From positions 2,514 through 66,513 of the forward strand of contig DASZLX010000022.1 of NCBI GenBank assembly GCA_035552155.1: a DNA stretch of 64,000 bases, in the 5' to 3' direction. Below the pieces are notes generated by a model. The model was given only the letters and a program-made list of their open reading frames with translations, made no database searches and had not been told where the DNA came from. Of this stretch, positions 1-64,000 are shown piece after piece. Position 1 is the first letter of the stretch. Every line of letters begins with the position of its first letter. Both the position numbers and the translations under genes were made by a program. Origin of the DNA: Verrucomicrobiia bacterium. Lineage in GTDB: Bacteria > Verrucomicrobiota > Verrucomicrobiia > Limisphaerales > DASXHY01.

Positions 1-90
1 GTGAGGAGAGGAGTTTTTAAAGGCGCGAATTGCTATTATTTGCGAATACGTCGCAGCCTGCGGAAAATTAAACCAGAACCGCAACCAGGC

Positions 91-1317
91 CTATGAGAGG
101 GACTCGCCGCTCACAAAATCAGGCATCTGAAAATGTTGTGAGGATTCCACCACTCCTGCATGCACCATCTTCAGCACCAATCTCGAGATTCGCTTGGCGA
201 AAACAGTTGGATTGCACGAATAGTGGGCCACAGAAGGCACCATATGCATCAAAGACAGTTCGTCATCCCGGGAAATCACAGAAGTATCGGCCGGCACGGA
301 AATGCCGCGGCTAATGAGATAGCTGATTGTCGTTAGCGCATGCAGCGGGCGCCCCACCAGGAAGGCCGTTGGACGATCGGATTGTTTGATACATTGGTCC
401 AGCTTGGAACAGATTTCTTTGCTGGCGGTCGCGTAGCGGATGACTTTTCCCTCGATCGCCCTGCCTCCTGCCTGAAGGCCCTCCAAAAAACCCTCTTCGC
501 TCAGCTTATCTCCGGCAAGGTCCAGATTTGGAGACAGGAAAACAATCCGCCGATGTCCCCTGGCCAAAAACAGACCGGCCGCATGGCGAGCGACCGCACG
601 GTGATCAATATCCACAGCCGGAAGAAAGATTTGCGGCTGACGTGAACCGATGACGACGCAGGGCAGCCCCCGATCCGAAAACCATTTCTGCATTGAGGCG
701 GTGGACAAATATAGGATCCATCCGATGGGCCGCAATTGTCTCGCGCACGCCTCCAAGGCGGCGTCGGGTTGACGATTGTAAAGAGCCGGGCCGCTGTGCA
801 CCTCCAGTTGATAGCCCGCGTTTGCCAATTGCTCACGCAAACTATCCATCCAGAACACTACAAGCCCTTGCAAAAGATGGAGCGGCTGTGGTGTTAGTAG
901 TACCACGCGTCTCGCGACTACAGATCGAATCGGTCCTTGCTTTGAAATAATCGCGTGCCGCTTCCCTGGGCTGGACTTGATTACTCGCCCACGTCGAAGC
1001 TGCTCCAGAGCGATTCTGAGCGTGCCGAGGCCAATGCCCAAGCGGGTGCTAAGTTCTCGCTCCCCCGGCAAATAAGTTTTCCATTCACCCAATTGGATTC
1101 CTTCCTTCAAAATTGCGGCAGCTTGGGCGGACAAAGTATTGCGTTGAGGCAGGCGGTGCATTGTGCAGTCACGGTTATCCGGCTCGAGATGTTGCATTTT
1201 ACCTGCCGTTTGCAACTGAATCAAGTTTCCCCATGCAAGTTGTTCATAGTGACTTCCGGCATGTTGACTCGGGATAAAGGGTACCGGGGCTGAAAACTGG
1301 ACCGAGGGATCTAGCAA
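91..1317 (-). CDS. Transcriptional regulator, GntR-type winged-helix HTH fused to LacI/PBP1-like sugar-binding domain
   Basis: 408-aa ORF. The N-terminal segment YLPGERELSTRLGIGLGTLRIALEQL looks like a GntR HTH. The rest resembles a periplasmic-binding-protein-type effector domain. The true start may be the internal Met at 1161. Confidence 0.7.
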   Translation of the reverse strand: MLDPSVQFSAPVPFIPSQHAGSHYEQLAWGNLIQLQTAGKMQHLEPDNRDCTMHRLPQRNTLSAQAAAILKEGIQLGEWKTYLPGERELSTRLGIGLGTLRIALEQLRRGRVIKSSPGKRHAIISKQGPIRSVVARRVVLLTPQPLHLLQGLVVFWMDSLREQLANAGYQLEVHSGPALYNRQPDAALEACARQLRPIGWILYLSTASMQKWFSDRGLPCVVIGSRQPQIFLPAVDIDHRAVARHAAGLFLARGHRRIVFLSPNLDLAGDKLSEEGFLEGLQAGGRAIEGKVIRYATASKEICSKLDQCIKQSDRPTAFLVGRPLHALTTISYLISRGISVPADTSVISRDDELSLMHMVPSVAHYSCNPTVFAKRISRLVLKMVHAGVVESSQHFQMPDFVSGESLS

Positions 1318-1658
1318 TACGTTGACTCAAATTTGTGGTTACCCAAACAACGAACAGGAGTTTGCCCGGCAGACGGGAATATCTTCTCAAATCCACGCTC
1401 GCTATTTTTGATTCTGCGCCGCTCTGCTTGTATTCGGCGATGCCGGCCAACTCATATTTTGAAGGAATCGACGAAGCTGTTTATCGCCGCGCCATTGAGC
1501 GGATCGTTGACGACAAACCCGCCAGAACCACCGCTCGGAATAGAAAGCGTGATTCCGCCACCATTGTTGATTCCACTATTCAATCCGAGATTCGCAGCCT
1601 GGAAGCGCATTTTAGCTTCGTTCACTCTATACGAAGCAGCGATTGTCACCCAAAGACT

Positions 1659-2741
1659 TTATTTTGAATCCGGTTTTATTGTCTCGGTCGGAGGAACCAC
1701 CTGCAGTATCACCACGGCACTGCTGCATCCCCAGGAAGATTGCGGACCGTCCAGAGTCGGTTGCGGCCAGTGACACCACGAAAGATTATCCGACGAACGA
1801 CGGGCTTTCCATGCGGCATCCGCATTTTTCTGAAGCCAGGGTTCGAAGGCGGCTTGTTCGCCTCGGTCCTTCACAAATCGCGCAATCCAGCGGGCGCCGA
1901 TGCCGTTGAAACCGCCGCTGTCGCCGTTCTCATCGCCGGGAGGAAAATATCCATCGCGACACAGCTGATTCATCGTGTAGAGCGCGGCGAGTCTGGCTTC
2001 GTTGGTAAAACCCAGAAAGTTCGCGGCGCCCACGAAAGTGCCCTCGTTGTAAGTAAGAGCAAAGCGTCCCACACGCCCATTTTCACGAATATGATCAAAA
2101 ACCTGACCCGTGGCGGCATCGAACAGATGGCTGCGTTCCCAGAGAAACAGGTTGGTAGCCACCGTGAAATATTCGGCTTTGCCCGTGCACTTACCCAACA
2201 AAAAAGCCGCTATGGAGGCGGGGCCGTTGACGCAGGCATTCTTGGACCGCACTCCCACCTTCCACCAAAGACCGCCGCCCAAGTTAGTCGAGGCCGCCCG
2301 CGCATAGCACAGGTCAAAGTTTGTTTGTGCCACGGAGAGAAATTCCGGATCGCCGGTAAGCAAATGCGCCCGGGCCAAAGCGATGACGCTCCACATGATA
2401 TCGTCATTGTAGGGATTGCGCTCCCATGTCCGGCCGTGTTCGGCAATGAATCCGTGAAACAGGTTGGTGAACATAACCAACCGTTGCGGATTGGCAGCGT
2501 GTTCGTAAGCATCGAGCACCATCTCCATCTGTTCTGCTTCCGTCCAAAAATCCGCAGGCTCGTTTCCCTGGTCATTTTTTCGGTAAAAAGCTCCCGCTGC
2601 TCTGGTTCGATAAAACGCCTGGCTGTGCGCGTCGAACAGCGTGTCGGCATCGGCGGAGGTGAAAGCCCGGGTTTGAATCACCGAGCAACAAAAGGCGATG
2701 GCCAAGACGGCGCACCAGAAGACTTCGATGCGCCGGCACAA
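1659..2741 (-). CDS. Glycoside hydrolase family 76 (alpha-1,6-mannanase-like), secreted
   Basis: 360-aa ORF with an N-terminal hydrophobic signal. GH76-like motifs are present: NPYNDDIMW (the catalytic DD region), GGLWWK, KNACVNGPA and TYNEGTFVGA. Confidence 0.7.
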   Translation of the reverse strand: MCRRIEVFWCAVLAIAFCCSVIQTRAFTSADADTLFDAHSQAFYRTRAAGAFYRKNDQGNEPADFWTEAEQMEMVLDAYEHAANPQRLVMFTNLFHGFIAEHGRTWERNPYNDDIMWSVIALARAHLLTGDPEFLSVAQTNFDLCYARAASTNLGGGLWWKVGVRSKNACVNGPASIAAFLLGKCTGKAEYFTVATNLFLWERSHLFDAATGQVFDHIRENGRVGRFALTYNEGTFVGAANFLGFTNEARLAALYTMNQLCRDGYFPPGDENGDSGGFNGIGARWIARFVKDRGEQAAFEPWLQKNADAAWKARRSSDNLSWCHWPQPTLDGPQSSWGCSSAVVILQVVPPTETIKPDSK

Positions 2742-2828
2742 ACAGTCTCTTCGCTTTTTATTTTTGAATCTGGGACTAATAAATGGTGAAAAATTTTCCC
2801 TAACTCAACTAATGCGTGAGTTCGCCCG

Positions 2829-3110
2829 TTATCTCTGCGCCTTCATCATGACATGTTCATCCGTGATGGGTTGCAACTCCGCAATCGTCGCATAAGCATG
2901 GCCATTTTGTTCGTTTAATGCGACAAATTTCAGGTAACGCGCCTTCACCGGCCTCGCAAAACGTATTGTTTCCACATTCGCATCACGATCAAATGTTCCC
3001 TTGGCAACTGTAGAGTTCCACGCCTGCCCGTCAAGACTGAGGTAAACCTCGTCATTTTTGACATGGCCGTTATCGCCAATCATAAAACAAAAATGACGCG
3101 CAGTCCCCAA
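2829..3110 (-). pseudogene. C-terminal half of an F5/8 type C (discoidin/CBM32-like) domain, in frame directly behind the TGA stop of the GH2 gene
   Basis: The segment EVYLSLDGQAWNSTVAKGTF...IRFARPVKARYLKFVALNEQNGHAYATIAELQPI matches the second half of a discoidin domain. The first half is absent. The ORF is contiguous and in the same frame as 3111..5780, separated only by a TGA. Confidence 0.5.
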
Positions 3111-5780
3111 TCAGTTAGCGGACACCGCCGCGACCGGATCGAAGCGAAGATAAATTGAGCCTTGATACGGCGCATTCACCAGTGGCGTGGTTGATTGCGG
3201 ACCGAGCTGAGCGGCACGGTGAAATTTGGTTCCAATGGGCGGAATGTCGCGCACCGCAGCCAAATTTCCGGAAGGAAACGCAATCTTTGTGCGGCCGGAC
3301 AATTTCGCTGGCGGAAACCGCGGCGTGCCCACACGCACAAAAGTTTTCCCGTCCGGAATCATCATGGTAAGGACGCCTTCGGTCGTCGCCAATTTGAGCC
3401 AGTGGACATTGGCGAAATAGCCGGCGAATTCGGGGTAGACCCAATCCTCATAACCGGTCTCGGTCGTATTGTAAGCAGTCTCCCAAACCCCCAGAGTTCC
3501 GCCTTTTAAGCGATTGCGCCAGACACGGTAGGGACCATCGCCCAGCCATGTTTTCTTGAGCATTTTCTCTTCGGGAAAATCAAACGCCACCCCGAGAACG
3601 TTGGTCTGCACGCTGGGATCCACGGAGTAATCCAGTTTTAGCCAGCCCGAATTCAACAGCGTCCACCTGGCCTCTGAAATCGGAGCGCTGGTCAGAGAGA
3701 AATTTTTGTCGTTCACTTTGACGCTCAGCAATTGGCCGGTGGTTGGATCGACATGGACTTCCGTGTCGCCGCTTTTCAAAACCGATTCACCGTCCACCAC
3801 GGCCGGGGTGACGGGCGATCCGGCGGGCGTAAAATTATTCTGTGAACGCAAGGGGTAAACCCACGTCCACAATTCATGACCGGCGGCGTCCTTCACCGTG
3901 ACCGCCAGCGCGTCGGCATTCTTCCAACCGCGCGGCAGATTCAATTTCAAAACCCCGGCTTTTTTTGGGCCCACCCTGGGACTGACGCTTTGTCCGCTGG
4001 CAATCACCTCGAACCCGGTCCAATCGCCAAAATTCCGCAATTGCCAGGTGAACCGGCATTGGGAGAGGCTCGTGAAATCGAAACGGTTTTCCACCGGCAA
4101 TGTGCCGTTGAAATTGGCCGGCAATGCCTCGGGTAATTGCACCGGCGACCAGATTTGTTTGATGGTATAATAGCTGGCTTCCTTTTGCCGAAACGGTCCC
4201 ACTATGCCATCCGGCGCCCAATTGCCTTTCACATCGATGACATTGTTTGAATCGCCACGCTGCACACCCTCATCCGCGAACACCCAGAGGAATCCGCCCA
4301 TCGCAACTTTGCTGCCGCTCATGGCTTTCCAATAATCGTCCAGGCCCGCTCCCAGCCCTCCGTCATAGAGGCCATGAAGAAATTCCGTCATCAAATAATC
4401 CGATTTGCCGCCCAGCGCCTTTAGCAGCGAACTATAATCCGGATAATGGCTGTCGGTAATATCGCCGAACTTCGCCCACGGATGATTGACCACGCGATGC
4501 TGCGGGTCCAGTTGCGTGAAGTCAGCGTCGAGATTGGTATTCCAACCGCCCTCGTTGCCGTTGTCCCAAATGATAATGCTGGGATGGTTTACATCCCGGG
4601 AGATCATTTCTTTGACGTGTTCGCGGCCCACGTCGGTATCATATTTGTGTTGCCAGCCGGTAAGTTCGTCGAGGACGTAAAGGCCTTTTTCATCGCACAA
4701 ATCGAGAAACTCTTCGTCGGGCGGATAATGCGACATGCGCACGGCATTCATATTCATGTCCCGAATCAAATCGATGTCCAGGACATCAATCCGATCCGAC
4801 GAGGAACGTCCCAGGGTAGGCCAGGCGACGTGATGACAGACTCCGCGTAACAAGATGTGTTGGCCGTTGACAAACAGACCTTCTCCCGGCCGCACTTCGA
4901 TCGTGCGGAATCCGAACCGCTGTTTGAACTCGTGCAACACCTCGGCGCCTTGTTTAAGCTGCACGACGGCGGTATAAAGTACGGGCGTCTCCGCGGTCCA
5001 TAATGCCGGAGCCGCCACCTTCGTCACGACGCGGCCCGCAGTCACGGGGACGGAAACGGGTTTCCCCACCATTCTTCCCCGGGCATCTTGAAGCGTGACC
5101 TTAACGGTGTCCGCATTTCCCTGGCCGCCGAGATAGTAGTCCAGCGCAAACGTGCCGTCGGCCCGCGCATCAATGGCGACGCGCTTCAGGAACTGCGCCG
5201 GTTCGGCCTGCAACCATACGGGCCGGAAAATCCCGCCGAAGACCCAGAAGTCGGCATTGCGTTCGGCGTTATTGACCGAGGCATTGGAGGATTTGTCGTC
5301 CACGGACACCTCCAGCAAATTTTCCTGGCCGTATTTAACCAAGCCGGTGATGTCGTATTTAAACCGGTAAAAAGCGCCTTGATGAACTGGCCCCGTCGGC
5401 AGACCGTTGATCTTAACCGCGGCATCGGCCATCACGCCATCAAAGACGATAAAGACCCGCTTGCCACTCCATTCGGCAGGAACGTTGAACTGATGGCGGT
5501 AATCCCCGCGGATGGAGGTATAGTTTTTATCCTCGTGGCCATAACGAAACTTGCCAAACCCTTGTAACTCCCAGCACGAAGGCACTTCAATATTGGTCCA
5601 GCAGCCGCTGCCCCGACCGTCGGAACAGAAAAAATCCCACGGCACCGTGTGCTCCCCATCGGTGCCGGAAAGATACTGACGGATGGTTTCCTGCGCCGAG
5701 ACCGGAATGGCGGCGTTCGCAACGCTGAGAAAACCAACCGCGAACAAAATGCGTCGGGCCCGGGTAAAATAATTTGTCAT
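3111..5780 (-). CDS. Glycoside hydrolase family 2 (beta-galactosidase/beta-mannosidase-like), secreted
   Basis: GH2 sugar-binding, Ig-like and TIM-barrel motifs are present: NAVRMSHYPPDEEFLDLCDEKGLYVLDE and HPSIIIWDNGNEGGWN. The signal peptide MTNYFTRARRILFAVGFLSVANAAIPVSAQ starts at the ATG at 5780. The ORF-track extension to 6035 is treated as non-native. Confidence 0.85.
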   Translation of the reverse strand: MTNYFTRARRILFAVGFLSVANAAIPVSAQETIRQYLSGTDGEHTVPWDFFCSDGRGSGCWTNIEVPSCWELQGFGKFRYGHEDKNYTSIRGDYRHQFNVPAEWSGKRVFIVFDGVMADAAVKINGLPTGPVHQGAFYRFKYDITGLVKYGQENLLEVSVDDKSSNASVNNAERNADFWVFGGIFRPVWLQAEPAQFLKRVAIDARADGTFALDYYLGGQGNADTVKVTLQDARGRMVGKPVSVPVTAGRVVTKVAAPALWTAETPVLYTAVVQLKQGAEVLHEFKQRFGFRTIEVRPGEGLFVNGQHILLRGVCHHVAWPTLGRSSSDRIDVLDIDLIRDMNMNAVRMSHYPPDEEFLDLCDEKGLYVLDELTGWQHKYDTDVGREHVKEMISRDVNHPSIIIWDNGNEGGWNTNLDADFTQLDPQHRVVNHPWAKFGDITDSHYPDYSSLLKALGGKSDYLMTEFLHGLYDGGLGAGLDDYWKAMSGSKVAMGGFLWVFADEGVQRGDSNNVIDVKGNWAPDGIVGPFRQKEASYYTIKQIWSPVQLPEALPANFNGTLPVENRFDFTSLSQCRFTWQLRNFGDWTGFEVIASGQSVSPRVGPKKAGVLKLNLPRGWKNADALAVTVKDAAGHELWTWVYPLRSQNNFTPAGSPVTPAVVDGESVLKSGDTEVHVDPTTGQLLSVKVNDKNFSLTSAPISEARWTLLNSGWLKLDYSVDPSVQTNVLGVAFDFPEEKMLKKTWLGDGPYRVWRNRLKGGTLGVWETAYNTTETGYEDWVYPEFAGYFANVHWLKLATTEGVLTMMIPDGKTFVRVGTPRFPPAKLSGRTKIAFPSGNLAAVRDIPPIGTKFHRAAQLGPQSTTPLVNAPYQGSIYLRFDPVAAVSAN

Positions 5781-5942
5781 GCTGCTGATTCGGGATTGAA
5801 AAGTTATAAGCGCAAACCAGATTGCACCCTGTCCACGCCGTTTCATACTTGAATTTGAAGCCCACATATATCTTTCGCCAAATTTTTTATTGCACCAAGG
5901 AATTGATTCCACTGCCCAACAACCCGCCCTGGTCCACCAGCC

Positions 5943-6035
5943 GACGGTGATGGGTTGCTCGGGGGTTTGCATGGTTGCCCAGTATAACCGGCCATAATAG
6001 CCGGCAAATTCCGGATAAACCCAGGCCATATACAA
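5943..6035 (-). pseudogene. Relic of the C-terminal region of a GH2 paralogue
   Basis: The translation WVYPEFAGYYGRLYWATMQTPEQPITV parallels WVYPEFAGYFANVHWLKLATTEGVLTM near the C-terminus of the adjacent GH2. No matching upstream coding sequence exists. Confidence 0.35.
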
Positions 6036-6041
6036 AAGGAT

Positions 6042-6058
6042 GCAATCGAAACGATTGC
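6042..6058. promoter_or_regulatory. Perfect palindrome GCAATCG-AAA-CGATTGC in a divergent promoter region (candidate operator)
   Basis: 7-bp inverted repeat with a 3-nt centre, read directly from the sequence. It lies between the GH2 gene (-) and the TIM-barrel gene (+). Confidence 0.35.
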
Positions 6059-6132
6059 TTCATGGAAGCCGTTGGCATGTTGACGCTTTCATTCGGGAAA
6101 AAACTCCTTAATTTGTCGCCAGCGTCTTTCGA

Positions 6133-6972
6133 ATGAAAAAAACTTTCCTGGAACGCATTGGCGTATGCAGTTGGTCGTTGCGGCCCGCGACACCCACGGA
6201 CCTTGTCGTCGAACTTAAAGCCGCGGGCATCTCCAGAGTTCAACTGGCATTGGATCCGCTTCGGGAATCACGTTCACTCATCGAGGAAACCGAAACTCTA
6301 TTCAGGCAAAACGGCATTCACATCGTCTCAGGGATGTTCGGAACCGCCGGTGAGGATTATTCCACACTGGAAACAATTCGCGCCACTGGAGGAATCGCGC
6401 CGGACAGCACCTGGTCCGAGAATTTGGCGCGCATTCACGCAAATGCGCTCATCGCCAGCGAGCTTTGCCTTTCACTCGTAACCTTTCACGCGGGGTTTCT
6501 ACCAGACGACCCGGCGGACCCGAATTTTGCGAAGATGCTGAAGCGGGTGACACAAGTTGCCGAAATCTTTGGCGCGCGAAATATTTCCGTGGCTCTCGAA
6601 ACCGGGCAGGAAACCGCGCTGAATCTTGCCGTCTTTCTGAGGAAACTCAATTGCCGGAACCTCGGTGTTAATTTCGACCCCGCCAATATCATTCTCTATG
6701 ATAAGGGCGATCCGATCGAAGCGCTTCGCACTCTTCGGCCATGGCTGCGCCAGGCGCACATCAAGGACGCCAAACGCACGACCGCCCCCGGTACCTGGGG
6801 CGTTGAAGTGGTTGCAGGCGAGGGCGAAGTCGATTGGCCGAAATTCTTTTCTGTTCTTCGCGAAACACAGTTCGCCGGAGACTTCGTCATTGAACGTGAA
6901 GCGGGCGAACAACGGCTCCTGGATGTTTGCGCGGCGCGGGATTTGTTGCTTCAATTGAACTGCGTTCCCTGA
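6133..6972 (+). CDS. Xylose isomerase-like TIM-barrel protein (sugar phosphate isomerase/epimerase family)
   Basis: 279-aa ORF. Family-typical pattern: IGVCSWSL near the N-terminus, VTFHAGF, VALETG and NFDPANI. Confidence 0.8.
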   Translation: MKKTFLERIGVCSWSLRPATPTDLVVELKAAGISRVQLALDPLRESRSLIEETETLFRQNGIHIVSGMFGTAGEDYSTLETIRATGGIAPDSTWSENLARIHANALIASELCLSLVTFHAGFLPDDPADPNFAKMLKRVTQVAEIFGARNISVALETGQETALNLAVFLRKLNCRNLGVNFDPANIILYDKGDPIEALRTLRPWLRQAHIKDAKRTTAPGTWGVEVVAGEGEVDWPKFFSVLRETQFAGDFVIEREAGEQRLLDVCAARDLLLQLNCVP

Positions 6973-6974
6973 TT

Positions 6975-8021
6975 ATGCCCGCGCTCACGAAAACCATTCC
7001 CCGAAAGGTCAACGTGGCTGTGGTGGGCCTCGGATTCATGGGCCGAACACATTTGCGGGTTTACCTCGAAAATCCCCAGGCTCAGGTCGTCGCGGTTTGC
7101 GGCCTCAATCGCGTTCCTGTGAACGGCGTTTTGGCCGGTATCGAAGGCAATGTTAAAAAAACCGACGACATCGTTCTGAGACCCGGCGTAAAAGTTTTTC
7201 GAAGCTTCGAACGACTCCTGGCCGAGCCGGACATTGATCTGGTGGATTTGTGCACGCCGACGGCGTTGCATCCCGCACAGGCCATTGCCGCATTGAAAGC
7301 GGGCAAACATGTCCTTTGCGAAAAGCCGCTCGCCCTCACTTCCCGCGCCGCGGTCGAGGTCTTGAAATCCGCCGAGTCTGCGCCGGGCTTTCTCATGCCG
7401 GCAATGTGCATGAGATTCTGGCCGGGCTGGAGCTGGCTAAAACGGATAGTGGCCGAAAAAATTTACGGAGAGATTCTCGCCGCGCGCTTTTGTCGTTTTT
7501 CGGAGATGCCCGCATGGACCCAGGCAAACACTTTTTCTGACGCCAGCGCTTCCGGGGGCGCTTTGTTCGATTTTCATATCCACGACACAGATTTTATCCA
7601 CTATCTTTTCGGCAGGCCTGCGGGTGTTTTTTCCACGGGGGTTATCGACAAAGCGAGCCGTATTGATCACGTCACGACGCAATACCATTATCCGCACGGG
7701 CCCGCAGTCCACGCCGAAGCGAGTTGGTTGCGCGCGCAAGGGTTCAATATGGCCTACACGCTGCACTGCGAGAAAGCGACTGTGGATTTCGACATGGCGC
7801 GCGGCGTTGCGGCGCTGACAGTTCTCGAACGCGGCCATTCGCCGCAAACAATTCAGTTGGAACTATCGGATGGCTATACGGAGGAGATTCGGTATTTCGT
7901 CGATTGTATCGGCAAGAATTCACCGCCAGAAACCGTGACCGTGCGGGACGCCCTGACAGCGTTGGAAATATGCGAAGCGGAGGAAAAATCCATTCGCAAC
8001 AACTGTTATATAAAAATTTAA
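6975..8021 (+). CDS. Gfo/Idh/MocA family NAD(P)-dependent oxidoreductase
   Basis: Rossmann motif VNVAVVGLGFMGRTH and the EKP motif (VLCEKPLA). The ATG at 6975 lies 3 nt after the upstream stop. Confidence 0.85.
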   Translation: MPALTKTIPRKVNVAVVGLGFMGRTHLRVYLENPQAQVVAVCGLNRVPVNGVLAGIEGNVKKTDDIVLRPGVKVFRSFERLLAEPDIDLVDLCTPTALHPAQAIAALKAGKHVLCEKPLALTSRAAVEVLKSAESAPGFLMPAMCMRFWPGWSWLKRIVAEKIYGEILAARFCRFSEMPAWTQANTFSDASASGGALFDFHIHDTDFIHYLFGRPAGVFSTGVIDKASRIDHVTTQYHYPHGPAVHAEASWLRAQGFNMAYTLHCEKATVDFDMARGVAALTVLERGHSPQTIQLELSDGYTEEIRYFVDCIGKNSPPETVTVRDALTALEICEAEEKSIRNNCYIKI

Positions 8022-8037
8022 ACAACGAAGTTTATCC

Positions 8038-9387
8038 ATGAACAAATCGCCCCGCTTCAAATTGTTCATCATGATGGTGCTGGAATTTTTCATCTGGGGA
8101 GCGTGGCTGCCCTTGATTTTCGGCTACCTGCCCAGCCTGCATTTCACGCCGGCCGAACAGGCATGGATACTCAACGCATTCCCGATTGCGGCGATTTTCG
8201 GGATGTTCTTCAGCAACCAATTCGCCGATCGCCGCTTTTCCGCCGAAAAATTTCTGGCCTTCAGCCACTTTGTCGGCGGGCTTGCCATGCTCGGCCTCGC
8301 ATTCACCCGAAGTTTCTGGCCATTTTTCATCCTGATGCTCCTTCATTGCCTGCTGTATGTGCCCACGATTTCAATCACGAATTCCATCGCGTTCGCCCAT
8401 ATGAAGGACCCACAAAAAGAGTTCGGAGCGGTACGAATGGGCGGCACGATCGGCTGGGTTCTTGCCGCGTGGCCATTCACATTTATTTTGGTCGATTGGG
8501 ACAAGGTCCAGGCTGCGAACGTGCACGGCGTCATCAAAACATTGGGCGTGATTCTCAGTTCCGGCCTGACGGGAGAATCTCTGAAATCGGCGACCGTCTG
8601 GACCTACAAAGTCGCAGGCCTCGCCTCGCTCGCTCTTGCCGGGTTCAGCTTTTTCCTTCCCCACACGCCACCTAAAAAAAGCGGCGCGACCGGCTATCAA
8701 AAACTCGCCTGGCTGGAAGCCGCCAAATTGCTCAAGCAACCTTTCGTTCTGGTGCTTTGGCTGGTGACTTTGGCGGACTCCTTTTCCCACAATTGTTATT
8801 TCAATTGGACCGCCTCGTTTCTAGGCGCGACGCCGGGATCAGGCGGCGTTGGAATTCCCGGCAATTGGATTATGCCGGTGATGAGTGTGGGACAAATCGC
8901 GGAAATCCTCGCGATGTTTATTCTCGGGGCAACGCTCAAAAAACTGGGGTGGCGGGCGACGTTACTCGCGGGAATCCTCGGCCAGGTTGGTCGATTTGCA
9001 GTCTATGCCTTTTTCCCGCAGCCCGCGTCATTGATTATTCTCATCCAACTGCTTCATGGTGTTTGCTACGCATTCTTCTTCGCCACGGTCTATATCTTTG
9101 TCGATGCTCACTTTCCCAAAGATGCGCGAGCGAGCGCGCAAGGGCTGTTTAACGTGATGATTCTCGGAGTTGGCGCGTTGCTGGCAAACTCCATATGCCC
9201 GTACTTGATTCAGCACACGTTTGCGCACAATGGCGTCACCAATTTCCGCGGTTTGTTTCTCGTGCCGATGTTTTGCGCACTCGCCGCAGCGGCCGCGCTC
9301 GCATTTTTTTTCAATCCTCCGAAGGAAATTTCTCAAGAAACCAAAGAGACCGTGGGCCAACCGGAGACAGCGATATCCGAGTCGTGA
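8038..9387 (+). CDS. MFS transporter, nucleoside:H+ symporter (NupG/XapB-like) family
   Basis: 449 aa with about 12 predicted TM segments. The N-terminus FKLFIMMVLEFFIWGAWLPLIFGYL resembles the NupG-family N-terminus. Confidence 0.7.
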   Translation: MNKSPRFKLFIMMVLEFFIWGAWLPLIFGYLPSLHFTPAEQAWILNAFPIAAIFGMFFSNQFADRRFSAEKFLAFSHFVGGLAMLGLAFTRSFWPFFILMLLHCLLYVPTISITNSIAFAHMKDPQKEFGAVRMGGTIGWVLAAWPFTFILVDWDKVQAANVHGVIKTLGVILSSGLTGESLKSATVWTYKVAGLASLALAGFSFFLPHTPPKKSGATGYQKLAWLEAAKLLKQPFVLVLWLVTLADSFSHNCYFNWTASFLGATPGSGGVGIPGNWIMPVMSVGQIAEILAMFILGATLKKLGWRATLLAGILGQVGRFAVYAFFPQPASLIILIQLLHGVCYAFFFATVYIFVDAHFPKDARASAQGLFNVMILGVGALLANSICPYLIQHTFAHNGVTNFRGLFLVPMFCALAAAAALAFFFNPPKEISQETKETVGQPETAISES

Positions 9388-9423
9388 CTTCTCTGAAGCC
9401 CTGAAAGTCCATCCGTCGCGCCT

Positions 9424-10755
9424 TCAGGACAAACCTTTTACCGACCAGCCCTTTCGATAGACACGCCGCAGGAATACGTTGGCATCCGAATGGTCGAACC
9501 TCATCCTTTTCGTATTCCAGTTCATTGTGGTGTCGGGAAATCGCGAAGCGATGCAGCCCAGCAATATCGTTTCTGTGAGGGGTCCGGAGTAATTGAAGTC
9601 GGCGGTTGTCTTCCCATGCCCCTGGCACGCTTTCACGAACTGCCCCCAGTGATTGAGATCATCCAGGTCCGGGATTTGATAGTCCTTAAACTTTTTTGCG
9701 GGATAAAGCCGCGGCCGGCCTACGTGAGGCAGCGCCATGATTCCATCGGTGCCCACAAACACGGAACCCGTTTCCGGCAGCGGATCAGCATCAAGCAAGG
9801 CAATGACTTCCGCCGGTGGTTTCGAAGTGCCGTCGTACCAGGTCACCGGTAGCACGTCCGACGCGGTGCGCTGAGTGCCTTTGAAACGATAGATCATTTT
9901 GCTGTTCAACGCCCAATTCCATTTATTGGGGGGCGGGCCCTCCGACCGTATCGAGAGCGGCGCTGTCAATCCCAGCGCATTGAAAACTGGGTCGAAGAGA
10001 TGGCAGCCCATGTCGCCTAATGTGCCAGTGCCAAAATCGAGACGCTTGCGCCAGTTGCTCGGATGATAATAAGCATCCCCGATAAAAGGGCGGTCCGCGC
10101 AGACACCCAGCCACAGGTCCCAATCAAAATTCGCCGGCACGGGATCGTGCCGGTCGGGCAATGCGTCGGGATCGCCCCACGATTTCGGACACCAGGTATG
10201 CACTTCACGTACTTTGCCAATCGCACCCTCCTGCACAATTCGAACAGCCATTCGATATTGCGCCGCCGAATGGATCTGAATACCCATTTGCGTGACGAGC
10301 TTGCCATTGGCGGCGATCTCGGTCATGCGCCGAACTTCGTGGATATCGTGCGCGAGCGGCTTTTGGCCGTACACGTGCTTTCCCATGCGCATCGCGGCGA
10401 CAGCGATGGGCGCGTGCATATGGTCAGGTGTCGCGACGTTTATGGAATCAATATTCCTTTCCTCCTTTTCCAGCAACTCACGCCAATCCTGGTAAAAGCG
10501 GGCGTTCGGAAACAACTGCCGCGCCTCGGTTGCGCGTGCAGTATCGACATCACATAATGCGACCATCTCCACCCCCTTAAGGTTTCCGATCACTTTTAGG
10601 TCTCCCAATCCCATGCCGCCGCAGCCAAAACTCGCGTGGCGGAGTGTGTTAGTTGCGGAACGCGCGAGCGCGCCGCTGCTCACGAAAGGCGCCGTGGCCG
10701 CCAAAACTCCAATCCGCTTAAGAAATTCGCGGCGCGATTGGGGAAAATTTTTCAT
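9424..10755 (-). CDS. Gfo/Idh/MocA oxidoreductase with twin-arginine (TAT) export signal
   Basis: N-terminal SRREFLKRIGVLAATAPF TAT motif, then a Rossmann region (ASFGCGGMG) and the GQKPLA motif. Confidence 0.85.
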   Translation of the reverse strand: MKNFPQSRREFLKRIGVLAATAPFVSSGALARSATNTLRHASFGCGGMGLGDLKVIGNLKGVEMVALCDVDTARATEARQLFPNARFYQDWRELLEKEERNIDSINVATPDHMHAPIAVAAMRMGKHVYGQKPLAHDIHEVRRMTEIAANGKLVTQMGIQIHSAAQYRMAVRIVQEGAIGKVREVHTWCPKSWGDPDALPDRHDPVPANFDWDLWLGVCADRPFIGDAYYHPSNWRKRLDFGTGTLGDMGCHLFDPVFNALGLTAPLSIRSEGPPPNKWNWALNSKMIYRFKGTQRTASDVLPVTWYDGTSKPPAEVIALLDADPLPETGSVFVGTDGIMALPHVGRPRLYPAKKFKDYQIPDLDDLNHWGQFVKACQGHGKTTADFNYSGPLTETILLGCIASRFPDTTMNWNTKRMRFDHSDANVFLRRVYRKGWSVKGLS

Positions 10756-10763
10756 TCCTGAAT

Positions 10764-12158
10764 TTAGTTGAGAGGTTTAATCGCGATATTGCGGAACATG
10801 ACCGGGTCGTTATGGCCGGCAAATCCGAAATGGCCGCTCGTCCGACCCTTGCCGGGATGCTGTTTGCCGTCCATGAAATTGGTCACGGTCGAGAGGTCGC
10901 CATTAAGAATGACCGTGCCGTTCAATTCCACTTTGATTGTGGATCCATTCACCGTCACCTCCTCGTAATTCCACTCGCGGATGGGATGCTGATAGCCCCG
11001 CAACGCAGCAATCATTCCATAAGCCGAGCCGTGCGCCTGTCGGGGATCAATCTTACTTCCCGTGGCTTCCTCGTAATTGTCATCCAATACCTGGCACTCG
11101 CACATGCCCACGTAGGCGGTGTCTCCCTCGCCGGGATAACGAATCGCCAGACCGTTGTTGCCTCCCGGAGGGAGCTTGAATTCCAATCGCGCGACGAAGT
11201 TCGTAAAGTTTTCCGCCGTATAAATCGTGCCGCCTTTTTTCTCGCGCCAAAGAATTGCCTGATTGGTGATGACGCAACAATCCAGCGGGCCTTCCCAACC
11301 GGTGAAATCGCGGCCATTGAAAACAGATTTAAATCCGGCGGGGTCCGTGCCGCGCAAACGCTCATCGGCTTCATCGCTTCCGATTTTTCGGATAAAAATA
11401 TTTCGCCATCGAATTTCGCCGCCGTGGGTTTGCAATTGCACCGGCCCTTTGGGCGGAACCGGCAGCCGACGGTCGAAATAGTTTTCCATGACCGCACCAT
11501 TGACAGTCTGCTGGCCGTTCAGCCAAACCCAGACGTGAGAACCGCTCATGATGATTCTCAGATGATTCCATTCGCCAAACGGCTTATCCGCTTTAACCAA
11601 CGGATCCTTGCCGGGAGCACCGGGAGAATTGTTCCATAACGCGCCTGAGCCTTTGTCCGCCCCCAGTGGAAATTTTGCTTTTTCCGTGGAATCCCAAATT
11701 TGCACCTGGGGACATCCACGGAGGTAGACGCCACTGTCCGCGAGCGGAACAGTTTTGTAATCCACCAATAATTCGAAATCCCCGAACATCTCGTCGGATG
11801 TCAGATAAAGGCCGTGGCCGTCGTTCACCAATTCCCCGTTTTGAACGGCCCAATGTTGGTGAATATCATCCAGGCTCGCTTCACGTTTTTTCCGGAATTC
11901 GGTTTCAGGCAACGCCATGTATTTGCGAGGGTCTTCGGTATCCGCTCCCCACCAGCCATCAAGGTTGGCGCCGTTAAAGAGCGCTGTGAAACCCGGTGGT
12001 GCGGTGTCATGAGATTCCGGTATTTGCGCCCCCGCCGAAATACATGCAAAGATAATCAAAACTCCCGAATTCCGAATGAAGACCGGAATCTGGCGATTCA
12101 ACATATGAACCCAATGAGTCATAGTATCAAGAAGCTGCCGTCGGTTTTTTGGCAGCAT
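10764..12158 (-). CDS. Secreted protein with two DUF1080 (3-keto-disaccharide hydrolase family) domains
   Basis: The pattern FxxLFNGxxLxGW...W.V.NG.L...G.L.T...F.DFEL...FK...NSG is repeated twice. A signal peptide is present. An alternative start lies at 12104. Confidence 0.8.
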   Translation of the reverse strand: MLPKNRRQLLDTMTHWVHMLNRQIPVFIRNSGVLIIFACISAGAQIPESHDTAPPGFTALFNGANLDGWWGADTEDPRKYMALPETEFRKKREASLDDIHQHWAVQNGELVNDGHGLYLTSDEMFGDFELLVDYKTVPLADSGVYLRGCPQVQIWDSTEKAKFPLGADKGSGALWNNSPGAPGKDPLVKADKPFGEWNHLRIIMSGSHVWVWLNGQQTVNGAVMENYFDRRLPVPPKGPVQLQTHGGEIRWRNIFIRKIGSDEADERLRGTDPAGFKSVFNGRDFTGWEGPLDCCVITNQAILWREKKGGTIYTAENFTNFVARLEFKLPPGGNNGLAIRYPGEGDTAYVGMCECQVLDDNYEEATGSKIDPRQAHGSAYGMIAALRGYQHPIREWNYEEVTVNGSTIKVELNGTVILNGDLSTVTNFMDGKQHPGKGRTSGHFGFAGHNDPVMFRNIAIKPLN

Positions 12159-12425
12159 GCGCTTTTACGGCGATCAGATCAATCGCGAGTTATCAGCATC
12201 GAACGAAAAATTTATTCTACGAAGAGAATCTGCGGCACGAGGTCTCACCGTAAGCGATCCTTTTCTTCTGACATTTTCCCTCGTCGCTCGGTAAATGACC
12301 TGTTTCAGATGGCTGTTTTCGATTGCAAATCTTGATCACACCAATCATTTTCGCGATGAACCATGCTCATGTTTAAGCACTTTATCACTATATGCTTTGG
12401 GCATTCGCGTTAACCCACCTCGATT

Positions 12426-15116
12426 ATGCAGCGGACCCCTCACTTTAACCTTTGGTTAGTTCTTCTCTTGATTTTCGTGTTTCCAGGCGGTTCGAGCTAT
12501 GCAGCTATCAACGTGCAGAGTTATTGGCGGCTGGGCGAAAATGATCCGGGTGCGGCTGTCGGAGTCACCGCAACGAACACGACCGATTCCGTCGGCACGA
12601 TGAATCTCCAATTTTACGGCAACGCAAGTTACGCGAATGATGTGGCTCCAACCGCCGTGACCCACGCCGGCAGTTCCTTGTCGGTTAATTTCACCAACTC
12701 AGCCTATGCAACCAATGCCATCATCTCCACGGCCACGGATAATTTTGGCATCGAATGCTGGGTAAAACCGACCATTCCGGGCATGAACGAGATCATTGCT
12801 TACAACGGGATTACCGGCGGTGCCGGCAGCGGCGGTTGGGGGCTGATAATTGCTGCGAACAACACCTACCAGGCCTTGTTCGGCGGGGTGACATTGTTTG
12901 GCACCAATCTGGCAACAGCGAACGTATGGGCTCATCTGGCCCTGGTGCGGGCCAGTGGAATTTCAACTCTATACATTAATGGAATTGCCTCGGCCACCAA
13001 CTCAAATGTACCGGGCGTGCCGAGCGGGAATTTCGCCCTGGGCGCACCGCCGCAGTCTCCGACAAATCAGTTTTTCACCGGCTTAATGGATGAGGTGCGC
13101 GTCTTCACTTTTTCCCCGGGACAATTCAGCACGAACGATCTGCTCCTGAACCATGCGATCTCCCCCGTTGTGACGACAACCGGGCCGACGTTTCTGGGCG
13201 GAACCTTCGCCACACTCAATGGCACCGTCAACCCCAACGGCCCGCCGGCCACCGCCTGGTTTCAGTGGGGCCCGATTCAGTTCCCCTACCGTTATACCAC
13301 CGCGGTCACCAACCTCGGCAGCGGAGAATCAACGCTTGCGATCAGCCAGCAATTGAAGGGACTTACGCCAGGCGTCACTTACCATTACCGACTCGTGGTC
13401 AGCAACGCGTTCGGAGTGGTGCGCGGTCGCGATTCGCATTTCTGGGCTCCGCTCCTCACTGTGAATGGCAACAATCCTTTGATTCTTAAACAGCAGACAT
13501 GGGTTGATCCGGGGGCAACCGCGCATGCATTTCCCAGTGAAGTCGCGTGCGGCAATATTTTTAGTCTGGCCTTGAAAGCCAATGGCACCATCGTGACCTG
13601 GGGAGATAAATCTGACGGTGAAACCAATATTCCGGCCATTGCGACCAACGTCGTCGCGATCGCGGCGGGGGCGGGGGCGTACGACTATAGTCTGGCCCTG
13701 AACGCTAACGGCACTGTCGCCGGCTGGGGAAATAACGCTTACGGCCAAACGAATATACCGGCCGGTGCGACCAACGTCGTCGCGATTGTGGCGGGGGAGG
13801 CGTATGGTCTGGCTCTGAAAGCGGACGGCACGGTGATTGGCTGGGGAAATAACAGTCACGGCCAAACCAATGTCTCGAGCGCTGCGACCAATGTGGTTGC
13901 GATTGCAGCCGGCCAATACCATGGCTTGGCCCTGAGAGCCGACGGCACTGTCGTCGGCTGGGGAGATGACTCTCAAGGTGAAATCAACATCCCAATTGGT
14001 CTAACGAATGTAGTCGCGATTGCGGCGGGCGCTGGAGATAGTTTGGCCCTGAAAGCCGACGGCAGCGTCGTCGGCTGGGGAGATAACTCCGAAGGTGAAC
14101 TCAATGTCGCGACCAATGCTGACGTCATCGCGATTGCGGCAGGCCCATATTTTAGTGTGGTCCTGAAAGCCGACGGCACCGTCGTCGGCGGGGGATATAT
14201 CGACCCTTTCGGTCCATTTAATATGCCGGCCAGCGCGACCAACGTCATCGCGATTGCGGCGGGTGAGCAAAATGTTCTGGCTCTGAATGCAGATGGCACC
14301 GTCGTCGGCTGGGGAGATAACCTTTACGGTAAAATTAACATTCCATCCGGATTGGACATCGTAAACGTACCAATCCTCTCGGACAGCAATGTGAATACAA
14401 GCAAGCCTGGAAGTTATCAGGTGCTTTATTATGCCACCAACGCCGACGGCATCGTCACCACGATCGACGCCAGCGTTACCCGAACTGTGTTGGTGATTGA
14501 TTCCCCGACGATCTCCAACCCGTCAGCCTCCGTAGTCGGAACCAACGCGGTCAATGGTCTCAGAACCGTGCGCTTCAGTGCCTCGATCAACCCCAACGGC
14601 TCACCCACGATGGTTTCGATCGATTATGGATTGACCGCCGGCTACGGAGCCGTCAGCAGCACCAACATTTTGCCCGGCCTCTTCACGCCGCAAACGACGA
14701 CTTTTGACGTTCCGCTCAGCGCCGACTTCGCCTTCCACTGGAGCGTTTTCGCAACCAACGGCATGGACTCCATTCCTGGCAGCGTGTTCACGCCAGACCA
14801 GCTTTTTGTCGTCCCGGCAGCTTTCCCTCTGGGCGACGCCAACGGCGATGGCATCGTAGATCAATCGGAGCTCAACGCGGTTTATAGCAATTATCTGCCG
14901 AACAGCCCCTGGCTTTTGATGACCAACATCGCCGGCCTGGGCCAAACGAACGTGAGCTTCGCCCTGAGCAATTCGCCTCTTGGCGCCTACAGCGTCGAAG
15001 TCTCGACGAACCTTACCGATTGGCAACTTCTCGGCCCGGCCACTCCTCGCTATCTTTTCACCGACACCAACGCGCCCGCAGCTCCGCAGCGCTATTACCG
15101 GCTACACTATCCCTAA
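12426..15116 (+). CDS. Large secreted LamG / RCC1-repeat beta-propeller / dockerin-like protein
   Basis: Signal peptide, then a LamG-like block (ECWVKP...LYINGI...LMDEVRVF). About 7 RCC1-like blades follow (ATNVVAIAAG..SLALKADGTVVGWGDNS.GQ.NIP). There are Ig-like modules and an EF-hand/dockerin motif GDANGDGIVDQSELN. The C-terminus ends in QRYYRLHYP. Confidence 0.8.
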   Translation: MQRTPHFNLWLVLLLIFVFPGGSSYAAINVQSYWRLGENDPGAAVGVTATNTTDSVGTMNLQFYGNASYANDVAPTAVTHAGSSLSVNFTNSAYATNAIISTATDNFGIECWVKPTIPGMNEIIAYNGITGGAGSGGWGLIIAANNTYQALFGGVTLFGTNLATANVWAHLALVRASGISTLYINGIASATNSNVPGVPSGNFALGAPPQSPTNQFFTGLMDEVRVFTFSPGQFSTNDLLLNHAISPVVTTTGPTFLGGTFATLNGTVNPNGPPATAWFQWGPIQFPYRYTTAVTNLGSGESTLAISQQLKGLTPGVTYHYRLVVSNAFGVVRGRDSHFWAPLLTVNGNNPLILKQQTWVDPGATAHAFPSEVACGNIFSLALKANGTIVTWGDKSDGETNIPAIATNVVAIAAGAGAYDYSLALNANGTVAGWGNNAYGQTNIPAGATNVVAIVAGEAYGLALKADGTVIGWGNNSHGQTNVSSAATNVVAIAAGQYHGLALRADGTVVGWGDDSQGEINIPIGLTNVVAIAAGAGDSLALKADGSVVGWGDNSEGELNVATNADVIAIAAGPYFSVVLKADGTVVGGGYIDPFGPFNMPASATNVIAIAAGEQNVLALNADGTVVGWGDNLYGKINIPSGLDIVNVPILSDSNVNTSKPGSYQVLYYATNADGIVTTIDASVTRTVLVIDSPTISNPSASVVGTNAVNGLRTVRFSASINPNGSPTMVSIDYGLTAGYGAVSSTNILPGLFTPQTTTFDVPLSADFAFHWSVFATNGMDSIPGSVFTPDQLFVVPAAFPLGDANGDGIVDQSELNAVYSNYLPNSPWLLMTNIAGLGQTNVSFALSNSPLGAYSVEVSTNLTDWQLLGPATPRYLFTDTNAPAAPQRYYRLHYP
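13545..14350 (+). repeat. Intragenic tandem repeats (about 150-160 bp units) encoding RCC1-like blades
   Basis: Near-identical nucleotide blocks recur about 7 times, for example gcgaccaacgtcgtcgcgat(t/c)gcggcggg and ggcac(c/t)gtcgtcggctggggagataac. Confidence 0.8.
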
Positions 15117-15215
15117 AATGGGTGAATCACGGAGGCAGTCACCGTGAATTGCCACACGCGGCTACGGATTTGGAATCGAGAGTCGGAATCGAATCACTCT
15201 CAAATTTCGAACGAC

Positions 15216-15269
15216 GCCAATGGCCGACTTTCATTCATTGGCGATGGAGCCAACGGCCGGGATTGATCC
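15216..15269 (-). repeat. tRNA-Thr-derived scar: 25-nt copy of the tRNA 3' end plus a collapsed acceptor-stem remnant (att-like site)
   Basis: 15245-15269 TGGAGCCAACGGCCGGGATTGATCC matches 49104-49128 TGGAGCCAATGGCCGGGATTGAACC at 23 of 25 positions, in the same orientation. 15216-15226 GCCAATGGCCG is identical to 49108-49118. CATTGGC at 15236-15242 equals the acceptor 5' strand. Confidence 0.65.
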
Positions 15270-15570
15270 ACCCCATCCCTCAGTCGGGCTTTTTACACTC
15301 GAATTTCCTCGTTGTTTAGCATCTTTTGCCGAACAAAACAAGTTCGCTCGTTTATCGCTAATTCGTGCTCGTTCAACGCTCGCTTACTGAAGATTTCACT
15401 GAAGCCTCCCCGCGGTTCATTATCCGCTCGGGTCGGTCCGATTGTTTGTGCATAGCCTTAGGTTGCCCCCTCTTTTAAACCACGCTCAATGGAGCCGTCG
15501 TTAATACTTCGTTCGCGTTTGCCGGATCTTTCATTCATGAGTTAGTTGCAACAGAACCGCGAAGCAGCTT

Positions 15571-15605
15571 TGTTCAAAATTCTTCGCCGAATAGAATTGC
15601 AAGAC
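15571..15605 (+). promoter_or_regulatory. Copy 1 of a conserved 35-bp upstream element (TGTTCAA-N4-CTTCGCCGAA-N-AGAATTGCAAGAC)
   Basis: The sequence TGTTCAAAATTCTTCGCCGAATAGAATTGCAAGAC lies 128 nt upstream of the prepilin-like gene, in the gene's orientation. Confidence 0.5.
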
Positions 15606-15733
15606 TGTCGCTCGCCATCATGCGAAATTTCTATCATGAAGCACGACTGCGACAACAGCATCGTTGCACCGGCAACCGCCGGTCTGCGGCCCAGGCCACC
15701 CATTGATTCACAACCCCCTGTTTCAGCCATCGA

Positions 15734-16657
15734 ATGTTCACGCGACCGAAATCCGAGATAAATAATTCAACGCCGATTTATTTTTTTCGTTCCGAAAACC
15801 CCTTCCCGGCGTTGGGAAACAGCGCGTTCACCTTGATTGAATTGCTCGTTGTCATTGCCATTATCGCGATTCTGGCGGCGGTATTGTTGCCGGCCCTCGC
15901 CAAGGCCAAGCTGCGGGCCATGGGTGCGGATTGCATGAGCAATCAAAAGCAACTCGCCCTGGCCTGGATGTTGTATGCGGACGATAACGGCGGCAATATT
16001 GTCAATTTCGACACTGTTAAAAATGCCGCCGGTGATACGCCTTGGCGCTATGGCAATCCGCCACCGGCAATACCAACACTGCCGCCGGGCGCGGATCTTC
16101 AAACAAAAGCGACTCTCTTGCTTCAGGCCGCATACCAGCAGGGAGCCCTTTATCAATATGCCGCAAATGCGAACGTGCTTCACTGCCCGGCGGATGCCCG
16201 GTCGAGAAATCCGGTCGTTATCTCGCCGGCCACACCGCCTGGAACGTTCGCTTACGGCAGCTACTCGGGCGCCGGCGGCCTGAACGGTGTCATTTATGGG
16301 CCGGATAGTGCCATCACGAAACAGAGCGCGATCATGCATCCAACAGATCGATTCCTGTGGGTGGAGGAGAACGACCCGCGTGGCGAGAACCAAAGTTCAT
16401 GGGTCATGAAGCCGGGCACCCGGCCCACTTTCGCCGGCGCAGCTTTTGTGGATTCAGTGGCTTCCTGGCATGGGTACAACAGCACATTCAGTTGGGCGGA
16501 TGGCCACGCCGAAAGCCACCGATGGATAGACGGCACCACTATCAAGTACGCCCTGAACATGGATCCCAACAAATACTCCTCACCTCCGACAATCACCGAC
16601 TGCCCTGACGATATCACTTTCCTGGCCACGGATTACGCCTGTCAACAGAACCCTTAA
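15734..16657 (+). CDS. Prepilin-type N-terminal cleavage/methylation domain protein, HX9DG family (type II secretion pseudopilin-like)
   Basis: AFTLIELLVVIAIIAILAAVLLPALAKAK class-III signal, and a C-terminal WHGYNSTFSWADGH (H-X9-DG) motif. Confidence 0.8.
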   Translation: MFTRPKSEINNSTPIYFFRSENPFPALGNSAFTLIELLVVIAIIAILAAVLLPALAKAKLRAMGADCMSNQKQLALAWMLYADDNGGNIVNFDTVKNAAGDTPWRYGNPPPAIPTLPPGADLQTKATLLLQAAYQQGALYQYAANANVLHCPADARSRNPVVISPATPPGTFAYGSYSGAGGLNGVIYGPDSAITKQSAIMHPTDRFLWVEENDPRGENQSSWVMKPGTRPTFAGAAFVDSVASWHGYNSTFSWADGHAESHRWIDGTTIKYALNMDPNKYSSPPTITDCPDDITFLATDYACQQNP

Positions 16658-16691
16658 CGTTCGATTTCCAACACCACAAAACCAGCCTCCA

Positions 16692-19643
16692 ATGAAAAAA
16701 GCAAATACACCTCGATCTTTGAATGTGTGGAGCGTCAGCTTGCTCGTACTTGTGCTGATGGGCGTTTCCAATGCTCAAGCGGCGGATTATCAAAGCACCG
16801 TTCTGAACGACACGCCCTTGGCTTATTATCCGTTGAATCTGGATGTCGACACTGGCGCGATCGCCACTGATTTATCGGGCAATAACAATCCCGGCTACTA
16901 CACCAATATTTTTTCAGGCTTTAACAATGCCGTGGGTCCGTCGCCTTATATCACCAATGCGATAAATTTCGATGGCTTGAGCGAATTTGTGGATCTGGGA
17001 AATGGCAGCAATCCCGGACTGTTAAACTTTAGCGGTCCGATCACGATGGAAGCCTGGGTGCAACCAGCTAATCCCAGCCAAAACCTCGGCGACATTCTGG
17101 CCAAAGGCTACTCCCCCACAAATGGAGACGATGAAATTGCACTGCGCCTGAACAGCAGCCGATTCGAGGGTGTTACGTTCAGTGACGCTCGCGGAACGCA
17201 GGGTGCCGTGGGTGGCGTTCCCACCACCGATTGGCAGTACGTTGTCTCCACTTATGACGGCACCAATTGGGACACTTACGTGAACGGACTGCTGGTCGGC
17301 CAAAATAGTGATACCGTCGGTGCAATTAATTTTCCCATTCAATGGCGGATCGGTTCGGGGAGCGATGCGGGTGCGAACCGTTTATTCGCCGGAAATTTGA
17401 GCCAGGTCGCTCTCTATAATCACTCCCTCACTTCCGCGCAGGTCGTCACGCACTACCTCACGGGCGAATACGGCCTGGACGCCAGCACGACGCCGCCCAT
17501 TATCGCCATGGAACCACAATCACAATCGAATTTCATCGGCAGTTCCGTCACTTTCAGCGTCAGTGTCCTGAGCGCATTGCCGACGACGAACCAATGGTTC
17601 AAAGGCAGCAACCCTCTCCTGGGCCAGACCAATGCGACGTTGACATTGACGAACCTTCAGGCCAGCGACGAGGCAAATTACAGCGTCATCGTCGGCAACA
17701 GCAATGGCACGACCAACAGCACTTCAGCCGCATTCACTTTATTGGCTTCCGGAAATTCGCTGCAATGGAGCAGCGCTGACGTAGGCAACAACGGCACGTG
17801 GGATGTTGCGTCCTCGGCGAATTGGATCGATCTCGCGAATAGCCAGCAAACCGTCTTCAATAACGCGGATCAAGTATTGTTTGATGATACAGTTGATGCT
17901 CCGACCGCGGTCACAATTGCTTCAACCGTTTTACCGAGCACCATCACGGTCAATTCGAGCACGAACAATTATACCTTTTCCAGTTCAGGTGCCATCAGCG
18001 GCGGCACAAGCCTGGTTAAAAAAGGGTCGAGCACTTTGACCATCGTCGATCCGGCCAATTTTACGGGCCCGGTGGCAATTAGCGGCGGGACGATTTACGC
18101 GGGCAACAACTCATTCAGGAGCGTGGCATCAGTTACCGTCACCAACAATGCAACCCTGGATTTTGCGGGTGGCACTTATAACAATCTGCCGATCCTTGTT
18201 TCCGGCACCGGTGTGAATGGATTGGGAGCGCTTTTCAACAGCTTTGATGATTTCCCCAGCGAAACGTTGGCCATTACTCTGGCAGGTGACACGGTTTTTG
18301 GCGGCACCAATCGATGGGACTTGTTCGGTTCCATCACCGGGCCGCACAAAATCACTGTCAATTGGAGCGACACCGCCGATGGCAACTACGGCGAATGGAA
18401 CACAATAAACATCGCGACCAACGTCGGTGATATCGAGCTGGCCAACGGCAAGCTTGGCATCAAAAATATGGGGCCGACGTTCGGGAATCCGTCAGCCAAT
18501 TTCATCGTTGATTCCGGAACTGAATTGGATTTTTGGTCGGGCGATGCCGGTTATGCGAGGAATTTTCACGTGTTGAACAACGGCGTGATGCAGATCCTGG
18601 CCGGTTTCACCGATTTCAATGGAAGTCTTACGCTGGAAAACGGAGCTCGCTTCAATGCCTACGGCGCCAGCGGCAATCCCACTGAATCCATCAACGGCGC
18701 CATCACGTTGAATGGCGTCGCGCACATTGTGCTGGGCGACGGCAACTTTTCTTTCACGAACGTCATCAGCGGTCCCGGTGGTTTCGTTTGGGACGCGTAC
18801 AATCATAGCATGATTTTCCAAGCCGCGAACACCTATGCCGGCCCGACTATCATTGCTCAAGGAATGGCCGTGGCATTGAGTGGCAACGGTTCAATCTCCC
18901 ACAGCACACCGATTTTCTTCGGCGGCAGTGATTCGACATCGGTTCATTTCGACGTCTCTGGCCGCGCGGACCAAACGCTGACGCTGGCAAGCGGCCAAAC
19001 GCTGGGCGGTATCGGAGCAATAACAGGAAATCTTGTTGCGTCCGGCGGTTCGATAATCGCACCAGGGGGCACCAATACCACTATTGGAATCACGGTGGGA
19101 GCGAACCCCACCGGCACAATTTCGGTTTCGGGCAACGTCACCCTGGGCGGCACAACCACCATCAAGCTGGACGGTTCTGGTTCGAACGACGTAGTGCAAG
19201 CGGGCGGCAGTATTACCTACGGCGGTACATTGAACCTCGTGAATATCAGTGGCGCGCCTTATTCGGCGGGCGACACCTTCCAGATTTTCAGCGCGTCCAG
19301 TTTCTCGAGTTCCTTTACTCAGGGCATCAACCCGCCAAATCCCGGCGCAGGTCTCGCTTGGGACACCACGCAACTCAACGCGGGCAATATCTCAGTGGTC
19401 ACCGGCACCAGCCAGCCGGTGCTTGGCAACGTGTCTGTCTCCGGTGGAAACATTATTTTCAGCGGATCAAATGGGCCGGCGGGAAGCAATTACGTTGTGC
19501 TGACGTCAACGAACCTCACGACGCCGCTCGCGAATTGGACGCCGGTTTTAACCAACACTTTTGATAGCAACGGTAACTTTCACGTCACGAACGCCATTAA
19601 TCCGGCGGCGCCGCGTGGCTTTTACTTGTTGCAAGTACCATAA
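16692..19643 (+). CDS. Giant secreted LamG / Ig-like / autotransporter-associated beta-strand repeat (PATR) protein
   Basis: Signal peptide, then a LamG block (MEAWVQP...TYVNGLLVG...FAGNLSQVALYN) and an Ig-like module (NATLTLTNLQASDEANYSVIV). PATR-type repeats are present (GTWDV..ANW, LVKKGSSTLTI, GGTIYAGNN). The C-terminus ends in RGFYLLQVP. Confidence 0.8.
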   Translation: MKKANTPRSLNVWSVSLLVLVLMGVSNAQAADYQSTVLNDTPLAYYPLNLDVDTGAIATDLSGNNNPGYYTNIFSGFNNAVGPSPYITNAINFDGLSEFVDLGNGSNPGLLNFSGPITMEAWVQPANPSQNLGDILAKGYSPTNGDDEIALRLNSSRFEGVTFSDARGTQGAVGGVPTTDWQYVVSTYDGTNWDTYVNGLLVGQNSDTVGAINFPIQWRIGSGSDAGANRLFAGNLSQVALYNHSLTSAQVVTHYLTGEYGLDASTTPPIIAMEPQSQSNFIGSSVTFSVSVLSALPTTNQWFKGSNPLLGQTNATLTLTNLQASDEANYSVIVGNSNGTTNSTSAAFTLLASGNSLQWSSADVGNNGTWDVASSANWIDLANSQQTVFNNADQVLFDDTVDAPTAVTIASTVLPSTITVNSSTNNYTFSSSGAISGGTSLVKKGSSTLTIVDPANFTGPVAISGGTIYAGNNSFRSVASVTVTNNATLDFAGGTYNNLPILVSGTGVNGLGALFNSFDDFPSETLAITLAGDTVFGGTNRWDLFGSITGPHKITVNWSDTADGNYGEWNTINIATNVGDIELANGKLGIKNMGPTFGNPSANFIVDSGTELDFWSGDAGYARNFHVLNNGVMQILAGFTDFNGSLTLENGARFNAYGASGNPTESINGAITLNGVAHIVLGDGNFSFTNVISGPGGFVWDAYNHSMIFQAANTYAGPTIIAQGMAVALSGNGSISHSTPIFFGGSDSTSVHFDVSGRADQTLTLASGQTLGGIGAITGNLVASGGSIIAPGGTNTTIGITVGANPTGTISVSGNVTLGGTTTIKLDGSGSNDVVQAGGSITYGGTLNLVNISGAPYSAGDTFQIFSASSFSSSFTQGINPPNPGAGLAWDTTQLNAGNISVVTGTSQPVLGNVSVSGGNIIFSGSNGPAGSNYVVLTSTNLTTPLANWTPVLTNTFDSNGNFHVTNAINPAAPRGFYLLQVP

Positions 19644-19673
19644 CAAGGGCGAAAGAGTTCATTTCGGAATTGC

Positions 19674-20375
19674 ATGAGAATAGTCCTCATCGTGTTCTCG
19701 TTTGCCGCGTTGCTGCTGGCCGCGGCTCACGCCGGGCCGGCTTATCCGCCCGCTGCCGGCCACGAATCGATTGAATGGTGCGACATCTGGGTTTCGCACG
19801 CCAACGAAACCAACCTGCCGCGCGTCCTGCTCATTGGAGATTCTATCACGCGCGATTATTATCCGGGAGTGGAAAAGAGTTTGGAGGGCAAGGCTTACGT
19901 AACACGCCTTGCCACCTCGCGATTTGCCGGCGATCCGGTGCTGCTACAGGAAATCGCGCTTGTTCTGGATAATACCAAATTCGACATCATCCACTTCAAC
20001 AACGGCATGCACGGCTGGCAGCATACGGAGGAGGAATACCGAAAAGCGTTTCCCAATCTCGTAAAGACCATTCGCGTCCAGGCCCCGCACGCAAAATTAA
20101 TCTGGGCTACGACCACTCCGCTAAAAGCCGCCCAACCGCACAGCCCAACCGACCCTTCGGACGACCGGATCGCAGCACGTAATGCCATCGGCCTCGCAGC
20201 CATCCAAGGACAGAATATTGCTGTCGATGATTTGAATGCCCTCGTGCGCGGCCATCCCGAATACCACAGCGACAACGTCCATTTCAATTCACAGGGCATC
20301 CAACTCGAGGCGCAGCAAGTGGCCGCCAGCATCGAGCCGCTTCTGAATCATCAAATCACCGAGGTTCATCGATAA
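19674..20375 (+). CDS. SGNH/GDSL-family hydrolase, secreted
   Basis: Block I VLLIGDSITRDY, block III HFNNGMHG and block V DNVHFN, with an N-terminal signal peptide. Confidence 0.75.
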   Translation: MRIVLIVFSFAALLLAAAHAGPAYPPAAGHESIEWCDIWVSHANETNLPRVLLIGDSITRDYYPGVEKSLEGKAYVTRLATSRFAGDPVLLQEIALVLDNTKFDIIHFNNGMHGWQHTEEEYRKAFPNLVKTIRVQAPHAKLIWATTTPLKAAQPHSPTDPSDDRIAARNAIGLAAIQGQNIAVDDLNALVRGHPEYHSDNVHFNSQGIQLEAQQVAASIEPLLNHQITEVHR

Positions 20376-21162
20376 CCGGATTTGTCAGCGTTCCGATCTT
20401 TTCAATTTCGATGCTGACGGAATCACCGGGCTGCAGCCAGCGCGGAGGCTTCTGCGCCATGCCAACGCCGTGCGGGGTACCGGTCAAAATCACCGTGCCT
20501 GGCAATAACGTGGTGCTGCCGCTCAGAAATTCAATCAACGCCGACACATTGAAAATCATATCGTTCGTATTCCAGTCCTGCATGACCCGGCCACTGACGA
20601 TGGTACGAATCCCCAGAGAGTTTGGGTTTGGAATCTCATCGGCCGTCACCAGCGCGGGCCCAAGCGGACTGAAAGTGTCGAATGTCTTCCCCCGCGACCA
20701 TTGGCCACCGCCGCGTTTGATCTGCCAATCCCGTGCGCTGACGTCATTGCAGCACGTGTAACCCAAAACATAATTCAGCGCGTCGGCGCGATTCACGTTT
20801 TTGCAGCGCCGCCCGATGACAACAGCCAGTTCGCATTCATAATCCACTTCGTCGCTCCGCAAATGCCTCGGAATCTGGATGGGTTCGCCGGGATGCTGCA
20901 GCGTATTGACGCCCTTGAAGAAAACAACCGGATATTCCGGAAAACGCGCGCCGGTTTCCTCCGCATGCTTCCGGTAATTCAGCCCAATGCAGATAATTCC
21001 TGTCGGTTCAATAGGTGCCAGGACCTGCGAAACCTCGGCTTTTTCGGAGGTGGCGCGCAAGCCACTGTAAATGTCTCCCTCAAGTTTCAATGCGAGGCCG
21101 TCTGGCTGCTTGGAGGCGTAGTGAATTCCTCCCAAATTGTCCCGATAACGAATGATTTTCAT
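20356..21162 (-). CDS. Fumarylacetoacetate hydrolase (FAH) family protein; candidate 2,4-diketo-3-deoxy-L-fuconate hydrolase
   Basis: FAH-family motifs GLNYRKHAEE, DYECELAVVIG and GTPHGVG. The ATG at 21162 (MKIIRY...) lies 2 nt after the upstream stop. The function is assigned from operon context. Confidence 0.8.
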   Translation of the reverse strand: MKIIRYRDNLGGIHYASKQPDGLALKLEGDIYSGLRATSEKAEVSQVLAPIEPTGIICIGLNYRKHAEETGARFPEYPVVFFKGVNTLQHPGEPIQIPRHLRSDEVDYECELAVVIGRRCKNVNRADALNYVLGYTCCNDVSARDWQIKRGGGQWSRGKTFDTFSPLGPALVTADEIPNPNSLGIRTIVSGRVMQDWNTNDMIFNVSALIEFLSGSTTLLPGTVILTGTPHGVGMAQKPPRWLQPGDSVSIEIEKIGTLTNPVIDEPR

Positions 21163-21164
21163 AA

Positions 21165-21905
21165 TTATTTTCCAGCCGTCCAACCGCCGTCGATCATCAA
21201 AGTGCTTCCTGTGATCATCGAGCTTTCGTCGCACGCCAGATAAAGCGCCGCGGCGGCTATTTCCTCCGGTTTGGCCATTCTGCCATTTAATTGGGTCGAA
21301 GCCATATCACGATAGGCAGCCTCCGGGTCCGGATATTCCTTCAATCGCTCCAGCACGAATGGCGTTTCCACGCGTCCCGGGCAAATGCAATTGAAACGGA
21401 CTCCCGTGTGCGAATGATCCAATGCAAGCGCCTTGGTCATGCCGACAACAGCGAACTTCGTCGTCGTGTAGGCCAAACGTTCCCGGACCGCAACCACACC
21501 CGCAACGGACGCCATGTTGATAACGCTTCCGTTCCCACGCTCGATCATTCCGGAAGCGAATGCTTTGCAACAGTTGAAGATGCCGCCCACATTCACGGCG
21601 TACAAACGCTCCAAATCGGCCGCCGTCGTTGTAATCAGCGAACCTACATGTCCAATGCCCGCGACGTTCGCGAGTACATTGAGCGTTCCAATTGTCTGCG
21701 CAGCGCGCGAGCACTCCTCTCCTCTGCTTACATCCAATTTGTAAAATACGCCGCCAATCCGTTCCGCCACCTTGGGGCCGTTGGCCTCATCGCGGTCCGC
21801 GACAAACACTTTCGCTCCCGCCGCTGCGAAAGTTTCCGCAATGGCCGCGCCGATTCCAGACGCCGCGCCGGTAACAAACGCTGTTTTATCTTTCAGGCTA
21901 AACAC
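21165..21905 (-). CDS. SDR family oxidoreductase; candidate 2-keto-3-deoxy-L-fuconate dehydrogenase
   Basis: TGAASGIGAAIA cofactor motif and 246-aa SDR architecture. It overlaps the upstream lactonase gene by 8 nt. Confidence 0.8.
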   Translation of the reverse strand: MFSLKDKTAFVTGAASGIGAAIAETFAAAGAKVFVADRDEANGPKVAERIGGVFYKLDVSRGEECSRAAQTIGTLNVLANVAGIGHVGSLITTTAADLERLYAVNVGGIFNCCKAFASGMIERGNGSVINMASVAGVVAVRERLAYTTTKFAVVGMTKALALDHSHTGVRFNCICPGRVETPFVLERLKEYPDPEAAYRDMASTQLNGRMAKPEEIAAAALYLACDESSMITGSTLMIDGGWTAGK

Positions 21906-22746
21906 GATAGATCCTTTCCGCGTTGGTTTGGAAAAGTTGTTTCCTTTCGGTTTCAGAAATGCGATCGACCAGTTTCATGACCGTTTCGACCCAGACTTCG
22001 TACGTTGCCGCGAGCGTGACGACCGGCCAATCGCTGCCAAATAATACGCGACTCGGCCCAAAACACTCCAGCGCGTGTTCGAAATAGGGCGCGAGATCCG
22101 CCGGCGTCCAACGGCTCCCATCAGCCTCTGTGATCAAACCGGAGATTTTACAGACCACGTTCGGCATCTCGGCTAGGGTTCGCAGATCGTGCGCCCACGG
22201 CTCGAAACTTCCGTTGCGCACGGCTGGTTTGCCGAAATGATCGAGAACAAACGTCACTTCCGGCGCCTGCCGGACGAGTTTGAGGACGATCGGCAATTGA
22301 CTCGCGCGCACGCACAAATCAAATGTAAAATTAAATCCCGGAAGCAATTTCAGACCTTCCAGCAGACCCGGCCGATTCCAAAAATCATCGTTCTCGGCCT
22401 GTAGATTGCGTCTGACCCCCTTAACCAGCGGCCGGCCTGCAAGTGATTCGAGATCGGCGCGAGCCGCGAGGCCCTTTTCCAGGGACGCGTGGGCAACAAT
22501 ACCTTTCAAACGCGGTTCCTCCGTCACGAGTGTCGCAACCCAATCCACTTCCGCCGCACATTGAGAAGCATCGCAACCGCATTCCACGAAAATAAATTTT
22601 TGCACCGGCGCCGAATCGCCGGCGGCCTTTAAGTCCGCCGGACACAGGGGACGGTTTAGTGCCGGGAGAGCGTCCAGCCAGGCGTAGCGGAATTTGCCCG
22701 GGTTCCACAAATGCACATGGGAATCCACGATGACAGGCGCCTTCAT
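21898..22746 (-). CDS. Amidohydrolase-2 family protein; candidate L-fucono-1,5-lactonase
   Basis: N-terminal IVDSHVHLW metal-binding motif, about 280 aa. The 4-nt overlap with the dehydratase gene indicates an operon. Confidence 0.8.
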   Translation of the reverse strand: MKAPVIVDSHVHLWNPGKFRYAWLDALPALNRPLCPADLKAAGDSAPVQKFIFVECGCDASQCAAEVDWVATLVTEEPRLKGIVAHASLEKGLAARADLESLAGRPLVKGVRRNLQAENDDFWNRPGLLEGLKLLPGFNFTFDLCVRASQLPIVLKLVRQAPEVTFVLDHFGKPAVRNGSFEPWAHDLRTLAEMPNVVCKISGLITEADGSRWTPADLAPYFEHALECFGPSRVLFGSDWPVVTLAATYEVWVETVMKLVDRISETERKQLFQTNAERIYRV

Positions 22747-23969
22747 TCGTGTTTCAAATCACAGCTTGCCCCGGCTTCCTGGGGCGGGCGGTAAAAACCG
22801 CCGGAGACATCGCACGGATGGACAAAATGCTGTCGCAGGTGCGGAATGTGTTCGAGGAACACGACCTCATGACCAAGCGCTATGTGATTGAATAAGACGA
22901 GATGCTGGTGCAACTGCCCCATGTCGCCGACGTGAGGCACGACCGGCACTCCAAACTTCCGGCAGAGCAAACTGACCGCAATGAATTCACTCACTCCCGC
23001 CACCCGAACGGCATCCACCTGGATGAAGCCCGCACACTTCGCCTGCAAATAATTTTTGAAAACGACGCGGTTCGGCACGTGCTCGCCCAGGGCAAGTTTT
23101 GTCGGCGCGATGGCGTCGGCGAGCGTCTTATGGCCAATCACATCGTCTGGATGCGTCGGTTCCTCGATCCAAAACGGATCGATGGCGCGGAGACGTTGGC
23201 AAATATCGAGAGCCTGCGGCAAAGTCCATTGCTGATTTGCATCCACCATCACGCGCGCCTTGTTGCCGGCCACCTCGCGCACAATTGCCGCTCGGCGCAA
23301 ATCCCGTTCAGCATCGCGCGACCCCACTTTCAGTTTCATTGCCGCAAACCCGTTCCCCAGCGCGCGTCGGCAATTCTCCCGTACCTGCTCGTCGTCGTAA
23401 TTGAACCAGCCCACTGAGGTGTCATAGCCGGGATAACCGATTTTCAAAATATTTTCACGGGAGGCGCGTGTCGATTGGTGCCGCCGCAGGATATCTGCAG
23501 CCTGGGCCAAGTTTAATTCGTCTTCGAGGTAGGAAAGGTCGAGCGTCGCGACGATCTCCTCCGGGGTGAGCCCGAGCAGCAATCTCCAAAGAGGCACATC
23601 CAGAGTTTTCGCCCAAAGATCCCAGCAGGCGTTGGTCACGGAGGCGAGCGCCAGTTGCACGATACCTTTATGGGGACCGAGCCAGCGGAATTGTTGCTCA
23701 TCGGCAAGCGAGCGTTGAACGGAGCCGAATTGCGCCATAATACTTTCGATGGGTTTGCCCACCAACCGTTCGGCGTAAAACCGGGCTGCCTCGCAAACCA
23801 ATTGGTTCCCTTCACCCAGCGTAAACGCGAGGCCGACCCCAGTGCGCCCGCGGTCGTCGTGCAATTCCGTCACGGCATAGGAGTAAATCGGGTCCCGGTG
23901 AATGGCGTCGCTGCCGTGGCCCTGGCCCAGAGGATAACGAACGTCGCGAGTCGAGATGCTTTGAATCAT
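22743..23969 (-). CDS. fucD: Enolase-superfamily (mandelate racemase/muconate lactonizing) L-fuconate dehydratase
   Basis: The N-terminus TRDVRYPLGQGHGSDAIHRDPIYSYAV resembles L-fuconate dehydratases. The metal-ligand region MVDANQQW...IEEP is present. Confidence 0.8.
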   Translation of the reverse strand: MIQSISTRDVRYPLGQGHGSDAIHRDPIYSYAVTELHDDRGRTGVGLAFTLGEGNQLVCEAARFYAERLVGKPIESIMAQFGSVQRSLADEQQFRWLGPHKGIVQLALASVTNACWDLWAKTLDVPLWRLLLGLTPEEIVATLDLSYLEDELNLAQAADILRRHQSTRASRENILKIGYPGYDTSVGWFNYDDEQVRENCRRALGNGFAAMKLKVGSRDAERDLRRAAIVREVAGNKARVMVDANQQWTLPQALDICQRLRAIDPFWIEEPTHPDDVIGHKTLADAIAPTKLALGEHVPNRVVFKNYLQAKCAGFIQVDAVRVAGVSEFIAVSLLCRKFGVPVVPHVGDMGQLHQHLVLFNHIALGHEVVFLEHIPHLRQHFVHPCDVSGGFYRPPQEAGASCDLKHE

Positions 23970-23976
23970 GGGAGAA

Positions 23977-24747
23977 TCAACGTCGATAGCCGAGTTCAGC
24001 TCCCCCGGTGACGTTCATAATGTGACCGGTTATGAAGCGGGCCTTTTCCGAAAGCAGAAACACGCATGCGTCTGCAATCACGGTGCTCTCCGGACAAAAA
24101 CCCAGTGCATGGATTTCATCCAAATAACGCGCGGTGGAAGCGGGGTCGGGTTGTTCGGAGCACCATTGGCGCAGCATGGGCGTCCACACGCCAGCCGGGC
24201 AAACGGCATTCACTCGGATGCCATATTTTGCATAATCGAGCGCCATCGATTTGGTCAAGGCATTCAGGCCGCCCTTGGTTGCCGTGTAAGCGGCGTGAAG
24301 TTCCTGGCCAATGCTTCCGACCAGGCTCGACGTGTTGAGAATGCAACCCTTGCTCGCCGTCAGCGCCGAAAAAGCATGGCGCGTGGTGTGAAGCACGCCC
24401 TTCAAATTGACGTCGAATAACTCGTTCCATTCTCCGTCGGTGGTTTCGTGAATTGTTTTGCTCGGCGAAGAAACCCCAGCGTTATTGTGAACGGCATCAA
24501 TGCGCCCGAAGCGTTCCAAAGTTTTTTCCACGGATTCCTTCACCGCCGCATCGCGCGTCACGTCGCAAACAATTCCAATGTGTTCCGGTCCCAATTCTGC
24601 GGCGACGGCTTCGACTCCTTTTTGATCGCGGGCGACAAGGGCCACCTTCGCGCCCTCGGCGGCATAGGCTTTGGCGCAATCGTGGCCGATGCCACATGAG
24701 CCGCCCGTGAGGAAAATCACTTTGTCTTTGAGCAATGGCGTAGTCAT
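23977..24747 (-). CDS. SDR family oxidoreductase; candidate L-fucose 1-dehydrogenase
   Basis: TGGSCGIGHDCA motif. The start MTTPLLKDK at 24747 overlaps the upstream stop by 4 nt. The role is assigned by context. Confidence 0.75.
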   Translation of the reverse strand: MTTPLLKDKVIFLTGGSCGIGHDCAKAYAAEGAKVALVARDQKGVEAVAAELGPEHIGIVCDVTRDAAVKESVEKTLERFGRIDAVHNNAGVSSPSKTIHETTDGEWNELFDVNLKGVLHTTRHAFSALTASKGCILNTSSLVGSIGQELHAAYTATKGGLNALTKSMALDYAKYGIRVNAVCPAGVWTPMLRQWCSEQPDPASTARYLDEIHALGFCPESTVIADACVFLLSEKARFITGHIMNVTGGAELGYRR

Positions 24748-25157
24748 GGCAGGAAAAAAACCTCCTTTGTATCGGACCAGATTTTGCCGGCAACGGCAGC
24801 GTCCGGCAACGGCAATTGGCACGGGTCTGTTTCCCGCCACCAACGTTGCGTTTCCGGATCCGCCGCCATGTTTTTCATGTCCTGGTCAAAATTTGTGCCG
24901 GTGTATTCGAGGTAGGCAAAAAGATAAAGCTCGCCGTTGATCTTCTTCTCATGAATGGAGAAATTCTGGATGTGGCTGGCTTTGATTTGCTTTAACACAC
25001 CCGGCCAGGGTGCCGCGTGAAGCTGATGATAATAATCCGCCTTTTCGGGTTTGAGGCCGGTAACCCAGGCGTACCGTTGAGGCGGATGTTGCGCCGCGCA
25101 ACCGGGCCAGGAACCGAGCGCAACTGCGCAAAATAAAAATGGAAGCAAACGTCTCAT
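24744..25157 (-). CDS. L-rhamnose/L-fucose mutarotase (RhaM) family protein with an N-terminal signal/lipobox-like peptide
   Basis: RhaM-like core YAWVTGLKPEK..YYHQLHAAPWPGVL..I..NFSIH...LFAYLEY.G..F...M...A..P..QRWW. It is preceded by MRRLLPFLFCAVALGSWPGC. Confidence 0.75.
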   Translation of the reverse strand: MRRLLPFLFCAVALGSWPGCAAQHPPQRYAWVTGLKPEKADYYHQLHAAPWPGVLKQIKASHIQNFSIHEKKINGELYLFAYLEYTGTNFDQDMKNMAADPETQRWWRETDPCQLPLPDAAVAGKIWSDTKEVFFLP

Positions 25158-25161
25158 GCAG

Positions 25162-26844
25162 TTATCGGAAAATGAAATAGAGCACGCAGAATATGATCAT
25201 GATCAACGCGGCGGCCACGCGGTAATCGGCGAGACCGCGACCAGCGGTTGGCTGGCGCAGTGGTTCCCGCCAATCCACCCACACCAACGATCGAGCTTCG
25301 GCCTTGAACGGCTCCGGGAATAAAAAAGTAGTCGCGACCATAATTACCAAACAAGCTACCAACAGCAGGAAAGCGATCAGCATGAAATCGCCACGATAGA
25401 TGTTGTTCCAGTCGAGCAGAAAGGTGGCGAGCCCCAGCAACATGCCGGCGACGAGAGTAATCAAAGCCGATTTTCCAGAAGCGCGCTTCCAGAAAACGCC
25501 CACGAGGAATACAGCCGTAATCGGTGGAGCGACATAAGAGATCAATTTGTTGATGCCTTCGAAAATCGTTGTGTAGTGGCCGAACAATGGCGAAGCGACA
25601 ATGGCGAGAATCGTTCCAACCACGGTGGTGATTTTACCAATGCGGACGAGCTGTTGATCGCTGAGGTTGGGGCGTCGCCGCTTGAACAAATCGTAGGCCA
25701 CCAACGTAGCCGTGGAGTTGAGCGCGGCGGAGCAGGTTTGCATCGCCGCCGCGAGCATCGCCGCGGCGACGAGTCCTTTGAGGCCCACGGGCAACAAGTG
25801 TGTGATGAGAAAAGTGTAAGTATCCGTCGCGGTGTGCGGGGAAGCTCCGTGGAAGGCATTGTTTTGCACCAGCGCTACGCAGATGACGCCGGGCAACACA
25901 AAAAAGAACATCGGCCAGATTTTCAGGAAGGCGCAAAAAAGCGGCCCAAGCCGTGCATGCCTCTCATCCTTCGCCGCCAGCACCCGCTGAACGATTGTTT
26001 GATCGCAGCACCAATACCAGATGCCAAGTACGGGATAGCCAAGGAGAATCGAATACCACGGCAATCCGGAGGGATCGCTTTTACTGCGCGCGAGATTCAA
26101 AAAATTACCCGTGCCCCACGTAATATTGCTTGCGGGAATGCCCGCCAGGGGGTGGGGATGGGTTGCGAGCGTGTGTGTGAGTTCCTGCCATCCGCCAATC
26201 TTGACGTAACCTGCAACCGTAATCACAACCGCGCCCACGAGCAGCAGCACCGTTTGAACGCTTTCCGTCCAGACCACGGCCAGCAGGCCCCCGAACATCG
26301 TGTAAATTCCCGTCAACAATCCCAGTGCCGCAATGAACAGCAACAGGGCATCCACACCCAGGATGGTCGCTCCGGAGCCCAGCCCAAGAATGCCGCGAAA
26401 TACCCACGCAGCGGTATAAAGCGCCACACCCATGTGAATCACGATCGCTGAAAATAAAGACACCACGGACAAGACATCGCGGCATCTGCGGTTGAAGCGC
26501 CGTTCTAAAAAATCCGGCAAGGTGGCCACGTGGGATCGCAGATAAAGCGGCGCAAAGAAAAGCGACAATAGAATAAGCGTGAATCCGGCCATCCATTCGA
26601 AGTTTCCGAAAACCAAACCGTATTTGTACGCCGCTTCAGCAAGGCTCACCAGATGGACCGTCGAAATATTTGCGGCAAACATGGCGAGCCCGATGACGGG
26701 CCAGCCAAGAGTGTTGCCCGCGAGAAAGTAGTGGCTGCCTGCGCCGCCTTTCTCACTTTTCCGCCGCAGCGCTCCCGCGACAACACCCAGCCCCACGATG
26801 GCCAGCAGGTAAGTCGCAATGATGATCCAATCAAGCGGGCTCAT
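25162..26844 (-). CDS. Sodium:solute symporter (SSS/SLC5) family transporter
   Basis: About 560 aa and multi-TM, with an SSS-type N-terminus (SPLDWIIIATYLLAIVGLG). The ATG at 26844 is preferred over the GTG at 26850. Confidence 0.85.
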   Translation of the reverse strand: MSPLDWIIIATYLLAIVGLGVVAGALRRKSEKGGAGSHYFLAGNTLGWPVIGLAMFAANISTVHLVSLAEAAYKYGLVFGNFEWMAGFTLILLSLFFAPLYLRSHVATLPDFLERRFNRRCRDVLSVVSLFSAIVIHMGVALYTAAWVFRGILGLGSGATILGVDALLLFIAALGLLTGIYTMFGGLLAVVWTESVQTVLLLVGAVVITVAGYVKIGGWQELTHTLATHPHPLAGIPASNITWGTGNFLNLARSKSDPSGLPWYSILLGYPVLGIWYWCCDQTIVQRVLAAKDERHARLGPLFCAFLKIWPMFFFVLPGVICVALVQNNAFHGASPHTATDTYTFLITHLLPVGLKGLVAAAMLAAAMQTCSAALNSTATLVAYDLFKRRRPNLSDQQLVRIGKITTVVGTILAIVASPLFGHYTTIFEGINKLISYVAPPITAVFLVGVFWKRASGKSALITLVAGMLLGLATFLLDWNNIYRGDFMLIAFLLLVACLVIMVATTFLFPEPFKAEARSLVWVDWREPLRQPTAGRGLADYRVAAALIMIIFCVLYFIFR

Positions 26845-26853
26845 GAACACGGG

Positions 26854-27018
26854 TCATTTGTTGAGCGGTTCGATCTCATTGATGGCCGGCCCGATTGCAA
26901 ACGCGATTGGACTGCCAGTGCAGCAATACTCAGGGCGCAGATTCGTTTCTGACGCGGCAGCCGCAATGGATGCCATTAAAAGGAATGCTGCCAGGCACGA
27001 GTTGAAACTCAAGTTCAT
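26854..27018 (-). CDS. Small ORF (54 aa) with an N-terminal hydrophobic signal-like segment, immediately upstream of the SSS gene
   Basis: Hand translation gives MNLSFNSCLAAFLLMASIAAAASETNLRPEYCCTGSPIAFAIGPAINEIEPLNK. The stop lies 9 nt before the SSS ATG. The ORF sits downstream of the 35-bp element (copy 2). It falls below the length cut-off of the ORF track. Confidence 0.3.
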   Translation of the reverse strand: MNLSFNSCLAAFLLMASIAAAASETNLRPEYCCTGSPIAFAIGPAINEIEPLNK

Positions 27019-27065
27019 CGGGTTATATTTTGTCTAATAAACGATGCCAAAGCTGGCCTTAAACC

Positions 27066-27100
27066 GTCTTGCAAATTCTTTCGGCGAAGGATATTGAACA
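27066..27100 (-). promoter_or_regulatory. Copy 2 of the conserved 35-bp upstream element
   Basis: The reverse complement reads TGTTCAATATCCTTCGCCGAAAGAATTTGCAAGAC and points toward the small ORF and fucose operon. It abuts the AraC start codon on the other side. Confidence 0.5.
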
Positions 27101-27103
27101 CAA

Positions 27104-28129
27104 ATGGAACAACCCACCCTCAAGGCCATTTATCAGACTCGCCGCAAGCCTTACGAGATCGATACGTGCGAGCCGCAGGTCCGCGCCGTGAAGGAGGGGA
27201 AAATCAATTTGCACGCCCTCACCAAGGGGCATTATCCGGGTTCAAAATTCCCTTCGGACGTGCTCCCCGGACTGAACAGCATTGGGTTTTGGGACGGTGC
27301 CGGACCGCAGGATTGGGGGCTCAACGAACATCGAAACGAGGGTGTGGAAATTGTTTTTCTGGAAACCGGGCGCATGGCTTTCATGGTCGACAAACGCCGA
27401 TTTGATTTGGGCCCGGGGAACCTCACCATCACGCGCCCTTGGCAATTGCACAAACTCGGTGATCCGAACATCGGCCCCGGACGACTACATTGGTTGATTC
27501 TTGATGTCGGCGTGCGGCGCCCCAATCAGGAATGGCGCTGGCCGGATTGGCTGGTTTTAACGCGTGAAGACCTCGATGAGTTGACCCGCAAACTGCGCCA
27601 CAACGAAACACCAGTGTGGAAGTCGACGTCCGACATCGCGCAAACGTTTCAAAAAATCGCGCAATGCATTCTGGATTGGAAACGGCCCCATTCCGTCTCG
27701 CGCATGATTAGCAAACTCAATCAACTTTTCGTCGGCATTCTCGACGCGCTGACCGCGCAGCAGACCGACGAAAACCCAGACCTTACCTCCCGGCGCCGCA
27801 CCGTGGAATTATTCCTGAAAGACCTCGCGGAAAATCCCGTCAGCAGCCGCGAGCTTTGGACGCTCAGCCAGATGGCCCAGCAATGCGGCATGGGAGTGAC
27901 GGCATTCTCAAAATACGCGCGCGAATTGGTAAACGTCGGCCCGATGGAGTACCTGAATCAGTGCCGTCTCGACCATGCGGCGAAGCAGTTGCGCGAGAAA
28001 CCGGAGCTTTCCGTAACGGACATCGCCTTCGCCAACGGTTTTAATTCCAGCCAGTACTTTGCCACGTGCTTTCGCAGGCGATTCAAACTTTCCCCGACCC
28101 ATTTTCTTGCGGAAAAAAGCGGTCATTAA
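27104..28129 (+). CDS. AraC family transcriptional regulator (cupin-like N-terminal domain plus AraC HTH)
   Basis: The C-terminal AraC HTH signature region is TVELFLKDL......LWTLSQMAQQCGMGVTAFSKYARELVNVGPMEYLNQCRLDHAAKQL......VTDIAFANGFNSSQYFATCFRRRF. Confidence 0.85.
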   Translation: MEQPTLKAIYQTRRKPYEIDTCEPQVRAVKEGKINLHALTKGHYPGSKFPSDVLPGLNSIGFWDGAGPQDWGLNEHRNEGVEIVFLETGRMAFMVDKRRFDLGPGNLTITRPWQLHKLGDPNIGPGRLHWLILDVGVRRPNQEWRWPDWLVLTREDLDELTRKLRHNETPVWKSTSDIAQTFQKIAQCILDWKRPHSVSRMISKLNQLFVGILDALTAQQTDENPDLTSRRRTVELFLKDLAENPVSSRELWTLSQMAQQCGMGVTAFSKYARELVNVGPMEYLNQCRLDHAAKQLREKPELSVTDIAFANGFNSSQYFATCFRRRFKLSPTHFLAEKSGH

Positions 28130-28233
28130 CGACCGCGCCTCAAGGCTCGCATTTCAAAAAAATCTCCGAACTGGCGCTGATGAAATCCGGCAGCCGCCCG
28201 TTCGGAAATCCTGGTGCGTTTGAGGACTTTTGC

Positions 28234-28944
28234 TTACTTCCTCCGTGAAATCGCAAAGAATATACCCAGTCCGGCCAAAGACAACGCGAAGATCGACGGC
28301 TCAGGTATAAGACTAAGATCGCGGACCTGAAGCAGGTTGAATTGTGCAGAGGGAATTGCCGGCCCGGGCGTGAGAGTTAATGTCTCCGAACTGTCGGTGG
28401 CGACAAATGTTCCGATAACATATTGGCCGGGGCCGCTGTTACCGGAGCCGTAAGCCAGCGAAAGCGAGGTGTTCAGACCGCCCGTCACAGTCTCGGTGCG
28501 CGCATTGACAGTGCTGTTGCGCCCATCATTCACCCATAACTGCACGAGATAACTGTTTCCCACCGTCATGCCGTTCCAACTCACCGTATATGCCCCGGAA
28601 TTGTTCCCAAACGCGCCGGCATTCAGCAGATTGTTGTAGTTATTGTCCGAAGTGCCGGGCGAAGCAAAGGTTCCATTGTTACCACCGTTATCGAAATTGT
28701 CCGCGGCTCCCGGCAAATCCGAAAAGGCTTGGAAGGTCACTCCATTCACCGTCAGTCCGCTGCCCGCATTCCCATTGAACGGAGCCCATGTGCCGAAGAG
28801 AGTTCCCGAGGTATTTACATCCGCAGGCCCAGAGATGGTCAACGGAGTCTGCCAATTGATGTCCGACTGCGCCTGCGCGGCAGCAACGAGAGCAGCCGCG
28901 ATAGACACACCGAGAATACTCTTGCTAAGAGGGTGAATTTTCAT
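28234..28944 (-). CDS. PEP-CTERM sorting-domain secreted protein
   Basis: Signal peptide at the N-terminus. The C-terminus IPEPSIFALSLAGLGIFFAISRRK has PEP, a TM helix and a basic tail. Confidence 0.8.
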   Translation of the reverse strand: MKIHPLSKSILGVSIAAALVAAAQAQSDINWQTPLTISGPADVNTSGTLFGTWAPFNGNAGSGLTVNGVTFQAFSDLPGAADNFDNGGNNGTFASPGTSDNNYNNLLNAGAFGNNSGAYTVSWNGMTVGNSYLVQLWVNDGRNSTVNARTETVTGGLNTSLSLAYGSGNSGPGQYVIGTFVATDSSETLTLTPGPAIPSAQFNLLQVRDLSLIPEPSIFALSLAGLGIFFAISRRK

Positions 28945-29013
28945 TTTTAGAGTGTGGGAATTGTTGTTGGGTTCTAAGGGACTGCCGGTGTTTTAACATA
29001 GCTCCACAGATCG

Positions 29014-29048
29014 CTCTTCCAATTCTCTTCGGCGAAGAAAATTGAACA
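29014..29048 (-). promoter_or_regulatory. Copy 3 of the conserved 35-bp upstream element
   Basis: The reverse complement reads TGTTCAATTTTCTTCGCCGAAGAGAATTGGAAGAG. It lies about 70 nt upstream of the PEP-CTERM gene start. Confidence 0.5.
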
Positions 29049-29081
29049 TGTGGAAAATGAACATGCTGAGTCGCCCAAACG

Positions 29082-29115
29082 CGTTCAATGCCTTTCGCCG
29101 AAAGAATTGCAAGAC
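29082..29115 (+). promoter_or_regulatory. Copy 4 of the conserved upstream element, back-to-back with copy 3
   Basis: The sequence CGTTCAATGCCTTTCGCCGAAAGAATTGCAAGAC lies 33 nt from copy 3 in divergent orientation. Confidence 0.5.
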
Positions 29116-29177
29116 ATGCCCGGTGAGCCTTGTCATCCTGTCACAAATATCATCGCCTTGACCTTTATAATTCCCGT

Positions 29178-29411
29178 ATGAAGCGAAGCGCTGCGAAACT
29201 CCTCAACGAAACCTTGAACGAGGAAAAAGCGGCGGACGACAAGTTGACGGAGATTGCGAAAAACATCGTCAATGCTGAGGGCCCACGAAGCCAATTCCAA
29301 ATAAAATTCGGTTTGGACTTCAATCCGGCTGGCCCACCCAGCCGGATTCTCACCATGAAAGTCTTCACCCTCCATGTGGGCACTCAAATTATACGCGTCA
29401 TTCATTCTTAA
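29178..29411 (+). pseudogene. Fragment resembling the C-terminus of a DUF892 (YciE/YciF ferritin-like) protein
   Basis: AAKLLNETLNEEKAADDKLTEIAKNIVNAEG resembles the conserved C-terminal helix of DUF892 proteins. No upstream part of the domain is present. Confidence 0.3.
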
Positions 29412-29738
29412 TCTTCCAGATCGCCAATTGAGAAATGCTCAATTTGAATGCCAGCAAAAGTGCCGGCAACATCGTTTTGCATGAGTTTTTTCTGATTCGT
29501 CAGTGATTAGTGACTGAGTACTTGGCAGCTTGACGAAACATCGAAAAACGCCCATTCCACTTGCCCCCGTTGCAGCGAAGCTTTGCGGTCTTGTTGTCAC
29601 CCTGTTCAAAAGCCGACACACTTTTTGCCCTCGATATGTCTGGTCGGAACTCGCCAACAAAAATTAACGCTACCCTTTCGCTTTATTTTTCAACCGTTTG
29701 GAAATCCCTTTCCGATTCTCTGGCCCAAAATGGATCCA

Positions 29739-29754
29739 TGGCATGTCCAGTGCT
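29739..29754 (+). promoter_or_regulatory. Sigma-54-type -24/-12 promoter candidate (TGGCAT-N5-GTGCT)
   Basis: Exact GG-N10-GC spacing, about 190 nt upstream of the ureohydrolase ATG. Confidence 0.45.
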
Positions 29755-29942
29755 TGTGAGTCGGCATGGCTGTTTTCATTAAAACCAAATCGTCGCAGAC
29801 GTTTGACGATAGCCATTTCTTCCAGCGCCTCACGCTGATTGACATCTGCTGCGGACCTCCCATCCGGTCCTGAGCCCACCAGCGCGTTCCGGTTCTACGG
29901 AACCTATGTCTCCAGAAATTAACCGTCCGTAATTTTGTACTT

Positions 29943-31439
29943 ATGGGTTTTGGTCATTCACATCCTAAACGTATTCGCAGAGTCCGTTCAGTCACTAAAG
30001 CAGCGCAACACGATCTGGCGCACACCGAAGGCAAAGAACATCACGATGTTCCCGGCCATGCGTTCAATCCTGGCGTGCATCACCACGCCGATAAGCCCGG
30101 TGCGCAAAGCAAATATCACTCGCCGCCCGCCGGTGAAAACTGGCCGCCCTTTCCAGATCTGCCGAGTTCGCATCATCCGCACCCGGAACATCCCGAGGGC
30201 TATCCCTGGAAACCGGTGCAACACGCGGATTACGGCGAAGTCGGCCACGTGCCGCCCGGGCACGCGCATCCGGAAATTTTTGATCCCGCCGTTCGCCAGG
30301 GCGCGTGGGCGAAATATCGCGAAGCCGAACTCGGCTCCAAGGGATGGAAGGAGGAAGTCGAGCGCTGCATTGAATTCGGCCTCGAAGCCGCGCCTTCGAT
30401 CAAAGATCGCACGATCTCGACATTCGCTCGCGGCGAATTGCCGCACTTCGCCGGCATCAACACGTTTTGCAAAACGCATTACCTCGAAGACGTCAAAAAG
30501 GTTTCCGGCTTTGATGCCGCGGTCATCGGTGTGCCATTTGATATTGGCACCACGTATCGCAGCGGCACGCGTTTCGGCCCGCAAGCCATTCGCCGCATCT
30601 CGGCGCTTTACGGCACTTATAATTATGAACTCGGTGTTGACCTGCGCGAATCACTGAAGTGGTGCGACGTCGGCGACGTGTTCGCCATTGCGAACATCGA
30701 AAAGGGTTTCGACCAAATCTCCAAAGCCGTCGCGCACGTGCGCTCCAACGGCGTGTTTCCCATCATGCTGGGTGGCGATCATTCGATTGGTTATCCCGAT
30801 GTGCGCGGCATCGCGCCTTACATCGATGGCCCGGTCGGGATTATCCATATCGATCGTCACGTGGACACGCAGGAAACGGACATGGATGAACGCATGCACA
30901 CGTGTCCGTGGTTCCATGCCACGAATATTCCGAACGCGCCGCCGGTTAATCTCGTGCAACTCGGCATCGGCGGCTGGCAGGCGCCACGGCCGGGTGTAAA
31001 AGTCGGCCGCTCGCGCGGCACCAGTGTGCTCACCATTGAAGACATCGTGATGATGGGTGTCGATAAGGCCGCTGAAATCGCGCTCGACATCGCCTGGAGC
31101 AATGGCGCGAAAGCCGTTTATCTCAGCTTCGACGTGGATTCGCTGGACGCCGGCTTCGTTCCCGGCACCGGCTGGCCGGAACCGGGCGGCTTCCTCCCGC
31201 GTGAAGTCTTGCGCTTGCTGCGCCTCGTCGCCCGCGAAGGTTTATGCGGAATGGAAGTCGTTGAAGTCGCTCCACAATACGACGTGGGCGACAAAACCGC
31301 GCTAATCGGCACGCGTGCCATCATGGACGTGCTCGCGACGCTGGTTAACGAAGGCAAGCTCGGCAAAAAACCGGAAACCAAATTGCCACCGCCCCCGTAT
31401 TGGCCGGAGCGCCGGAAGAAGAATACTAAAAAGAAATAA
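29943..31439 (+). CDS. Arginase/agmatinase-family ureohydrolase with a histidine-rich N-terminal extension of about 165 aa
   Basis: Ureohydrolase motifs GGDHSIGYP, IIHIDRHVDTQ, SFDVDSLDAGFVPGTGWPEPGGF and VEVAPQYD. There are 19 His in the first 110 residues (counted), and a lysine-rich C-terminal tail. Confidence 0.85.
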   Translation: MGFGHSHPKRIRRVRSVTKAAQHDLAHTEGKEHHDVPGHAFNPGVHHHADKPGAQSKYHSPPAGENWPPFPDLPSSHHPHPEHPEGYPWKPVQHADYGEVGHVPPGHAHPEIFDPAVRQGAWAKYREAELGSKGWKEEVERCIEFGLEAAPSIKDRTISTFARGELPHFAGINTFCKTHYLEDVKKVSGFDAAVIGVPFDIGTTYRSGTRFGPQAIRRISALYGTYNYELGVDLRESLKWCDVGDVFAIANIEKGFDQISKAVAHVRSNGVFPIMLGGDHSIGYPDVRGIAPYIDGPVGIIHIDRHVDTQETDMDERMHTCPWFHATNIPNAPPVNLVQLGIGGWQAPRPGVKVGRSRGTSVLTIEDIVMMGVDKAAEIALDIAWSNGAKAVYLSFDVDSLDAGFVPGTGWPEPGGFLPREVLRLLRLVAREGLCGMEVVEVAPQYDVGDKTALIGTRAIMDVLATLVNEGKLGKKPETKLPPPPYWPERRKKNTKKK

Positions 31440-31521
31440 CCTCGATGAATTTGAGTCCGCCGGAAATAGATCGTTACGCGGGGCTATTCTGAAATCAAAA
31501 CAACCAAGAAAGGAAAACCAA

Positions 31522-32493
31522 ATGAAACTTAAAAAACTATTGGCAGCGGGACTCCTCGGGCTAATGAGTCTGAGCGCGGTCACTGCGGCGCCCATTAAAA
31601 TCGGTTACAGTGATTGGCCGGGATTCACCGTGCTCGAAGTGGCCAAGCAAAAGGGTTGGTTCAAGGAGGCCGGACTCGACGTGGAACTCGTCTGGTTTGA
31701 ATATTCGCCATCCATTGATGCTTTTGCGGCGGGGAAAATCGATGGCGTCACGATTGTCGCCGGTGATGATATGGTGACGGGCGCCAGCGGCGCCAAAAGC
31801 AAAATCGTTTGCCTCATCGATTACAGTGAAGGCAGCGATATGATTATCGGCGCGCCCGGCGTCGAATCCATCCATGATTTAAAAGGAAAAAAAGTGGGCA
31901 TTGAACTCACACTGGTGGAACACGAACTCCTCCTGCAGGCGCTCAAAGCCAACGGCATGAGCCAATCCGATGTGACACTCGTGGGAACTTCCACCGACAA
32001 AACGCCCCAAGCGCTTGCCTCGGGACAGGTTTCGGCCATTGGCGCCTGGTACCCGGTTTCCGGTCAGGCCCTGAAAACTGTTCCCGGCTCCAAAAAATTA
32101 TTCACCAGCGCGGATGCCAAGGGACTCATCTTCGACGTCATCGCCGTGAACCCGACCAGTTACGCGCAGCACAAAGAAGATTGGGCGAAGATCACCGCCA
32201 TATATTATAAATGCGTGGATTACCTAAAGGACCCGAAGACGATGGATGACGCCGTTAAGATCATGGCCGCCAAAGTCGGAGCGGACCCGGCTGAATACGC
32301 CAAGAACATTCCCGGCACGCATTTCCTCACGTTGGCGGAAGCCAAGGCTGCTTTGAAGAAGAGCCATGAGATGTCGTCCCTCTACGGTTCAATGGAGATG
32401 AGCGACAAATTCTATCTCGAAAACAAAGTCTATAAAGATTCGCAAAAGCCCTCGGATTACGTTGTGCCGGGAATCGTCAATGGCTTGAAATAG
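31522..32493 (+). CDS. ABC transporter substrate-binding protein, NitT/TauT (NMT1/THI5-like) family
   Basis: Signal peptide MKLKKLLAAGLLGLMSLSAVTA, then IKIGYSDWPGFTVLEVAKQKGWFKEAGLDVELVWF. An AAGGAAA ribosome-binding sequence lies upstream of the ATG at 31522. Confidence 0.8.
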   Translation: MKLKKLLAAGLLGLMSLSAVTAAPIKIGYSDWPGFTVLEVAKQKGWFKEAGLDVELVWFEYSPSIDAFAAGKIDGVTIVAGDDMVTGASGAKSKIVCLIDYSEGSDMIIGAPGVESIHDLKGKKVGIELTLVEHELLLQALKANGMSQSDVTLVGTSTDKTPQALASGQVSAIGAWYPVSGQALKTVPGSKKLFTSADAKGLIFDVIAVNPTSYAQHKEDWAKITAIYYKCVDYLKDPKTMDDAVKIMAAKVGADPAEYAKNIPGTHFLTLAEAKAALKKSHEMSSLYGSMEMSDKFYLENKVYKDSQKPSDYVVPGIVNGLK

Positions 32494-32535
32494 TTATTCC
32501 CATGTAGCGGGGGTCTGTGACCGCCATCATAAACT

Positions 32536-33621
32536 ATGGCACACCACGATTGGCTCGGACTAAAAAACGAATTGCCGCATCGGCGGAAGATTCTGCTCAC
32601 GGTGCTGTCGTTCCTCGTCCCGCTCGCGTTGTGGTGTGCCATTAGTTATATCCCGAGCCTCTGGCATCCGTTGGTGCACGTGACGAATGTCGGCAGCGTC
32701 GACTACTTCGTAACGGGTATGGATGTGCCGCGCGCGACTTTCGATCAGGAAGTGGCGAAAGCGCTCGCGGCCGGCCAGGAAGTGCCACAGGGTTATCTCG
32801 TCAATCCCGTTTACCTTCCCGCCCCCCACAAAGTCGCGCGCGCGTTTTACACCGCGTTCAAAACACCGCCCCGATTGCAAAATGAACCATGGCTTCACGA
32901 AAGCCTCGGCCACAGCATTCGCACAATTTTTCTTGGCTTCGTTATTTCGTCCATCTTCGGGTTGCCGTTGGGAATTTTATGCGGGTCTTATCGCTTTTTC
33001 GCAAAACTGCAGGAACCGTTCATTGAATTTTTTCGCTATCTCCCCGCGCCCGCGTTTGGCGCGTTGTGTGTGGCCATTCTCGGAATCGACGATGCTCCGA
33101 AAATCGCGATCATTTTCATCGGCACATTTTTTCAACAAGTCCTCGTCATCGGCAACACGGTCCGCAAAGTGGACCCGGCGTTGCTTGAAGCCGCGCAGAC
33201 ACTCGGAGCTCGTGGTCTCCGCCTCATGACCCATGTCATCATTCCCGCGTCTATTACGGACATTTACACCGACATGCGCATCCTGTTGGGTTGGGCTTGG
33301 ACGTATCTGATCGTCGCGGAAGTTGTGGGCACCATGTCCGGCATCACGCTCTTCATTAATCAACAGGCGCGCTATCGGAATTTCGACAATGTCTATGCGG
33401 CCATCGCCATGATCGGGATCATCGGTCTCTCCACTGACATGTTCCTCGCGTGGCTCGGCAACGTTCTATTTCCGTGGAAACGTCCGGCGCGCGCCGGTTC
33501 AACAAAGCGCACGCGGCTGAGAAAACTTTCACCGAAATCTCCTGTGCTGGAAATCCCGGACACACCCCCGGTCAAAATCGTGGAAGAAAAACCTACCGTC
33601 GAATTGAATGCCGCTCAGTGA
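32536..33621 (+). CDS. ABC transporter permease, NitT/TauT family, with extended N- and C-termini
   Basis: BPD-transporter EAA-like region LLEAAQTLGARGLRLMTHVIIPAS. 361 aa. Confidence 0.85.
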   Translation: MAHHDWLGLKNELPHRRKILLTVLSFLVPLALWCAISYIPSLWHPLVHVTNVGSVDYFVTGMDVPRATFDQEVAKALAAGQEVPQGYLVNPVYLPAPHKVARAFYTAFKTPPRLQNEPWLHESLGHSIRTIFLGFVISSIFGLPLGILCGSYRFFAKLQEPFIEFFRYLPAPAFGALCVAILGIDDAPKIAIIFIGTFFQQVLVIGNTVRKVDPALLEAAQTLGARGLRLMTHVIIPASITDIYTDMRILLGWAWTYLIVAEVVGTMSGITLFINQQARYRNFDNVYAAIAMIGIIGLSTDMFLAWLGNVLFPWKRPARAGSTKRTRLRKLSPKSPVLEIPDTPPVKIVEEKPTVELNAAQ

Positions 33622-34507
33622 ACTAAAACTTCCCGATTACCGCGAGCAATCGCCGGCCGTCGCCGCGCGATTCGAGCGCATCCGCCAGCGCAAAGTCATC
33701 CTCAGCGTGCGCGGGCTGAAGAAATGTTTTGGCCCGAACGGCAACACCCACGTCGTTTTCGAAAACGTCTCGCTGGATATTCATCGCCGCGAATTCATTT
33801 GCGTTGTCGGCGCATCGGGTTGCGGCAAATCCACGCTGGCACGCATCGTAGCCGGCCTGGACGAAGCCACTGCCGGAAAGATTTTGCTCAACGAAAAACC
33901 AGTGAACGGCCCTGGTCCGGACCGTGGGATGGTGTTTCAAGGTTACACTTTGTTCCCATGGCTCTCGGTGTGCAGCAATGTCATGTTCGGCCTGAAAATG
34001 CATGGCAAAGACGATAATACTGCCAAGGCCGAGGCGCGCCAATGGCTCGACATGGTCGGTTTGTCGAAATTTGAAAATTCGTATCCGCATGAACTTTCCG
34101 GTGGCATGAAACAACGTGTGGCCATCGCCCGCGCGCTCGCGAACAACCCACGCATCCTCATCATGGATGAACCCTTCGCGGCGCTCGACGCGCAAACGCG
34201 CTGCCAGATGCAATCGTACCTCCTCCAGATTTGGAAAAAGATCGATGCTACCATTTTGTTCATTACACATGACCTCGACGAGGCGGCGTACCTTTCAGAT
34301 CGCATCCTCGTGATGGGCGCAAATCCCGGCCGTGTGGTTGAGTTTATCGAAAACCCTGTTTCGCGCCCGCGCAGCAATGCGCAGTTTCTTTCGCCGGAGT
34401 TTTTGGCGCTGAAAAAGCGGCTCGAGGAACACATTCATCCGCCTATGGAAGTCGCTGAGAAATTGCCGATGATCAAACTCACGGAGGCTGGCGATGAAGT
34501 TGAATAA
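33608..34507 (+). CDS. ABC transporter ATP-binding protein, NitT/TauT family
   Basis: Walker A GASGCGKST, signature LSGGMKQRVAIARAL and Walker B ILIMDEPFAALD. It overlaps the permease gene by 14 nt. Confidence 0.9.
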   Translation: MPLSELKLPDYREQSPAVAARFERIRQRKVILSVRGLKKCFGPNGNTHVVFENVSLDIHRREFICVVGASGCGKSTLARIVAGLDEATAGKILLNEKPVNGPGPDRGMVFQGYTLFPWLSVCSNVMFGLKMHGKDDNTAKAEARQWLDMVGLSKFENSYPHELSGGMKQRVAIARALANNPRILIMDEPFAALDAQTRCQMQSYLLQIWKKIDATILFITHDLDEAAYLSDRILVMGANPGRVVEFIENPVSRPRSNAQFLSPEFLALKKRLEEHIHPPMEVAEKLPMIKLTEAGDEVE

Positions 34508-34907
34508 TCCCGGCAGCACCGGCATCCCGCTGGCCCGTATCCTTCCAACTGTTTTTCGCTGGCTCAGCACCATTCTTTTTATTTCCGCGATTGGCACGAT
34601 GCTGACGCTGCTGGGGTCCGACGCATTGAATGCGCTCACGTTCACCACGGTACACCGTCACGCAGGAGCATTGTCGTTCATGTTGATCGGCTCGTCCTAC
34701 GTCGTATTGCAAATCAGTTTGCGACGGCCTCGGAGCGAAAAGTTGAAGGCGATTATGATCGGAATGGCTTTTCTTTTTTGGGGCTCGGAACAATTCCTCC
34801 CGCCCAGCCTGTTTGCGACCGCAATGGATACCGCCGTCGTCGTCATTTTCGTAGTCGATTTAAGCCTGATAATCATTGAACATCTAAAACGTAATCATTA
34901 TGAGTAA
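34494..34907 (+). CDS. Small integral membrane protein (about 4 TM), unknown function
   Basis: 137 aa with four hydrophobic segments. A GGAGG sequence lies 7 nt upstream of the ATG. It overlaps both neighbouring genes (14 nt and 8 nt). Confidence 0.55.
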   Translation: MKLNNPGSTGIPLARILPTVFRWLSTILFISAIGTMLTLLGSDALNALTFTTVHRHAGALSFMLIGSSYVVLQISLRRPRSEKLKAIMIGMAFLFWGSEQFLPPSLFATAMDTAVVVIFVVDLSLIIIEHLKRNHYE

Positions 34908-35604
34908 CCTCCCCCTGAACCAGGCCCCTGCGCTACTGATCGTCGCAGCCGGAATCGGCGCCGGACTTGTTCACGTTTTCTCCGGCCCAGACCATCTCGC
35001 GGCGATTGCGCCCCTTGCCCTGAAACGCCAGCGCGGCGCATGGCTCACCGGTTTGCGTTGGGGAATGGGCCACGCCTCGGGTGTAATTTTTGTGGGCGTT
35101 CTCTCGCTGATTTTGCGCGGCCTGTTGCCGGTTGATTTGATTTCGAGCTGGAGCGATCGCCTCGTCGGCGCGCTCCTGATCGGCATCGGCCTTTGGACGT
35201 TGCGCAAAGCGTTGCTCATCCACACGCACACGCATGCGCACGAGGGCGAATCACACGAGCACATTCACATTCACGGTCGTAACAATGCGAAAGCGCACAG
35301 TGTGAAACGACATGTGCACACCCACGCCGCGTTTGGTATTGGCACACTGCACGGGCTTTCCGGCAGTTCGCATTTTCTGGCAATCATTCCCGCGCTGGCC
35401 ATGCCATCCACCGCTTTGGCCATAATATATCTGGCCTGCTACGGTGTCGGCACGGTGTTGGCGATGATGCTATTCGCCTCGGCCATCAATTCATTTTCCA
35501 TGCGCTTTGCCGCCACGGCAAAAGTCTATCGTGGATTCATGTTTGCGTGTTCCGGCCTGGCGGTCACGATTGGCTGCATCTGGCTGTTCGGTCTCGGTTT
35601 TTAA
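34900..35604 (+). CDS. Putative nickel permease (HupE/UreJ-like motif) with a central His-rich loop
   Basis: HVFSGPDHLAAIAPLA is repeated after the loop as LHGLSGSSHFLAIIPALA. The loop HTHTHAHEGESHEHIHIHGRNNAKAHSVKRHVHTH holds 12 His in 35 residues (counted). The gene sits directly upstream of ureD. Confidence 0.6.
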   Translation: MSNLPLNQAPALLIVAAGIGAGLVHVFSGPDHLAAIAPLALKRQRGAWLTGLRWGMGHASGVIFVGVLSLILRGLLPVDLISSWSDRLVGALLIGIGLWTLRKALLIHTHTHAHEGESHEHIHIHGRNNAKAHSVKRHVHTHAAFGIGTLHGLSGSSHFLAIIPALAMPSTALAIIYLACYGVGTVLAMMLFASAINSFSMRFAATAKVYRGFMFACSGLAVTIGCIWLFGLGF

Positions 35605-35610
35605 GTTCGC

Positions 35611-36462
35611 GTGAAGCTTTCGGAAAACAATTTCAAAATCGCGCCGAACACAAAAGGCTGTGCGCATCTGGAAGTTGAAATGGTGTTTGGTGAAAGCACG
35701 GCCACGTCCTCATCTGCGACCAGTCCGCTGAAACTTCTCACACCCTGCTCGCGCGGCAAAAGTGTATGGGCTTATGCGAGCAATTTCGGCGGCGGACTCG
35801 TCGCCGGTGACGAAACGCAACTGGATCTGCGCATCGGCACTGAAGCACGTTGCTTTTTCGGCACGCAGGCATCGACCAAAGTTTACCGCAACCCCGCACA
35901 ACTCCCTTGTTCGCACACCACCCGGGCGAGGTTGGAGAGTGGCTCTCTGCTCGTTTTTGCCCCGGATGCAATCCAGGCCTTTGCCGGCTCAAGCTACCGT
36001 CAACGCCAGGAATTTCATCTCCCTGACGACGCGGGATTGGTTCTGGTGGACTGGTTCACTGCCGGCCGGGCTGCTCGCGGCGAACGCTGGGCCTTCGACA
36101 ATTTTCAAAGCCGCAATGATGTCTTCATTGATGAACGTTGCGTGTTTGTCGACTCCATCCTGTTGAATCCTGACGCCGGCGCAATGGCATCGCCACATCG
36201 CGTCGGACGCTTCAATTGTTTTGCAATGCTCCTTCTTATCGGCGCACCGATGCGCGAAGCCGCGACGCACCTGATAACCGAAATTTCGTCGCGCCCGGTT
36301 GAACGCAATACGATGCTCCTGCGCAGCGCCAGCCCCGTCCAGGACGGCGTTGTATTACGCGCCGCCGGCGAAGATGTCGAGAGCGTCAGTCGCGAACTGA
36401 AAAACCACTTAGCTTTCCTCGCCGCTTTTCTTGGCGACGATCCCTGGGCCAGAAAATGGTAG
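35611..36462 (+). CDS. ureD: Urease accessory protein UreD (UreH)
   Basis: UreD-like pattern: GGGLVAGDETQLDLRIGTEARCFFGTQASTKVYR and LVDWFTAGR. GTG start. Position is consistent with the urease operon. Confidence 0.8.
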   Translation: MKLSENNFKIAPNTKGCAHLEVEMVFGESTATSSSATSPLKLLTPCSRGKSVWAYASNFGGGLVAGDETQLDLRIGTEARCFFGTQASTKVYRNPAQLPCSHTTRARLESGSLLVFAPDAIQAFAGSSYRQRQEFHLPDDAGLVLVDWFTAGRAARGERWAFDNFQSRNDVFIDERCVFVDSILLNPDAGAMASPHRVGRFNCFAMLLLIGAPMREAATHLITEISSRPVERNTMLLRSASPVQDGVVLRAAGEDVESVSRELKNHLAFLAAFLGDDPWARKW

Positions 36463-36498
36463 TCACCATTTAACTCATTTAACAAAGTTAACGAACCC

Positions 36499-37254
36499 AT
36501 GCACCTGACCCCTCGCGAAATCGAAAAGTTGATGTTGCACAACGCGGGTTTTCTCGCGCAGAAACGCCTTGCGCGCGGTCTGCGCCTGAATCATCCGGAG
36601 GCGGTCGCGCTGATTGCCGCGCAATTACTTGAGTTTATCCGCGATGGCAAGAGCGTGGCGGAACTTATGAACCTTGGCCGCAAGTTTCTCGGACGAAACC
36701 AGGTGATGTCAGGTGTGCCGGAAATGATCCACGACGTGCAGGTGGAAGGCACCTTTCCCGACGGCTCCAAACTCGTCACCGTGCACCACCCCATCGCGAG
36801 TGAAAACGGCGATCTTGCGCTGGCGCTGCGAGGAAGCTTTCTTCCCGCGCCGAACGTTTCCATTTTCAATTCCGTTGCCGACGAGGGCGAACCCGGTGCA
36901 GTGAAAGCGCGCGACGGCGAAATCCAACTGAACGCTGGCCGCCAGACCGCCGAAGTGCGTGTGACGAATCTCGGCGATCGCCCCATCCAGGTCGGCAGCC
37001 ACTATCATTTTATTGAAACAAATGCCGCGTTGAAATTCGACCGTGGCGCAGCTTACGGGAAACGTTTGGACATTCCCGCCGGGACTGCGGTGCGATTCGA
37101 GCCTGGCGAAACCAAAACCGTCCGGCTCGTCGACATCGCCGGCAAAAAAGTCATTCGCGGTGGAAATAATTTGGCGAACGGAAAAGTGTCTGCTGCGGGA
37201 AAGAAGGCGGCATTGAAAAAAGTGAGGGCAAAAAATTTCGCAAACAGAGATTAA
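36499..37254 (+). CDS. ureAB: Urease gamma-beta fusion subunit (UreAB)
   Basis: N-terminal [39 protein letters not shown] (gamma). C-terminal [19 protein letters not shown]...[16 protein letters not shown] (beta). Confidence 0.9.
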
Positions 37255-37327
37255 TGCGCTACAGGAACTGGGACTGGGCGGCGATTTCTCTGCGCCTTCT
37301 GTGTCCCTGTGGCAAAAATAAATTGTT

Positions 37328-39043
37328 ATGTCCCATAAAATGAAACGCCGGCATTACGCCGATATGTTCGGGCCGACAACGGGCGATAAAGTCCGCCTCG
37401 GCGATACGTCGCTGATTCTCGAAGTGGAAAAGGATTTCACCGTTTATGGCGATGAATGCAAATTCGGCGGCGGCAAGGTTATTCGCGAAGGCATGGGGCA
37501 GGCCGCTGGCGTCGGCGACAAAGACGCGCTCGACTGCGTCATCACGAACGCGTTAGTCGTTGATTGGAGCGGCATTTACAAGGCCGATATCGGCATCAAA
37601 AACGGCCTCATCAGCGGTATCGGCAAAGCCGGAAATCCCGATGTCATGGCTCGCGTGACCAAAAACATGATTATCGGTGTCACCACCGAAGTCATTGCGG
37701 GTGAGGGATTGATTCTGACCGCGGGCGGACTCGATACACATATTCATTTCATTTGTCCGCAACAGGCGCACGAAGCAATCGCCGCCGGCCTGACTACCAT
37801 GGTTGGCGGCGGCACCGGTCCTGCAGTCGGAACCTGCGCGACTACTTGCACGCCCGGTTCATTCAACATGCGCATGATGCTCCGCGCCGTGGATGATTTG
37901 CCGCTCAATTTCGGATTCACCGGCAAGGGAAATACCGCCATGCCCGCCGGGTTGCTCGAACAAATCCAGGCCGGGGCTATCGGTCTGAAACTCCACGAAG
38001 ATTGGGGCACCACCCCAGCTGCCATTGACTGCTGCCTTGGCATCGCCGACGAAACCGACACGCAAGTCACGATTCACACCGATACTTTGAACGAGTCCAC
38101 TTTCGTCGAGGGCACCATTGCCGCGTTCAAAGGCCGCACGATTCACACGTATCATTCGGAAGGCGCGGGCGGCGGACACGCGCCGGATATCATCCGCATT
38201 TGCGGCGAAGCGAATGTTCTCCCGAGCTCCACCAATCCCACGCGTCCGTATACCGTCAACACCATCGACGAACATCTCGATATGTTGATGGTCTGTCATC
38301 ATCTCGACCCGAATTTGCCGGAGGATGTGGCGTTTGCCGAAAGCCGCATCCGGGGTGAGACCATTGCTGCCGAGGACATCCTGCACGATCTCGGCGCCAT
38401 CAGCATGATGAGTTCGGATTCGCAAGCCATGGGACGCATCGGCGAAGTCATTACGCGCTCGTGGCAAACCGCCGATAAGATGAAAAAGCAGCGCGGCCGT
38501 TTGCCCGGCGAAAAAGGTGACAACGATAATCTCCGCATCAAACGTTACCTCTCGAAATACACCATCAACCCTGCGCTTGCGCACGGAATGGGACATCTCA
38601 TCGGCTCAATCGAAGTCGGCAAACTCGCGGACCTCGTGTTGTGGAAGCCCGCGTTTTTCGGCGCCAAGCCGGAGATGGTCATCAAAGGCGGCGTCATTGC
38701 CTGGGCGCAAATGGGCGACCCCAACGCCAGCATTCCAACACCGCAACCGGTTTTCATGCGCCCGATGTTCGGCAGCTTCGGCAAAGCGACCGGCCCGTGC
38801 TCCGTCGCCTTCGTAAGCCAGCTTTGCAAAAGCAAAAACATTGCAAAAAATTACGGCCTCACCAAACGCATCGCGGCCGTGAAGGGCTGCCGCAAAATGA
38901 CCAAGCGCGATTTAAAATGGAACAACGCGCTCCCGAAGATAACCGTAGATCCAGAGACCTACGAAGTTCGTGCCGATGGCGAATTGCTGACGTGCGAACC
39001 GGCGAAACTGCTGCCACTCGCGCAACGCTACTACCTTTTCTGA
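37328..39043 (+). CDS. ureC: Urease alpha subunit
   Basis: 571 aa. Canonical motifs: [51 protein letters not shown] and MVCHHL. Confidence 0.95.
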
Positions 39044-39052
39044 CGGTGAGAA

Positions 39053-39144
39053 CGAATGGTAACATGCCGAATGCCGAATGCCGAATGGCGGATGATACCA
39101 CCCACCGGGTCGATTCTCCATTCGTCATTCGTCATTCGTCATTC
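39053..39144 (+). repeat. Inverted pair of heptanucleotide tandem repeats: (ATGCCGA)x3 and (TCATTCG)x3
   Basis: 39064-39088 can pair with 39118-39142. That gives 7 perfect bp, then 6 of 7 per unit, with a 29-nt loop. The 5' arm contains ATGs at 39064, 39071, 39078, 39085 and 39092. Confidence 0.7.
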
Positions 39145-39783
39145 AATCAATGGCTCCTGTGGCAACTCGTCGATTCCGCGTTTCCAGCCGGCGGCTTCGC
39201 TCATTCCGCGGGGCTCGAAGCCGCATGGCAACATGGCGAGGTAAAAAATCGCGGCGATCTGATTTCCTGTGTCGAAGCCGGTCTTCATCAACTCGGCCAC
39301 ACCGCGCTGCCATTCGTGAACGCCGCACATAGGGAGCCTGAGCGGTTGGAGGAATTGGATCATCTCTGCAATGCGTTCACGACCAATCACGTGGCGAATC
39401 GTGCCAGCCGCGCGCAAGGTAAAGCTTTTTTGACAGCGGCGCAGCGCGTCTTTGCCGCTGGCCGCCAACATCCGGCTTTGCCGTTTCATCATTTCCCGTG
39501 TGCTTTCGGGGCCGCCTTGAGATGGCTCGATGCTCCGAAAGAGACAACAATGCGCCTGTTTTTCTTCAACCATCTTCGCGGCATGATGGCCGCAGCCGTT
39601 CGCTTGAATATCGTCGGCCCCATGGAAGCGCAGACCATTCAACACCACCTGGCCTCAACTGCCGAACACGTTTTGAAACAATGCGCTTCACTCACGCTCG
39701 ACGATATCGCCCAGACCTCGCCACTGCTGGATTTATGGCAAGGCGCGCAGGACCGGCTTTACTCGCGGCTCTTCCAAAGTTGA
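39064..39783 (+). CDS. ureF: Urease accessory protein UreF
   Basis: LLWQLVDSAFPAGGFAHSAGLE UreF signature. In-frame starts lie at 39064 or 39085. The longer ORF-track version overlaps ureC and is rejected. Confidence 0.85.
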   Translation: MPNAECRMADDTTHRVDSPFVIRHSSFNQWLLWQLVDSAFPAGGFAHSAGLEAAWQHGEVKNRGDLISCVEAGLHQLGHTALPFVNAAHREPERLEELDHLCNAFTTNHVANRASRAQGKAFLTAAQRVFAAGRQHPALPFHHFPCAFGAALRWLDAPKETTMRLFFFNHLRGMMAAAVRLNIVGPMEAQTIQHHLASTAEHVLKQCASLTLDDIAQTSPLLDLWQGAQDRLYSRLFQS

Positions 39784-39786
39784 TTT

Positions 39787-40515
39787 ATGAGACTGCTCCT
39801 TCACTTTCATTCCCACGGCGGAAATGGCCATTCGCATCCGGACACTCCCGGCCATTTCCACGATCGCGACCTTCCTCACGACCGCGATTTCAATCAGCGC
39901 GCGTTCACTGTGGGAGTCGGTGGCCCAGTCGGCAGCGGCAAGACGGCATTGATGCTTCAATTGTGCAAACGTCTGCGCGAAACCCGGAGCATCGCCGCTG
40001 TCACCAATGATATTTTTACAAAGGAAGACGGCGAGTTTTTAACCAGGCATCAAGCGCTCGAAGCCGATCGCATCCGCGCTGTTGAAACCGGCGGCTGCCC
40101 GCACGCCGCCATTCGCGAGGACATTTCCTCAAACCTCCTTGCGCTGGAGGAGTTGCATCAAAAATTTCATCCCGACATTCTTCTCATCGAATCCGGCGGT
40201 GACAATCTGGCTGCCTGCTTCAGCCGTGAACTGGCCGATTACACCATCCAGGTGATCGACGTCGCCGGCGGTGATAAAATCCCCCGCAAAGGCGGCCCGG
40301 GAATTACTCAAACCGATTTGTTGGTGATCAATAAAACCGATCTCGCCCAGGCCGTGGGCGCGGATTTAAAAGTAATGGAGCGCGACACAAAAAAAATGCG
40401 CGGCGACGGACCGTTTGTTTTCGCGCAGGTCAAGCACGGCGTCGGCGTGGATGAAATCGTGCAGCAGATTCTTCATCAATGGCAGCATGCGCGCGGCATA
40501 GGACACAAGCATTGA
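39787..40515 (+). CDS. ureG: Urease accessory GTPase UreG with a His-rich N-terminus
   Basis: P-loop [11 protein letters not shown] and the conserved VETGGCPH and ESGGDNL motifs. There are 8 His in the first 31 residues (counted). Confidence 0.95.
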
Positions 40516-40530
40516 AAGTAGCGTAAGCCC

Positions 40531-40549
40531 GGCCGGTCAACGGCCTTTT
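40531..40549 (+). terminator. Weak intrinsic terminator candidate after ureG
   Basis: GGCCG-gtcaa-CGGCC followed by TTTT, 16 nt after the ureG stop. The stem is short. Confidence 0.3.
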
Positions 40550-40725
40550 GCCCGCTGCGTGAACGCGAATCAGCACCTGCAAGTGCCAGGTTCCACGACT
40601 CTCCAAAACCACCAAAGGCAAAACAATCACTGCCGATAAAACCGGGGTGGGAAGTGTTCGCAATGGACAAACGAAACCACCCACCCCGTGATCGCTGGAG
40701 GAACAGACGATCAGATCGGGCCAGT

Positions 40726-41946
40726 TTAGAACTGGTATATGATGTTAAGAGCGACCGAAACGGCATTCTTGTTCGACGGTTCGCCGACTACCGTGCCGCC
40801 AAATGGCCGGTCGCCGGTTAGAGAATGATCCCATCGGAATTCGCCGCGGGTAATCACGTTTTTCCAAAGCGAATAGCCCACGGTCAATGTTTCCGAGATC
40901 AGTTGATCGCCGTGTCCGTTGGAAACCAGTCCGTCAAACACACCGGCGCTGCCGGTCGCGTAGTCAATGCGATTCGCGAAGGTCCACTTGTCCATGGTGT
41001 ACATCACATACAGCGCCGTCGCGTTGGCGTAGTCGCTCTTGCTGGTTTGGCCGTATGTATAATCATAGGCTGCGCCCAATGACAATCCGGTCACAGGCAA
41101 TGGAAGGGTGCCGCCGACGTAAATATTACCTTGGTTAAAGCGCGTGCCGCCCGCCGGAACGCCGGTCGAGGCAATGGTCGTCGCGTCCAGCTGATGATCG
41201 CCGACGGTGTATCCAGCGGATAACGTCGCGCCTTTAGCGAATCCAAAACTTTCCGGTGCGGTGAATGTGGCCATCGCCAGATAGGCTTTTTTGGATTCGA
41301 TGGATTGCCGCGCGTTCACTTCGTTATTGAATCCCGCCGCGTTGCCAATGCCGGCCATCAGACTGACTTCATCGTTAACCTTATAATTTGCGGAAATGCC
41401 CGTGTGCGCCGAAGACTCAATGAAGAATCCGTATGAACGGCTCCAGTTTGGATCCTTGTAGGTATCGTACGCCTCGTAGCCATTGTAGGTGCCGAATTGG
41501 CCGACATGAAGCTCAATGCCATTGCCCACCGGCACACGCAGGTTAATGTAGGCTTCATTGAAGGAAAAATCCGTTCCAATGGGTCCCCCGCTGCCGGCAG
41601 TCGCGATGCCGGTTCCACGTTTGGCCGCGCCAGGTCCCATCAACATTTGCACGTGATAGCCTGCTGACCAGCCGCTCGTATCCAGCGGCTTGTCGAGCGT
41701 GAGGCTCACCACGTTCAAATTAAACCCATCCTGCACGTCCGAGCCGTCATAGGTGCGTCCGGGCATGTTGGCATCGCCGGTGCCGAATTTCCAAACGGCG
41801 GTGGTATCGACGTAGCCACTGAGAGTTGTTGACGAGAGCGCGGTCAAAACGGTGCTGGGCGCGGGCGCGTCATCCGCAAGCATTACCGCTGGGAGACTGA
41901 CAAGACCGGCACTCAACAGCATTTTGGTCCACTTACTTATTTTCAT
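40726..41946 (-). CDS. Outer-membrane beta-barrel porin
   Basis: Signal peptide MKISKWTKMLLSAGLVSLPAVMLA, alternating beta-strand pattern rich in G/Y/T, and a C-terminal ...ALNIIYQF with terminal Phe. The start at 41946 is preferred. Confidence 0.7.
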   Translation of the reverse strand: MKISKWTKMLLSAGLVSLPAVMLADDAPAPSTVLTALSSTTLSGYVDTTAVWKFGTGDANMPGRTYDGSDVQDGFNLNVVSLTLDKPLDTSGWSAGYHVQMLMGPGAAKRGTGIATAGSGGPIGTDFSFNEAYINLRVPVGNGIELHVGQFGTYNGYEAYDTYKDPNWSRSYGFFIESSAHTGISANYKVNDEVSLMAGIGNAAGFNNEVNARQSIESKKAYLAMATFTAPESFGFAKGATLSAGYTVGDHQLDATTIASTGVPAGGTRFNQGNIYVGGTLPLPVTGLSLGAAYDYTYGQTSKSDYANATALYVMYTMDKWTFANRIDYATGSAGVFDGLVSNGHGDQLISETLTVGYSLWKNVITRGEFRWDHSLTGDRPFGGTVVGEPSNKNAVSVALNIIYQF

Positions 41947-42011
41947 AATGTGTTTTATAGGTTTCACTTTTGGGTCGTACGCCTTTGTGCGCACTTTGGT
42001 TCAGGAGCGCC

Positions 42012-42028
42012 AAGCAGAAACGGTGCCT
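42012..42028 (-). promoter_or_regulatory. Sigma-54-type -24/-12 promoter candidate (AGGCAC-N5-CTGCT) upstream of the porin gene
   Basis: The reverse complement AGGCACCGTTTCTGCTT has GG-N10-GC spacing. It lies about 66 nt upstream of the porin ATG. Confidence 0.4.
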
Positions 42029-42517
42029 CGCCGCAAAGTTGCCTGCGTCTTTGTGAGCCCCCGCGGTGCTGTGAATTTCATCTGAATGTTTTTCGAAACC
42101 CGTTCTTCACGTGTTCAATTTGAGTGCGTGAAACTTTTTAATTTGGATACTGAAATAAAATCAGCGCCGCACAAATCGCGGCCGGATCCGCAAAACATTT
42201 TTTCACGCGCACGATCGATATAGGGCGATTTGCCCATTTGTTTGCAGTGCTTTTGCCGGCATTGCAATTTTTTAAAATGTTCGCCCATCGCAACCGCGTG
42301 CCGCGAAAATTTTACGGTTCGGACAAAACTTTTTCGTCCGTACAAATTCGTTTGCGACGTCTCAGTAACGAGCGGGAAATTTTTTGGCTTCTTCTGTTCA
42401 TCATTTTACCGCGTGCGCAATTTTCCACTGCCGGCGTAGCGCATAAAAAATCCGTTTCAGAAAACTTCCTTGCGGAATTCGTTGAATAAACGCCTCCCGG
42501 CGGAAAAGTTTTTCGTG

Positions 42518-42533
42518 TGGCACATCGGGTGCT
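42518..42533 (+). promoter_or_regulatory. Sigma-54-type -24/-12 promoter candidate (TGGCAC-N5-GTGCT) upstream of urtA
   Basis: Exact GG-N10-GC spacing, about 110 nt upstream of the urtA ATG at 42642. Confidence 0.5.
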
Positions 42534-42641
42534 GAAATGCCGGCGTCAACATGGCCGCATGCATGGCGGCGTGTCGCGACAAAGAATCGAACCATCAGGC
42601 AGAAGAAAACCGAAACTGAACCCACACTCGATATAACCGAT

Positions 42642-43937
42642 ATGAAAAAGACGCTGTCCTTCCTAAAAAAACCATTTCTCGCGTTCAGCCTCGCGGCCGC
42701 GCTGGCCGCTTCCAGCTACGCGGCCGACACAATCAAGGTCGGCATCCTGCATTCGCTCAGCGGCACCATGGCCATCAGTGAAACCTCTTTGCGCGACGTG
42801 TTGCTCTTCACGTTCGACGAGATCAACAAGGCCGGCGGCATCAAAGTGGGCGACAAGAGTTATATGATCGAGCCGGTGGTGGTGGACGGCGCTTCCAACT
42901 GGCCGCTCTTTGCGGAAAAAGCCAAACAACTGCTCGAGGAGGACAAGGTCGCGGTGGTCTTTGGCTGCTGGACCTCGGTGAGCCGCAAGTCGGTGCTGCC
43001 GGTTTTTGAAAAGGACAACGGGCTGCTCTTCTACCCGGTGCAATATGAAGGTGAGGAGCTATCCAAGAACATCTTCTATACCGCCGAAGCTGTGAACCAG
43101 CAGGCGACGCCCGCCGTGGATTATCTGCTCGCCCAGGGTAAAAAGAAATTCTACCTCATCGGCACGGACTACGTGTATCCACAGACCACCAATTTGATCC
43201 TCTACAAATATCTGCTCCTGCACGGCATCAAGATGGAGGACATCGGTGGCGGCTTCCGCAAAGATGATACCGGCAAGGTTATTTCCGCTGGCAAGTATAC
43301 GCCATTCGGCCACACTGATTATCAGCAGATCGTGGCGGAGATTAAGCAGTTTGCGGCCAGCGGTGACGCTTGCGTGCTCAACACCATCAATGGCGATTCC
43401 AACGTGCCTTTCTTCAAGGAAATCGCCGCGGCAGGTTTGACGGCTTCGGATTGTCCGGTGGTTTCCTTCAGCCTCGCGGAAGATGAACTTCGCTCGCTGC
43501 CGACCAAGGACCTCGTGGGTGAGCTCGGTTGCTGGAAGTATTTCATGTCGATCAATTCGCCGGAGAACAAGACGTTCCTGAAAAACTGGAATAGCTGGCT
43601 GAAGGACGAAAGCTATCCCGGCGTCGTGAAGGAAAAACGCGCGGTGGACAGCCCGATGGTCCTTTCCTACGACGGCGTTTACTTGTGGAAAGAAGCTGTT
43701 GAAAAAGCCGGCACTTTTGATGTGGACCAGGTCCGCACCGCCCTCGAGTCCGGCGAAATCAGTTTTGAAGGACCCGGCGGAAAAACCACCATGCAGAAAA
43801 ATCATCATACGATCAGCAACGTTTACATCGGCGAAACCCGCGCCAATGGCCAGTTCAAGATTCTCAAGGAATTCAACAACGTGGCCGGCGAACCTTTCAT
43901 CCTGAAGGGGCTTGACGATAAACTGGCGGCGAAATGA
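42642..43937 (+). CDS. urtA: Urea ABC transporter substrate-binding protein UrtA
   Basis: Signal peptide, then [17 protein letters not shown] and [17 protein letters not shown], which are typical of UrtA. Confidence 0.9.
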
Positions 43938-43992
43938 GGACGCCCGTGATTTGGAGGTGTTGAAGGGAAATTAGAGGGATGCAGAAAAAGGG

Positions 43993-45825
43993 GTGGAGTT
44001 GGGGGACTCCACCCCTTTGTTTTCAAATATGAATCGTGCATTGAAATGGACCAATGGCCCGAGCAGGAGAGCCGCGTTGCAAAAACGCGGATTGACGTGG
44101 GCTGTTCTGTTCGCGCTTTTGTTTTGCCGTTCGGTTTCCGCTGCTCCCGCGCCCGTTGATGATGTCGCGGTCCGCGAGCAATTGGTTAAAACCCTCTTGA
44201 GCGAAGGCGAGGAGCAACAGACCAATCTTAACGCGCTTGCCGATACTGGCTCTCGGCTTGTCCGCGACGTGCTCACCGCGTGGACGCGCGATGGCGTTTA
44301 TGTTTATGAAGCGCCAGACAAAACCAAAATTCCTGTCCTGCTCGAGGAGCAGACTGATGCCGACGGAAAGGCCCGCGCCATTCGCATTGCTGACGGGCAA
44401 TTTTTGAAGGACGACAAGGGGAAGGAGTTGCGTTTCGCCAACATGGATCTGAATACCGCCGATACGGATATGCGATTGCGCGGCGCCATTCAACAGACGC
44501 TTAATGCATTGGCGCTTTCCGACCCAAACCCGGATGCGCGGCGTTCTGCAATTTTGAAATTAGGCAATTCGGGCAAGGAGAAAAATATCGCGCTGCTGCA
44601 GGGGCGATTGGAAAAAGAGACCGACGCGGAAGTTAAGAAATCGCTGAACGAGGCGATTGCGTTGCTGAATCTCGGCAGTTCCGATAGCAGTGTGCAGATT
44701 TCGGCCATCAAAAAGCTGGCTGCGCTGAATGCCATAGGAAGCCTCGATAATCTTAAGCGACTGGCCGCCGACGCGAAGACTGCGCCCTCGGTGCTCAAAG
44801 AAACGAAACTGGCGATTTCCTCCATTGAACAGCACATTCAATGGGTCAATTTCTTTGGCACCATTTTTCGCGGGCTAAGCCTCGGGTCCATTCTCCTCGT
44901 GGTTGCTCTTGGCCTCGCCATTACATTCGGCCTGATGGGCGTCATCAACATGGCCCACGGCGAAATGATCGCAGTAGGAGCCTACACCTGTTACGTCGTG
45001 CAGAATATTTTTGGCACGGGTTTCGGCTTCACCATCAATCTCCCGTTCACCTTCTTCGGCCATCATTTGGGCTTCGGCATGCATATTCCCGGTTTGAACG
45101 CCACCGGCTGGTTTTGTGAGAGTTATTTTCTGTTCGCACTGCCGCTCAGTTTTCTTACAGCGGCCCTGGCAGGCCTGATCATCGAGCGCAGCGTGATTCG
45201 TTTTCTGTATCGCCGCCCCCTGGAGTCCCTACTGGCCACCTGGGGCATCTCGCTCATCATGCAGCAATGCTTCCGCATGGTGTTTGGCGCGAACAATGTT
45301 CAGGTCAATTCACCTTCCTGGCTGCAGGGCCATTTTTCGCTGAGCGACGTTCTCTTTGGATACAATCGTGTTTTCGTCATCGGATTCGCGATCGTGATTG
45401 TCATCGGCACATGGATGTTACTGACGAAAACTCCGCTGGGCCTGCTCATTCGCGCAGTAATGCAAAACCGCAACATGGCCTCGTGCGTTGGCGTGCGCAC
45501 CGATCGTGTGAACATGATGACATTCGCGTTCGGTTCCGGGCTGGCGGGTTTGGCCGGTTCGTTCCTGTCGCAAATCGGCAATGTCGGCCCAAGCATGGGG
45601 CAGGACCATATAGTGAATGCCTTCATGACGGTCGTGGTCGGCGGCGTGGGCAGCATCGTCGGCACGGTTTACTCCGCAATAGGCGTCGGCACCGGTGACC
45701 AGGTCTTGCAACAAACCACCGGCTCACCCGTGGCGGGAAAAATTGTGATGCTCGTCTTGATCATTCTCTTTTTGCAATGGAAACCCGGCGGCTTGTTCGC
45801 CATCCGTTCACGGAATCTCGATTAA
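43993..45825 (+). CDS. urtB: Urea ABC transporter permease UrtB with an N-terminal extension of about 290 aa (signal peptide plus HEAT-like repeats)
   Basis: The C-terminal half is a branched-chain-type permease (INMAHGEMIAVGAY). The N-terminal half contains DPNPDARRSAILKLGNSG...EVKKSLNEAIALL repeats. An alternative start lies at 44029. Confidence 0.85.
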   Translation: MELGDSTPLFSNMNRALKWTNGPSRRAALQKRGLTWAVLFALLFCRSVSAAPAPVDDVAVREQLVKTLLSEGEEQQTNLNALADTGSRLVRDVLTAWTRDGVYVYEAPDKTKIPVLLEEQTDADGKARAIRIADGQFLKDDKGKELRFANMDLNTADTDMRLRGAIQQTLNALALSDPNPDARRSAILKLGNSGKEKNIALLQGRLEKETDAEVKKSLNEAIALLNLGSSDSSVQISAIKKLAALNAIGSLDNLKRLAADAKTAPSVLKETKLAISSIEQHIQWVNFFGTIFRGLSLGSILLVVALGLAITFGLMGVINMAHGEMIAVGAYTCYVVQNIFGTGFGFTINLPFTFFGHHLGFGMHIPGLNATGWFCESYFLFALPLSFLTAALAGLIIERSVIRFLYRRPLESLLATWGISLIMQQCFRMVFGANNVQVNSPSWLQGHFSLSDVLFGYNRVFVIGFAIVIVIGTWMLLTKTPLGLLIRAVMQNRNMASCVGVRTDRVNMMTFAFGSGLAGLAGSFLSQIGNVGPSMGQDHIVNAFMTVVVGGVGSIVGTVYSAIGVGTGDQVLQQTTGSPVAGKIVMLVLIILFLQWKPGGLFAIRSRNLD

Positions 45826-45826
45826 C

Positions 45827-46987
45827 ATGCGCCGCACAGCAACGAAGCTCGAATCGTGGAGCGTGGCGGTCACAGCATTCGTCATGATCGTGGTGTTGCC
45901 GGCGCTCAACGCCACGCCCGCCGGCAGCTTTCTGCATGTCAGCAATTTCACGATCAATCTCTACGGCAAATATCTCTGCTACGGCCTGCTCGCCATCAGC
46001 GTCGATTTGCTTTGGGGCTATACCGGCCTGCTGAGCCTGGGACAGGCGCTGTTCTTCACTCTCGGCGGTTACATGATGGGGATGTACCTGATGCGGATGA
46101 TTGGCGACCTCGGCCAATATCATCAGCCGATTCCAGATTTCCTCGTGTTTCTAGGCTGGAGCACGCTTCCGGCATTCTGGAAACCTTTTGGCAGTTTTGC
46201 GTTTGCCTTTCTAATGGCGATGTTGCTGCCGGGAACGCTGGCGCTCGTTTTCGGTTTTCTTGCCTTTCGCTCGCGCATCCGCGGAGTTTATTTTGCCATT
46301 CTCACACAAGCCCTGACTTATGCGGCAATGCTGCTCTTTTTTCGCAACAGCCTGTTGATGGGCGGTAATAACGGATTCACTGATTTCAAATTTATTTTCG
46401 GCTACGACTTGCGCGAACCATCCACGCAACGTGGACTTTATATGGTGACGGCGCTGACCGTGCTGATCGCATTTCTAGTTTGCCGCTGGTTGAGCCGGAC
46501 AAAATTCGGGCTCGTGCAGCAGGCCATCCGCGATAGCGAAAACCGCGTGCTGTTCAGCGGATACGCCGCCCGAAATTACAAACTCTTTGTGTTCGTGCTC
46601 GCGGCGCTCATCGGCTCCATTGGCGGGATGCTGTTTGTGCCGCAAGTCGGCATCATCAACCCAAGCGAAATGGGACCGGATAAATCGCTGGAAGCCGTGG
46701 TATGGGTGGCGGTTGGAGGGCGCGGCACGTTGCTCGGCCCGATCCTCGGTGCCTTTGGAGTGAATGCCTTCAAGAGTTGGGCCACCCGCGCCTATCCCGA
46801 TCTCTGGCAGATTCTGCTCGGCGCGCTCTTCGTGCTCGTAACTCTATTCATGCCGAAAGGCCTGGTCGGTTTGCCCGAACAATTGCGCGGCATCAAAAAG
46901 CGTTTCGACGCGCGCCGGAAGAAAATTAAAGATCAAGCCGCCGCTTCCGTAAGCGTTCCCGCCGAGGAACTGGCAAAGACCAAATGA
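45827..46987 (+). CDS. urtC: Urea ABC transporter permease UrtC
   Basis: LivM-type permease motifs (DLLWGYTGLLSLGQALFF) and position in the urt operon. Confidence 0.9.
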   Translation: MRRTATKLESWSVAVTAFVMIVVLPALNATPAGSFLHVSNFTINLYGKYLCYGLLAISVDLLWGYTGLLSLGQALFFTLGGYMMGMYLMRMIGDLGQYHQPIPDFLVFLGWSTLPAFWKPFGSFAFAFLMAMLLPGTLALVFGFLAFRSRIRGVYFAILTQALTYAAMLLFFRNSLLMGGNNGFTDFKFIFGYDLREPSTQRGLYMVTALTVLIAFLVCRWLSRTKFGLVQQAIRDSENRVLFSGYAARNYKLFVFVLAALIGSIGGMLFVPQVGIINPSEMGPDKSLEAVVWVAVGGRGTLLGPILGAFGVNAFKSWATRAYPDLWQILLGALFVLVTLFMPKGLVGLPEQLRGIKKRFDARRKKIKDQAAASVSVPAEELAKTK

Positions 46988-47751
46988 GCGCCGCTCCCCG
47001 TCAATTTGTTTTGATGCTCGAAGACGTGAATAAAGCCTTCGATGGTTTCAAGGCCATTTCGAATCTCACGCTTTACATGGACGAAGGGGAATTACGAACC
47101 ATCATCGGCCCAAACGGCGCGGGAAAAAGCACGATGCTGGACCTTATTACTGGTCGTACGAAGCCGGACAAAGGTAAAATTGAGTTCGGCGTGAACACCG
47201 ACCTTACCCGACTGAACGAATATCAAATCAACCGCCTCGGCATTAGCCGGAAATTTCAAACACCGTCCGTTTATATCGACCACACAGTTTTCGAAAACAT
47301 CTGGCTTTCGCTCAAAGGCGGCCGAGCCGTGTGGACCACTATTTTTGCGCGGCTATCCTCCGACCAGCGCGATCGCATCCACGATGTGCTGAACACGGTG
47401 GGCCTTTCGGACAAAGCAAGTTGGAAAGCCGGTGCGTTGAGCCACGGCCAGAAGCAGTGGCTCGAGATCGGCATGTTGCTCGCGCAGGATCCAAAGTTAT
47501 TGCTCGTCGACGAACCCGCCGCCGGCATGACCGACGAAGAGACGCACAAAACCGGCGAACTGCTCCTCAGCCTCGAAGGCAAACACAGCATCGTGGTCAT
47601 CGAACACGACATGACCTTCGTCCGCCAGATCGCCCGCAAAGTCACGGTGTTGCACCAAGGGACCGTTTTGTGCGAAGGAACCGTGGACGAGGTGCAGAAT
47701 GATGAACGGGTGATTGAGGTGTATTTGGGGAGGAAAAAGAAAGCCGCATGA
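46984..47751 (+). CDS. urtD: Urea ABC transporter ATP-binding protein UrtD
   Basis: Walker A GPNGAGKST, signature LSHGQKQWLEIGMLL and Walker B LLLVDEPAAGM. It overlaps urtC by 4 nt. Confidence 0.9.
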   Translation: MSAAPRQFVLMLEDVNKAFDGFKAISNLTLYMDEGELRTIIGPNGAGKSTMLDLITGRTKPDKGKIEFGVNTDLTRLNEYQINRLGISRKFQTPSVYIDHTVFENIWLSLKGGRAVWTTIFARLSSDQRDRIHDVLNTVGLSDKASWKAGALSHGQKQWLEIGMLLAQDPKLLLVDEPAAGMTDEETHKTGELLLSLEGKHSIVVIEHDMTFVRQIARKVTVLHQGTVLCEGTVDEVQNDERVIEVYLGRKKKAA

Positions 47752-47896
47752 AAGTTTTAAGTTCCAGGTTTCAAGTTCCAAGAAAGCTCCAAGCTGCAAG
47801 CTTCAAATCGGAACAGTTGCGATTCGAGGGATTATTTGTTGCTTGGAATTTGGAACGTTTTTGGAACTTGGAATTTGGAACTTGGAATTTTTCCAC
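47752..47896. repeat. 145-bp intergenic palindromic element built from heptamer repeats (GTTCCAA-type left arm, six TTGGAAY units in the right arm)
   Basis: Right arm: TTGGAAT TTGGAAC gttt TTGGAAC TTGGAAT TTGGAAC TTGGAAT (47843-47888). Left arm: GTTCCAG GTTTCAA GTTCCAA (47761-47781). There is an inner imperfect hairpin CTTCAAATCG/CGATTCGAGG. Confidence 0.7.
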
Positions 47897-48592
47897 ATGC
47901 TGACTCTTTCCAACATCTCAGTCTCCTACGACGGTTCGCGCATCCTGCGCGGCGTGAACCTCACCGTACCCGAGCGCAGTCTCGTGTGCCTGATGGGACG
48001 CAACGGTGTCGGCAAAACTACGACGTTAAAATCCATCGTTGGCCTCGCCAAAACGGATGGCGGTTCCATTACACTCGCAGGAACAGAATTGAACGGTTTA
48101 AAACCTGACCAACGTGCGCGGCACGGCCTTGGTTACGTCCCGCAAGGCCGCGACATTTTTCCGCACCTCACCGTTTGGGAAAACCTCAAGATCAGCCTCG
48201 TCGTCCATAAAGCCAAAGCCAACGGCCAGGTGGATCGAGTGCTGGAATTGTTTCCGGTGCTGAAGGAAATGTTGCAGCGCAAAGGCGGGGTGCTGAGTGG
48301 CGGCCAACAACAACAACTGGCCATCGCGCGCGCATTGCTGACCGATCCGAAAATATTGATTCTCGACGAGCCCACGGAAGGCATCCAGCCCAATATCATC
48401 GATCAAATCGGCGAGACGCTCTTGAAAATCAAAGCCGAGGGCAAAATCAGCATTTTGCTCGTGGAACAATATCTCGATTTTTGCGTCAGCGTTGGCGATA
48501 GCTTTTACATCATGGACCGCGGCGCAGTCGTGGCCGGGGGACCGATTAAAAACCTCAACGATCCAGATGTGCGACGGTATTTGACGGTCTGA
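47897..48592 (+). CDS. urtE: Urea ABC transporter ATP-binding protein UrtE
   Basis: Walker A GRNGVGKTT, signature LSGGQQQQLAIARAL and Walker B ILILDEPTEG. The ATG at 47897 is used; the upstream part of the ORF-track ORF is a translation of the repeat element. Confidence 0.9.
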   Translation: MLTLSNISVSYDGSRILRGVNLTVPERSLVCLMGRNGVGKTTTLKSIVGLAKTDGGSITLAGTELNGLKPDQRARHGLGYVPQGRDIFPHLTVWENLKISLVVHKAKANGQVDRVLELFPVLKEMLQRKGGVLSGGQQQQLAIARALLTDPKILILDEPTEGIQPNIIDQIGETLLKIKAEGKISILLVEQYLDFCVSVGDSFYIMDRGAVVAGGPIKNLNDPDVRRYLTV

Positions 48593-48930
48593 TTTCGGTA
48601 AAAGCGCCAGTGCCGCTGGTTCCGGAAAGGTTTGTGGATCGCTTCCTTATCCTGGAGATATTCGTGGAAACCGTCCCCACATTAAGGACGCTCAAGAATT
48701 GATCCGCCTTCGTTTCCGTAAGTTTGAGACCGCGAATCGCATCAAACGGCTTTTCCGCCACCGTTCCTTTGGTGGCGTCCTGCTTGCCCTCCCCATCACC
48801 CACGCCCAAGTCCGAGAATTAAATCCCGAGTCGGAACCTTTCAAGTAAGCGCGCGCAATGTCCAAATTCAGCATCCTTGAAAATAGTACGTGCCCCATCC
48901 TCGCTTAAACAATCGGTAACGCTGTTTCAT
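48555..48930 (-). pseudogene. Tyrosine-integrase N-terminal relic, frameshifted and truncated
   Basis: Three frames together give MKQRYRLFKRGWGTYYFQ / LNLDIARAYLKGSDSGFNSRTWAWVM / GKQDATKGTVAEKPFDAIRGLKLTETKADQFLSVLNVGTVSTN. This resembles the N-terminal (arm/SAM-like) part of phage-type integrases. No catalytic domain is present. It lies 174 nt from the 3' end of tRNA-Thr. Confidence 0.5.
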
Positions 48931-49103
48931 TTCATCACTCACGGTTGTGAGCGTAAAACAGCCCGAAAGTTTGTGTTAGCGAGCAGTGGCGGAGCGGTCG
49001 GCGACCAATGCCGAACGATGCCAGGGCAGCTAAAACATTGAAACTTTCAATGAAGGTAGACAAACCATGCTCCCTAAGTCCCTGCAAGACAGTTGCAAAG
49101 AAG

Positions 49104-49178
49104 TGGAGCCAATGGCCGGGATTGAACCGGCGACCGACGGTTTACGAAACCGTTGCTCTACCACTGAGCTACATTGGC
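49104..49178 (-). tRNA. tRNA-Thr (anticodon CGU), CCA encoded
   Basis: Hand-folded cloverleaf: GCCAATG-TA-GCTC-AGTGGTA-GAGC-A-ACGGT-TTCGTAA-ACCGT-CGGTC-GCCGG-TTCAATC-CCGGC-CATTGGC-T-CCA. Confidence 0.9.
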
Positions 49179-49323
49179 ACTGACAGGACTGATATTGTTT
49201 GCATTGCCGGGTTCACTGTCAAGCGCGACGGCAACTCGTTGTAATTCTATTCCCGAATTAAACGAAATCAACCGACACCGATCGCGACCCTTGGGAGCCG
49301 CAGGTTTCCAGCGATTATATTTT

Positions 49324-52300
49324 TCACGGAAGCGTCTGGACTTTCAATCGGAAGAATTGCCGGTCTCCGGATGGCACAACTGTATAGGGGCTGAATGCCT
49401 CTGACATGTTCGTGTACGGGCCGTCGACGGCCGACGCGCACTGCAATGTGCCCGCCGTCCATGTCAGCACCATCGCGCCGCCGGTCATTTGATAATGCAA
49501 CGCTGCCGCCGGGGCGACCGTTGGCGCGTAGGTCGTGAAGGCGCTATCGGCTACCGTGGCCCAGCTCGCCCAAACCCAGGCGCTGGAGCGCGCGCCATTT
49601 TCGATGCGGGTTTCGTCCATCAAACCATTGAACGGTAACCCGCCGGTGGCGCCGGGCGCACCGGCCAGCAGCGCGCCGCAACGCGCATAATTCGTCGTTT
49701 GAAAAGCCGTATCCACTCCGGTGGCCACTGTCTCATCAATGCCATCCACATAAACATGGACTGCGCCGTTGCTGCCATCCATTGTGCCGGTCAGGAGATG
49801 CCATTGGCCAAAACCAACCGCGCCGGCGGCCGTCCTGGGCGAGACATTTCCCCCGACGCCGTCCGCCGTGTCGAAATAAATTTTGCCGTCCGCGGTTTGG
49901 TAACTGTTGACGTAGAAATCAAAACCTGCGGTGTTCCAGCCGCCCTGTTTATTGCACCAGACAGTTTGCTCGCTCGATGCGGCGGGAGCGATATTGACCC
50001 AGGCGGATACGGTAAAGTTTTTTCCCACGGGCACCAAACCGGGGTCGAGGAATTGCGAGCTGCCGTTGAACGCGCCGCCGTTCCCCACGATGCCGGTGGC
50101 CACAGCAGGCGCGGCTCCGGAAGTCGCGGGATATTGCCGCGTGCTGTCCGCAAAGGGCAGCCCGCTTTGATTCATGTGATAGACCAGCGTGAAATCGTTC
50201 GAGCCGCTCAGCGTCGTCCATACGGCTCCGTTGGTGTTGCCAGGCGGCATGACGCTATCGGCGGGGTTGCCCCAATACGCGGTGATAAAATCGTTGCTGC
50301 CGGAAATCGAGGGCACCTGCACCCAGACCAACGATTCTCCGGAGGGATTCCATTGTTCGATCTCGGAAGGTAATTCGCGGCCGTTCCCGGTGGCGAACCG
50401 CAGATCGGCGCCGTCATTCGGCGAAGCAAATTGCGCGTAGGAAAATCCCGGCACATTCGTGCTCAACCGAACCAGCACCGGGAATTCCTGCAAGGTCTCC
50501 GTGTTGGTATAGCCGCTGAAGGTGAGGCGCAGGCCATAATAATTGGCAGCGTTCAAGAATGTCGCCGCCTTCCCCACCACCGGCGCGGTGCTGGAATTCG
50601 TGCTGCCCTGGCCATTGCTGACCGTGACCTGATAATTATTCGTGCCCGCGAGCGCATTAAAAGAATAACTGGAATTTGTCGCGCCGGGAATCGACTGGCC
50701 ATTGAGCGTCCATTGATAACTCAAGGGCGGCAGGCCACCGGCTGTCACCGCGAGTGCGAGCGCGTCGCCCTGCCACACAATCCGCGAAATTGGATCGAGA
50801 TCACTGGTCACAACGGGACCGGTCAAAACCGTCAGCGACGCCGGCGCACTTACGACCCCGCCGAACTGATTGGTTATCGCAACGTAATAGTTATTGTTCT
50901 GCGTGGCGTTGCTGATGACCAGGCTGCTGCTCGTGCCCACGACAATATTATTTTGATCATACCACGTATAGCCGAGTGGCTGAGAGCCCGAGACGCTGAC
51001 CTCGAATGTCGCCGCACCCCCATACGCGACGGTCGCATTCGTCGGGAATTGGATAATACCCGGCCCGGTTGAAAGAAATGCGGAAACCGGCGCGCTCAGA
51101 TGGTCGCGAATGCACGGTTTGCCGATGGCATCGACATAAAAGCGGTAACTTCCCGGAGCCAGGCCCGCCTGCGTGAGATTGGTTTGATGCGTCCCGGAAT
51201 TGACGGAACCGAGCAACGCTGCCGTCACGCCGTTGCTCGAAGCGTAAATTTCATAATGGTCAATCGTGCGCTCATCGCCCGAAGCGATCGTCCAGGAGAG
51301 CAGGTTCGTGTTCATTTGAGCGGTGACCGCAACAAAATTTTCGATGCCCGCTTCGACCTCGGTTCCCTCCTCCCAATCACTCCACGTGGCCCACTGCATG
51401 CGGGTCATATTCGCTGGGATGGCGGCGTTGATGACTGCCGCGCGTTCCACCTCGCACACGCCGTTGCTGCCGGGAAGATATTTGCCCAGCGACCAACTGA
51501 TCGATTTCGTCAGCGTGCCGTTGAATTGCGAGCACATCGCGCCGAACGCTTTTTTGCCGTGGGTCTTGATGGTGCCATACGAGCTGGTAACGGCGCTCAA
51601 ATTGAACGGATCGCTGGTATTGGCCCCGGTGGTGAAACTATCGGTCCATTGAAAGGATTCGTCCTCCCACGATTCGGAAAGATAACTCGTCCCCTGCTCC
51701 ACCCAAACCATGTTGCCGCCGAGATCGGCTTTGATGGCCGCCATGCCCGTCCCGCCCACCACATTGCGCACTCCGAAAAACATCAAAATGGGATTCCCGG
51801 CGCTGGCCGGCTCACGCTCGTAGTTCGCGTCGGTGAAATAATTGGTTTGGCAATAATGAATCTGGTACTCGAGATTGCTCGTGCCGAGGCCGCCGACCGT
51901 CCCTTTGTCCAGCATCAGAATATAGGTGAAGGTATTGTTGGGAACGCTCGCCAAATAAGCTTTGACCCGTTTGGCAACGTTGTCGGTTTGATGCGTTCGA
52001 CCGTACCAATTGATCACCACCCCGTTGAATCCGCGATTCTTCATGTCCGTGATCATCGCGGCCACGTAGGCGTCCGAATCATTGTTCAAGCCGATGTTGA
52101 TGTGATTGTTCGGCCCGAACCAGGGCGTGGCGTGGGCAAACCAGCGCAAGTCCGGCCGGCTGGGAATCAACGTATGCACGTCGGTTTTGGAAACGTGCCC
52201 GGGAGTTACCGGATTCAGGGACTCGTCCATTTTCGCCGGGTCCACCGGGATGGTTGCGCCCGACTGGCTGACCCAGCTCGTCGGTCCAAAATTCGCCGAA

Positions 52301-52533
52301 AAGTTGTTCGAATTGTAGGCCGAAAAAGCCGAAGTATTGTGATTGGTCAGCGAAACCAGCGCCACGTTGAAACTAATTCCCCAGACCGTCGTGGCCTGGG
52401 TGATCAGGCACAAAAAAGCCCAGCGCAGCACGTGTGATATTGCCGGCAGGTTCCGTCGCTCTGGTATTTCTCGCATCGTCAAATCAACTGTTGTTTTTTT
52501 CCGTTGCGCGCGTGAAGTATCACGCGAAGCCAA
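49324..52533 (-). CDS. Large secreted multidomain protein: GH71/GH99-like N-terminal domain, Ig-like repeats, DUF2341-like and LamG domains
   Basis: The N-terminal domain has WATWSDWEEGTEVE, as in the GH99/GH71 clan (tentative). Ig-like modules are present (SYQWTLNGQSIPGATNSSY). A DUF2341-like segment follows (LVRLSTNVPGFSYAQF...DLRFATGNGRELPSEIEQW). A LamG block is present (FTVSAWVN...VHVYVDGI), and the C-terminus carries ...RQFFRLKVQTLP. The likely start is Met at 52476. Confidence 0.75.
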   Translation of the reverse strand: MASRDTSRAQRKKTTVDLTMREIPERRNLPAISHVLRWAFLCLITQATTVWGISFNVALVSLTNHNTSAFSAYNSNNFSANFGPTSWVSQSGATIPVDPAKMDESLNPVTPGHVSKTDVHTLIPSRPDLRWFAHATPWFGPNNHINIGLNNDSDAYVAAMITDMKNRGFNGVVINWYGRTHQTDNVAKRVKAYLASVPNNTFTYILMLDKGTVGGLGTSNLEYQIHYCQTNYFTDANYEREPASAGNPILMFFGVRNVVGGTGMAAIKADLGGNMVWVEQGTSYLSESWEDESFQWTDSFTTGANTSDPFNLSAVTSSYGTIKTHGKKAFGAMCSQFNGTLTKSISWSLGKYLPGSNGVCEVERAAVINAAIPANMTRMQWATWSDWEEGTEVEAGIENFVAVTAQMNTNLLSWTIASGDERTIDHYEIYASSNGVTAALLGSVNSGTHQTNLTQAGLAPGSYRFYVDAIGKPCIRDHLSAPVSAFLSTGPGIIQFPTNATVAYGGAATFEVSVSGSQPLGYTWYDQNNIVVGTSSSLVISNATQNNNYYVAITNQFGGVVSAPASLTVLTGPVVTSDLDPISRIVWQGDALALAVTAGGLPPLSYQWTLNGQSIPGATNSSYSFNALAGTNNYQVTVSNGQGSTNSSTAPVVGKAATFLNAANYYGLRLTFSGYTNTETLQEFPVLVRLSTNVPGFSYAQFASPNDGADLRFATGNGRELPSEIEQWNPSGESLVWVQVPSISGSNDFITAYWGNPADSVMPPGNTNGAVWTTLSGSNDFTLVYHMNQSGLPFADSTRQYPATSGAAPAVATGIVGNGGAFNGSSQFLDPGLVPVGKNFTVSAWVNIAPAASSEQTVWCNKQGGWNTAGFDFYVNSYQTADGKIYFDTADGVGGNVSPRTAAGAVGFGQWHLLTGTMDGSNGAVHVYVDGIDETVATGVDTAFQTTNYARCGALLAGAPGATGGLPFNGLMDETRIENGARSSAWVWASWATVADSAFTTYAPTVAPAAALHYQMTGGAMVLTWTAGTLQCASAVDGPYTNMSEAFSPYTVVPSGDRQFFRLKVQTLP

Positions 52534-52813
52534 AGGTCAGACGGATATTTCGCACCCAAGTTCCCTCTTTTAGCCTCCTCTCGCCACCGTATGTTTATAT
52601 GGGGCGAGAAACTCGGATTAAATTTTCGACGCGCTCGGGCCAGCGATTCCGGGCAGAAGGAAGGTCGTGGAGCGCCTCTCGGCACACTCCTGAAAATTCC
52701 CCTGATTCTCCCAATTGAACTTTTTCAAAGTAGCCCGATATTTTTCAAAGATGGGCGGGATCTCGTTGGTAGGACGTGGGCAAAAATACCAGGAATTTTG
52801 AGGAGCAAATAAC

Positions 52814-53290
52814 ATGAAAACGATGGAATTAAATGAATCGGGCTTGCTGTTGAGCTGTCCCAGTTGCGGACGGCGCAACCGCATGCCTTACGAGAAATTA
52901 GGGCAGATCTTTCGTTGCGGCCATTGCCATACAGACCTTCACCCGCCGGGTGAGCCGGTGAACGTCACCAACGAAATGCTGTTTCGCGCCTTAACCAACC
53001 GTTCGGCCCTGCCCGTGCTGGTGGATTTCTGGGCGCCCTGGTGCGGGCCGTGCAAGATGGTCGCGCCGGAACTGGCCAAAGTCGCGGCCGAGAGCGAGGG
53101 CCTGTGGCTCGTGGCGAAGGTCAACACCGAGAACCTGCCTCAACTCGCCCAACAGTTCCAGATCAGCGGCATCCCCACTCTTGCGCTGTTTCAAAACGGA
53201 CGGGAAATCGCCCGCCAGGCCGGGGCCATGCCTGCCGCAAGCATTCGCCAATTCATTCAACAACATATCTTCGCCGGAGTTCGCGTATGA
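52814..53290 (+). CDS. trxC: Thioredoxin 2-type protein with an N-terminal zinc-finger
   Basis: CPSCGRRN...CGHCH zinc-finger followed by the FWAPWCGPCK active site. Confidence 0.85.
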   Translation: MKTMELNESGLLLSCPSCGRRNRMPYEKLGQIFRCGHCHTDLHPPGEPVNVTNEMLFRALTNRSALPVLVDFWAPWCGPCKMVAPELAKVAAESEGLWLVAKVNTENLPQLAQQFQISGIPTLALFQNGREIARQAGAMPAASIRQFIQQHIFAGVRV

Positions 53291-53613
53291 AAACCATCAC
53301 TGAAAATGAAGCGCGCACTGTCCAATTATTCGAGCCGGACCCGGGTGCCATCCACACGATTGAACAGGTCGGCCACATTGCCGGCATCTCGCGCCGCGCC
53401 ATCCTCGTTTATTGCAAACACGGCCTGCTCTCACCGGTGATTGACCCCGAATATGGCGGCTATTATTTCGATGACGAAGCCATCCACACCGTGCGCCGCA
53501 TCGAGTATCTTCACCATACCTGCGGCGTGAATCTTGAAGGCATCAAAATGATTCTTCACCTGGTGAACGAAGTCGAACGGATGCGCCATGAACTGCGTTT
53601 TTCGCGCCCATAA
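53287..53613 (+). CDS. MerR-family HTH protein (CbpM/HspR-like)
   Basis: 108 aa. HTIEQVGHIAGISRRAILVYCKHGLL looks like a MerR-type HTH. ATGA overlap with trxC. Confidence 0.55.
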   Translation: MKTITENEARTVQLFEPDPGAIHTIEQVGHIAGISRRAILVYCKHGLLSPVIDPEYGGYYFDDEAIHTVRRIEYLHHTCGVNLEGIKMILHLVNEVERMRHELRFSRP

Positions 53614-53826
53614 ATATCCGCGCCGAGGCGTCCGCCGTTTTTCTGCCACGCTGAAACGCAAAGCATTGCTTCTGCGAGATTTGCAGCGGTTTCGCGCAGG
53701 ACTACGCTCGGCGCTGCGGTGAATTCCCTCTTCTTCCCGCCTCATAATTGATTGACCGCACCAGCCACGTAATCCAGAGTACCGAGCTACCCGAAAGCCC
53801 GTGTTATAAAAACGCGCACCAACAAA

Positions 53827-55272
53827 TTGCTTCAGCTGCAGGGGCGGAACTCCGGCGACGCCGAATTGCGTCGCACCGGAATTCCCGTCCTCGGCACCGT
53901 GCCCTGGGGTACTCATTGCTGTCACTTTTACGAAACCAAGGAAGACCTGCTTGAAAGCCTCACCGGCTTCTTCAAAGCCGGGTTGGAAGATGGAGAATTT
54001 TGTCTTTGGATCGTCTCTCCGCCGATTTCGATCAACAACGCCATCGCCGCCTTGCGCAATGCTGTTCCCGATTTCGAAGAGCGCCTGACCCGCCACGATA
54101 TTGAAATCATTCCCTACGAACAATGGTACCTGACCGATGGCGTCTTCGACCTGTCGCGCCTGAAGGAACGGTTGCGTGAAAAACTTAATGAGATGTCTCA
54201 AACCGGCCACACCGGCGCGCGGGCCACGGGAAATACCGGCTGGCTGCACGAGAAGGACTGGCGCGACTTTCGTGAATACGAGAAGGAGCTCAATTCCCTG
54301 ATCGCCGACCAGCGCATCGTGGTGCTTTGCACCTATCCGCTCACCACCACTCCGGCGGCGCAAATTATGGACGTCGCGAGTGTTCACAACCTCGTGACGG
54401 CCCGGCGCCACGGGCATTGGGAGGTGGTTGAGACGCCTGAATTAAAAGAGGCCAATGCCAGGATTCAAAAAGCCAGCGAGCAGCTGGAGCGGCGCATCCG
54501 CGACCGCACTCATGCGCTGGCGGCAACCAACGCGCTTTTAACCGCCGAGAACATCAAACGCGCCACGGTGGAAAAGGCATTGCGCGATTCGCAAAAACAG
54601 CTTCGCGCGCTCGCCGCCCGGCTCGAATCCCTGCGCGAAGAAGAGCGCCTGCGCATCTCGCGCGAAATCCATGACGAACTGGGCCAGAAACTGACGGCCC
54701 TGAAAATGGATTTGCTCTCGGCCGAACGCAAGCTCGACCATTTGCAGCGCTCCCCCGGCCGCAATCAGGCCCTGGACCGCGTCGTCAGTGCCACCGGCCT
54801 CGTCGACGAAATCGTTACTTCGGTCCAGGAAATCGCCTCGGACCTGCGGCCCGGCGTGCTCGACAAATTGGGGCTGGGGATGGCCCTGCAATCCGAGGCG
54901 CGGCGCTTTGAGCAACGCACCCGGATTCAATGCGAGGTGCATCTCCCCAATGCCGACCCGCCGCTTTCGACCGAAATCTCGGTGGCGCTCTTCCGCATTT
55001 TCCAGGAATGCCTCACGAACGTCGCCCGCCACGCCGGCGCGGAAAAGATCGTGGCCGATTTGAAAATGGACGGCGACTGCGTCGAACTGCGCGTGCGGGA
55101 CAACGGACTGGGAATCCCGACGGTTCGCATGGATGATCCCGAATCCCTCGGTCTCTTGGGAATGAAAGAACGCGCCGCGCTGCTCGGCGGCGAAGTTTTG
55201 TTTCAAACCGGGCGCGAAGGCGGCACCGTGGTCACCGCCCGCATTCCCCTCGAGTGGACCGTGGCCCAATAA
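53827..55272 (+). CDS. Sensor histidine kinase with an N-terminal MEDS domain and a HisKA_3/HATPase core
   Basis: MEDS-like GTHCCHFYETKEDLLESLTGFFKAGLEDGEFCLW, a coiled coil, H-box ISREIHDELGQKLTAL and HATPase LRVRDNGLGIP. No response regulator lies adjacent. Confidence 0.8.
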   Translation: MLQLQGRNSGDAELRRTGIPVLGTVPWGTHCCHFYETKEDLLESLTGFFKAGLEDGEFCLWIVSPPISINNAIAALRNAVPDFEERLTRHDIEIIPYEQWYLTDGVFDLSRLKERLREKLNEMSQTGHTGARATGNTGWLHEKDWRDFREYEKELNSLIADQRIVVLCTYPLTTTPAAQIMDVASVHNLVTARRHGHWEVVETPELKEANARIQKASEQLERRIRDRTHALAATNALLTAENIKRATVEKALRDSQKQLRALAARLESLREEERLRISREIHDELGQKLTALKMDLLSAERKLDHLQRSPGRNQALDRVVSATGLVDEIVTSVQEIASDLRPGVLDKLGLGMALQSEARRFEQRTRIQCEVHLPNADPPLSTEISVALFRIFQECLTNVARHAGAEKIVADLKMDGDCVELRVRDNGLGIPTVRMDDPESLGLLGMKERAALLGGEVLFQTGREGGTVVTARIPLEWTVAQ

Positions 55273-55275
55273 CAC

Positions 55276-55433
55276 GGGAATTGAACCGGAGATAACAGAG
55301 AAAACGAGAACGGAAGGCATCTCGCGTATTTTTTGCGCTTCCGAATGTGCCCGAATAGCGCGGCGTCGGTTACCTTCGTCCCTGCACCGATATAATTCCC
55401 AGTCTTCTCCGTTTCCTCTGTTATCTCCTGTTC
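55276..55433. repeat. Long inverted repeat (about 25-40 bp arms, about 87-nt spacer) between the kinase gene and lnt
   Basis: GGAGATAACAGAG (55288-55300) pairs perfectly with CTCTGTTATCTCC (55416-55428). The arms extend imperfectly outward (GGGAA...TTCCC) and inward (AACGAGAACGGAAG / CTTCTCCGTTT). Confidence 0.6.
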
Positions 55434-55486
55434 CCTTCCCCTTCCGAAAACTTGCCTTTCGAAACTTTTGAGGCAAGCTGCCGCCG

Positions 55487-57136
55487 TTGAAAAAATTTTC
55501 GCCCAGCGCATTTTTCCACGGACGCTTTCCGATCGCCATTGTCGCGGGACTGCTCCTCGCGCTGGCATTCCCGGATTTTGGCATCGCCGGTTTTGCGTGG
55601 GTTGCGCCGGGGCTCATTCTGGCCGCGGCCCTCGGCAAAAATGGCGCGGAAGCCTGGCGCATCGGTTACGTCGCCGGCCTGGCGCATTATCTCGGCTCGC
55701 TTTACTGGCTGCTCAACATACCCGTAAAAGGCTTTCCCATTCTCGGCTGGGTCGCGCTGGCGGCGTTTCTCGCCCTGTTCCCCGCCACCTGGGTTTGGTT
55801 GTCTCTCAAAATATCCAGCCTCCGACGCCAACTTCCCGGCGAAAGCTGGCCGCCCATCCTGCGAGAAATTTCCAAATTGAGTTGGGCCCATCGCATGTCC
55901 TGGGCCTTGCGCTGCGCGGCCATCTGGGTCGCGCTCGAAATGATTCTCGCGCGGATCTTTGGCGGATTTCCCTGGAACTTCCTCGGCGATTCGCAATATC
56001 GCATCCTCCCCCTGATCCAATTCGCCTCGTTGACCGGCGTTTATGGCGTGTCTTTTCTAGTCGCGTGGACTTCCGTGGCATTTCTTTGCGCGGCGGCCTC
56101 CATTCTCGGCGAGCCCAACCAACGCTCCCCCTGGATGGCGGAAATCATTTTGCCGTTCACCGCCGTGATCGCGGTATTCGTTTACGGCTTTCATCAACTC
56201 TCGAAGCCATCGGAAGCCGCACATCAATTGAAAGTCGCTCTCGTGCAACCCGGGATTCCGCAAACCTTGATTTGGAATCCGGACAATGACCTCGCGCGCT
56301 TCCAGGATTTGCTGCAACTTTCCGAACAGGCCTTGACCAATCAACCGGACTTGATTGTTTGGCCCGAAGCCGCCCTGCCTGGCTTGCCGCGTTATGAATC
56401 CCAATTTGGAAACCCCATTTCCGCCCTCGCCCGCGATCATCACACCTGGATGATCATCGGCGCCGACGATGCCGAGGCGACTCCCACCGCGACAAATTAT
56501 TTCAACGCCGCCTTTCTCATCGATCCCGACGGCAAACTTGCCAACAGCTACCGCAAGCGCGGCCTCGTAATTTTCGGCGAATACATTCCGCTCGAACGCT
56601 GGCTGCCGTTCATCAAATGGTTCACCCCCATCACCGGCAGTTACACCGCCGGCGACCGAGCCGTGCAGTTTGAATTAACGGACGCATCCGCTAAAGTTCC
56701 GCAAAAATTCCACACCTCCGTTTTGATTTGTTTCGAAGACGTCTTTCCCCATCTCGCCCGCAAAAGCGTCGAGCCCGACACCGACTTTCTCGTGAATATC
56801 ACCAACGACGGCTGGTTCGGCGAAGGCGCCGCGCAATGGCAACAGGCCGCCGCGGCCACCTTTCGCACAGTGGAAAACGGCGTGCCGCTCATCCGCTGCG
56901 CCAATACCGGCATCACCTGCTGGATCGACGCCAAAGGCCGCTGGGCCCAAAAATTCACCGACAAAAACGGCAGTGTTTACGGAGTGGGTTTCATGATCGC
57001 AACCGTCCCCCTTCCCGACCAGCATTCGCAGACGTTCTACAACCGGCACGGCGATTGGTTCGGCTGGGCGTGCCTGGCGCTGGCCATCGTGACGGTGCTC
57101 GCCACCTGGGAGCGCCGCCGTCCCGGCGGCCAGTGA
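55487..57136 (+). CDS. lnt: Apolipoprotein N-acyltransferase
   Basis: N-terminal multi-TM region followed by a CN-hydrolase domain (VALVQPGIPQ, VWPEAALP, ICFEDVFP). TTG start. Confidence 0.85.
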   Translation: MKKFSPSAFFHGRFPIAIVAGLLLALAFPDFGIAGFAWVAPGLILAAALGKNGAEAWRIGYVAGLAHYLGSLYWLLNIPVKGFPILGWVALAAFLALFPATWVWLSLKISSLRRQLPGESWPPILREISKLSWAHRMSWALRCAAIWVALEMILARIFGGFPWNFLGDSQYRILPLIQFASLTGVYGVSFLVAWTSVAFLCAAASILGEPNQRSPWMAEIILPFTAVIAVFVYGFHQLSKPSEAAHQLKVALVQPGIPQTLIWNPDNDLARFQDLLQLSEQALTNQPDLIVWPEAALPGLPRYESQFGNPISALARDHHTWMIIGADDAEATPTATNYFNAAFLIDPDGKLANSYRKRGLVIFGEYIPLERWLPFIKWFTPITGSYTAGDRAVQFELTDASAKVPQKFHTSVLICFEDVFPHLARKSVEPDTDFLVNITNDGWFGEGAAQWQQAAAATFRTVENGVPLIRCANTGITCWIDAKGRWAQKFTDKNGSVYGVGFMIATVPLPDQHSQTFYNRHGDWFGWACLALAIVTVLATWERRRPGGQ

Positions 57137-57175
57137 CATCGCGCTGACGTGCCGGCGAGACGCCGGCGCTCCCGG

Positions 57176-58879
57176 CTACTTCAGTAGCGCCTCCGCATGT
57201 TTCCTCGCCGCATCCGTTTGCCCGCCCAACATGCGGGTTAACTCCGCCACTCGTTCCTTTTTATTCAACAAGGAAATTTCCGAAATCGTCCGCCCGTCCT
57301 TCACTTGCTTGGTCACGACATAATGCGCCGTGCCCGCCGCCGCGACCTGAGGCAAATGCGTGATGCACAGCACCTGCCGTTTGTCCGCGATCTGCCGCAT
57401 CTTTTCGCCGACCGCATTGGCCGTCTCGCCGCCCACATTCGCGTCCACCTCGTCAAAAACGAGCACCGGAATTTCATCCTCCGCCGCCAACACCGTCTTC
57501 AACGCCAGCATCACGCGCGCCAGCTCGCCCGAGGACGCAATGGCGCGCAACGGTTTTGGCGGCTCGCCGGGATTCGGCGCGAATTGAAATTCCACCGCGT
57601 CGAAACCCGTTTGTCTCATCGTGATCGCCTCATCACCTGACGGAAAACCAGTCGTCATCGCCACCTCTAATTTGCTCTGCTTGAAACCCAGGTCAGCCAG
57701 TTGTTGGCTGACCGCCTTGCCGAGCTGGGGGATGATTTTTTTTCGTTTGGCGGAAAGCTCCTTTCCCGCCCGCAATAATTCCGAGTCCAATTTCGCCAGC
57801 GCGCCGTTCAGCCGCGCGAGTTCCTCATCGCGCTGCTCCAGGTCGTGCAGCTTTTGTTTCGCCTCGTCGCCAAAAGCGATCACGTCCGCGAGCGTCGCGC
57901 CGTATTTGCGTTTGAACGATTGCAGCAGGTTCAATCGCTCCTCCAATTCCTGCAGGCGCTCCGAATTCACATCCACCTTGTCCACATAATGCGAAAGGCC
58001 GGCCTGTAACTCGCGCAGCGCGGTCACCGCCTGCGCGTGCTGTGATAAAATTTCCGCCGCGCCCGGGTCAATGCGCTGCAATTCCTGCAAAGTGCGGCCC
58101 ACCACACCCGCTTGCGAAAGCAGCGAGTTTTCGTTTTCGGCGAGCAAATCAAGCGCGGCCTGGCTGAGTTGCAATAGTTTCGCCGAGTTGCTCGCGCGCC
58201 GATGCTCCTGCTCGATGATCTCGTCTTCCCCGGACTGAAGACGCGCGGATGTGATTTCGCCCACCTGAAAGCGCAACAAATCCAATTGTTGCGCGTACGT
58301 TTTCTCGTCCACAATCAAAGCAGCCTTCCCGGCTTCCAACTCCGACCGCCGCCGGACAAGTTCGGCAAAAGCCTCACGCTCATCCTGCAACGCTCCGAAG
58401 GCATCAAGTATGGCCAGTTGTCTCGCGGCGTGAAGAAGCGATTGATGCTCATGCGGACCGTGAATATCCACCAGCCATTCGCCGATGGTCGCAAGGGCCG
58501 CCAGCGTGGTCGGCGAGCCGTTGACGAATTGCCGGTTCGCGCCCGCGCTCGTAAACACACGCTTGAGCACAAGTTGGTTTTCCTCGCATGGCTCAAGACC
58601 GTTTTCTTCAAGAAAGCGTTCGAGTTCACTCTTTAGCGTGCGTTCGGAACGAGCCGAAGCTTGAACTCCCAAATCAAACACCGCCTCGACGGAACAACCA
58701 TCGCTGCCGCTGCGAATGAGCGTGCGGTCAGCGCGCTCGCCCAGCACCAGGTTCAACGCGCCGATCAAGATGGACTTGCCCGCGCCGGTTTCGCCCGTGA
58801 TGACGTTGCACCCCGGCTGGAGTTCCAGCGTCAGGTCGGTCACCAGGGCGAGGTTTTTGATGCGCAACGTCGTCAGCAT
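57176..58879 (-). CDS. recN: DNA repair protein RecN
   Basis: MLTTLRIKNLALV...ITGETGAGKSILIGAL Walker A, a long coiled coil and the C-terminal LVFDEVDANVGG motif. Start at 58879. Confidence 0.9.
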   Translation of the reverse strand: MLTTLRIKNLALVTDLTLELQPGCNVITGETGAGKSILIGALNLVLGERADRTLIRSGSDGCSVEAVFDLGVQASARSERTLKSELERFLEENGLEPCEENQLVLKRVFTSAGANRQFVNGSPTTLAALATIGEWLVDIHGPHEHQSLLHAARQLAILDAFGALQDEREAFAELVRRRSELEAGKAALIVDEKTYAQQLDLLRFQVGEITSARLQSGEDEIIEQEHRRASNSAKLLQLSQAALDLLAENENSLLSQAGVVGRTLQELQRIDPGAAEILSQHAQAVTALRELQAGLSHYVDKVDVNSERLQELEERLNLLQSFKRKYGATLADVIAFGDEAKQKLHDLEQRDEELARLNGALAKLDSELLRAGKELSAKRKKIIPQLGKAVSQQLADLGFKQSKLEVAMTTGFPSGDEAITMRQTGFDAVEFQFAPNPGEPPKPLRAIASSGELARVMLALKTVLAAEDEIPVLVFDEVDANVGGETANAVGEKMRQIADKRQVLCITHLPQVAAAGTAHYVVTKQVKDGRTISEISLLNKKERVAELTRMLGGQTDAARKHAEALLK

Positions 58880-59033
58880 TTGGACGCCACAGATAAGCAC
58901 AGATGACCACGGATGCAAAAAGGAAATTGGGCGCGAATTGGGTGAATTATTTATGGAGCGATTTGAATTCGTGTTAATTAGCAGGGCGGACGCATCTTAA
59001 TTTTTTAGCGCGATGTTTCGTTGGACATTTGGT

Positions 59034-59061
59034 TTGACATTAGAATCATCATAATTAAAAT
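59034..59061 (+). promoter_or_regulatory. Sigma-70-like promoter candidate TTGACA-N16-TAAAAT
   Basis: Hexamers read directly from the sequence. The predicted start falls at the base of the 59063-59099 hairpin, about 230 nt upstream of the MBL-hydrolase ATG. Confidence 0.4.
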
Positions 59062-59062
59062 G

Positions 59063-59099
59063 CGCCTACCCATTTGCCACAGCTACAAATGGGTAGGCG
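59063..59099. repeat. Perfect 14-bp inverted repeat hairpin (CGCCTACCCATTTG / CAAATGGGTAGGCG, 9-nt loop)
   Basis: Read directly from the sequence. On the minus strand it is followed by CATTTTAATTAT, which is T-rich. Confidence 0.7.
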
Positions 59100-59293
59100 A
59101 TGGGAATTTAAGGCCGCAACATTTTGAATACCTGGGCGGGTTTTCGCACATGCGATTTCGGGGCTTCGGCAGATTGACCGTCGGCTCAATTCCCTGATAA
59201 ATAATTTCTCATTGGAATCTTTGGAAATTAGACGCTCTAGCCCTGTGTTAATTAGTGGAATTCGTATCAACGATTCTGCTAACTTCAAATCAC

Positions 59294-60091
59294 ATGGCGT
59301 TCGAATTTATTTTTCTCGGCACCGGCACCTCGCAGGGCGTGCCCATCATCGGCAAGGATTATCCGCCGGAATTTTTGGCCAACCCGAAAAACTGGCGCAC
59401 CCGGCCATCCATTTACATCGCCACGGAAAAAACGAAGCTGATCGTGGACACCACCCCGGAATTTCGCCTGCAATGCCTGCGCGAAAAACTCAACTGGCTT
59501 GACGCCGTGATTTTCACCCACTCGCACGCCGACCACGTGATGGGCCTCGACGATTGCCGCCGGTTCTGCGACCTGCGCGGCGGCAATGCCCTGCCGGTTT
59601 ACGCGAACACCGCCACGATGGATGTCCTCAAACGCGTTTTCGCTTACGCCTTTCACGACGGCCCCTGGCCGAGGGGCTATTTCATTCCCGAACCGCACAT
59701 CGTGGACGGCCCGTTTACGCTCGGTGATTTGGAAATCATCCCCCTGACGTTGCCGCACGGCTCGATGAACACCAACGGCTATCTTTTCGTCCAGGACGGA
59801 AAAAAACGCCTCGCCTACCTGAGCGATTGCAAGGAAGTGCCGCTGGACGAGGTGGAAAAAATCCGCGGCGTCGAAGTCGTCGTGCTGGACGCGTTGCGGA
59901 AGGCGCCGCATCCCACGCACATGAGCCTGGATGAAGCGTTGACCGCCGCGCGCCGCATCGGGGCGGGCCGCACCTATTTCACGCACCTGACCCACGATTA
60001 CGATCATGATATCTCGCAAGCCGAGCTTCCCCCCGGTGTCCTGTTGGCGTATGATGGCTTGAAAGTGGATTGCGCCGGCAAAAACTTGTGA
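59294..60091 (+). CDS. MBL-fold metallo-hydrolase (PhnP-like)
   Basis: [12 protein letters not shown]-terminus and the HSHADH motif. 265 aa from the ATG at 59294. Confidence 0.8.
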
Positions 60092-60128
60092 GTCGGGCCG
60101 CTTCGGGCTAATTTCACTCTGCAATTTC

Positions 60129-61769
60129 ATGGGAAAATTCTTAATTGTCATTTTGCTTTTCGCCGCCACGGGCGCAGTCCGCGCCGCGAACCCGGGCGAC
60201 GAGGTGATTGTCATTTACAACAGCCGCCTGCCCGAATCAAAAAACGTGGCCAATTATTACGCCGCCAAGCGCAAAGTCCCGCGCAGCCAGATTTTCGGCT
60301 TTGCCCTGACCACCAACGAAGACATCTCGCGGGCGCAATTTCACGACTCGCTCGAAAAGCCGCTCGCCCGCGAATTGGAATCAAAAAAACTCTGGCACAT
60401 CGGATCGCAAATTCTTCCGTCCACGAATGAACCGGGAAAAGTCGTGTGGGGCGTCAAACAATCAAAAATCCGTTATGCCGTCCTCTGCTATGGCGTGCCG
60501 GTACGAATTGAGGAGGATGGCTCCCTCAAGGAAAAAAATGAAGCGGACGTCCGTCCTGAATTGCGCCGAAACGGCGCCGCCGTCGACAGCGAACTCGCCC
60601 TGCTGCCCTGCATCGAACAGGATTTGCCGCTGACCGGCCCCCGGATGAACGCCTTTTTTACCACCACCAACGCCGACCGGTTCAACCCGACCAACGGCAT
60701 CCTCATGGTCACGCGCCTCGATGGCCCAAACGCCGACATCGCGCGCGGCCTGGTGGATAAATCCATGGAGGCTGAGACGAACGGATTATGCGGGCGCGCT
60801 TATTTCGACCTCCGCAACCTGCCGACCAATTCCCCCTATAGCATGGGCGATCAATGGATTCTTGGCGCGGGAAAAGTCTGCCAGTATTTCGGCGGCTACG
60901 AAACCATCTTCGACACTAACGCCGCCACGTTCCCCGCGGATTTTCCCATGAGCCAGATCGCAATCTATTGCGGCTGGTACGATGAAAACGCGAGCGGCCC
61001 CTTCGCGCAAAAGAACGTCGAGTTCATGCCCGGCGCTTTTGCGTATCATCTGCATTCCTTCAGCGCCGCGGTCGTGCGCAGCACCACCGAACGCTGGGTC
61101 GGCCCGCTGCTCGCCAAAGGCGCGGCAGCCACTATGGGTTGCGTGGCGGAGCCCTATCTCAGCGGCACTCCGGATGTCTCCGTGTTTTGCGCCCGCTGGA
61201 TTGCGCTGGGCTTCACGTTCGGTGAAGCGGCCTATGCCAGTCAGGAAACTCTTTCCTGGCAAACGACCGTCATTGGCGACCCGCTTTATCGCCCCTTCGG
61301 AAAACCCCTTCAAACGCTCATCGAGGAACAGGATGCGGCGCACAGCAAATGGATTGATTGGTCGTATTTGCGCGCCGCGAACATCAGCCTGTGGCGCGGC
61401 AAACGCCCCTCCGACGTCGCCGCTATTCTGCAAAATCTTCCCCTCTCCAAAGAAAGCGCCGTCCTGACCGAAAAGATTGCGGACTTGTACGAGGACGCGG
61501 GCATGCCGGCTTCCGCCATCGAGGCGTACGAGAATGCGTTGAAACTTGATGCTTCTCCCCTGCAACGCGTGCGCATCCGGCTGGTCCTGGCCAAAGAACT
61601 GGCCGCTGAAAACAAAACCAAAGAAGCCTACAGCGACTTGAAATCCTTGCTGGAGGAAGACCCGGATTATCCCGGTAGACCGGCAGTGGTGAAAAGGATC
61701 ATGGAATTGGCAACCAAACTTGGCGACCCGCAGGCCGTCTCCGCTCTCCCGAGCGGATCTAATCCCTAG
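60129..61769 (+). CDS. Conserved secreted hypothetical protein (TIGR03790-like) with a C-terminal TPR-like region
   Basis: Signal peptide. The N-terminal VIVIYNSRLPESKNVANYYAAKRKVP resembles the TIGR03790 family as I remember it. The C-terminal region is helical with TPR-like repeats. Confidence 0.5.
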   Translation: MGKFLIVILLFAATGAVRAANPGDEVIVIYNSRLPESKNVANYYAAKRKVPRSQIFGFALTTNEDISRAQFHDSLEKPLARELESKKLWHIGSQILPSTNEPGKVVWGVKQSKIRYAVLCYGVPVRIEEDGSLKEKNEADVRPELRRNGAAVDSELALLPCIEQDLPLTGPRMNAFFTTTNADRFNPTNGILMVTRLDGPNADIARGLVDKSMEAETNGLCGRAYFDLRNLPTNSPYSMGDQWILGAGKVCQYFGGYETIFDTNAATFPADFPMSQIAIYCGWYDENASGPFAQKNVEFMPGAFAYHLHSFSAAVVRSTTERWVGPLLAKGAAATMGCVAEPYLSGTPDVSVFCARWIALGFTFGEAAYASQETLSWQTTVIGDPLYRPFGKPLQTLIEEQDAAHSKWIDWSYLRAANISLWRGKRPSDVAAILQNLPLSKESAVLTEKIADLYEDAGMPASAIEAYENALKLDASPLQRVRIRLVLAKELAAENKTKEAYSDLKSLLEEDPDYPGRPAVVKRIMELATKLGDPQAVSALPSGSNP

Positions 61770-61776
61770 TTTAATC

Positions 61777-62586
61777 ATGCCCGTTTTCTACGACACCCAC
61801 GCGCACCTCGACTATCCCGATTTCGCGCCGGATTTCGAGCAGGTCATCCAGCGGGCCAATGCCGTCGGCATCCAAAAAATGATTTCCATCGGCACAGACC
61901 TGGACAGCAGCCGGCGCGCGATCGAGTTGGCCGAAAAATTCCCCTGCCTCTATGCGGTGGCGGGCTGGCATCCTTCCGACGCGCTGCGCGCGCCCGATGA
62001 TATCCGCGAAGCGCTGCGCGAATTGGGACGCCATCCGAAGGTAGTGGCCCTCGGCGAAACCGGCCTGGATTACCATCGCTTGCCCAGCGAGAAACCGGAA
62101 TTCACCAACGCGGACGACGAACAATATAAGCAAAAACAAGCCGCGCTTTTCCGCCAGCACGTGGAAGTCGCCGCCGAGTTAAAGTTGAATTGCGTGATTC
62201 ACCAACGCGACGCCCTTGAGGACACGCTTGCGCAGCTTCAACCTTTTGCCGACCGCGTGCGCGGTGTTTTTCATTGCTTCGCCAACGACGCGGCGACGAT
62301 GAAACGAATTCTCGCCATGAATTCGCTGGTCAGTTTCACCGGCATCGCCACCTTCAAGAACGGCCAAAACGTCCGCGAGACCATCGCCGCCACGCCGCTC
62401 GGCCAGTTCATGCTGGAAACGGACTGCCCGTACCTCGCGCCGGTCCCCTATCGCGGCAAGCGTTGCGAGCCGGCTTACGTGAAGGAGATTTCGGAAGTCG
62501 TGGCACAAGTCAAATCCTGTTCCCTCGAAGACCTCAGCGCCGCCACCTGCGCGACCGCGCATGGCTTTTTCAAAAAATTAACGTAG
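61777..62586 (+). CDS. tatD: TatD family metal-dependent hydrolase
   Basis: FYDTHAHLD N-terminal motif, GETGLDY, IHQRDA and LETDCPYL. Confidence 0.9.
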   Translation: MPVFYDTHAHLDYPDFAPDFEQVIQRANAVGIQKMISIGTDLDSSRRAIELAEKFPCLYAVAGWHPSDALRAPDDIREALRELGRHPKVVALGETGLDYHRLPSEKPEFTNADDEQYKQKQAALFRQHVEVAAELKLNCVIHQRDALEDTLAQLQPFADRVRGVFHCFANDAATMKRILAMNSLVSFTGIATFKNGQNVRETIAATPLGQFMLETDCPYLAPVPYRGKRCEPAYVKEISEVVAQVKSCSLEDLSAATCATAHGFFKKLT

Positions 62587-62680
62587 CCGCCGGTGCGGGG
62601 AGGCTCCGGCCCCGGGAGCGCCGGCGTCCCGCCGGCAAGTTGAGGGAATTATTCCAGCGCGCCACCACCGCTTCCCAGTG

Positions 62681-64000
62681 CTAAATCAGCGCGTCCGCCA
62701 GCACCTCCGCCAGGTGCCGCGACTTGATCGGCGTCAGGTGCGCAATCTGGTTCCGGCAACTCGCCCCGGAGGTCACGAACGTCGTCCCGAACGGCTGATG
62801 TTTCACCACCCGCACCATCGGCTCTGCCACTTTCATCGACAAATCGTATTTGGATTCCAGCATCCCGAAACTTCCCGCCATGCCGCAGCAGCCGGTATCC
62901 AGCAATTCCACCGTCCGCTCCGGAAGCCGCTCCGCCAGCCGCCGCATGTATTCGCCGCGGCCCAAAGCCTTCGCGTGACAGTGCAGGTGAATGATGACTT
63001 TTTCCGCGCGCGAATTAAATTTCAACGCCGCCGGTTCCTGCTCCAATAGCGCCTCGATAAATTCCTGGAAAAGAAAACAGCGTTTGGCGACGTCATCGGC
63101 ATTCGGCAAATTCAATTCCCGGTAGTCCTCGATGAACATCGAGAAACACGACGGCTCGAGAAAAATAATCGGCGCGGCATCCACATCCTGCATGAGCAAT
63201 GCGAGATTATGGCTGCCCAATCGCGCCGCTTCATTGAGGTTGCCCTGGCTGAATGCCGGCCGCCCGCAGCACTTGCGGCCGTTCGCCAATTCCACCTGAA
63301 AACCCGCCGCTTCCAGCACCGCCACGGCCGACGCCCCGATTTTCGGCTCGTAATAGCGCACGAAAGTGTCGTCCCACAAAACCACGCGCCCCCGCGAGGG
63401 CGCGGGAGGCTTCTCTCGTTTGGCAAACCAGCGGTCGAACCGTTGCCACGCAAACCGCGGTAGTTTGCGGCGCGAAGTAATCCCAAACAATTTCGAAGCA
63501 AAAAACCGCACGATGGAGGAAGCCAGAAGCGTATTTGTAACCGGCGGCAGCATACATCCCAGGCGGCCTATTTTATCCACTGAACTGAACAATCGTTCCG
63601 ACCGCGTCAGGCCGCGGCGCTGAATGCGGGCATGCTGCAGGTCCGCTTTCAGCAGTGACGTATTGACGTTCGAGGGGCACTCGCTCGTGCACGCGCGGCA
63701 CGAGAGGCAATTGCTCAAAGCCGCTTCCAGTTCGTCCGATTTCAACGGATCGCCGTTTTCCAGGCCGCGCGATTCAAGCACGGCGCGGATCGCGTTGGCA
63801 CGCCCGCGCGTGGACATGATTTCCTCGCCGGTCGCAATGAATGTGGGGCACATCGTGGGCGTGTGCTTGAGACAAACCCCGCAGCCATTGCACTGCTCGA
63901 GATTTCCGATAAACGAATCATCCTTCGCGCTGAACGCCAGCACCGGCTCAAAGGGAAGTGCCTGCTCCGAGCGCACCCGCAAATCGGAATCGATATCAAA
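62681..64000 (-). CDS. Fe-S oxidoreductase (4Fe-4S dicluster plus two CCG cysteine-rich domains), C-terminal part of a larger protein; partial at the window edge
   Basis: CNGCGVCLKHTPTMCP and CLSCRACTSECP ferredoxin motifs. CCG motifs are present (CCGRPA, CCGMAGSFG). The frame stays open to position 64000. Confidence 0.75.
   Translation of the reverse strand, partial: FDIDSDLRVRSEQALPFEPVLAFSAKDDSFIGNLEQCNGCGVCLKHTPTMCPTFIATGEEIMSTRGRANAIRAVLESRGLENGDPLKSDELEAALSNCLSCRACTSECPSNVNTSLLKADLQHARIQRRGLTRSERLFSSVDKIGRLGCMLPPVTNTLLASSIVRFFASKLFGITSRRKLPRFAWQRFDRWFAKREKPPAPSRGRVVLWDDTFVRYYEPKIGASAVAVLEAAGFQVELANGRKCCGRPAFSQGNLNEAARLGSHNLALLMQDVDAAPIIFLEPSCFSMFIEDYRELNLPNADDVAKRCFLFQEFIEALLEQEPAALKFNSRAEKVIIHLHCHAKALGRGEYMRRLAERLPERTVELLDTGCCGMAGSFGMLESKYDLSMKVAEPMVRVVKHQPFGTTFVTSGASCRNQIAHLTPIKSRHLAEVLADALI

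Follow-up and report, generated by a model that had tools for sequence, protein, structure and literature searches.

Does a tRNA gene with a decayed integrase beside it, and some 34 kb away a direct repeat of part of the tRNA 3' end, mark the two ends of a single genomic island? The question is raised by the 64,000-nt stretch of verrucomicrobial DNA analysed here (the window), for which a sequence-only reading had proposed that tRNA-targeted integration brought in, or repeatedly remodelled, everything between the repeats. Assignment of the organism to the Verrucomicrobiota rests on how its homologues are named and on the taxa of the loci compared. Exact unitigs from the source sample ran across each of the two junctions with uniform coverage of about 10 and contained the integrated form only, and a JGI contig was 100% identical across 39324-62431.

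The tRNA end and the displaced end

ARAGORN found a single tRNA in the window, the minus-strand tRNA-Thr(cgt) of Table 1, and Rfam made the same call, in agreement with the sequence-only reading. The gene was 100% identical to the tRNAs of loci L079, L098 and L205; L079 and L098 are tRNA-adjacent loci with an intact integrase in two other Verrucomicrobiota genomes. From the tRNA down to 48876, a segment comprising the tRNA, the adjoining arm and the integrase start, the window was 96.4% identical to L098 and 94.4% to L079, the P arm itself reaching 94.3% and 90.8%, respectively. TCGGGCTGTTTTACGCTC occurs in this arm and, in inverted form, also in the P' arm at the far end of the interval.

The intact integrases of L079 and L098 are 339 amino acids long and match Pfam PF00589 (Phage_integrase) above the cut-off. 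In the window, homology to these genes runs from a start at GTG 48942 or ATG 48930 down to 48656, where the relic is truncated after about the first 135 of 339 codons. Past 48876, the blastn alignment to both genes drops to 80-83% and shows three deletions, all internal, of 94, 10 and 13 nt; a contig from another soil run (X7) preserves the undeleted form, with the 94-nt and the smaller segments. The catalytic domain is wholly absent from the relic. Thus, the integrase remnant previously placed at 48555-48930 is real, as its homology to intact genes attests, and only its boundaries had to be moved. Judged by its sequence the integrase is dead. Since it is broken, excision is no longer expected, and the island would be immobilised and fixed in the chromosome.

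An integrase of the same family lies directly downstream of the tRNA-Thr 3' end in 31 of the 119 loci that bear this 3' end. The HxxR motif, the second histidine and the tyrosine are kept in all 19 full-length members. The first catalytic arginine was not found at the expected box I, which reads LGGSQ[S/T]D in 19/19 as well, box I having been assigned by eye and not from a structure-based alignment.

At the distal end, the 25-mer TGGAGCCAATGGCCGGGATTGAACC of the tRNA recurs at 15245-15269, on the same strand as the tRNA and with two mismatches (23/25), namely an A at the T54 position and a G in the acceptor strand. In 100 dinucleotide-preserving shuffles no such match arose, which bears out the direct repeat reported from the sequence, with zero expected by chance. 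The 135-nt P' arm beside it contains repeated (A)ACGAGC motifs and an inverted copy of CGGGCTTTTTACACTC. It was 78.7% identical to L041 and 75.4% to L101, two displaced tRNA fragments whose own arms were 78.1% identical to each other. All three fragments, the window's included, start at the same tRNA position; inward of the arm, no homology was found in any pair among the three.

A chance match, or an independently decayed tRNA gene with no connection to the integrase relic, might be suspected because the repeat departs from the tRNA at two positions, including the invariant T54, and has a tRNA-like hairpin next door. We give this explanation hardly any credence: besides the shuffles, the start position and the arm shared with L041 and L101 speak against it, and neither ARAGORN nor Rfam detected the 5' half of such a tRNA. 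An independent decayed tRNA locus at 15.2 kb, an alternative raised from the sequence, is refuted by the 135-nt arm homology.

The fragments in the other genomes also have partners. On one chromosome (OY969416.1) and on the same strand, 66.5 kb separate L101 from the tRNA and integrase of L079, and L041 belongs to the same metagenome-assembled genome (MAG) as L098. The orientation and geometry of the window's ends match the tRNA-integrase-to-fragment interval of OY969416.1. An inverted motif, CGGGCT(G)TTTTACGCTC, joins the P and P' arms in 3/3 genomes, its score being equalled by 0-6 of 500 shuffles. Pairwise identity among the three genomes was 91-94% for the P arm and 75-79% for the P' arm in every pair, and with the arms so mutually consistent the two ends of the window fit a single family member. 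Sequence comparison therefore identifies both ends as cognate, correctly oriented scars of one element family, and such scars are neither chance nor a dead tRNA gene. One detail counts against a single island: just 3' of the attR core the window reads TCGCC..., as opposed to the CTTCT that follows CCA in L079, L098, L101 and Rel1, a close relative.

The collapsed second remnant beyond attR, GCCAATGGCCG...CATTGGC, reads as had been stated. It forms a 7-bp hairpin and, at a distance of 2 nt from attR, repeats an 11-nt stretch of the tRNA 3' end without inversion, at an estimated chance of about 4e-4; a counterpart is missing in both L041 and L101. An older att scar is one possible origin, a templated quasi-palindrome another.

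Table 1. Coordinates of the scars, the integrase relic and the cargo within the window.
Feature	Positions	Strand	Evidence or remark
Second collapsed tRNA-Thr-like remnant	15216..15242	-	Sequence, GCCAATG-N9-CGGCCATTGGC in tRNA sense
attR core	15245..15269	-	Displaced copy of tRNA 3' end, last two T-stem bases through CCA
P' arm	15270..15404	-	Element-internal end beside attR, 135 nt
N-methyl (prepilin-type) protein, 983-aa LamG/Ig/PATR protein, GDSL/SGNH hydrolase	15734..20375	+	Pfam
Seven-gene sugar-acid (L-fucose/L-rhamnose-type) catabolic operon	20356..26850	-	Pfam
AraC-family regulator	27104-28129	+	Pfam
PEP-CTERM protein	28234-28944	-	Pfam
Arginase-family ureohydrolase, NMT1-type ABC importer, 137-aa ORF, DsbD_2-like membrane protein, ureD-ureAB-ureC-ureF-ureG	29943..40515	+	Pfam
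BBP2/OmpL-like porin	40726..41994	-	Pfam; paired with urt as in relatives
urtABCDE urea ABC transporter	42537..48592	+	Pfam
Junction, 59 nt	48597..48655	.	From end of relatives' urtE homology (48596) to end of integrase homology
Tyrosine-integrase pseudogene	48656..48942	-	Three-frame reading, tblastn, blastn alignment to L098 and L079
P arm	48931..49103	-	Element-derived non-coding DNA, tRNA 3' end to integrase start
attL core	49104-49128	-	3' 25 nt of tRNA-Thr(CGU)
tRNA-Thr(CGU), intact, CCA encoded	49104..49178	-	ARAGORN; Rfam RF00005, 72.7 bits

Cargo, relatives and composition

Pfam agreed with the cargo named earlier, including the fucose, AraC, PEP-CTERM, urease, porin and urtABCDE genes. 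The sugar-acid operon comprises an SSF symporter, a RhaM mutarotase, an SDR, an enolase-superfamily dehydratase, an amidohydrolase_2 protein, a second SDR and an FAH hydrolase; urtE probably starts at 47897. Pfam revealed zero further mobility genes in the 34 kb, which counts against a single island. Between 15.2 and 49.1 kb, ORFs of at least 100 aa had no Pfam matches to conjugation genes (relaxase, coupling protein, type IV secretion), and an integrative conjugative element was rejected on this ground. A prophage was likewise rejected: phage structural or replication domains were absent from the Pfam matches of the same segment, and the core 25-mer had 0 matches in viral_contigs. The window's island and those of the other two genomes share nothing beyond the integrase and the arms. 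The attR-proximal cargo of the other two is metabolic too, with GH28, GH43 and fucosidase genes in one and a 2-oxoacid dehydrogenase complex in the other.

Rel1 retains synteny with the right flank from TatD to LamG and up to the tRNA, at 80-84% nucleotide identity (about 82%), and its homology ends at 49099, 5 nt beyond the CCA. Over the 20 kb downstream of its tRNA-Thr, the integrase relic, the urt genes and the rest of the cargo are all absent; this DNA encodes GH43, esterase, GH38, GH92 and PQQ dehydrogenase proteins, among others. Matches to the window's left flank were absent from it as well, so that a clean empty site was not found. Of the synteny expected from relatives by the sequence-only reading, the tRNA free of relic and cargo was thus encountered, the left flank adjoining it was not.

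Composition marks no boundary at 15.2 kb, either in tetranucleotides or in GC3, and the interior equals the left flank. The tetranucleotide distance between the interior and the rest ranked 25th of 64 circular shifts, and the GC3 values, 0.626 for the left flank and 0.647 for the interior, gave p = 0.10. The only step, in GC3, is at the tRNA, where the right flank has 0.72 versus 0.63-0.65 leftward (p = 2e-5 and 4e-4). The compositional profile proposed earlier as a check thus set the interior apart from the right flank only, in GC3.

The urea genes have relatives elsewhere. Blocks of porin-urtABCDE and of ureohydrolase-ABC genes are adjacent in four relatives, in the order urtE then ureohydrolase and in non-island contexts. 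Nucleotide identity of these blocks to the window is 80-85%, as it is for urtABCDE against L123, L210 and L212, similar to the right-flank genes against Rel1 (80-84%), and in the relatives the DNA after urtE is collinear with 29577-34506. In the window the order of the module is permuted, with one breakpoint less than 60 nt from the truncated integrase; this permutation and the breakpoint at the integrase would also fit a chromosomal rearrangement.

Such data could suit a history in which the cargo was native and had not been mobile at any time, most of a small island was lost by deletion, and its ends came to enclose native DNA through a translocation. Consistent with this are the lineage-typical cargo, the urea module with its core-like divergence and its non-island contexts in relatives, and the interior's likeness to the left flank. 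We nevertheless consider it improbable: to leave both arms direct and each on its proper side of an inserted 34 kb of native DNA, at least two precise non-inverting events would be needed, OY969416.1 shows the same tens-of-kb geometry with metabolic genes, and none of the window's interior DNA is found at the Rel1 tRNA.

A less drastic alternative keeps the scars genuine and makes the 34 kb a mosaic. Successive elements would have entered in tandem at the tRNA, and deletions or rearrangements would have fused the newest attL and truncated integrase to older material; native DNA that was moved in after integration may make up part of it, such as the urea module, and the DNA left of 15.2 kb may be an older island. 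Several observations agree with this: the second tRNA-like remnant 2 nt beyond attR, the integrase truncation coinciding with a break in synteny within the spacer between urtE and the ureohydrolase that is conserved in four relatives, the GC3 step lying at the tRNA and not at attR, the lack of both interior and left flank within 20 kb downstream of the Rel1 tRNA, and the omission of Rel1's 126-kb contig from the clusters with close RCC1 or UrtC relatives. On the other hand, several extra events would be required, the divergences of the P and P' arms agree with one element, the window contains no further fragment or arm copy, and the GC3 gap could reflect housekeeping versus accessory gene classes. 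We regard a composite origin as possible and rather unlikely.

A probable single integrative island at tRNA-Thr(CGU)

On balance, 15245-49128 is probably the remnant of one integrative genomic island at tRNA-Thr(CGU). In such an island family of the Verrucomicrobiota, a 339-aa tyrosine integrase would recombine a short attP core with the last 25-30 nt of the tRNA gene. Integration would rebuild the tRNA at attL, followed by the P arm and the integrase gene, and displace the old tRNA 3' end to the far end as attR, with the element's 135-nt P' arm ahead of it. Only the integrase and the two arms would be conserved within the family, with variable cargo between them that appears, in the window and in two other genomes, to consist of ordinary metabolic operons. 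The sugar-acid, ureohydrolase/urease and urt operons would have been inside the circular element when it integrated, the donor being probably a related verrucomicrobial, and would have been retained because they were useful. Afterwards, the integrase would have lost three internal pieces, together with everything beyond about codon 135 as far as a point 60 nt away from the urtE stop.

In kind, the interval is ordinary: a genuine tDNA island in degenerate form and a textbook case of a tRNA-associated remnant. Site-specific integration into the tRNA 3' end as the origin of both scars, as the sequence-only reading had it, is upheld by the 94-96% identity at the relic and by the arm homology. The part of that reading in which all 33.9 kb arrived as cargo may hold, but the composition, the same as that of the left flank, the failure to find a clean empty site and the non-island contexts and different order of the urea module in four relatives count against it.

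We put forward a broader proposal tentatively, as somewhat doubtful. A so far undescribed and very widespread minimal-island family (an integrase seemingly devoid of the first catalytic arginine and two short arms, without recognisable excisionase, transfer or replication genes) may move 30-70-kb blocks of common nutritional operons among soil Verrucomicrobiota via tRNA-Thr(CGU), with tandem accretion. If tandem accretion is true, all the DNA left of the tRNA, at least 49 kb, would have been acquired horizontally. Cargo in this broader proposal includes, for example, urea/guanidine nitrogen scavenging, fucose and pectin use, and 2-oxoacid dehydrogenases.

Significance and comparison with known systems

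These data suggest that, in an uncultured soil lineage of Verrucomicrobiota, a hot spot of horizontal exchange houses the genes for urease and urea uptake together with a ureohydrolase module and a fucose-type catabolic operon. The genes may have been gained as one block, which has a bearing on the spread of nitrogen-scavenging traits in soil. For an integrase family present at about one quarter of the sampled tRNA-Thr 3'-end loci, the att arms and core are now concrete. Callers that overlook islands whose integrase is dead and whose composition is host-like could profit from them.

ICEMlSymR7A at tRNA-Phe and ICEclc at tRNA-Gly are large symbiosis or metabolic islands at tRNA 3' ends, and as integrative conjugative elements they carry conjugation and excision modules. 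The window's island resembles them in holding tens of kb of catabolic and nutritional operons from attL to attR at a tRNA 3' end. In contrast to them, no transfer, excisionase or replication genes were recognised between the window's scars, nor directly after the integrase or before attR in L079, L098, L101 and L041. IntDOT is a tyrosine recombinase without the first catalytic arginine that belongs to a conjugative transposon and is not known to target a tRNA gene. The island integrases are like it in a box I lacking arginine, as assigned by eye, and in keeping HxxR, His and Tyr; they differ in residing at tRNA-Thr.

Genomic islands that target tRNA genes are catalogued in Islander (PMC4383910). 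An automated caller that needs an intact integrase probably misses the island in the window. It departs from the Islander tDNA islands in that its integrase is a pseudogene, its fragment carries two mismatches and its composition does not deviate from that of the left flank. It is like them in having a tyrosine integrase by a regenerated tRNA, a direct, displaced 3' fragment at the far end, and variable cargo.

The tRNA-Thr gene, its displaced copy and the integrase relic

The only tRNA that ARAGORN predicts in the window is the minus-strand tRNA-Thr(cgt) already read from the sequence alone, and Rfam agrees. The plus-strand reading of its last 25 nt is TGGAGCCAATGGCCGGGATTGAACC. The direct repeat of this 3' end, reported by the sequence-only reading at 23 of 25 positions, is indeed present as a second copy with two mismatches on the same strand as the tRNA, and none of 100 dinucleotide-preserving shuffles contained a match to the 25-mer. 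A further remnant noted by that reading lies two bases past the displaced copy (attR). It reads GCCAATGGCCG...CATTGGC, repeats 11 nt of the tRNA 3' end and forms a 7-bp hairpin (GCCAATG / CATTGGC). This tRNA-like mini-hairpin contains the 5' acceptor strand, which an island targeting the 3' end should not duplicate; it may be an earlier scar, a tRNA copy with an internal deletion or a templated quasi-palindrome.

Between 48975 and 48555, three minus-strand frames resemble pieces of an integrase N-terminus. Stitched together they have no Pfam match, because the N-terminal domain is not modelled. Using tblastn, we matched the pieces to ORFs directly downstream of the tRNA at two loci, L079 on chromosome OY969416.1 and L098 in a MAG of Candidatus Angelobacter. 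In DNA comparisons, positions 49178-48876 of the window are 96.4% identical to L098 and 94.4% to L079; beyond 48876 the window lacks 94 nt, and the remaining alignment, at 80-83% identity, has two more gaps, of 10 and 13 nt, before the integrase homology ends at 48656-48658. Intact integrase ORFs of this family encode 339 aa and score above the PF00589 cut-off, and an undeleted version was seen in a contig of an unrelated soil run. The relic thus corresponds to roughly codons 1-135 of a tyrosine integrase, and it was deletions, not numerous substitutions, that broke it. The relic beside the tRNA is thus real and homologous to intact integrases, but it does not extend to 48555 as first read.

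Features of the window and of compared loci, with consensus patterns and composition
Feature	Position (strand)	Description
tRNA-Thr(CGU)	49104-49178 (-)	
attL	49104-49128 (-)	3' 25 nt of tRNA-Thr
P arm	48931-49103 (-)	
Integrase relic	48656-48942 (-)	
attR	15245-15269 (-)	displaced tRNA 3' copy
P' arm	15270-15404 (-)	
att core, consensus		GG[AT]TCAATCCCGGCC[AG]TTGGCT
P' arm, consensus		GGAAATTCGAG[TC]GTAAAA
Mini-hairpin	15216-15242	
Left flank		mean GC3 0.626
Interior		mean GC3 0.647
Right flank		mean GC3 0.723
Interior cargo		N-methyl prepilin-type protein, LamG/Ig/PATR giant, GDSL hydrolase (Pfam)
Interior cargo		seven-gene sugar-acid operon: SSF, RhaM, SDR, enolase-superfamily, amidohydrolase_2, SDR, FAH (Pfam)
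Interior cargo		AraC and PEP-CTERM protein (Pfam)
Interior cargo		arginase-family ureohydrolase, NMT1-type ABC importer, ureD/AB/C/F/G (Pfam)
Interior cargo		BBP2 porin and urtABCDE (Pfam)
Urea block	29577-34506	
Urea block	40643-48596	
5_ureB_sRNA match	37482-37774 (-)	Rfam
Non-coding segment	15455-15664	upstream of N-methyl gene
Full-length integrase	L079:4321-5337	
Split alpha-L-fucosidase	L101:3597-5286	
16.2-kb element of the close relative	L205:3322-19765	

Scanning species-representative genomes with the tRNA-Thr 3' end yielded at least 119 loci. Among the matches listed, this sequence is almost restricted to Verrucomicrobiota MAGs, none belongs to a close relative of the window genome, and 31 of the 119 loci carry the integrase family. 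At the loci checked, tRNA and integrase share a strand, and about 165-180 nt separate the tRNA from the integrase start downstream. Pattern matches (at least 120 listed) fall within intact tRNA-Thr genes in 97 cases and outside them in 23. All 19 full-length integrases, from L079 and 18 other loci, keep HxxR, the second His and the Tyr, and their box I Arg position, assigned by eye, reads LGGSQ[S/T]D in every one.

Other classes of displaced tRNA-Thr fragment also occur in Verrucomicrobiota (L035, L043, L046, L055, L090, L091; L016, L078). One, of about 45 nt, begins in the anticodon stem; another has A at the T54 position and its own common arm (...TCGTAGCAGGGC[TA]TTGCG), and is found twice in one MAG. 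tRNA-Thr appears to be used by several integrase families. In the literature on Verrucomicrobia islands at tRNA-Thr we found no description of this integrase or island family.

Pairing of the two ends

The DNA just upstream, in the tRNA sense, of the window's displaced copy is homologous to that at two other displaced copies. One, L101, is on the chromosome and strand of L079, 66.5 kb downstream of that locus's tRNA-integrase pair (interval 2,540,158-2,606,644 of OY969416.1); the other, L041, comes from the same MAG as L098 (Angelobacter contigs DATNEA010000082/19). In all three pairs drawn from the window, L101 and L041, this P' arm homology extends for 135 nt and then ends. Compared pairwise among the three elements (those of the window, OY969416.1 and the Angelobacter MAG), the P arms are 94.3%, 90.8% and 94.3% identical and the P' arms 78.7%, 75.4% and 78.1%. 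At either end the elements are about equally distant from one another, so that both ends of the window's element fit a single member of the family. An inverted motif, CGGGCT(G)TTTTACGCTC, joins the P and P' arms in each of the three genomes (matching score reached in 0-6 of 500 shuffles); only this gapped motif is significant, whereas exact k-mer sharing between the arms is not.

The P' arm lies on the tRNA-facing side of the repeat, as integration predicts. A repeat at 15.2 kb arising by chance, or from an independent tRNA gene that has decayed, is ruled out by the homology of this arm together with its placement, and may be regarded as excluded for practical purposes. Both scars are genuine, cognate and correctly placed. 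Nor is the arrangement an assembly artefact, since exact unitigs of even depth (about 10) in the source run cross both the RCC1-attR-cargo and the urtE-relic-tRNA junctions, and positions 39324-62431 are 100% identical to a 78.8-kb JGI soil-metagenome contig. The Logan contigs contained no joint that skips the island.

Putative cargo, composition and the urea module

Pfam bears out the interior gene list of the sequence-only reading, and the description of this cargo as phylum-typical is compatible with Verrucomicrobiota: homologues of flank and cargo proteins are named Verrucomicrobiota, Limisphaerales and Pedosphaera. By Pfam, no interior ORF has a mobility domain, and no recognisable remnant of a mobility gene occurs in the 1-kb gap at 28.9-29.9 kb. 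Common to L079 and L098 are the tRNA, P arm and integrase (89% over 1261 nt), with nothing shared past the integrase stop codon; L101 and L041 have the arm alone in common. Beside attR, OY969416.1 carries GH28, a ricin-domain GH43 and a split alpha-L-fucosidase, and the Angelobacter MAG a 2-oxoacid dehydrogenase E1a/E1b/E2/E3 operon. The whole window shares no further segment with these four loci by blastn or tblastx. By these comparisons, the island family is an integrase-plus-arms module around variable, host-like metabolic cargo, and neither the missing mobility genes nor the host-like look is then evidence against cargo status. We consider it improbable that the genes are instead native and lie between the end scars of a small element since lost.

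Three local observations concern the cargo. The fucosidase of OY969416.1 occupies two ORFs, of 242 and 307 aa, and is probably frameshifted. The 5_ureB_sRNA match (92.8 bits), antisense inside ureC, may only reflect the conserved urease coding sequence against which the Helicobacter antisense RNA was modelled. The non-coding segment overlaps the 35-bp upstream element of the sequence-only reading and recurs at about 98% identity, without its neighbouring sequence, in contigs from two unrelated soil runs, X3 and X4.

A comparison of composition between 15.2-49.1 kb and its flanks, proposed earlier, revealed no step at 15.2 kb. GC is flat at about 0.55 over the left flank and interior and reaches 0.58-0.60 right of the tRNA; GC3 differs between interior and right flank (p = 2e-5) and between the two flanks (p = 4e-4), with p = 0.10 for interior versus left. 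Nearly all 38 genes left of the tRNA (1-49103) have GC3 of 0.60-0.69, with UrtA at 0.717, and 9/9 genes to its right (49324-63982) have 0.70-0.77. The interior-versus-rest tetranucleotide distance is ordinary, ranking 25 of 64 circular shifts. The sole compositional boundary in the window is the tRNA, not the 15.2-kb scar. This step could mean that all DNA left of the tRNA was acquired, or it could merely separate accessory from housekeeping genes.

Four contigs of relatives (L123, L210, L211, L212), with UrtC about 90% identical, carry a BBP2 porin, urtABCDE, a ureohydrolase, a creatininase, a GS-like gene and an NMT1 ABC importer in that order, with neighbours that include a sigma-70 factor, thioredoxin, Rrf2 and ADH; none of the four has a tRNA or integrase. 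The window's two urea blocks are each 80-85% identical in nucleotides to these contigs, where they adjoin, 176-288 nt apart. In the window their order is permuted (ureohydrolase-ABC block, urease, porin-urt block), and the creatininase and GS-like genes are missing. One breakpoint lies just past urtE, <60 nt from the truncated integrase: the relatives' urtE homology ends at 48596, leaving 59 nt before the end of the integrase homology. Deletion may have removed the dead integrase and whatever lay next to it, as far as the first gene of use, or the block may have arrived beside the integrase by rearrangement. A remodelled island of composite or tandem origin is a rival to be taken seriously, if less likely than a single integration; the two ends fit one element.

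The tRNA site in relatives and the likely history of the island

For the LamG/DUF2341 protein beside the tRNA, an orthologue of 84% identity lies on a 126-kb JGI contig (Ga0376694_0000123) of a close relative, whose right flank is collinear with the window from TatD to the tRNA at 80-84% nucleotide identity. (Another candidate orthologue, at L122, was rejected as probably a paralogue, being 66% identical in a different context.) In this relative, tRNA-Thr(CGU) has a 16.2-kb low-GC (0.49-0.51) element inserted in its 5' half, between direct repeats of 130 nt that consist of the tRNA upstream region and tRNA nt 1-37. It encodes two tyrosine integrases, an HTH_17 protein, a 777-aa ORF, cpYpsA and a complete type I restriction-modification system. 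With window-type islands at the 3' end, different elements thus use this one tRNA from its two sides.

An intact tRNA-Thr follows the element, and homology to the window ends 5 nt past the CCA. Over the following 20 kb come genes for GH43, an esterase, GH38, GH92, a PQQ dehydrogenase and others, none of them in the window, with no relic, no urt and no gene of the window's left flank; the contig is also absent from all clusters with a close UrtC or RCC1 relative. The tRNA site is variable, and this relative is without the island. Relic and urt are missing at its tRNA, but the locus does not represent a clean empty site, since the left flank of the window is missing there as well. No exact protein matches to the window's thioredoxin and RCC1 were found, and the best RCC1 homologue on a long contig is 67% identical in an unrelated context. 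A metagenome scan with the nucleoside symporter returned relatives, all at <=80% identity, that share a XylIso-GFO-symporter-GFO-3keto module with no tRNA-Thr nearby, and are therefore uninformative on the empty site.

In conclusion, the simplest history is that an island of at least 34 kb integrated once and its integrase then decayed, and we lean towards it. Of the proposed 33.9-kb genomic island, the two cognate, properly placed scars stand, but a single integration is only favoured over its rivals. The island matches the definition of a tDNA island given by the Islander study (PMC4383910) and is of a kind already known. Its family integrase, with box I assigned by eye, resembles the IntDOT-like enzymes without Arg-I.

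Follow-up and report, generated by a model that had tools for sequence, protein, structure and literature searches.

A predicted sigma-54-type operon of a soil Verrucomicrobium joins a GdmH-GimABC guanidine module to urease genes behind a conserved leader ORF

The window, the whole 64-kb stretch of Verrucomicrobial DNA that was analysed, carries at positions 29739-40515 of the forward strand a block of eleven genes in one direction (29943-40515). All ORFs are present where an earlier note, made from the sequence alone, had placed them, with intergenic gaps of 82, 42, 6, 36, 73, about 20, and 3 nt, and gene overlaps of 14, 14, and 8 nt. The block and the neighbouring urea uptake genes comprise the following features:

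29739-29754 (+), sigma-54-type -24/-12 element TGGCATGTCCAGTGCT (GG at 29740-41, GC at 29752-53)
29766-29873 (+), upstream ORF of 35 codons, MAVFIKTKSSQTFDDSHFFQRLTLIDICCGPPIRS and stop, leaderless or with a leader of at most 3 nt (codon-position variation)
29943-31439 (+), gdmH, 498 aa, catalytic core from about residue 123 (PDB matches and signature residues)
31522-32493 (+), gimA-like periplasmic substrate-binding protein (SBP), NitT/TauT family, 323 aa (Pfam NMT1/NMT1_2)
32536-33621 (+), gimB-like ABC permease (BPD_transp_1; found with gdmH in 45 loci)
33608-34507 (+), gimC-like ABC ATPase (ABC_tran; 14 nt overlap with gimB)
34494-34907 (+), small membrane protein (4-TM) of no named family, 137 aa as drawn (100 homologues, none named)
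34900-35604 (+), putative Ni2+ permease, DsbD_2-type (PF13386, 27.6 bits, cut-off 24.9)
35611-36462 (+), ureD (PF01774, E 5e-51)
36499-37254 (+), ureAB, fused gamma/beta subunits (NF009671, 339.6 bits, cut-off 243)
37328-39043 (+), ureC, alpha subunit (NF009686, 1018 bits; TIGR01792)
39064 (or 39085)-39783 (+), ureF (PF01730, E 5e-29)
39787-40515 (+), ureG with a His-rich N-terminus (TIGR00101, 278.5 bits; 8 His in residues 1-31)
40726-41994 (-), BBP2 (OmpL-like) beta-barrel porin, associated but outside the operon (PF07642, E 4e-34)
42518-42533 (+), second sigma-54-type element, TGGCACATCGGGTGCT, in front of urtA (motif scan)
42537-48592 (+), urtABCDE urea ABC importer (Peripla_BP_5/6, two BPD_transp_2, two ABC_tran)

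Pfam and NCBIfam searches upheld the family assignments of the earlier note except at two genes. The permease, described there as HupE-like, matches DsbD_2 instead and gave no HupE/UreJ match in Pfam even at E<=1; the 4-TM protein matched nothing in either collection. Since most homologues of the latter have 121 aa, its true start may lie about 48 nt downstream of the one drawn. It is always paired with the permease, lying directly 5' of it in the related loci L089, L090, and L175, and a 50% homologue comes after group-4 [NiFe]-hydrogenase-like genes. The permease is possibly UreH-like: it adjoins urease genes in relatives, and a 67% homologue directly precedes ureA in locus L001.

The first gene of the block, expected to encode an amidino-hydrolysing enzyme, matches PDB entries 7ESR/7OI1 with an E-value of 9e-154 and 9FEK with 6e-153, as against 1e-45 for guanidinobutyrase, the next family. 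The protein is 64.5% identical to Synechocystis GdmH and 63.4% to the N. inopinata guanidinase. It contains the complete published Thr/His/Trp/Glu guanidinase signature (PMC11410670) as T204, H319, W411, and E441, together with the metal ligands H280, D304, H306, D308, D397, and D399, all six of which are invariant. These matches identify the enzyme as orthologous to the Ni-dependent guanidine hydrolases already characterised. Guanidine-I and Guanidine-III riboswitches, positive controls for this family, lie directly 5' of gdmH homologues in L061 and L042; no guanidine riboswitch was found in the leader of the window or in any Verrucomicrobial locus examined.

The promoter element at 29739-29754 (TGGCAT-N6-TGCT) is one of two such matches in the window, the other lying in front of urtA. 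TGG..TGCT is invariant in seven Verrucomicrobial gdmH upstream regions, and of 76 unique related leaders, 71 have the element at constant spacing; the sigma-54-type character proposed earlier for the unit thus has a real, conserved element behind it. Among the window ORFs scanned, none encodes an activator for this promoter.

Downstream of the promoter, the 35-codon leader ORF recurs in every Verrucomicrobial gdmH locus whose sequence extends upstream, and in 72 metagenomic loci. Entropy at codon positions 1, 2, and 3 is about 0.57, 0.41, and 1.44 (codons outside the search pattern), the variation thus sitting at third positions, which is a coding signature. The ORF ends in an invariant FFQRLTLIDICCGPP motif plus three residues, and its start and stop geometry is fixed, with the 3-aa tail present in 52 and a TGA stop in 59 of the 75 compared. 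Two Cys codons are invariant, the spacer in the leader is weakly C-rich, and the ORF has no match in Pfam, NCBIfam, Rfam, or the literature. We consider it probable, from this conservation pattern, that the ORF encodes a regulatory leader peptide that controls the operon, and it is a candidate arrest peptide. It would represent a conserved mini-gene not described before, possibly a new regulatory element.

A translated ORF need not be a sensor, and a non-sensing role keeps a substantial, though clearly smaller, share of our belief. It could act as a constitutive starter, giving ribosomes a place to load on a leaderless transcript from the sigma-54 promoter and tying translation to transcription; as a diproline pause that gauges EF-P or the state of translation by its strength; or as a Cys-Cys codon attenuator. 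The start codon, 12-15 nt past the -12 GC in the leaders compared, coincides with the predicted transcription start, as a starter would have it; GPP, invariant here, is a motif of the EF-P-requiring kind; and the invariant Cys codons would suit an attenuator. Also in line with a non-sensing role, no covarying alternative RNA structure was detected in the leader (RNAalifold covariation term near 0). Nevertheless, some 20 residues before GPP (SQxFDDSxFFQRLTLIDICC) show amino-acid-level conservation, far more than ribosome loading, a PP pause, or codon-counting attenuation would call for, and a cysteine signal would make no sense for these genes. Moreover, the ORF is limited to gimABC-containing operons (of 22 metagenomic loci offering 4 kb or more of downstream sequence, 20 contain gimA), and the neighbouring urtA leader, which is also sigma-54-driven, lacks it. 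These points favour a sensing leader peptide.

Nickel handling presents a second question of this kind. The three His-rich segments noticed earlier were all found: a permease loop (residues 108-142, 35 residues) with 12 His, UreG residues 1-31 with 8, and the first 122 residues of GdmH (29943-30308) with 19. The GdmH extension is restricted to, and kept in, a clade of 468-508 aa proteins. Neither a GhaA/GhaB (HypA/HypB-like) maturase nor UreE was found in the block. In agreement with the earlier description of a urease operon devoid of ureE, there is no room for this gene between the urease genes, nor did one turn up in the window ORFs scanned. We infer that the His-rich N-terminus of UreG and the GdmH extension take over the nickel-holding role of GhaA/GhaB and UreE. 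Alternatively, and with a probability well short of even, the extension would be a disordered tail serving localisation, solubility, or general metal buffering, while GdmH would obtain nickel unaided, through UreG, or from an unlinked HypA/HypB pair. The N. inopinata guanidinase, which likewise lacks nearby chaperones, was activated in E. coli cultures supplied with extra Ni (PMC11410670). No hypA/hypB lies near the majority of gdmH loci, His-rich at the N-terminus or not (HypA/HypB-like genes in only 4 of 80), and a structure model, itself poor, gave no fold for residues 1-122. However, the motifs HHPHPxHPEGYPW and PPGHPHPEVFDPA are conserved as sequence and not as composition alone, shorter His tracts evolved at the same N-terminus in independent lineages, and the extension was found on no other protein family, all of which argues for a role in nickel delivery.

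Locus L090, from a second lineage, carries the same eleven genes in identical order, collinear with 29713-40495 at about 82% nucleotide identity and including the leader. Its flanks differ from those of the window; by this comparison, the block is more than a chance assembly. Conservation between the two sequences spans the promoter to the ureG stop and ends there. In L089, this backbone recurs with two insertions. Among 80 species genomes, 19 have ureC no more than 10 kb from gdmH, as do 13 of the 47 whose flanks are complete; gdmH-urease adjacency is common across phyla and therefore no curiosity of this genome, and such neighbourhoods indicate that the pathway logic is under selection. It is unlikely that the eleven genes are merely neighbours on separate transcripts, with the sigma-54 promoter driving gdmH-gimABC and the nickel and urease genes relying on unrecognised promoters of their own. 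Synechocystis offers a precedent, in that gdmH-ghaAB and gimABC are adjacent yet transcribed apart (PMC12704784). Furthermore, the modules are separable in evolution, since other genes lie between gimC and the small membrane protein/permease pair in L089 and L175, the L175 cluster ending with this pair and lacking urease. The intergenic gaps hold no terminator-like or promoter-like sites, and block totals do not exceed those of shuffles, although the promoter scan covered the sigma-70-type consensus only. Against separate transcripts stand the tight junctions (overlaps of 14 nt at gimC/4-TM and 8 nt at 4-TM/permease, and a gap of only 6 nt before ureD), the lack of any sigma-54 match inside the block, and the exact extent of the conservation with L090. 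A single unit is thus the preferred reading.

The SBP/permease/ATPase family accompanies gdmH in 46 of 88 loci, and the SBP homologues have 323 aa at 100% coverage; on family and linkage, the importer is of the gdmH-linked GimABC type. GimA binds guanidine with a Kd of 97 nM through an aromatic cage and two Asp (PMC12704784). By spacing rather than by alignment with Sll1080, its residues W59, W62, D135, F205, and D233 correspond to W32, F35, D106, W176, and D205 of the SBP, positions invariant in type across 43 gdmH-linked SBPs. Of the substrates listed in the earlier note (guanidine, agmatine, guanidinobutyrate, and taurocyamine), an amidino compound stands and the choice narrows, on these residues, most likely to guanidine. 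The imported compound could be a substituted guanidine, because in relatives an importer orthologue of 90% identity has creatininase-family, GS-like, Rieske-oxygenase, and deacetylase genes as neighbours. That enzyme and importer act on methylguanidine, a creatinine-derived or similar cyclic or substituted compound, the window operon being a trimmed form of a longer pathway, is improbable. In its favour, L089, L001, L086, and L175 interleave gdmH/gimABC orthologues with extra genes (creatininase-family PF02633, GS-like, GATase, Rieske oxygenase, FGE-sulfatase-like, deacetylase, and AP_endonuc_2), and a creatininase-family gene rather than gdmH comes first in 10 of 22 uORF loci. Against it, the enzyme retains the Thr and the Trp by which characterised enzymes restrict their pocket to free guanidine (PMC11410670), and the importer retains the GimA cage residues. 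None of the extra enzymes occurs in the window or in L090, where gdmH, gimABC, and urease stay intact under selection, and those enzymes may instead free guanidine from other compounds.

Taken as a guanidine operon, the block 29739-40515 would probably serve nitrogen scavenging in a soil Verrucomicrobium, converting external guanidine to three ammonia. The steps below are drawn from homology unless marked otherwise. An NtrC-type activator, encoded outside the window, would fire the sigma-54 promoter at 29739, transcription starting no more than about 3 nt from the leader ORF start codon. The codon-position pattern shows the ORF to be translated, and its invariant FFQRLTLIDICCGPP probably slows or arrests the ribosome, setting expression of the downstream genes. 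The GimABC-type importer would bring in guanidine, which GdmH would cleave to urea and ammonium. Urease (UreAB-UreC), matured by UreD, UreF, and UreG, would split the urea, while the small membrane protein and the His-loop permease may import the Ni2+ that both enzymes need. External urea would reach the same urease through the sigma-54-driven urtABCDE, in which urtA probably begins at the MKKTLSF codon near 42642, and the BBP2 porin, which might let urea or guanidine through the outer membrane. In relatives, urtABCDE lies directly upstream of gdmH, and the contig of the 90%-identical P0002 has a porin of the BBP2 family directly before urtABCDE-gdmH. Enzyme identity, importer type, and the conserved promoter support the guanidine-urea-ammonia route suggested before, and every computational test run agrees that import, hydrolysis, urease, and nickel supply are coupled in one predicted sigma-54-type unit.

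The earlier note did not recognise the arrangement as a described system. This holds in part: the enzyme and importer pair is known as gdmH/gimABC, whereas a gdmH-gimABC module inside a urease operon is not described in the literature searched. Compared with the described pair, the window lacks ghaAB and carries a His-rich N-extension. The parts and the pathway are known; what is new is the urease fusion, the leader ORF, and the two differences just named.

The block consists of eleven co-directional plus-strand ORFs between positions 29943 and 40515, as the earlier note had described, encoding in order GdmH, a GimA-like substrate-binding protein (SBP), a GimB-like permease, a GimC-like ATPase, a small membrane protein, a permease with a histidine-rich loop, UreD, UreAB, UreC, UreF and UreG. 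Neighbouring genes are separated by 82, 42, 6, 36, 73, about 20 and 3 nt or overlap by 14, 14 and 8 nt, and they are presumed to be co-transcribed. Searches against Pfam and NCBIfam bore out the families previously assigned to the arginase-family enzyme, the NitT/TauT importer (NMT1 SBP, permease and ATPase) and UreD, UreC, UreF and UreG, as well as to UreAB, in which the gamma and beta urease subunits are joined (NF009671, scoring above cut-off); the HupE label of the permease was the one assignment that Pfam did not support. The urease operon is therefore represented by all of its structural (ureA/B/C) and accessory (ureD, ureF, ureG) genes. Three further features of the region enter the analysis:

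29766-29873, plus strand: leader ORF, MAVFIKTKSSQTFDDSHFFQRLTLIDICCGPPIRS, the end of which coincides with a near-invariant block
40726-41994, minus strand: BBP2/OmpL-like porin gene, divergent from urtABCDE
42518-48592, plus strand: sigma-54-driven urtABCDE region

The closest genomes are Verrucomicrobiota MAGs, and the window encodes PEP-CTERM and prepilin-type proteins typical of this phylum. The G+C content of the block (0.55-0.57) matches that of its flanks, giving no sign of recent horizontal transfer. The same eleven genes occur in the same order in a JGI metagenome contig (L090), which is collinear with positions 29713-40495 at ~82% nucleotide identity; the collinear stretch opens just ahead of the promoter and closes with ureG, and the flanks differ. 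A 5.9-Mb genome contig (L089) carries the same backbone in three collinear pieces separated by two insertions, one between gdmH and gimA (a creatininase-family and a GS-like protein) and the other between gimC and the small membrane protein gene (a deacetylase, a Rieske oxygenase, an FGE-sulfatase-like protein and a 293-aa protein). The urtABCDE genes lie directly upstream of the block in L089 and 2 kb downstream of it in the window, and in other relatives gdmH-gimABC is attached to the end of urtABCDE. Upstream of the operon, the window carries a sugar-acid-type catabolic set with an SSF symporter and an AraC-type regulator (20356-24843, minus strand; 25162-26850, minus strand; 27104-28129, plus strand), which includes FAA hydrolase, Amidohydro_2, enolase-superfamily and SDR proteins and appears unrelated to the operon.

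GdmH residues 123-475 match the solved structures of Synechocystis Sll1077/GdmH (7ESR/7OI1; E 9e-154) and of the Nitrospira inopinata guanidinase (9FEK; E 6e-153), with identities of 64.5% and 63.4%, respectively, over about 352 residues. The alignments start at chain residues 18 and 24, so that the N-terminal helical segment of the family is covered. Guanidinobutyrase, the next best solved family, reached an E value of only 1e-45, and the two guanidinases scored 516 and 513 bits versus at most 160 bits for all other solved families. By these search scores, agmatinase, guanidinobutyrase, guanidinopropionase and arginase are all more distant from the enzyme than the characterised guanidinases are, and none of the NCBIfam agmatinase, arginase and HutG models reached its cut-off on GdmH. 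The arginase fold was recognised (PF00491, E 3e-73), and the enzyme has all six metal ligands, H280, D304, H306, D308, D397 and D399, with no variation at these positions in alignment A2. The residues that call a guanidinase are Thr105, His222, Trp313 and Glu344 in N. inopinata, the first and third corresponding to Thr97 and Trp305 in Synechocystis (PMC11410670); when a +2 offset was applied to both deposited chains, T204, H319, W411 and E441 of the window enzyme aligned to this signature in both 7ESR and 9FEK. As a control for the family, gdmH homologues were found directly behind a Guanidine-I riboswitch in Dactylosporangium (L061) and a Guanidine-III riboswitch in Mycobacterium persicum (L042). 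Because of the guanidinase matches, the signature residues, the metal ligands and the riboswitch-linked homologues, guanidine is most likely the substrate of GdmH; agmatine, guanidinobutyrate and taurocyamine, previously listed as candidates, are unlikely. Elsewhere in the family, a Phycisphaeraceae genome carries two tandem gdmH copies followed by hypA/hypB-like genes (L017:9959-12288), and the 621-aa protein P0017 appears to be an arginase-family protein with an internal duplication.

The NitT/TauT system beside gdmH in Synechocystis is GimABC, whose GimA component binds guanidine with a Kd of 97 nM via W59, W62, F205, D135 and D233 (PMC12704784). An SBP, a permease and an ATPase of NitT/TauT type are likewise encoded beside gdmH in the window, and all-against-all clustering of the ORFs from 88 gdmH loci found the clusters of these three proteins in 46, 45 and 57 loci, respectively. 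Residues W32, F35, W176, D106 and D205 of the SBP follow the order and spacing of the GimA cage with offsets of 27-29, a correspondence mapped by spacing only, and the cage-equivalent positions are aromatic or Asp in 42-43 of the 43 gdmH-linked SBPs. Metagenomes contain more than 120 clusters of SBPs at no less than 77% identity. In four homologous loci (L089:7746-16941, L001:11461-19642, L086:11669-21470 and L175:1-8998) the gdmH/gimABC backbone is interleaved with conserved extra genes for creatininase-family (PF02633) and GS-like (Gln-synt_C) proteins, sometimes a GATase and a GerE regulator, and further for polysaccharide deacetylase, Rieske oxygenase, FGE-sulfatase-like, SDR and AP_endonuc_2 proteins. 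Together they may encode a route by which a guanidino compound, substituted or cyclic, is channelled to guanidine or urea. The contig encoding P0002, a GdmH with 90% identity, carries the same porin family as the window directly before urtABCDE-gdmH-gimA, and the BBP2 porin may let urea or guanidine through the outer membrane.

A survey of gene neighbourhoods, which the earlier note had called for, counted one representative genome per species: in 19 of 80 loci, ureC lies no more than 10 kb from gdmH; the figure was 13 of the 47 loci with full flanks, and in 14 cases both genes were on the same strand. Thus, gdmH-ureC linkage is recurrent and far above chance. It is common across at least seven phyla, with loci from Actinomycetota, Acidobacteriota, Armatimonadota, Chloroflexota, Dormibacterota and Gammaproteobacteria. 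Funck et al. in 2022 reportedly described gdmH-based guanidine assimilation in Synechocystis; the literature searched, which did not include that work, held no description of gdmH-urease clusters and stated or implied that urease is unlinked to gdmH in the model organisms. In L019 (11293-12786) and 11 other loci, from Bryobacterales and Poribacteria (L079), a conserved protein of ~500-640 aa is encoded directly downstream of gdmH; it has no Pfam match and in several of the 12 loci lies between gdmH and ureD.

Nickel, the presumed metal of GdmH, would have to reach two enzymes encoded in the block. The urease operon does lack ureE, as previously noted: none was found among the window ORFs scanned, and there is no room for it between the urease genes. 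Genes for HypA/HypB-like proteins (GhaA/GhaB) were likewise absent among these ORFs, and no more than 4 of the 80 genome loci have them close to gdmH, a rarity in agreement with comammox, where nickel chaperones are also missing nearby (PMC11410670). A motif and BLAST screen of the 88 loci recovered HypA/HypB-like genes in two of them (L014 and L017) and, in two others (L018 and L025), genes of the HypB-like kind alone.

The histidine counts reported earlier proved right, with 12 His in a 35-residue loop of the permease and 8 in residues 1-31 of UreG; a further 19 lie in residues 1-122 of GdmH. The HupE-like label of the permease was abandoned, since Pfam reported DsbD_2 (PF13386) and neither HupE/UreJ family (PF04955/PF13795), even at E<=1; UreH of TB-90 presumably also falls in DsbD_2. 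The small membrane protein matches no family and always precedes the His-loop permease, with an 8-nt overlap (L089, L090 and L175), and in L001 a 67% identical permease homologue stands directly before ureA. In relatives the permease gene adjoins nickel-enzyme genes, as is the case for UreH-type transporters, which adjoin urease, hydrogenase and SodN genes (PMC2667541). The context of the small membrane protein and the permease fits a nickel uptake pair. A homologue sharing 50% identity with the small protein is encoded, in two further loci (L176:6672-9375 and L177), directly after Complex1_49kDa/Oxidored_q6 genes, which resemble group-4 [NiFe] hydrogenase, and before an OPT-family transporter; this neighbourhood hints at a nickel-related role of the small membrane protein.

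The His-rich N-terminal extension of GdmH (residues 1-122) is conserved in sequence within a clade of 468-508-aa enzymes. A search of 1.84 billion representatives matched six short fragments and found the extension on no other protein, and in the absence of fusions to other families its context offers no functional clue. An AlphaFold2 model of GdmH built from 15 sequences was uninformative (mean pLDDT 54, residues 1-172 below 50). We infer that the extension holds or delivers nickel. Shorter N-terminal His tracts occur on GdmH homologues of other phyla (L027, L041, L064, L011, L046, L072, L078 and others, in Actinomycetota, Rubrobacteria, Abditibacteriota and Dormibacterota), such as MGGNHHHHHNG, MGFAHHHHRHG and MGWFHSHDDGSHGHGHGHSH, and most family members start with M-G/S-F-x-H-x-H; this N-terminal His motif may be a general nickel-capture motif of the GdmH family.

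Two sigma-54-type promoters were identified by GG and GC dinucleotides, set at a spacing of ten bases in surroundings that resemble TGGCAC-N5-TTGCW, ahead of a regulated gene: TGGCATGTCCAGTGCT at 29739, before the block, and TGGCACATCGGGTGCT at 42518, in front of urtA. These are the only two matches to TGGCAY-N6-TGCW in the 64 kb, and both precede nitrogen-scavenging operons. The sigma-54-type promoter proposed for the block gained support from seven related upstream regions, in which TGG..TGCT is invariant, and from 71 of 76 unique related leaders, in which it lies at a fixed distance. No bEBP (activator) gene was found among the window ORFs scanned. Upstream of gdmH, neither the window nor any of seven Verrucomicrobial loci has a guanidine riboswitch or another Rfam family that reaches its gathering score, and positions 28900-30100 gave no match even at E<=10. 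The same method does find guanidine riboswitches directly upstream of gdmH in Dactylosporangium fulvum (Guanidine-I, L061:9811-9916) and M. persicum (Guanidine-III, L042:9778-9845); urease genes are immediately adjacent in both, upstream on the same strand in the former and divergent in the latter. A match above gathering score to 5_ureB_sRNA (RF02514) at 37482-37774 (minus strand) was discarded as an sRNA feature: it recurs antisense in the 5' part of every ureC examined (window, L089, L090, L001, L019, L025, L029, L042 and L061), so that in these phyla it looks like conservation of the ureC coding sequence.

Alignment of the DNA from the promoter to gdmH revealed a block that is near-invariant except at every third base and that belongs to the leader ORF. 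Every Verrucomicrobial gdmH locus whose sequence extends upstream has a homologous leader ORF, and a scan of metagenome contigs with a degenerate pattern for IDICCGPP yielded 84 stretches, of which 72 encode the peptide in full. Across 75 unique sequences, codons outside the search pattern have entropies of about 0.57, 0.41 and 1.44 at positions 1, 2 and 3, and the consensus reads SQ(E/T)FDDSxFFQRLTLIDICCGPP; in 52 of the 75, exactly three variable residues separate FFQRLTLIDICCGPP from the stop, which is TGA in 59. The amino acid sequence is thus conserved while the DNA varies synonymously, which places the leader under a translation-type constraint, with a conserved C-terminal segment and an association with one pathway. 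Its start codon, ATG or GTG, is found 12-15 nt downstream of the -12 GC, so the ORF begins at or within ~3 nt of the predicted transcription start, itself deduced from promoter spacing only. Among 22 leader loci with at least 4 kb of downstream sequence, gimA is found downstream in 20, and the first gene after the leader is gdmH in 9 and a creatininase-family gene (PF02633) in 10.

Other readings of the leader were considered as well. A minus-strand small ORF called by gene finders in L089, L090 and L001 was rejected: it is conserved in neither length nor frame, and the periodicity of the variation fits the plus frame instead. A Rho-utilisation signature is too weak to call, the spacer being only weakly C-rich (C 26.6% vs G 22.3%). 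A conserved RNA switch is a further candidate: in single-sequence folds of some leaders, the GAACCCA that follows the leader ORF stop pairs with the gdmH start AUGGGUUU; RNAalifold recovered only two small hairpins with no covariation in the leaders, and the more distant ones lack the GAACCCA pairing. The leader ORF is probably a regulatory leader or arrest peptide, because its C-terminal ~20 residues are conserved, a diproline lies near the stop and it accompanies one kind of operon. The peptide has no Pfam or NCBIfam match, and its motif appeared in no paper found.

Variants of the leader were also observed. In a Bryobacteraceae genome (L023:18408-18987 and 19045-19851), two tandem variant leader peptides with LRLTAMDVCCGPP precede a GAF-ANTAR regulator gene convergent with ureG/ureC, so the motif reaches beyond Verrucomicrobiota. 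Creatininase-first operons of several metagenome loci (L104, L131, L151, L152, L171 and others) have a second mini-ORF between the leader ORF and the creatininase-family gene; it starts ATGGGGTTTGG (MGFG(R/C)SH...), resembles the gdmH 5' end (MGFGHSH) and is either what remains of a gdmH since deleted or a regulatory piece that has been kept.

The guanidine-urea-ammonia interpretation of the earlier note is thus supported, apart from the HupE label and its account of what had already been described. The sequences directly show which genes are present and in what order, their conservation, their families and the translation-type constraint on the leader; the substrate, the metal, co-transcription, the start of transcription and possible arrest are inferred. 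The pathway and its parts are known: GdmH together with urease, the GimABC importer, and urease clusters that lack ureE but have a permease of their own. New here are, above all, the leader ORF, and further that GdmH, GimABC and urease parts are fused in a single conserved block, that this block has neither the riboswitch nor the GhaAB maturases, that GdmH bears a long His-rich extension and that the permease has an unnamed partner. We propose that under nitrogen limitation a sigma-54 activator encoded elsewhere would fire both promoters and ribosomes would translate the leaderless ORF, whose conserved end would modulate the operon, possibly in response to guanidine. GimABC would import guanidine, GdmH would convert it to urea and ammonium, and urease would complete the hydrolysis of urea, with UrtABCDE and the BBP2 porin adding external urea. 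The small-protein/permease pair would provide nickel for both enzymes, and the nickel-holding part of UreE and GhaAB would fall to two histidine-rich stand-ins, UreG and the GdmH extension. A bolder reading, to which we give little credence as a joint claim, is that the leader ORF represents a new class of metabolite-sensing ribosome arrest peptide for guanidine or a related guanidino compound and that the extension renders GdmH self-sufficient for nickel insertion, replacing GhaA/GhaB. Under that joint reading, the compound would be sensed in the exit tunnel via the invariant aromatic/acidic FDD...FF...D, with chemistry as in the GimA cage, and the leader would switch on gimABC-containing operons, taking in Verrucomicrobia the role that guanidine riboswitches have in other phyla.

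Guanidine has been recognised only recently as a widespread nitrogen source, and the two guanidinase systems studied, from a cyanobacterium and a comammox Nitrospira, have urease elsewhere and use a riboswitch. Abundant soil Verrucomicrobia carry a cassette that would by itself cover the route from guanidine via urea to ammonia together with nickel supply and which, given the many SBP clusters and the gdmH-urease linkage, is a ready metagenome marker for guanidine use and a compact engineering module. It also constitutes a natural experiment in nickel insertion into an arginase-fold enzyme without HypA/HypB-like helpers. We regard the operon as of moderate interest and the leader peptide as of higher interest: it offers a testable handle on guanidine sensing in bacteria without guanidine riboswitches and, if ligand-responsive, would add one more small-molecule-sensing nascent peptide to a very short list.

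The nearest known system is that of Synechocystis sp. PCC 6803, with gdmH (sll1077)-ghaA-ghaB and gimABC (sll1080-82) (PMC12704784; PMC8390497). Both systems share the enzyme family (64.5% identity, signature kept) and the adjoining NitT/TauT ABC importer type, and in both urease completes the pathway. In contrast to Synechocystis, the window lacks ghaA/ghaB and a guanidine-I riboswitch, has a leader ORF at the riboswitch place, encodes the additional 122-residue His-rich extension on GdmH and carries urease, accessory and nickel permease genes co-directional with gdmH, whereas urease lies elsewhere in Synechocystis (PMC11410670). The cyanobacterial system is induced by nitrogen limitation (NtcA), and the sigma-54 promoter of the window implies an equivalent control. 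The N. inopinata locus consists of a guanidine-I riboswitch, an APC permease gene and the guanidinase gene (PMC11410670; PDB 9FEK); it shares with the window the enzyme clade (63.4%), the lack of nearby nickel chaperone genes and the need for urease, but relies on a secondary APC permease rather than an ABC importer, and on riboswitch control with an unlinked urease rather than on sigma-54 and a leader ORF with a linked urease.

His-rich UreG proteins are found in ureE-less organisms, e.g., plants and actinomycetes. The window resembles ureE-less urease clusters in its ureD-AB-C-F-G order, its fused gamma/beta subunit (an NCBIfam family), the His-rich N-terminus of UreG and the His-loop membrane protein encoded directly upstream, and urease clusters with an adjoining UreH or HupE/UreJ secondary Ni permease are known (PMC2667541). 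Unlike such clusters, its permease matches DsbD_2 and not HupE/UreJ and is always preceded by an unnamed membrane protein of 121-137 aa, and the operon also encodes a second nickel enzyme, GdmH.

Finally, metabolite-sensing arrest peptides encoded by leader ORFs include TnaC (tryptophan), SpeFL (ornithine) and the fungal arginine attenuator peptide. The window leader is similar in its short length (33-36 codons) and in preceding catabolic genes as part of their 5' leader; its conservation is highest in the C-terminal ~20 residues, its end near the stop contains proline, and it is restricted to operons of a single pathway. It differs from these three in having no sequence similarity to them and in being leaderless behind a sigma-54 promoter; its arrest, its ligand and a downstream mechanism such as Rho or RBS masking are putative. 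Guanidine-I/II/III/IV riboswitches (RF00442, RF01068, RF01763 and others) stand directly upstream of gdmH in other phyla (L061 and L042), and unlike them the window element is constrained at the protein and not the RNA level. Since both occupy the same place upstream of gdmH, the leader ORF may, by analogy, be a functional counterpart of the guanidine riboswitches.

Follow-up and report, generated by a model that had tools for sequence, protein, structure and literature searches.

Organization of the gdmH locus

The window, i.e. the whole 64,000-nucleotide stretch of DNA from a Verrucomicrobiia bacterium analysed here, carries a gdmH-type gene preceded by a promoter-like element and a short upstream ORF and followed by genes for an ABC importer, two membrane proteins and a urease (Table 1).

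Table 1. Features of the gdmH locus with their positions in the window.
Feature	Position	Strand	Remarks
Sigma-54-type -24/-12 promoter-like element	29739..29753	+	TGGCATGTCCAGTGC (GG-N10-GC); almost unchanged across 7 aligned relatives
35-codon upstream ORF (leader peptide)	29766..29873	+	MAVFIKTKSSQTFDDSHFFQRLTLIDICCGPPIRS-stop; ends 69 nt before the gdmH ATG
gdmH-type guanidine hydrolase gene	29943..31439	+	498 codons plus stop, ATG start; PF00491, E 3e-73
Family-wide N-terminal motif MGFGHSH, residues 1-7	29943..29963	+	invariant in 17 extension-bearing sequences
His/Pro-rich insertion, residues 8-112	29964..30278	+	17 of 19 His here; no Pfam family; dN/dS 0.145 (synonymous sites saturated)
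GdmH core, residues 113-476	30279..31370	+	family N-terminal helices and arginase fold; aligns to Sll1077 at ~70% identity, starting with query residue 123
Clade-specific C-terminal tail	31371..31436	+	KPETKLPPPPYWPERRKKNTKKK; PPPPYW motif and Lys/Arg-rich end
NMT1-type ABC importer (binding protein, permease, ATPase)	31522..34507	+	Pfam NMT1, BPD_transp_1, ABC_tran
137-aa membrane protein, unknown family	34494..34907	+	overlaps both neighbouring genes
234-aa membrane protein with His-rich loop	34900..35604	+	HTHTHAHEGESHEHIHIHG...HVHTH; weak PF13386 DsbD_2 match
Urease genes ureD, fused ureAB, ureC, ureF, ureG	35611..40515	+	Pfam UreD, Urease_gamma and Urease_beta, Urease_alpha, UreF, cobW
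UreG N-terminus, residues 1-35	39787..39891		His-rich

The importer genes, which adjoin gdmH in most relatives, are of the same type as gimABC of Synechocystis (PMC12704784). The 137-aa membrane protein matched no Pfam or NCBIfam family, and copies of 78-79% identity lie directly before the gene of the His-loop membrane protein in two related loci (L003 and L004). The latter protein, which contains 15 His in one 110-residue stretch, is conserved in L003, L004 and L013 and directly precedes the urease genes in L013; we regard it as a candidate Ni2+ permease with a predicted transport function. The urease operon lacks ureE. Within locus L021 no ureG was found behind ureF, and UreG gave no match in the other extension-bearing loci, the flanks of which were limited to 10 kb. 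Linkage of gdmH to urease genes also occurs beyond the extension-bearing clade. Besides GdmH, the operon provides for the import of guanidine, probably for that of nickel, and for the hydrolysis of the urea formed.

The encoded enzyme is of the GdmH type

The best characterised matches of the gdmH product were Synechocystis Sll1077 (PDB 7ESR/7OI1, E 8.9e-154) and the guanidinase of Nitrospira inopinata (9FEK, E 6.1e-153), both about 70% identical to the core, while agmatinases and guanidinobutyrase matched at E 1e-45 or weaker. Across 66 aligned sequences the six ligands of the dinuclear metal site (H280, D304, H306, D308, D397 and D399) never vary, and T204, H319 and W411 align to Thr105, His222 and Trp313 in N. 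inopinata numbering, the diagnostic guanidinase residues (PMC11410670). By family match, metal ligands and marker residues, the product is a genuine GdmH-type guanidine hydrolase, as an earlier note on this sequence had claimed, and its Ni2+ dependence and substrate specificity (guanidine to urea and NH3) are predicted on the same grounds. The start of the catalytic core, placed by that note at about residue 165, had to be moved: homology to characterised guanidinases already begins at about residues 113-121, and the arginase-fold match (PF00491, E 3.4e-73) spans residues 191-463. The alignment to 7ESR, 7OI1 and 9FEK starts at query residue 121-123 and includes the family-specific N-terminal helices, with helices 119-129 and 133-146 forming part of the GdmH family's own N-terminal region. 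At the other end of the protein, the tail KPETKLPPPPYWPERRKKNTKKK is present in the extension-bearing clade and missing from short homologues; it shows a dN/dS of about 0.26 and no secondary structure in the AF2 model.

Comparison with GdmH of Synechocystis sp. PCC 6803 (Sll1077) revealed the same metal ligands and marker residues at about 70% identity over residues 123-475, together with a linked NMT1-type ABC importer and a product that feeds urease. Unlike the protein described here, Sll1077 carries no His-rich insert, and the alignment begins only at its residue 18. Its gene is co-transcribed with ghaA/ghaB behind a guanidine riboswitch, whereas the window contains neither: no Rfam riboswitch match reached the gathering score anywhere along its length, and positions 28900-30100 gave none at E <= 1 either.

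A conserved leader peptide precedes gdmH

Where Synechocystis has the riboswitch, the verrucomicrobial gdmH has a putative sigma-54-type promoter and a leader peptide. We infer the promoter function of TGGCATGTCCAGTGC from its sequence and near-invariance. The leader, with the consensus …FFQRLTLIDICCGPPxxx-stop, shows a pN/pS of 0.37 in its own frame compared with 0.6-1.5 in the other five, and 7 loci preserve both its start and its stop. Of 19 extension-bearing loci, 17 retain the CCGPP motif through synonymous codon changes, as do 66 metagenome sORFs, and all 66 of these leader-like sORFs have a TGGCAY-N5/6-TGC match at most 160 nt upstream. A minus-strand 69-aa ORF (29670..29879) was considered as the source of the leader conservation and rejected, as it contains stops in relatives and has a pN/pS of 0.83. 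The stretch that separates the leader ORF from gdmH was searched for conserved RNA structure and gave no alignable or covarying helix, with a window fold z-score of only -1.4. On related metagenome contigs, the same leader also stands before genes for creatininase-family, FGE-sulfatase-like and ABC binding proteins.

Composition and conservation of the histidine-rich insert

Residues 1-110 of GdmH contain 19 His (positions 5, 7, 23, 27, 33, 34, 39, 46-48, 59, 77, 78, 80, 83, 94, 102, 107 and 109), 18 Pro, 11 Gly and no Cys, and residues 121-497 only 8 His. The count of 19 agrees with that first reported, and all of the clusters quoted with it (GHSHP, KEHHD, VHHHAD, SSHHPHPEHPEG and GHVPPGHAHP) were found. 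Against the His frequency of the window (2.42%, 45 gene-like ORFs), the probability of at least 19 His among 110 residues is 2.2e-11. In terms of His density per 110 residues, the GdmH N-terminus ranks first in the window, the His-loop membrane protein second and UreG fourth. Within the insert (residues 8-112, about 17% His), a basic RRVRS patch is followed by AQHDLAH, HHD..GH, HHH, a variable 15-residue sub-insert, LPSSHHPHPEHPEGYPW and PPGHAHPE. On account of the RR in RRVRS a Sec/Tat signal peptide was considered and dismissed, since residues 1-40 (RRVRSVTKAAQHDLAH), on inspection, contain no hydrophobic stretch behind the basic region and do not fit the Tat consensus S/T-R-R-x-F-L-K.

A Pfam search with the insert alone (E <= 10) returned no family match, the best hit being a meaningless DUF4633 (E 0.23), and an insert profile run against 1.84 billion representatives retrieved only fragments of the same GdmH protein and no other protein family. 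No internal repeats of note were detected at the DNA or peptide level, so that an origin by tandem duplication is unsupported. Structure prediction, which had been proposed as a check, yielded an AF2 pLDDT that stays below 50 over residues 1-88 and reaches 55-75 over residues 80-120; the model thus predicts residues 1-88 to be disordered and the 105-residue insert to be mostly so.

Alignment of orthologues revealed conservation of sequence and not merely of composition: 14 His positions of the insert (16 positions when H5 and H7 are counted) are each retained by no fewer than 16 of the 17 sequences, and non-His residues are conserved as well (RRVRS, LPSS, GYPW and PPG). Among four close relatives, the His-rich frame gave a pN/pS of 0.16 and the two remaining frames gave 2.0 and 3.6, and the ORF 29935..30657 in the +1 frame (pN/pS about 2), suspected earlier of being a shadow ORF, closes early in two of the four and indeed behaves as one. 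The codon pattern ATG-GGN-TTY-GGN-CAY-TCN-CAY is kept in 17/17 extension-bearing sequences, indels in the insert occur in frame only, and in-frame stops lie 3-222 nt upstream of the gdmH start in relatives.

These data also bear on the start codon. Should translation begin further downstream, the His-rich frame would be an untranslated leader outside the protein, and such a reading could appeal to ATG 29943 having no preceding Shine-Dalgarno sequence and to GTG codons at residues 45, 92 and 103. It is at odds, however, with a dN/dS of 0.145-0.16 from codon 1 (at saturated synonymous sites), with the ATG and MGFGHSH codons conserved in every extension-bearing sequence, with indels in multiples of three and non-coding alternative frames, and with short homologues that open with the same N-terminal motif. 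On this codon-level evidence a downstream start is strongly disfavoured, and we consider it extremely improbable. The His-rich frame with its start at ATG 29943 is thus the real one, as had been argued, on account of its dN/dS, invariant start motif and in-frame indels, and the insert is, by the same comparative evidence, translated and under purifying selection.

The insert is confined to one monophyletic Verrucomicrobiota clade with a single origin (support 100/100), and short homologues without it start with MGFFDNHG, MGFYHHHG, MGIFHDEGFH or MGMFHDHG. The comparison of sequences shows that about 90-105 His/Pro-rich residues were inserted once, between MGFGHSH and the first helix, in one soil Verrucomicrobiota clade. 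The segment described in the earlier note as an N-terminal extension is therefore real as a His-rich segment, but it is no simple prefix: it was inserted behind an N-terminus of 7 conserved residues. His clusters of differing size recur at the N-termini of GdmH proteins (MGFFDNHG, MGFYHHHG, MGGNHHHHRR and MHDHPHAHLHG), a pattern expected of a metal-acquisition tag.

Distribution of HypA/HypB-type helpers

The Synechocystis enzyme requires the accessory Ni-delivery proteins GhaA/GhaB (PMC12186494; PMC12704784). Searches by tblastn with four HypA and three HypB seeds from other gdmH loci returned only UreG in the window and no match in the extension-bearing loci, and the window also lacked any HypA-like ORF bearing paired CxxC motifs, in line with the initial claim that it encodes no such helper. 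HypA/HypB-like genes were likewise absent from 18 extension-bearing genome loci (within 10 kb) and from about 0.42 Mb of metagenome loci holding 18 further extension-bearing copies; these absences refer to the window and to at most 10 kb around the gdmH of relatives, and the genes could lie elsewhere in the genome. HypA is encoded directly downstream of gdmH, with or without HypB, in 4/4 sampled homologues without N-terminal His, and no HypA/HypB was encoded within 10 kb in the roughly 75 loci whose GdmH carries either an N-terminal His motif or the long insert. A strict rule linking an N-terminal His motif to the absence of HypA is broken by two homologues (P0080 and P0112) which have neither the motif nor a nearby HypA; the anticorrelation is not strict and is based on few independent clades. 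A helper-replacing role of the insert fits this comparative pattern.

Proposed role of the insert

As HypA/HypB are not encoded nearby and HypA accompanies homologues without N-terminal His, a built-in nickel-capture role is plausible, with metal binding, nickel specificity and a contribution to metallation all putative. We propose that the insert acts as a putative nickel-capture and hand-over arm of GdmH which aids metallation in cis, and give this proposal an even chance of being correct. The insert, predicted to be mostly disordered in its metal-free state, would bind several Ni2+ ions and, being tethered, could make more nickel available locally to a dinuclear site of the hexamer, be it in the same subunit or in an adjoining one. 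It would thereby perform in cis part of the task that the adjacently encoded, HypA/HypB-like GhaA/GhaB carry out in cyanobacteria and some other lineages. Counted in favour of a nickel role are the two other His-rich proteins of the operon, the putative Ni permease and UreG, as well as the combination of an operon without ureE and a UreG with its own His-rich N-terminus.

His-rich regions are known from several proteins of nickel metabolism, including the N-terminus of HypB (e.g. in Bradyrhizobium), the C-termini of Klebsiella UreE, of SlyD and of Helicobacter HspA, the N-termini of plant and some bacterial UreG proteins, and Helicobacter Hpn. The insert resembles such regions of HypB, UreE, SlyD, UreG and Hpn in being Cys-poor or Cys-free, His-dense and apparently flexible, although no sequence homology to described His-rich domain families emerged from Pfam or when the insert profile was run against the 1.84 billion representatives. 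Moreover, those regions sit on chaperones or storage proteins, whereas here the module is carried by the client enzyme and includes strongly conserved non-His motifs. The periplasmic Cu,Zn superoxide dismutase of Haemophilus and Actinobacillus has an N-terminal His-rich metal-capture arm in cis. It may serve as the nearest functional analogy, with the enzyme, metal and compartment being different and the extension much shorter.

Two observations on known proteins count against a Ni-loading role: Klebsiella UreE does not need its His-rich tail to activate urease, and in some HypB proteins the His stretch is reported to serve mainly nickel storage. The insert might accordingly be read as a store or buffer for nickel or other divalent metals that sequesters Ni2+, or guards against an excess delivered by the co-encoded permease, and does not load GdmH. 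Its composition, similar to that of storage proteins such as Hpn and some HypB His stretches, its high His density beside a putative Ni permease and the dispensability of UreE His tails would suit such a function. A store, however, needs composition only, yet 16 His and several Pro, Trp, Tyr and Gly residues are fixed, as is the place of the module in one enzyme, and no other protein bears it; we thus consider storage an unlikely function.

That many non-His residues are conserved (RRVRS, LPSS, GYPW and PPG) is more suggestive of a particular partner or fold than of a generic chelating tail. Such conservation would also agree with a disordered docking or regulatory region in which RRVRS, LPSSHHPHP, GYPW and perhaps the Lys-rich C-terminal tail recruit a partner, for which UreG/UreD/UreF, the His-loop permease, urease (with urea channelling) or the membrane can be envisaged, or in which the insert wraps neighbouring subunits and stabilises the hexamer. 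The pLDDT of 55-75 at residues 80-120 suggests partial packing in the model, insert and basic C-terminal tail co-occur in the clade, and N-terminal extensions stabilise the quaternary structure in 9FEK (PMC11410670). The N. inopinata guanidinase, like this GdmH, is extended at the N-terminus when compared with the cyanobacterial enzyme, and in 9FEK its extension contacts the neighbouring subunit; that extension, however, comprises 14 residues and is described as structural with no His-rich character reported, whereas the insert here has about 105 residues, 17% His and predicted disorder. As docking would leave the 17% His unexplained, its partners are candidates only and linkage to urease is also seen outside the extension-bearing clade, we judge docking or subunit wrapping, including the envisaged partners, to be improbable.

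A pH- or metal-responsive autoregulation, in which His protonation or metal occupancy gates the enzyme of an ammonia-releasing pathway, would be in keeping with a His side-chain pKa near physiological pH and with the rise in pH caused by the conversion of guanidine via urea to NH3. It is purely speculative, AF2 predicts no contact of the insert with the active site, and we hold autoregulation to be very unlikely.

Nickel capture and hand-over in cis remains the reading we prefer. In a farther-reaching version of it, the insert would be a self-contained Ni metallochaperone fused to its client, receiving Ni2+ from the His-loop permease or UreG and loading the dinuclear site without a GTPase-driven HypA/HypB-type helper; this stronger form is conceivable, though we tend to doubt it.

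Implications

GdmH was first described in 2022, and to our knowledge its nickel supply is understood only for the cyanobacterial GhaA/GhaB case. The present analysis documents a clade-wide, selected and enzyme-borne His-rich module as well as the recurrence of His clusters at GdmH N-termini in lineages without adjacent helpers, and it offers researchers of nickel enzymes a handle for testing helper-independent metallation. If the insert does act as a fused metallochaperone, it would represent a new, helper-independent route of nickel-enzyme maturation. An enzyme that loads itself would be simpler to transplant, which is of relevance for heterologous guanidinase expression, for example in ethylene- or guanidine-producing cyanobacteria, and for wastewater. 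Together with the sigma-54/CCGPP leader module, the insert would, if this role holds, point to a distinct verrucomicrobial way to build and regulate the scavenging of nitrogen from guanidine and creatinine-type compounds, and the leader itself may represent a new class of regulatory peptides for nitrogen-scavenging genes in a poorly studied, yet abundant soil phylum.

Assignment of the hydrolase

Database comparison of the gdmH product placed a Pfam arginase-fold domain at residues 191-463, and the agmatinase models of NCBIfam remained under their cut-offs. By far the best PDB matches were the Synechocystis guanidine hydrolase Sll1077/GdmH (7ESR, 7OI1; E 9e-154) and the N. inopinata guanidinase (9FEK; E 6e-153), with alignments spanning query residues 121-123 to ~476; agmatinases, guanidinobutyrase and metformin hydrolase reached E 1e-45 or weaker. 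Palatinszky et al. defined guanidinases by Thr105, His222 and Trp313 (PMC11410670), with which T204, H319 and W411 of the hydrolase align, and none of its six metal ligands varies across an alignment of 66 sequences. On the basis of these matches, marker residues and metal ligands, the hydrolase is a GdmH-type guanidinase by every sequence criterion tested, and its nickel dependence and substrate would be those of the family.

Features of the gdmH region (window positions)
Feature	Position	Strand	Remarks
Sigma-54-type -24/-12 element, TGGCATGTCCAGTGC	29739-29753	+	promoter-like; almost invariant in seven relatives
Leader ORF, MAVFIKTKSSQTFDDSHFFQRLTLIDICCGPPIRS-stop	29766..29873	+	35 codons; conserved; 12 nt after the sigma-54-type element
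Small hairpin GUUCCG-GUUCUA-CGGAAC	29886-29903	+	between leader stop and gdmH start
Hydrolase ORF (gdmH)	29943..31439	+	498 aa, ATG start
Clade-specific C-terminal tail of the hydrolase	31371-31436	+	KLPPPPYWPERR, then Lys-rich end; co-occurs with the insert, absent in short homologues
NMT1-type ABC importer, gimABC type	31522-34507	+	gdmH set
137-aa membrane protein	between the ABC importer and 234-aa membrane protein genes	+	gdmH set
234-aa membrane protein, HTHTHAHEGESHEHIHIHG loop		+	weak DsbD_2 match; candidate nickel permease
ureD, fused ureAB, ureC, ureF, ureG	35611-40515	+	urease part of the gdmH operon
Rfam 5_ureB_sRNA match	37482-37774	-	92.8 bits; antisense inside ureC
His-rich N-terminus of UreG	39787-39891	+	35 residues, 10 His; C-terminal GIGHKH

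Translation and selection of the His-rich segment

In residues 1-110 of the hydrolase there are 19 His along with 18 Pro and 11 Gly, Cys being absent, and only 8 His occur in the 377 residues from position 121 on. This recount agrees with the earlier note, whose cited His clusters were all found, and since the gene-like ORFs of the window average 2.42% His, the binomial tail for 19/110 is 2e-11. The hydrolase N-terminus is the most His-rich 110-residue stretch within the window, and the second and fourth ranks in His density are held by a membrane protein with a His loop and by UreG, both encoded in the gdmH operon.

A protein search recovered 16 extension-bearing clusters (78-92% identity), two of them damaged (P0015 lacks the N-terminus, P0016 is frameshifted near the C-terminus), and a one-genome-per-species scan yielded 18 extension-bearing loci, all in Verrucomicrobiota MAGs (Verrucomicrobiia, Chthoniobacterales, Pedosphaera, "Spartobacteria"); one extension-bearing bin labelled Methylomirabilota is probably a binning error. 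Codon alignment of 17 intact genes revealed a pN of 0.18 at a pS of 0.68, where synonymous sites are near saturation, and indels that are all multiples of three. Median dN/dS rises from 0.045 in the core to 0.145 in the extension and 0.26 in the C-terminal tail. No sequence departs from the ATG or the first seven residues, and at positions 5, 7, 23, 27, 33, 39, 46, 47, 48, 77, 78, 80, 83, 94, 107 and 109 at least 16 of the 17 sequences keep His, so that conservation of the extension goes beyond composition to the sequence itself. Many non-His residues are invariant as well (RRVRS, AQ.DLA, P69, L73-P74, P79, G86, W89, G101, P104, P110-E111, FDPA); these fixed motifs favor a rival explanation in which the insert is a docking or hexamer-stabilising region, as does the precedent of a 14-residue extension in 9FEK.

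In relatives, in-frame stops lie 3-222 nt upstream of the hydrolase ATG, and an earlier ORF start is therefore impossible. Across four close relatives, pN/pS is 0.16 in the His-rich frame versus 2.0 and 3.6 in the other two, and the earlier reading of the Arg-rich +1 ORF (29935..30657) as a shadow is thereby confirmed. As far as sequence evolution tells, the His-rich part is translated, and its explanation by a mis-called start is essentially excluded.

Anatomy and origin of the insert

Short homologues of ~380-390 aa (Paenibacillus, many Bacillales, Kyrpidia, Thermogemmatispora, Abditibacterium, Thermoleophilaceae) begin with MGFFDNHG, MGFYHHHG, MSFYHNHG, MGIFHDEGFH or MGMFHDHG and carry F(N/D)xEDLxGxxAAxxE ~20 residues after this motif, while the verrucomicrobial proteins start with MGFGHSH and show FDPAxRQGAWAKxRE from residue 113. 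The N-terminal motif is thus common to both and the sequence resumes at 113, and therefore ~90-105 residues (8-112 here) have been inserted behind a family-wide His motif. This replaces the simple N-terminal prefix assumed before, and the added stretch gives way to family sequence near residue 112 instead of 165; the helices at 119-129 and 133-146 belong to the family.

In a maximum-likelihood tree of the core, all 15 extension-bearing sequences form one clade with 100/100 support, and the insert therefore arose once; a 15-residue sub-insert (DKPGAQSKYHSPPAG...) is carried by part of the clade only. Members of the clade have a C-terminal tail in common as well, made up of LPPPPYWP and then a Lys/Arg-rich end, which might serve membrane or partner binding. 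No internal repeats pointing to tandem duplication were found in the insert. When 1.84 billion representative proteins were searched with its profile, seven matched, each of them a truncated or frameshifted copy of the same N-terminus, and Pfam gave no match; the module is therefore private to the extension-bearing enzyme clade.

In the AlphaFold2 monomer model, built with the 66-sequence alignment, residues 1-80 have pLDDT values of 31-48 and no more than a weak helix (19-28), and residues 80-120 reach 55-75, beyond which a confident arginase fold follows with the usual dips at metal-binding loops. Judged by the low pLDDT, the insert is predicted to be disordered when metal-free; its last third may rest against the core or against a neighbouring subunit.

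Helper genes and N-terminal His tags in the family

In Synechocystis, gdmH is co-transcribed with genes for GhaA and GhaB, HypA/HypB-like Ni-delivery proteins needed for activity (PMC12186494, PMC12704784). Searching the window by tblastn with HypA and HypB sequences from other gdmH loci revealed UreG as the sole match, and a motif scan for HypA-like ORFs with paired CxxC found none there, bearing out the earlier observation that no such helpers are encoded in it. The tblastn search also covered the 18 genome loci with the extension, each with flanks of 10 kb, and 0.42 Mb of metagenome sequence around 18 further insert-bearing gdmH copies, and gave no match in either set.

Among sampled homologues without an N-terminal His motif, HypA (PF01155) is encoded directly downstream in four of four (P0115, P0064, P0097, P0108; two separate clades), accompanied in three by a HypB-type cobW gene. 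No HypA/HypB was found within 10 kb of P0026 (MGGNHHNHEH), P0081 (MGGNHHHRR), P0050 (MSFYHNHG) and P0087 (MSFFHNHG) or in ~55 loci of the MGFFDNHG group, and the neighbours of homologues with short N-terminal His clusters are often NikMNQO-type or other transporters. The pattern has exceptions, as P0080 and P0112 have neither a His motif nor a nearby HypA, and few independent events stand behind it. Short clusters of varying size occur in several phyla (P0019, P0026, P0070, P0081, P0085, P0105, P0049, P0029 and the MGFFDNHG group, L017-L074), for example MGGNHHHHRR, MGESHEGRHGHHHH, MHDHPHAHLHG, MGFFHRHDH and MGFFDNHG. The N-terminal His tag looks like a recurrent GdmH feature where no hypA/hypB is adjacent.

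Other arrangements were observed in the family. A conserved trio follows gdmH in Kyrpidia, Thermogemmatispora and a Firmicutes contig (L080 11156-14615, L082 11215-14588, L084 11332-14685), in which an amino-acid permease is accompanied by two proteins without Pfam family, one of 316 aa (77% identical in Kyrpidia and Thermogemmatispora) and one of 246-248 aa; the three could be alternative accessory or transport partners. In a Ktedonobacteraceae MAG (L030 2892-4250), gdmH is immediately preceded by a 452-aa ORF in which a UreG-like GTPase domain is joined to an unrecognised ~200-residue C-terminal domain. A further locus (L081 10001-13362) carries a tandem pair of arginase-family genes, then HypA and HypB, with HupE/UreJ upstream, and could encode a heteromeric Ni-ureohydrolase comparable to metformin hydrolase.

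The gdmH operon

gdmH is the first gene of a co-directional set comprising the ABC importer, two membrane proteins and the urease genes, from which ureE is absent; gimABC has been described adjoining gdmH in Synechocystis (PMC12704784). The pathway logic would run from guanidine import via urea to urea hydrolysis, with two nickel enzymes and one shared putative nickel importer. As to the possible link between the hydrolase and UreDFG raised in the earlier note, urease genes accompany short gdmH forms as well. The pentapeptide GHSHP is found both in UreG and at the N-terminus of the hydrolase, possibly by coincidence. The 5_ureB_sRNA match most likely reflects a model recognising conserved urease coding sequence, not an sRNA gene in this phylum. 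In close verrucomicrobial relatives (L003 11673-20868) and an unrelated contig (L078 44-5465), creatininase-family, glutamine-synthetase-like, polysaccharide-deacetylase-like, Rieske oxygenase and FGE-sulfatase-like genes are inserted into the gdmH/ABC cluster, which hints at a broader set of genes for the catabolism of guanidino compounds (creatinine or methylguanidine-type); these extra genes are absent from the window.

A conserved leader ORF upstream of gdmH

Alignment of upstream DNA from seven relatives, made while checking the hydrolase start codon, covered the sigma-54-type element and revealed the leader ORF, which ends in ...FFQRLTLIDICCGPP, about three residues and a stop. Its start lies so close behind the element that it may be leaderless. 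In the leader frame, pN/pS is 0.37 versus 0.6-1.5 in the other five frames; an overlapping minus-strand ORF is broken in relatives and was rejected. Of 19 extension-bearing loci, 17 retain the ending ...T(L/M)x(D/V)(I/V)CCGPP, followed by a few further residues and a stop, while its codons change synonymously; it lies 68-159 nt before gdmH (genome loci L001-L014, L016 and L019) and is absent from short-type gdmH loci.

A metagenome scan for the leader-motif codons matched 103 stretches overall; 66 of the 82 matches among the 80 loci listed (L086-L165) are such leaders, all 66 with TGGCAY-N5/6-TGC within 160 nt upstream. Among these listed matches, the gene behind the leader belongs to the creatininase family in 34 cases, is gdmH with the His-rich insert in 18, encodes an NMT1-type ABC binding protein in L086 and FGE-sulfatase-like proteins in L124 and L153, has no recognised family in L122, and in 10 cases is a contig end or unknown. 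Exactly three residues separate CCGPP from the stop in 42 of the 52 listed leaders before gdmH or creatininase-family genes, and two metagenome contigs carry two listed leaders apiece.

The xGPP ending resembles the ribosome-arrest motifs RAPP/RGPP (PMC10951233, PMC12992588), but has Cys-Cys where these have Arg. The spacer between leader and gdmH showed no alignable conserved RNA structure; relatives carry other hairpins at a place similar to that of the small hairpin listed in the table, not alignable to it in sequence. The leader is a candidate ribosome-arrest or attenuation peptide of undescribed kind, and together with the element it seems to form a leader-peptide control module, so far undescribed, for a set of verrucomicrobial nitrogen-scavenging genes. 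It may merit evaluation of its own.

Proposed role of the insert

Several chaperones and storage proteins (HypB, UreE, SlyD, UreG, Hpn, HspA) are well known to carry histidine-rich segments that bind nickel. It is unusual for a long, sequence-conserved His-rich segment to sit on the client enzyme itself, and the closest parallel known in function comes from some periplasmic Cu,Zn superoxide dismutases, whose N-terminal arm is His-rich. A full-text literature search found no paper pairing a histidine-rich segment with a guanidinase.

The interpretation first proposed is partly supported, in that the segment is real, translated, selected and lineage-specific, and its genomic context fits a putative built-in role in nickel acquisition. 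With family membership, translation, selection, single origin, predicted disorder and the lack of nearby helpers as the steps shown, the explanation with the best support sees the insert as an elaboration of the family-wide N-terminal His tag. It would work as a tethered nickel capture and hand-over arm, binding metal, preferring nickel and transferring it. The setting is a lineage whose gdmH operon has its own putative nickel permease, a UreE-less urease and a His-rich UreG, and no GhaA/GhaB. Rival explanations, besides docking, would make the insert a nickel store or buffer that takes no part in loading, or a pH- or metal-responsive regulator. The enzyme itself belongs to a known family.
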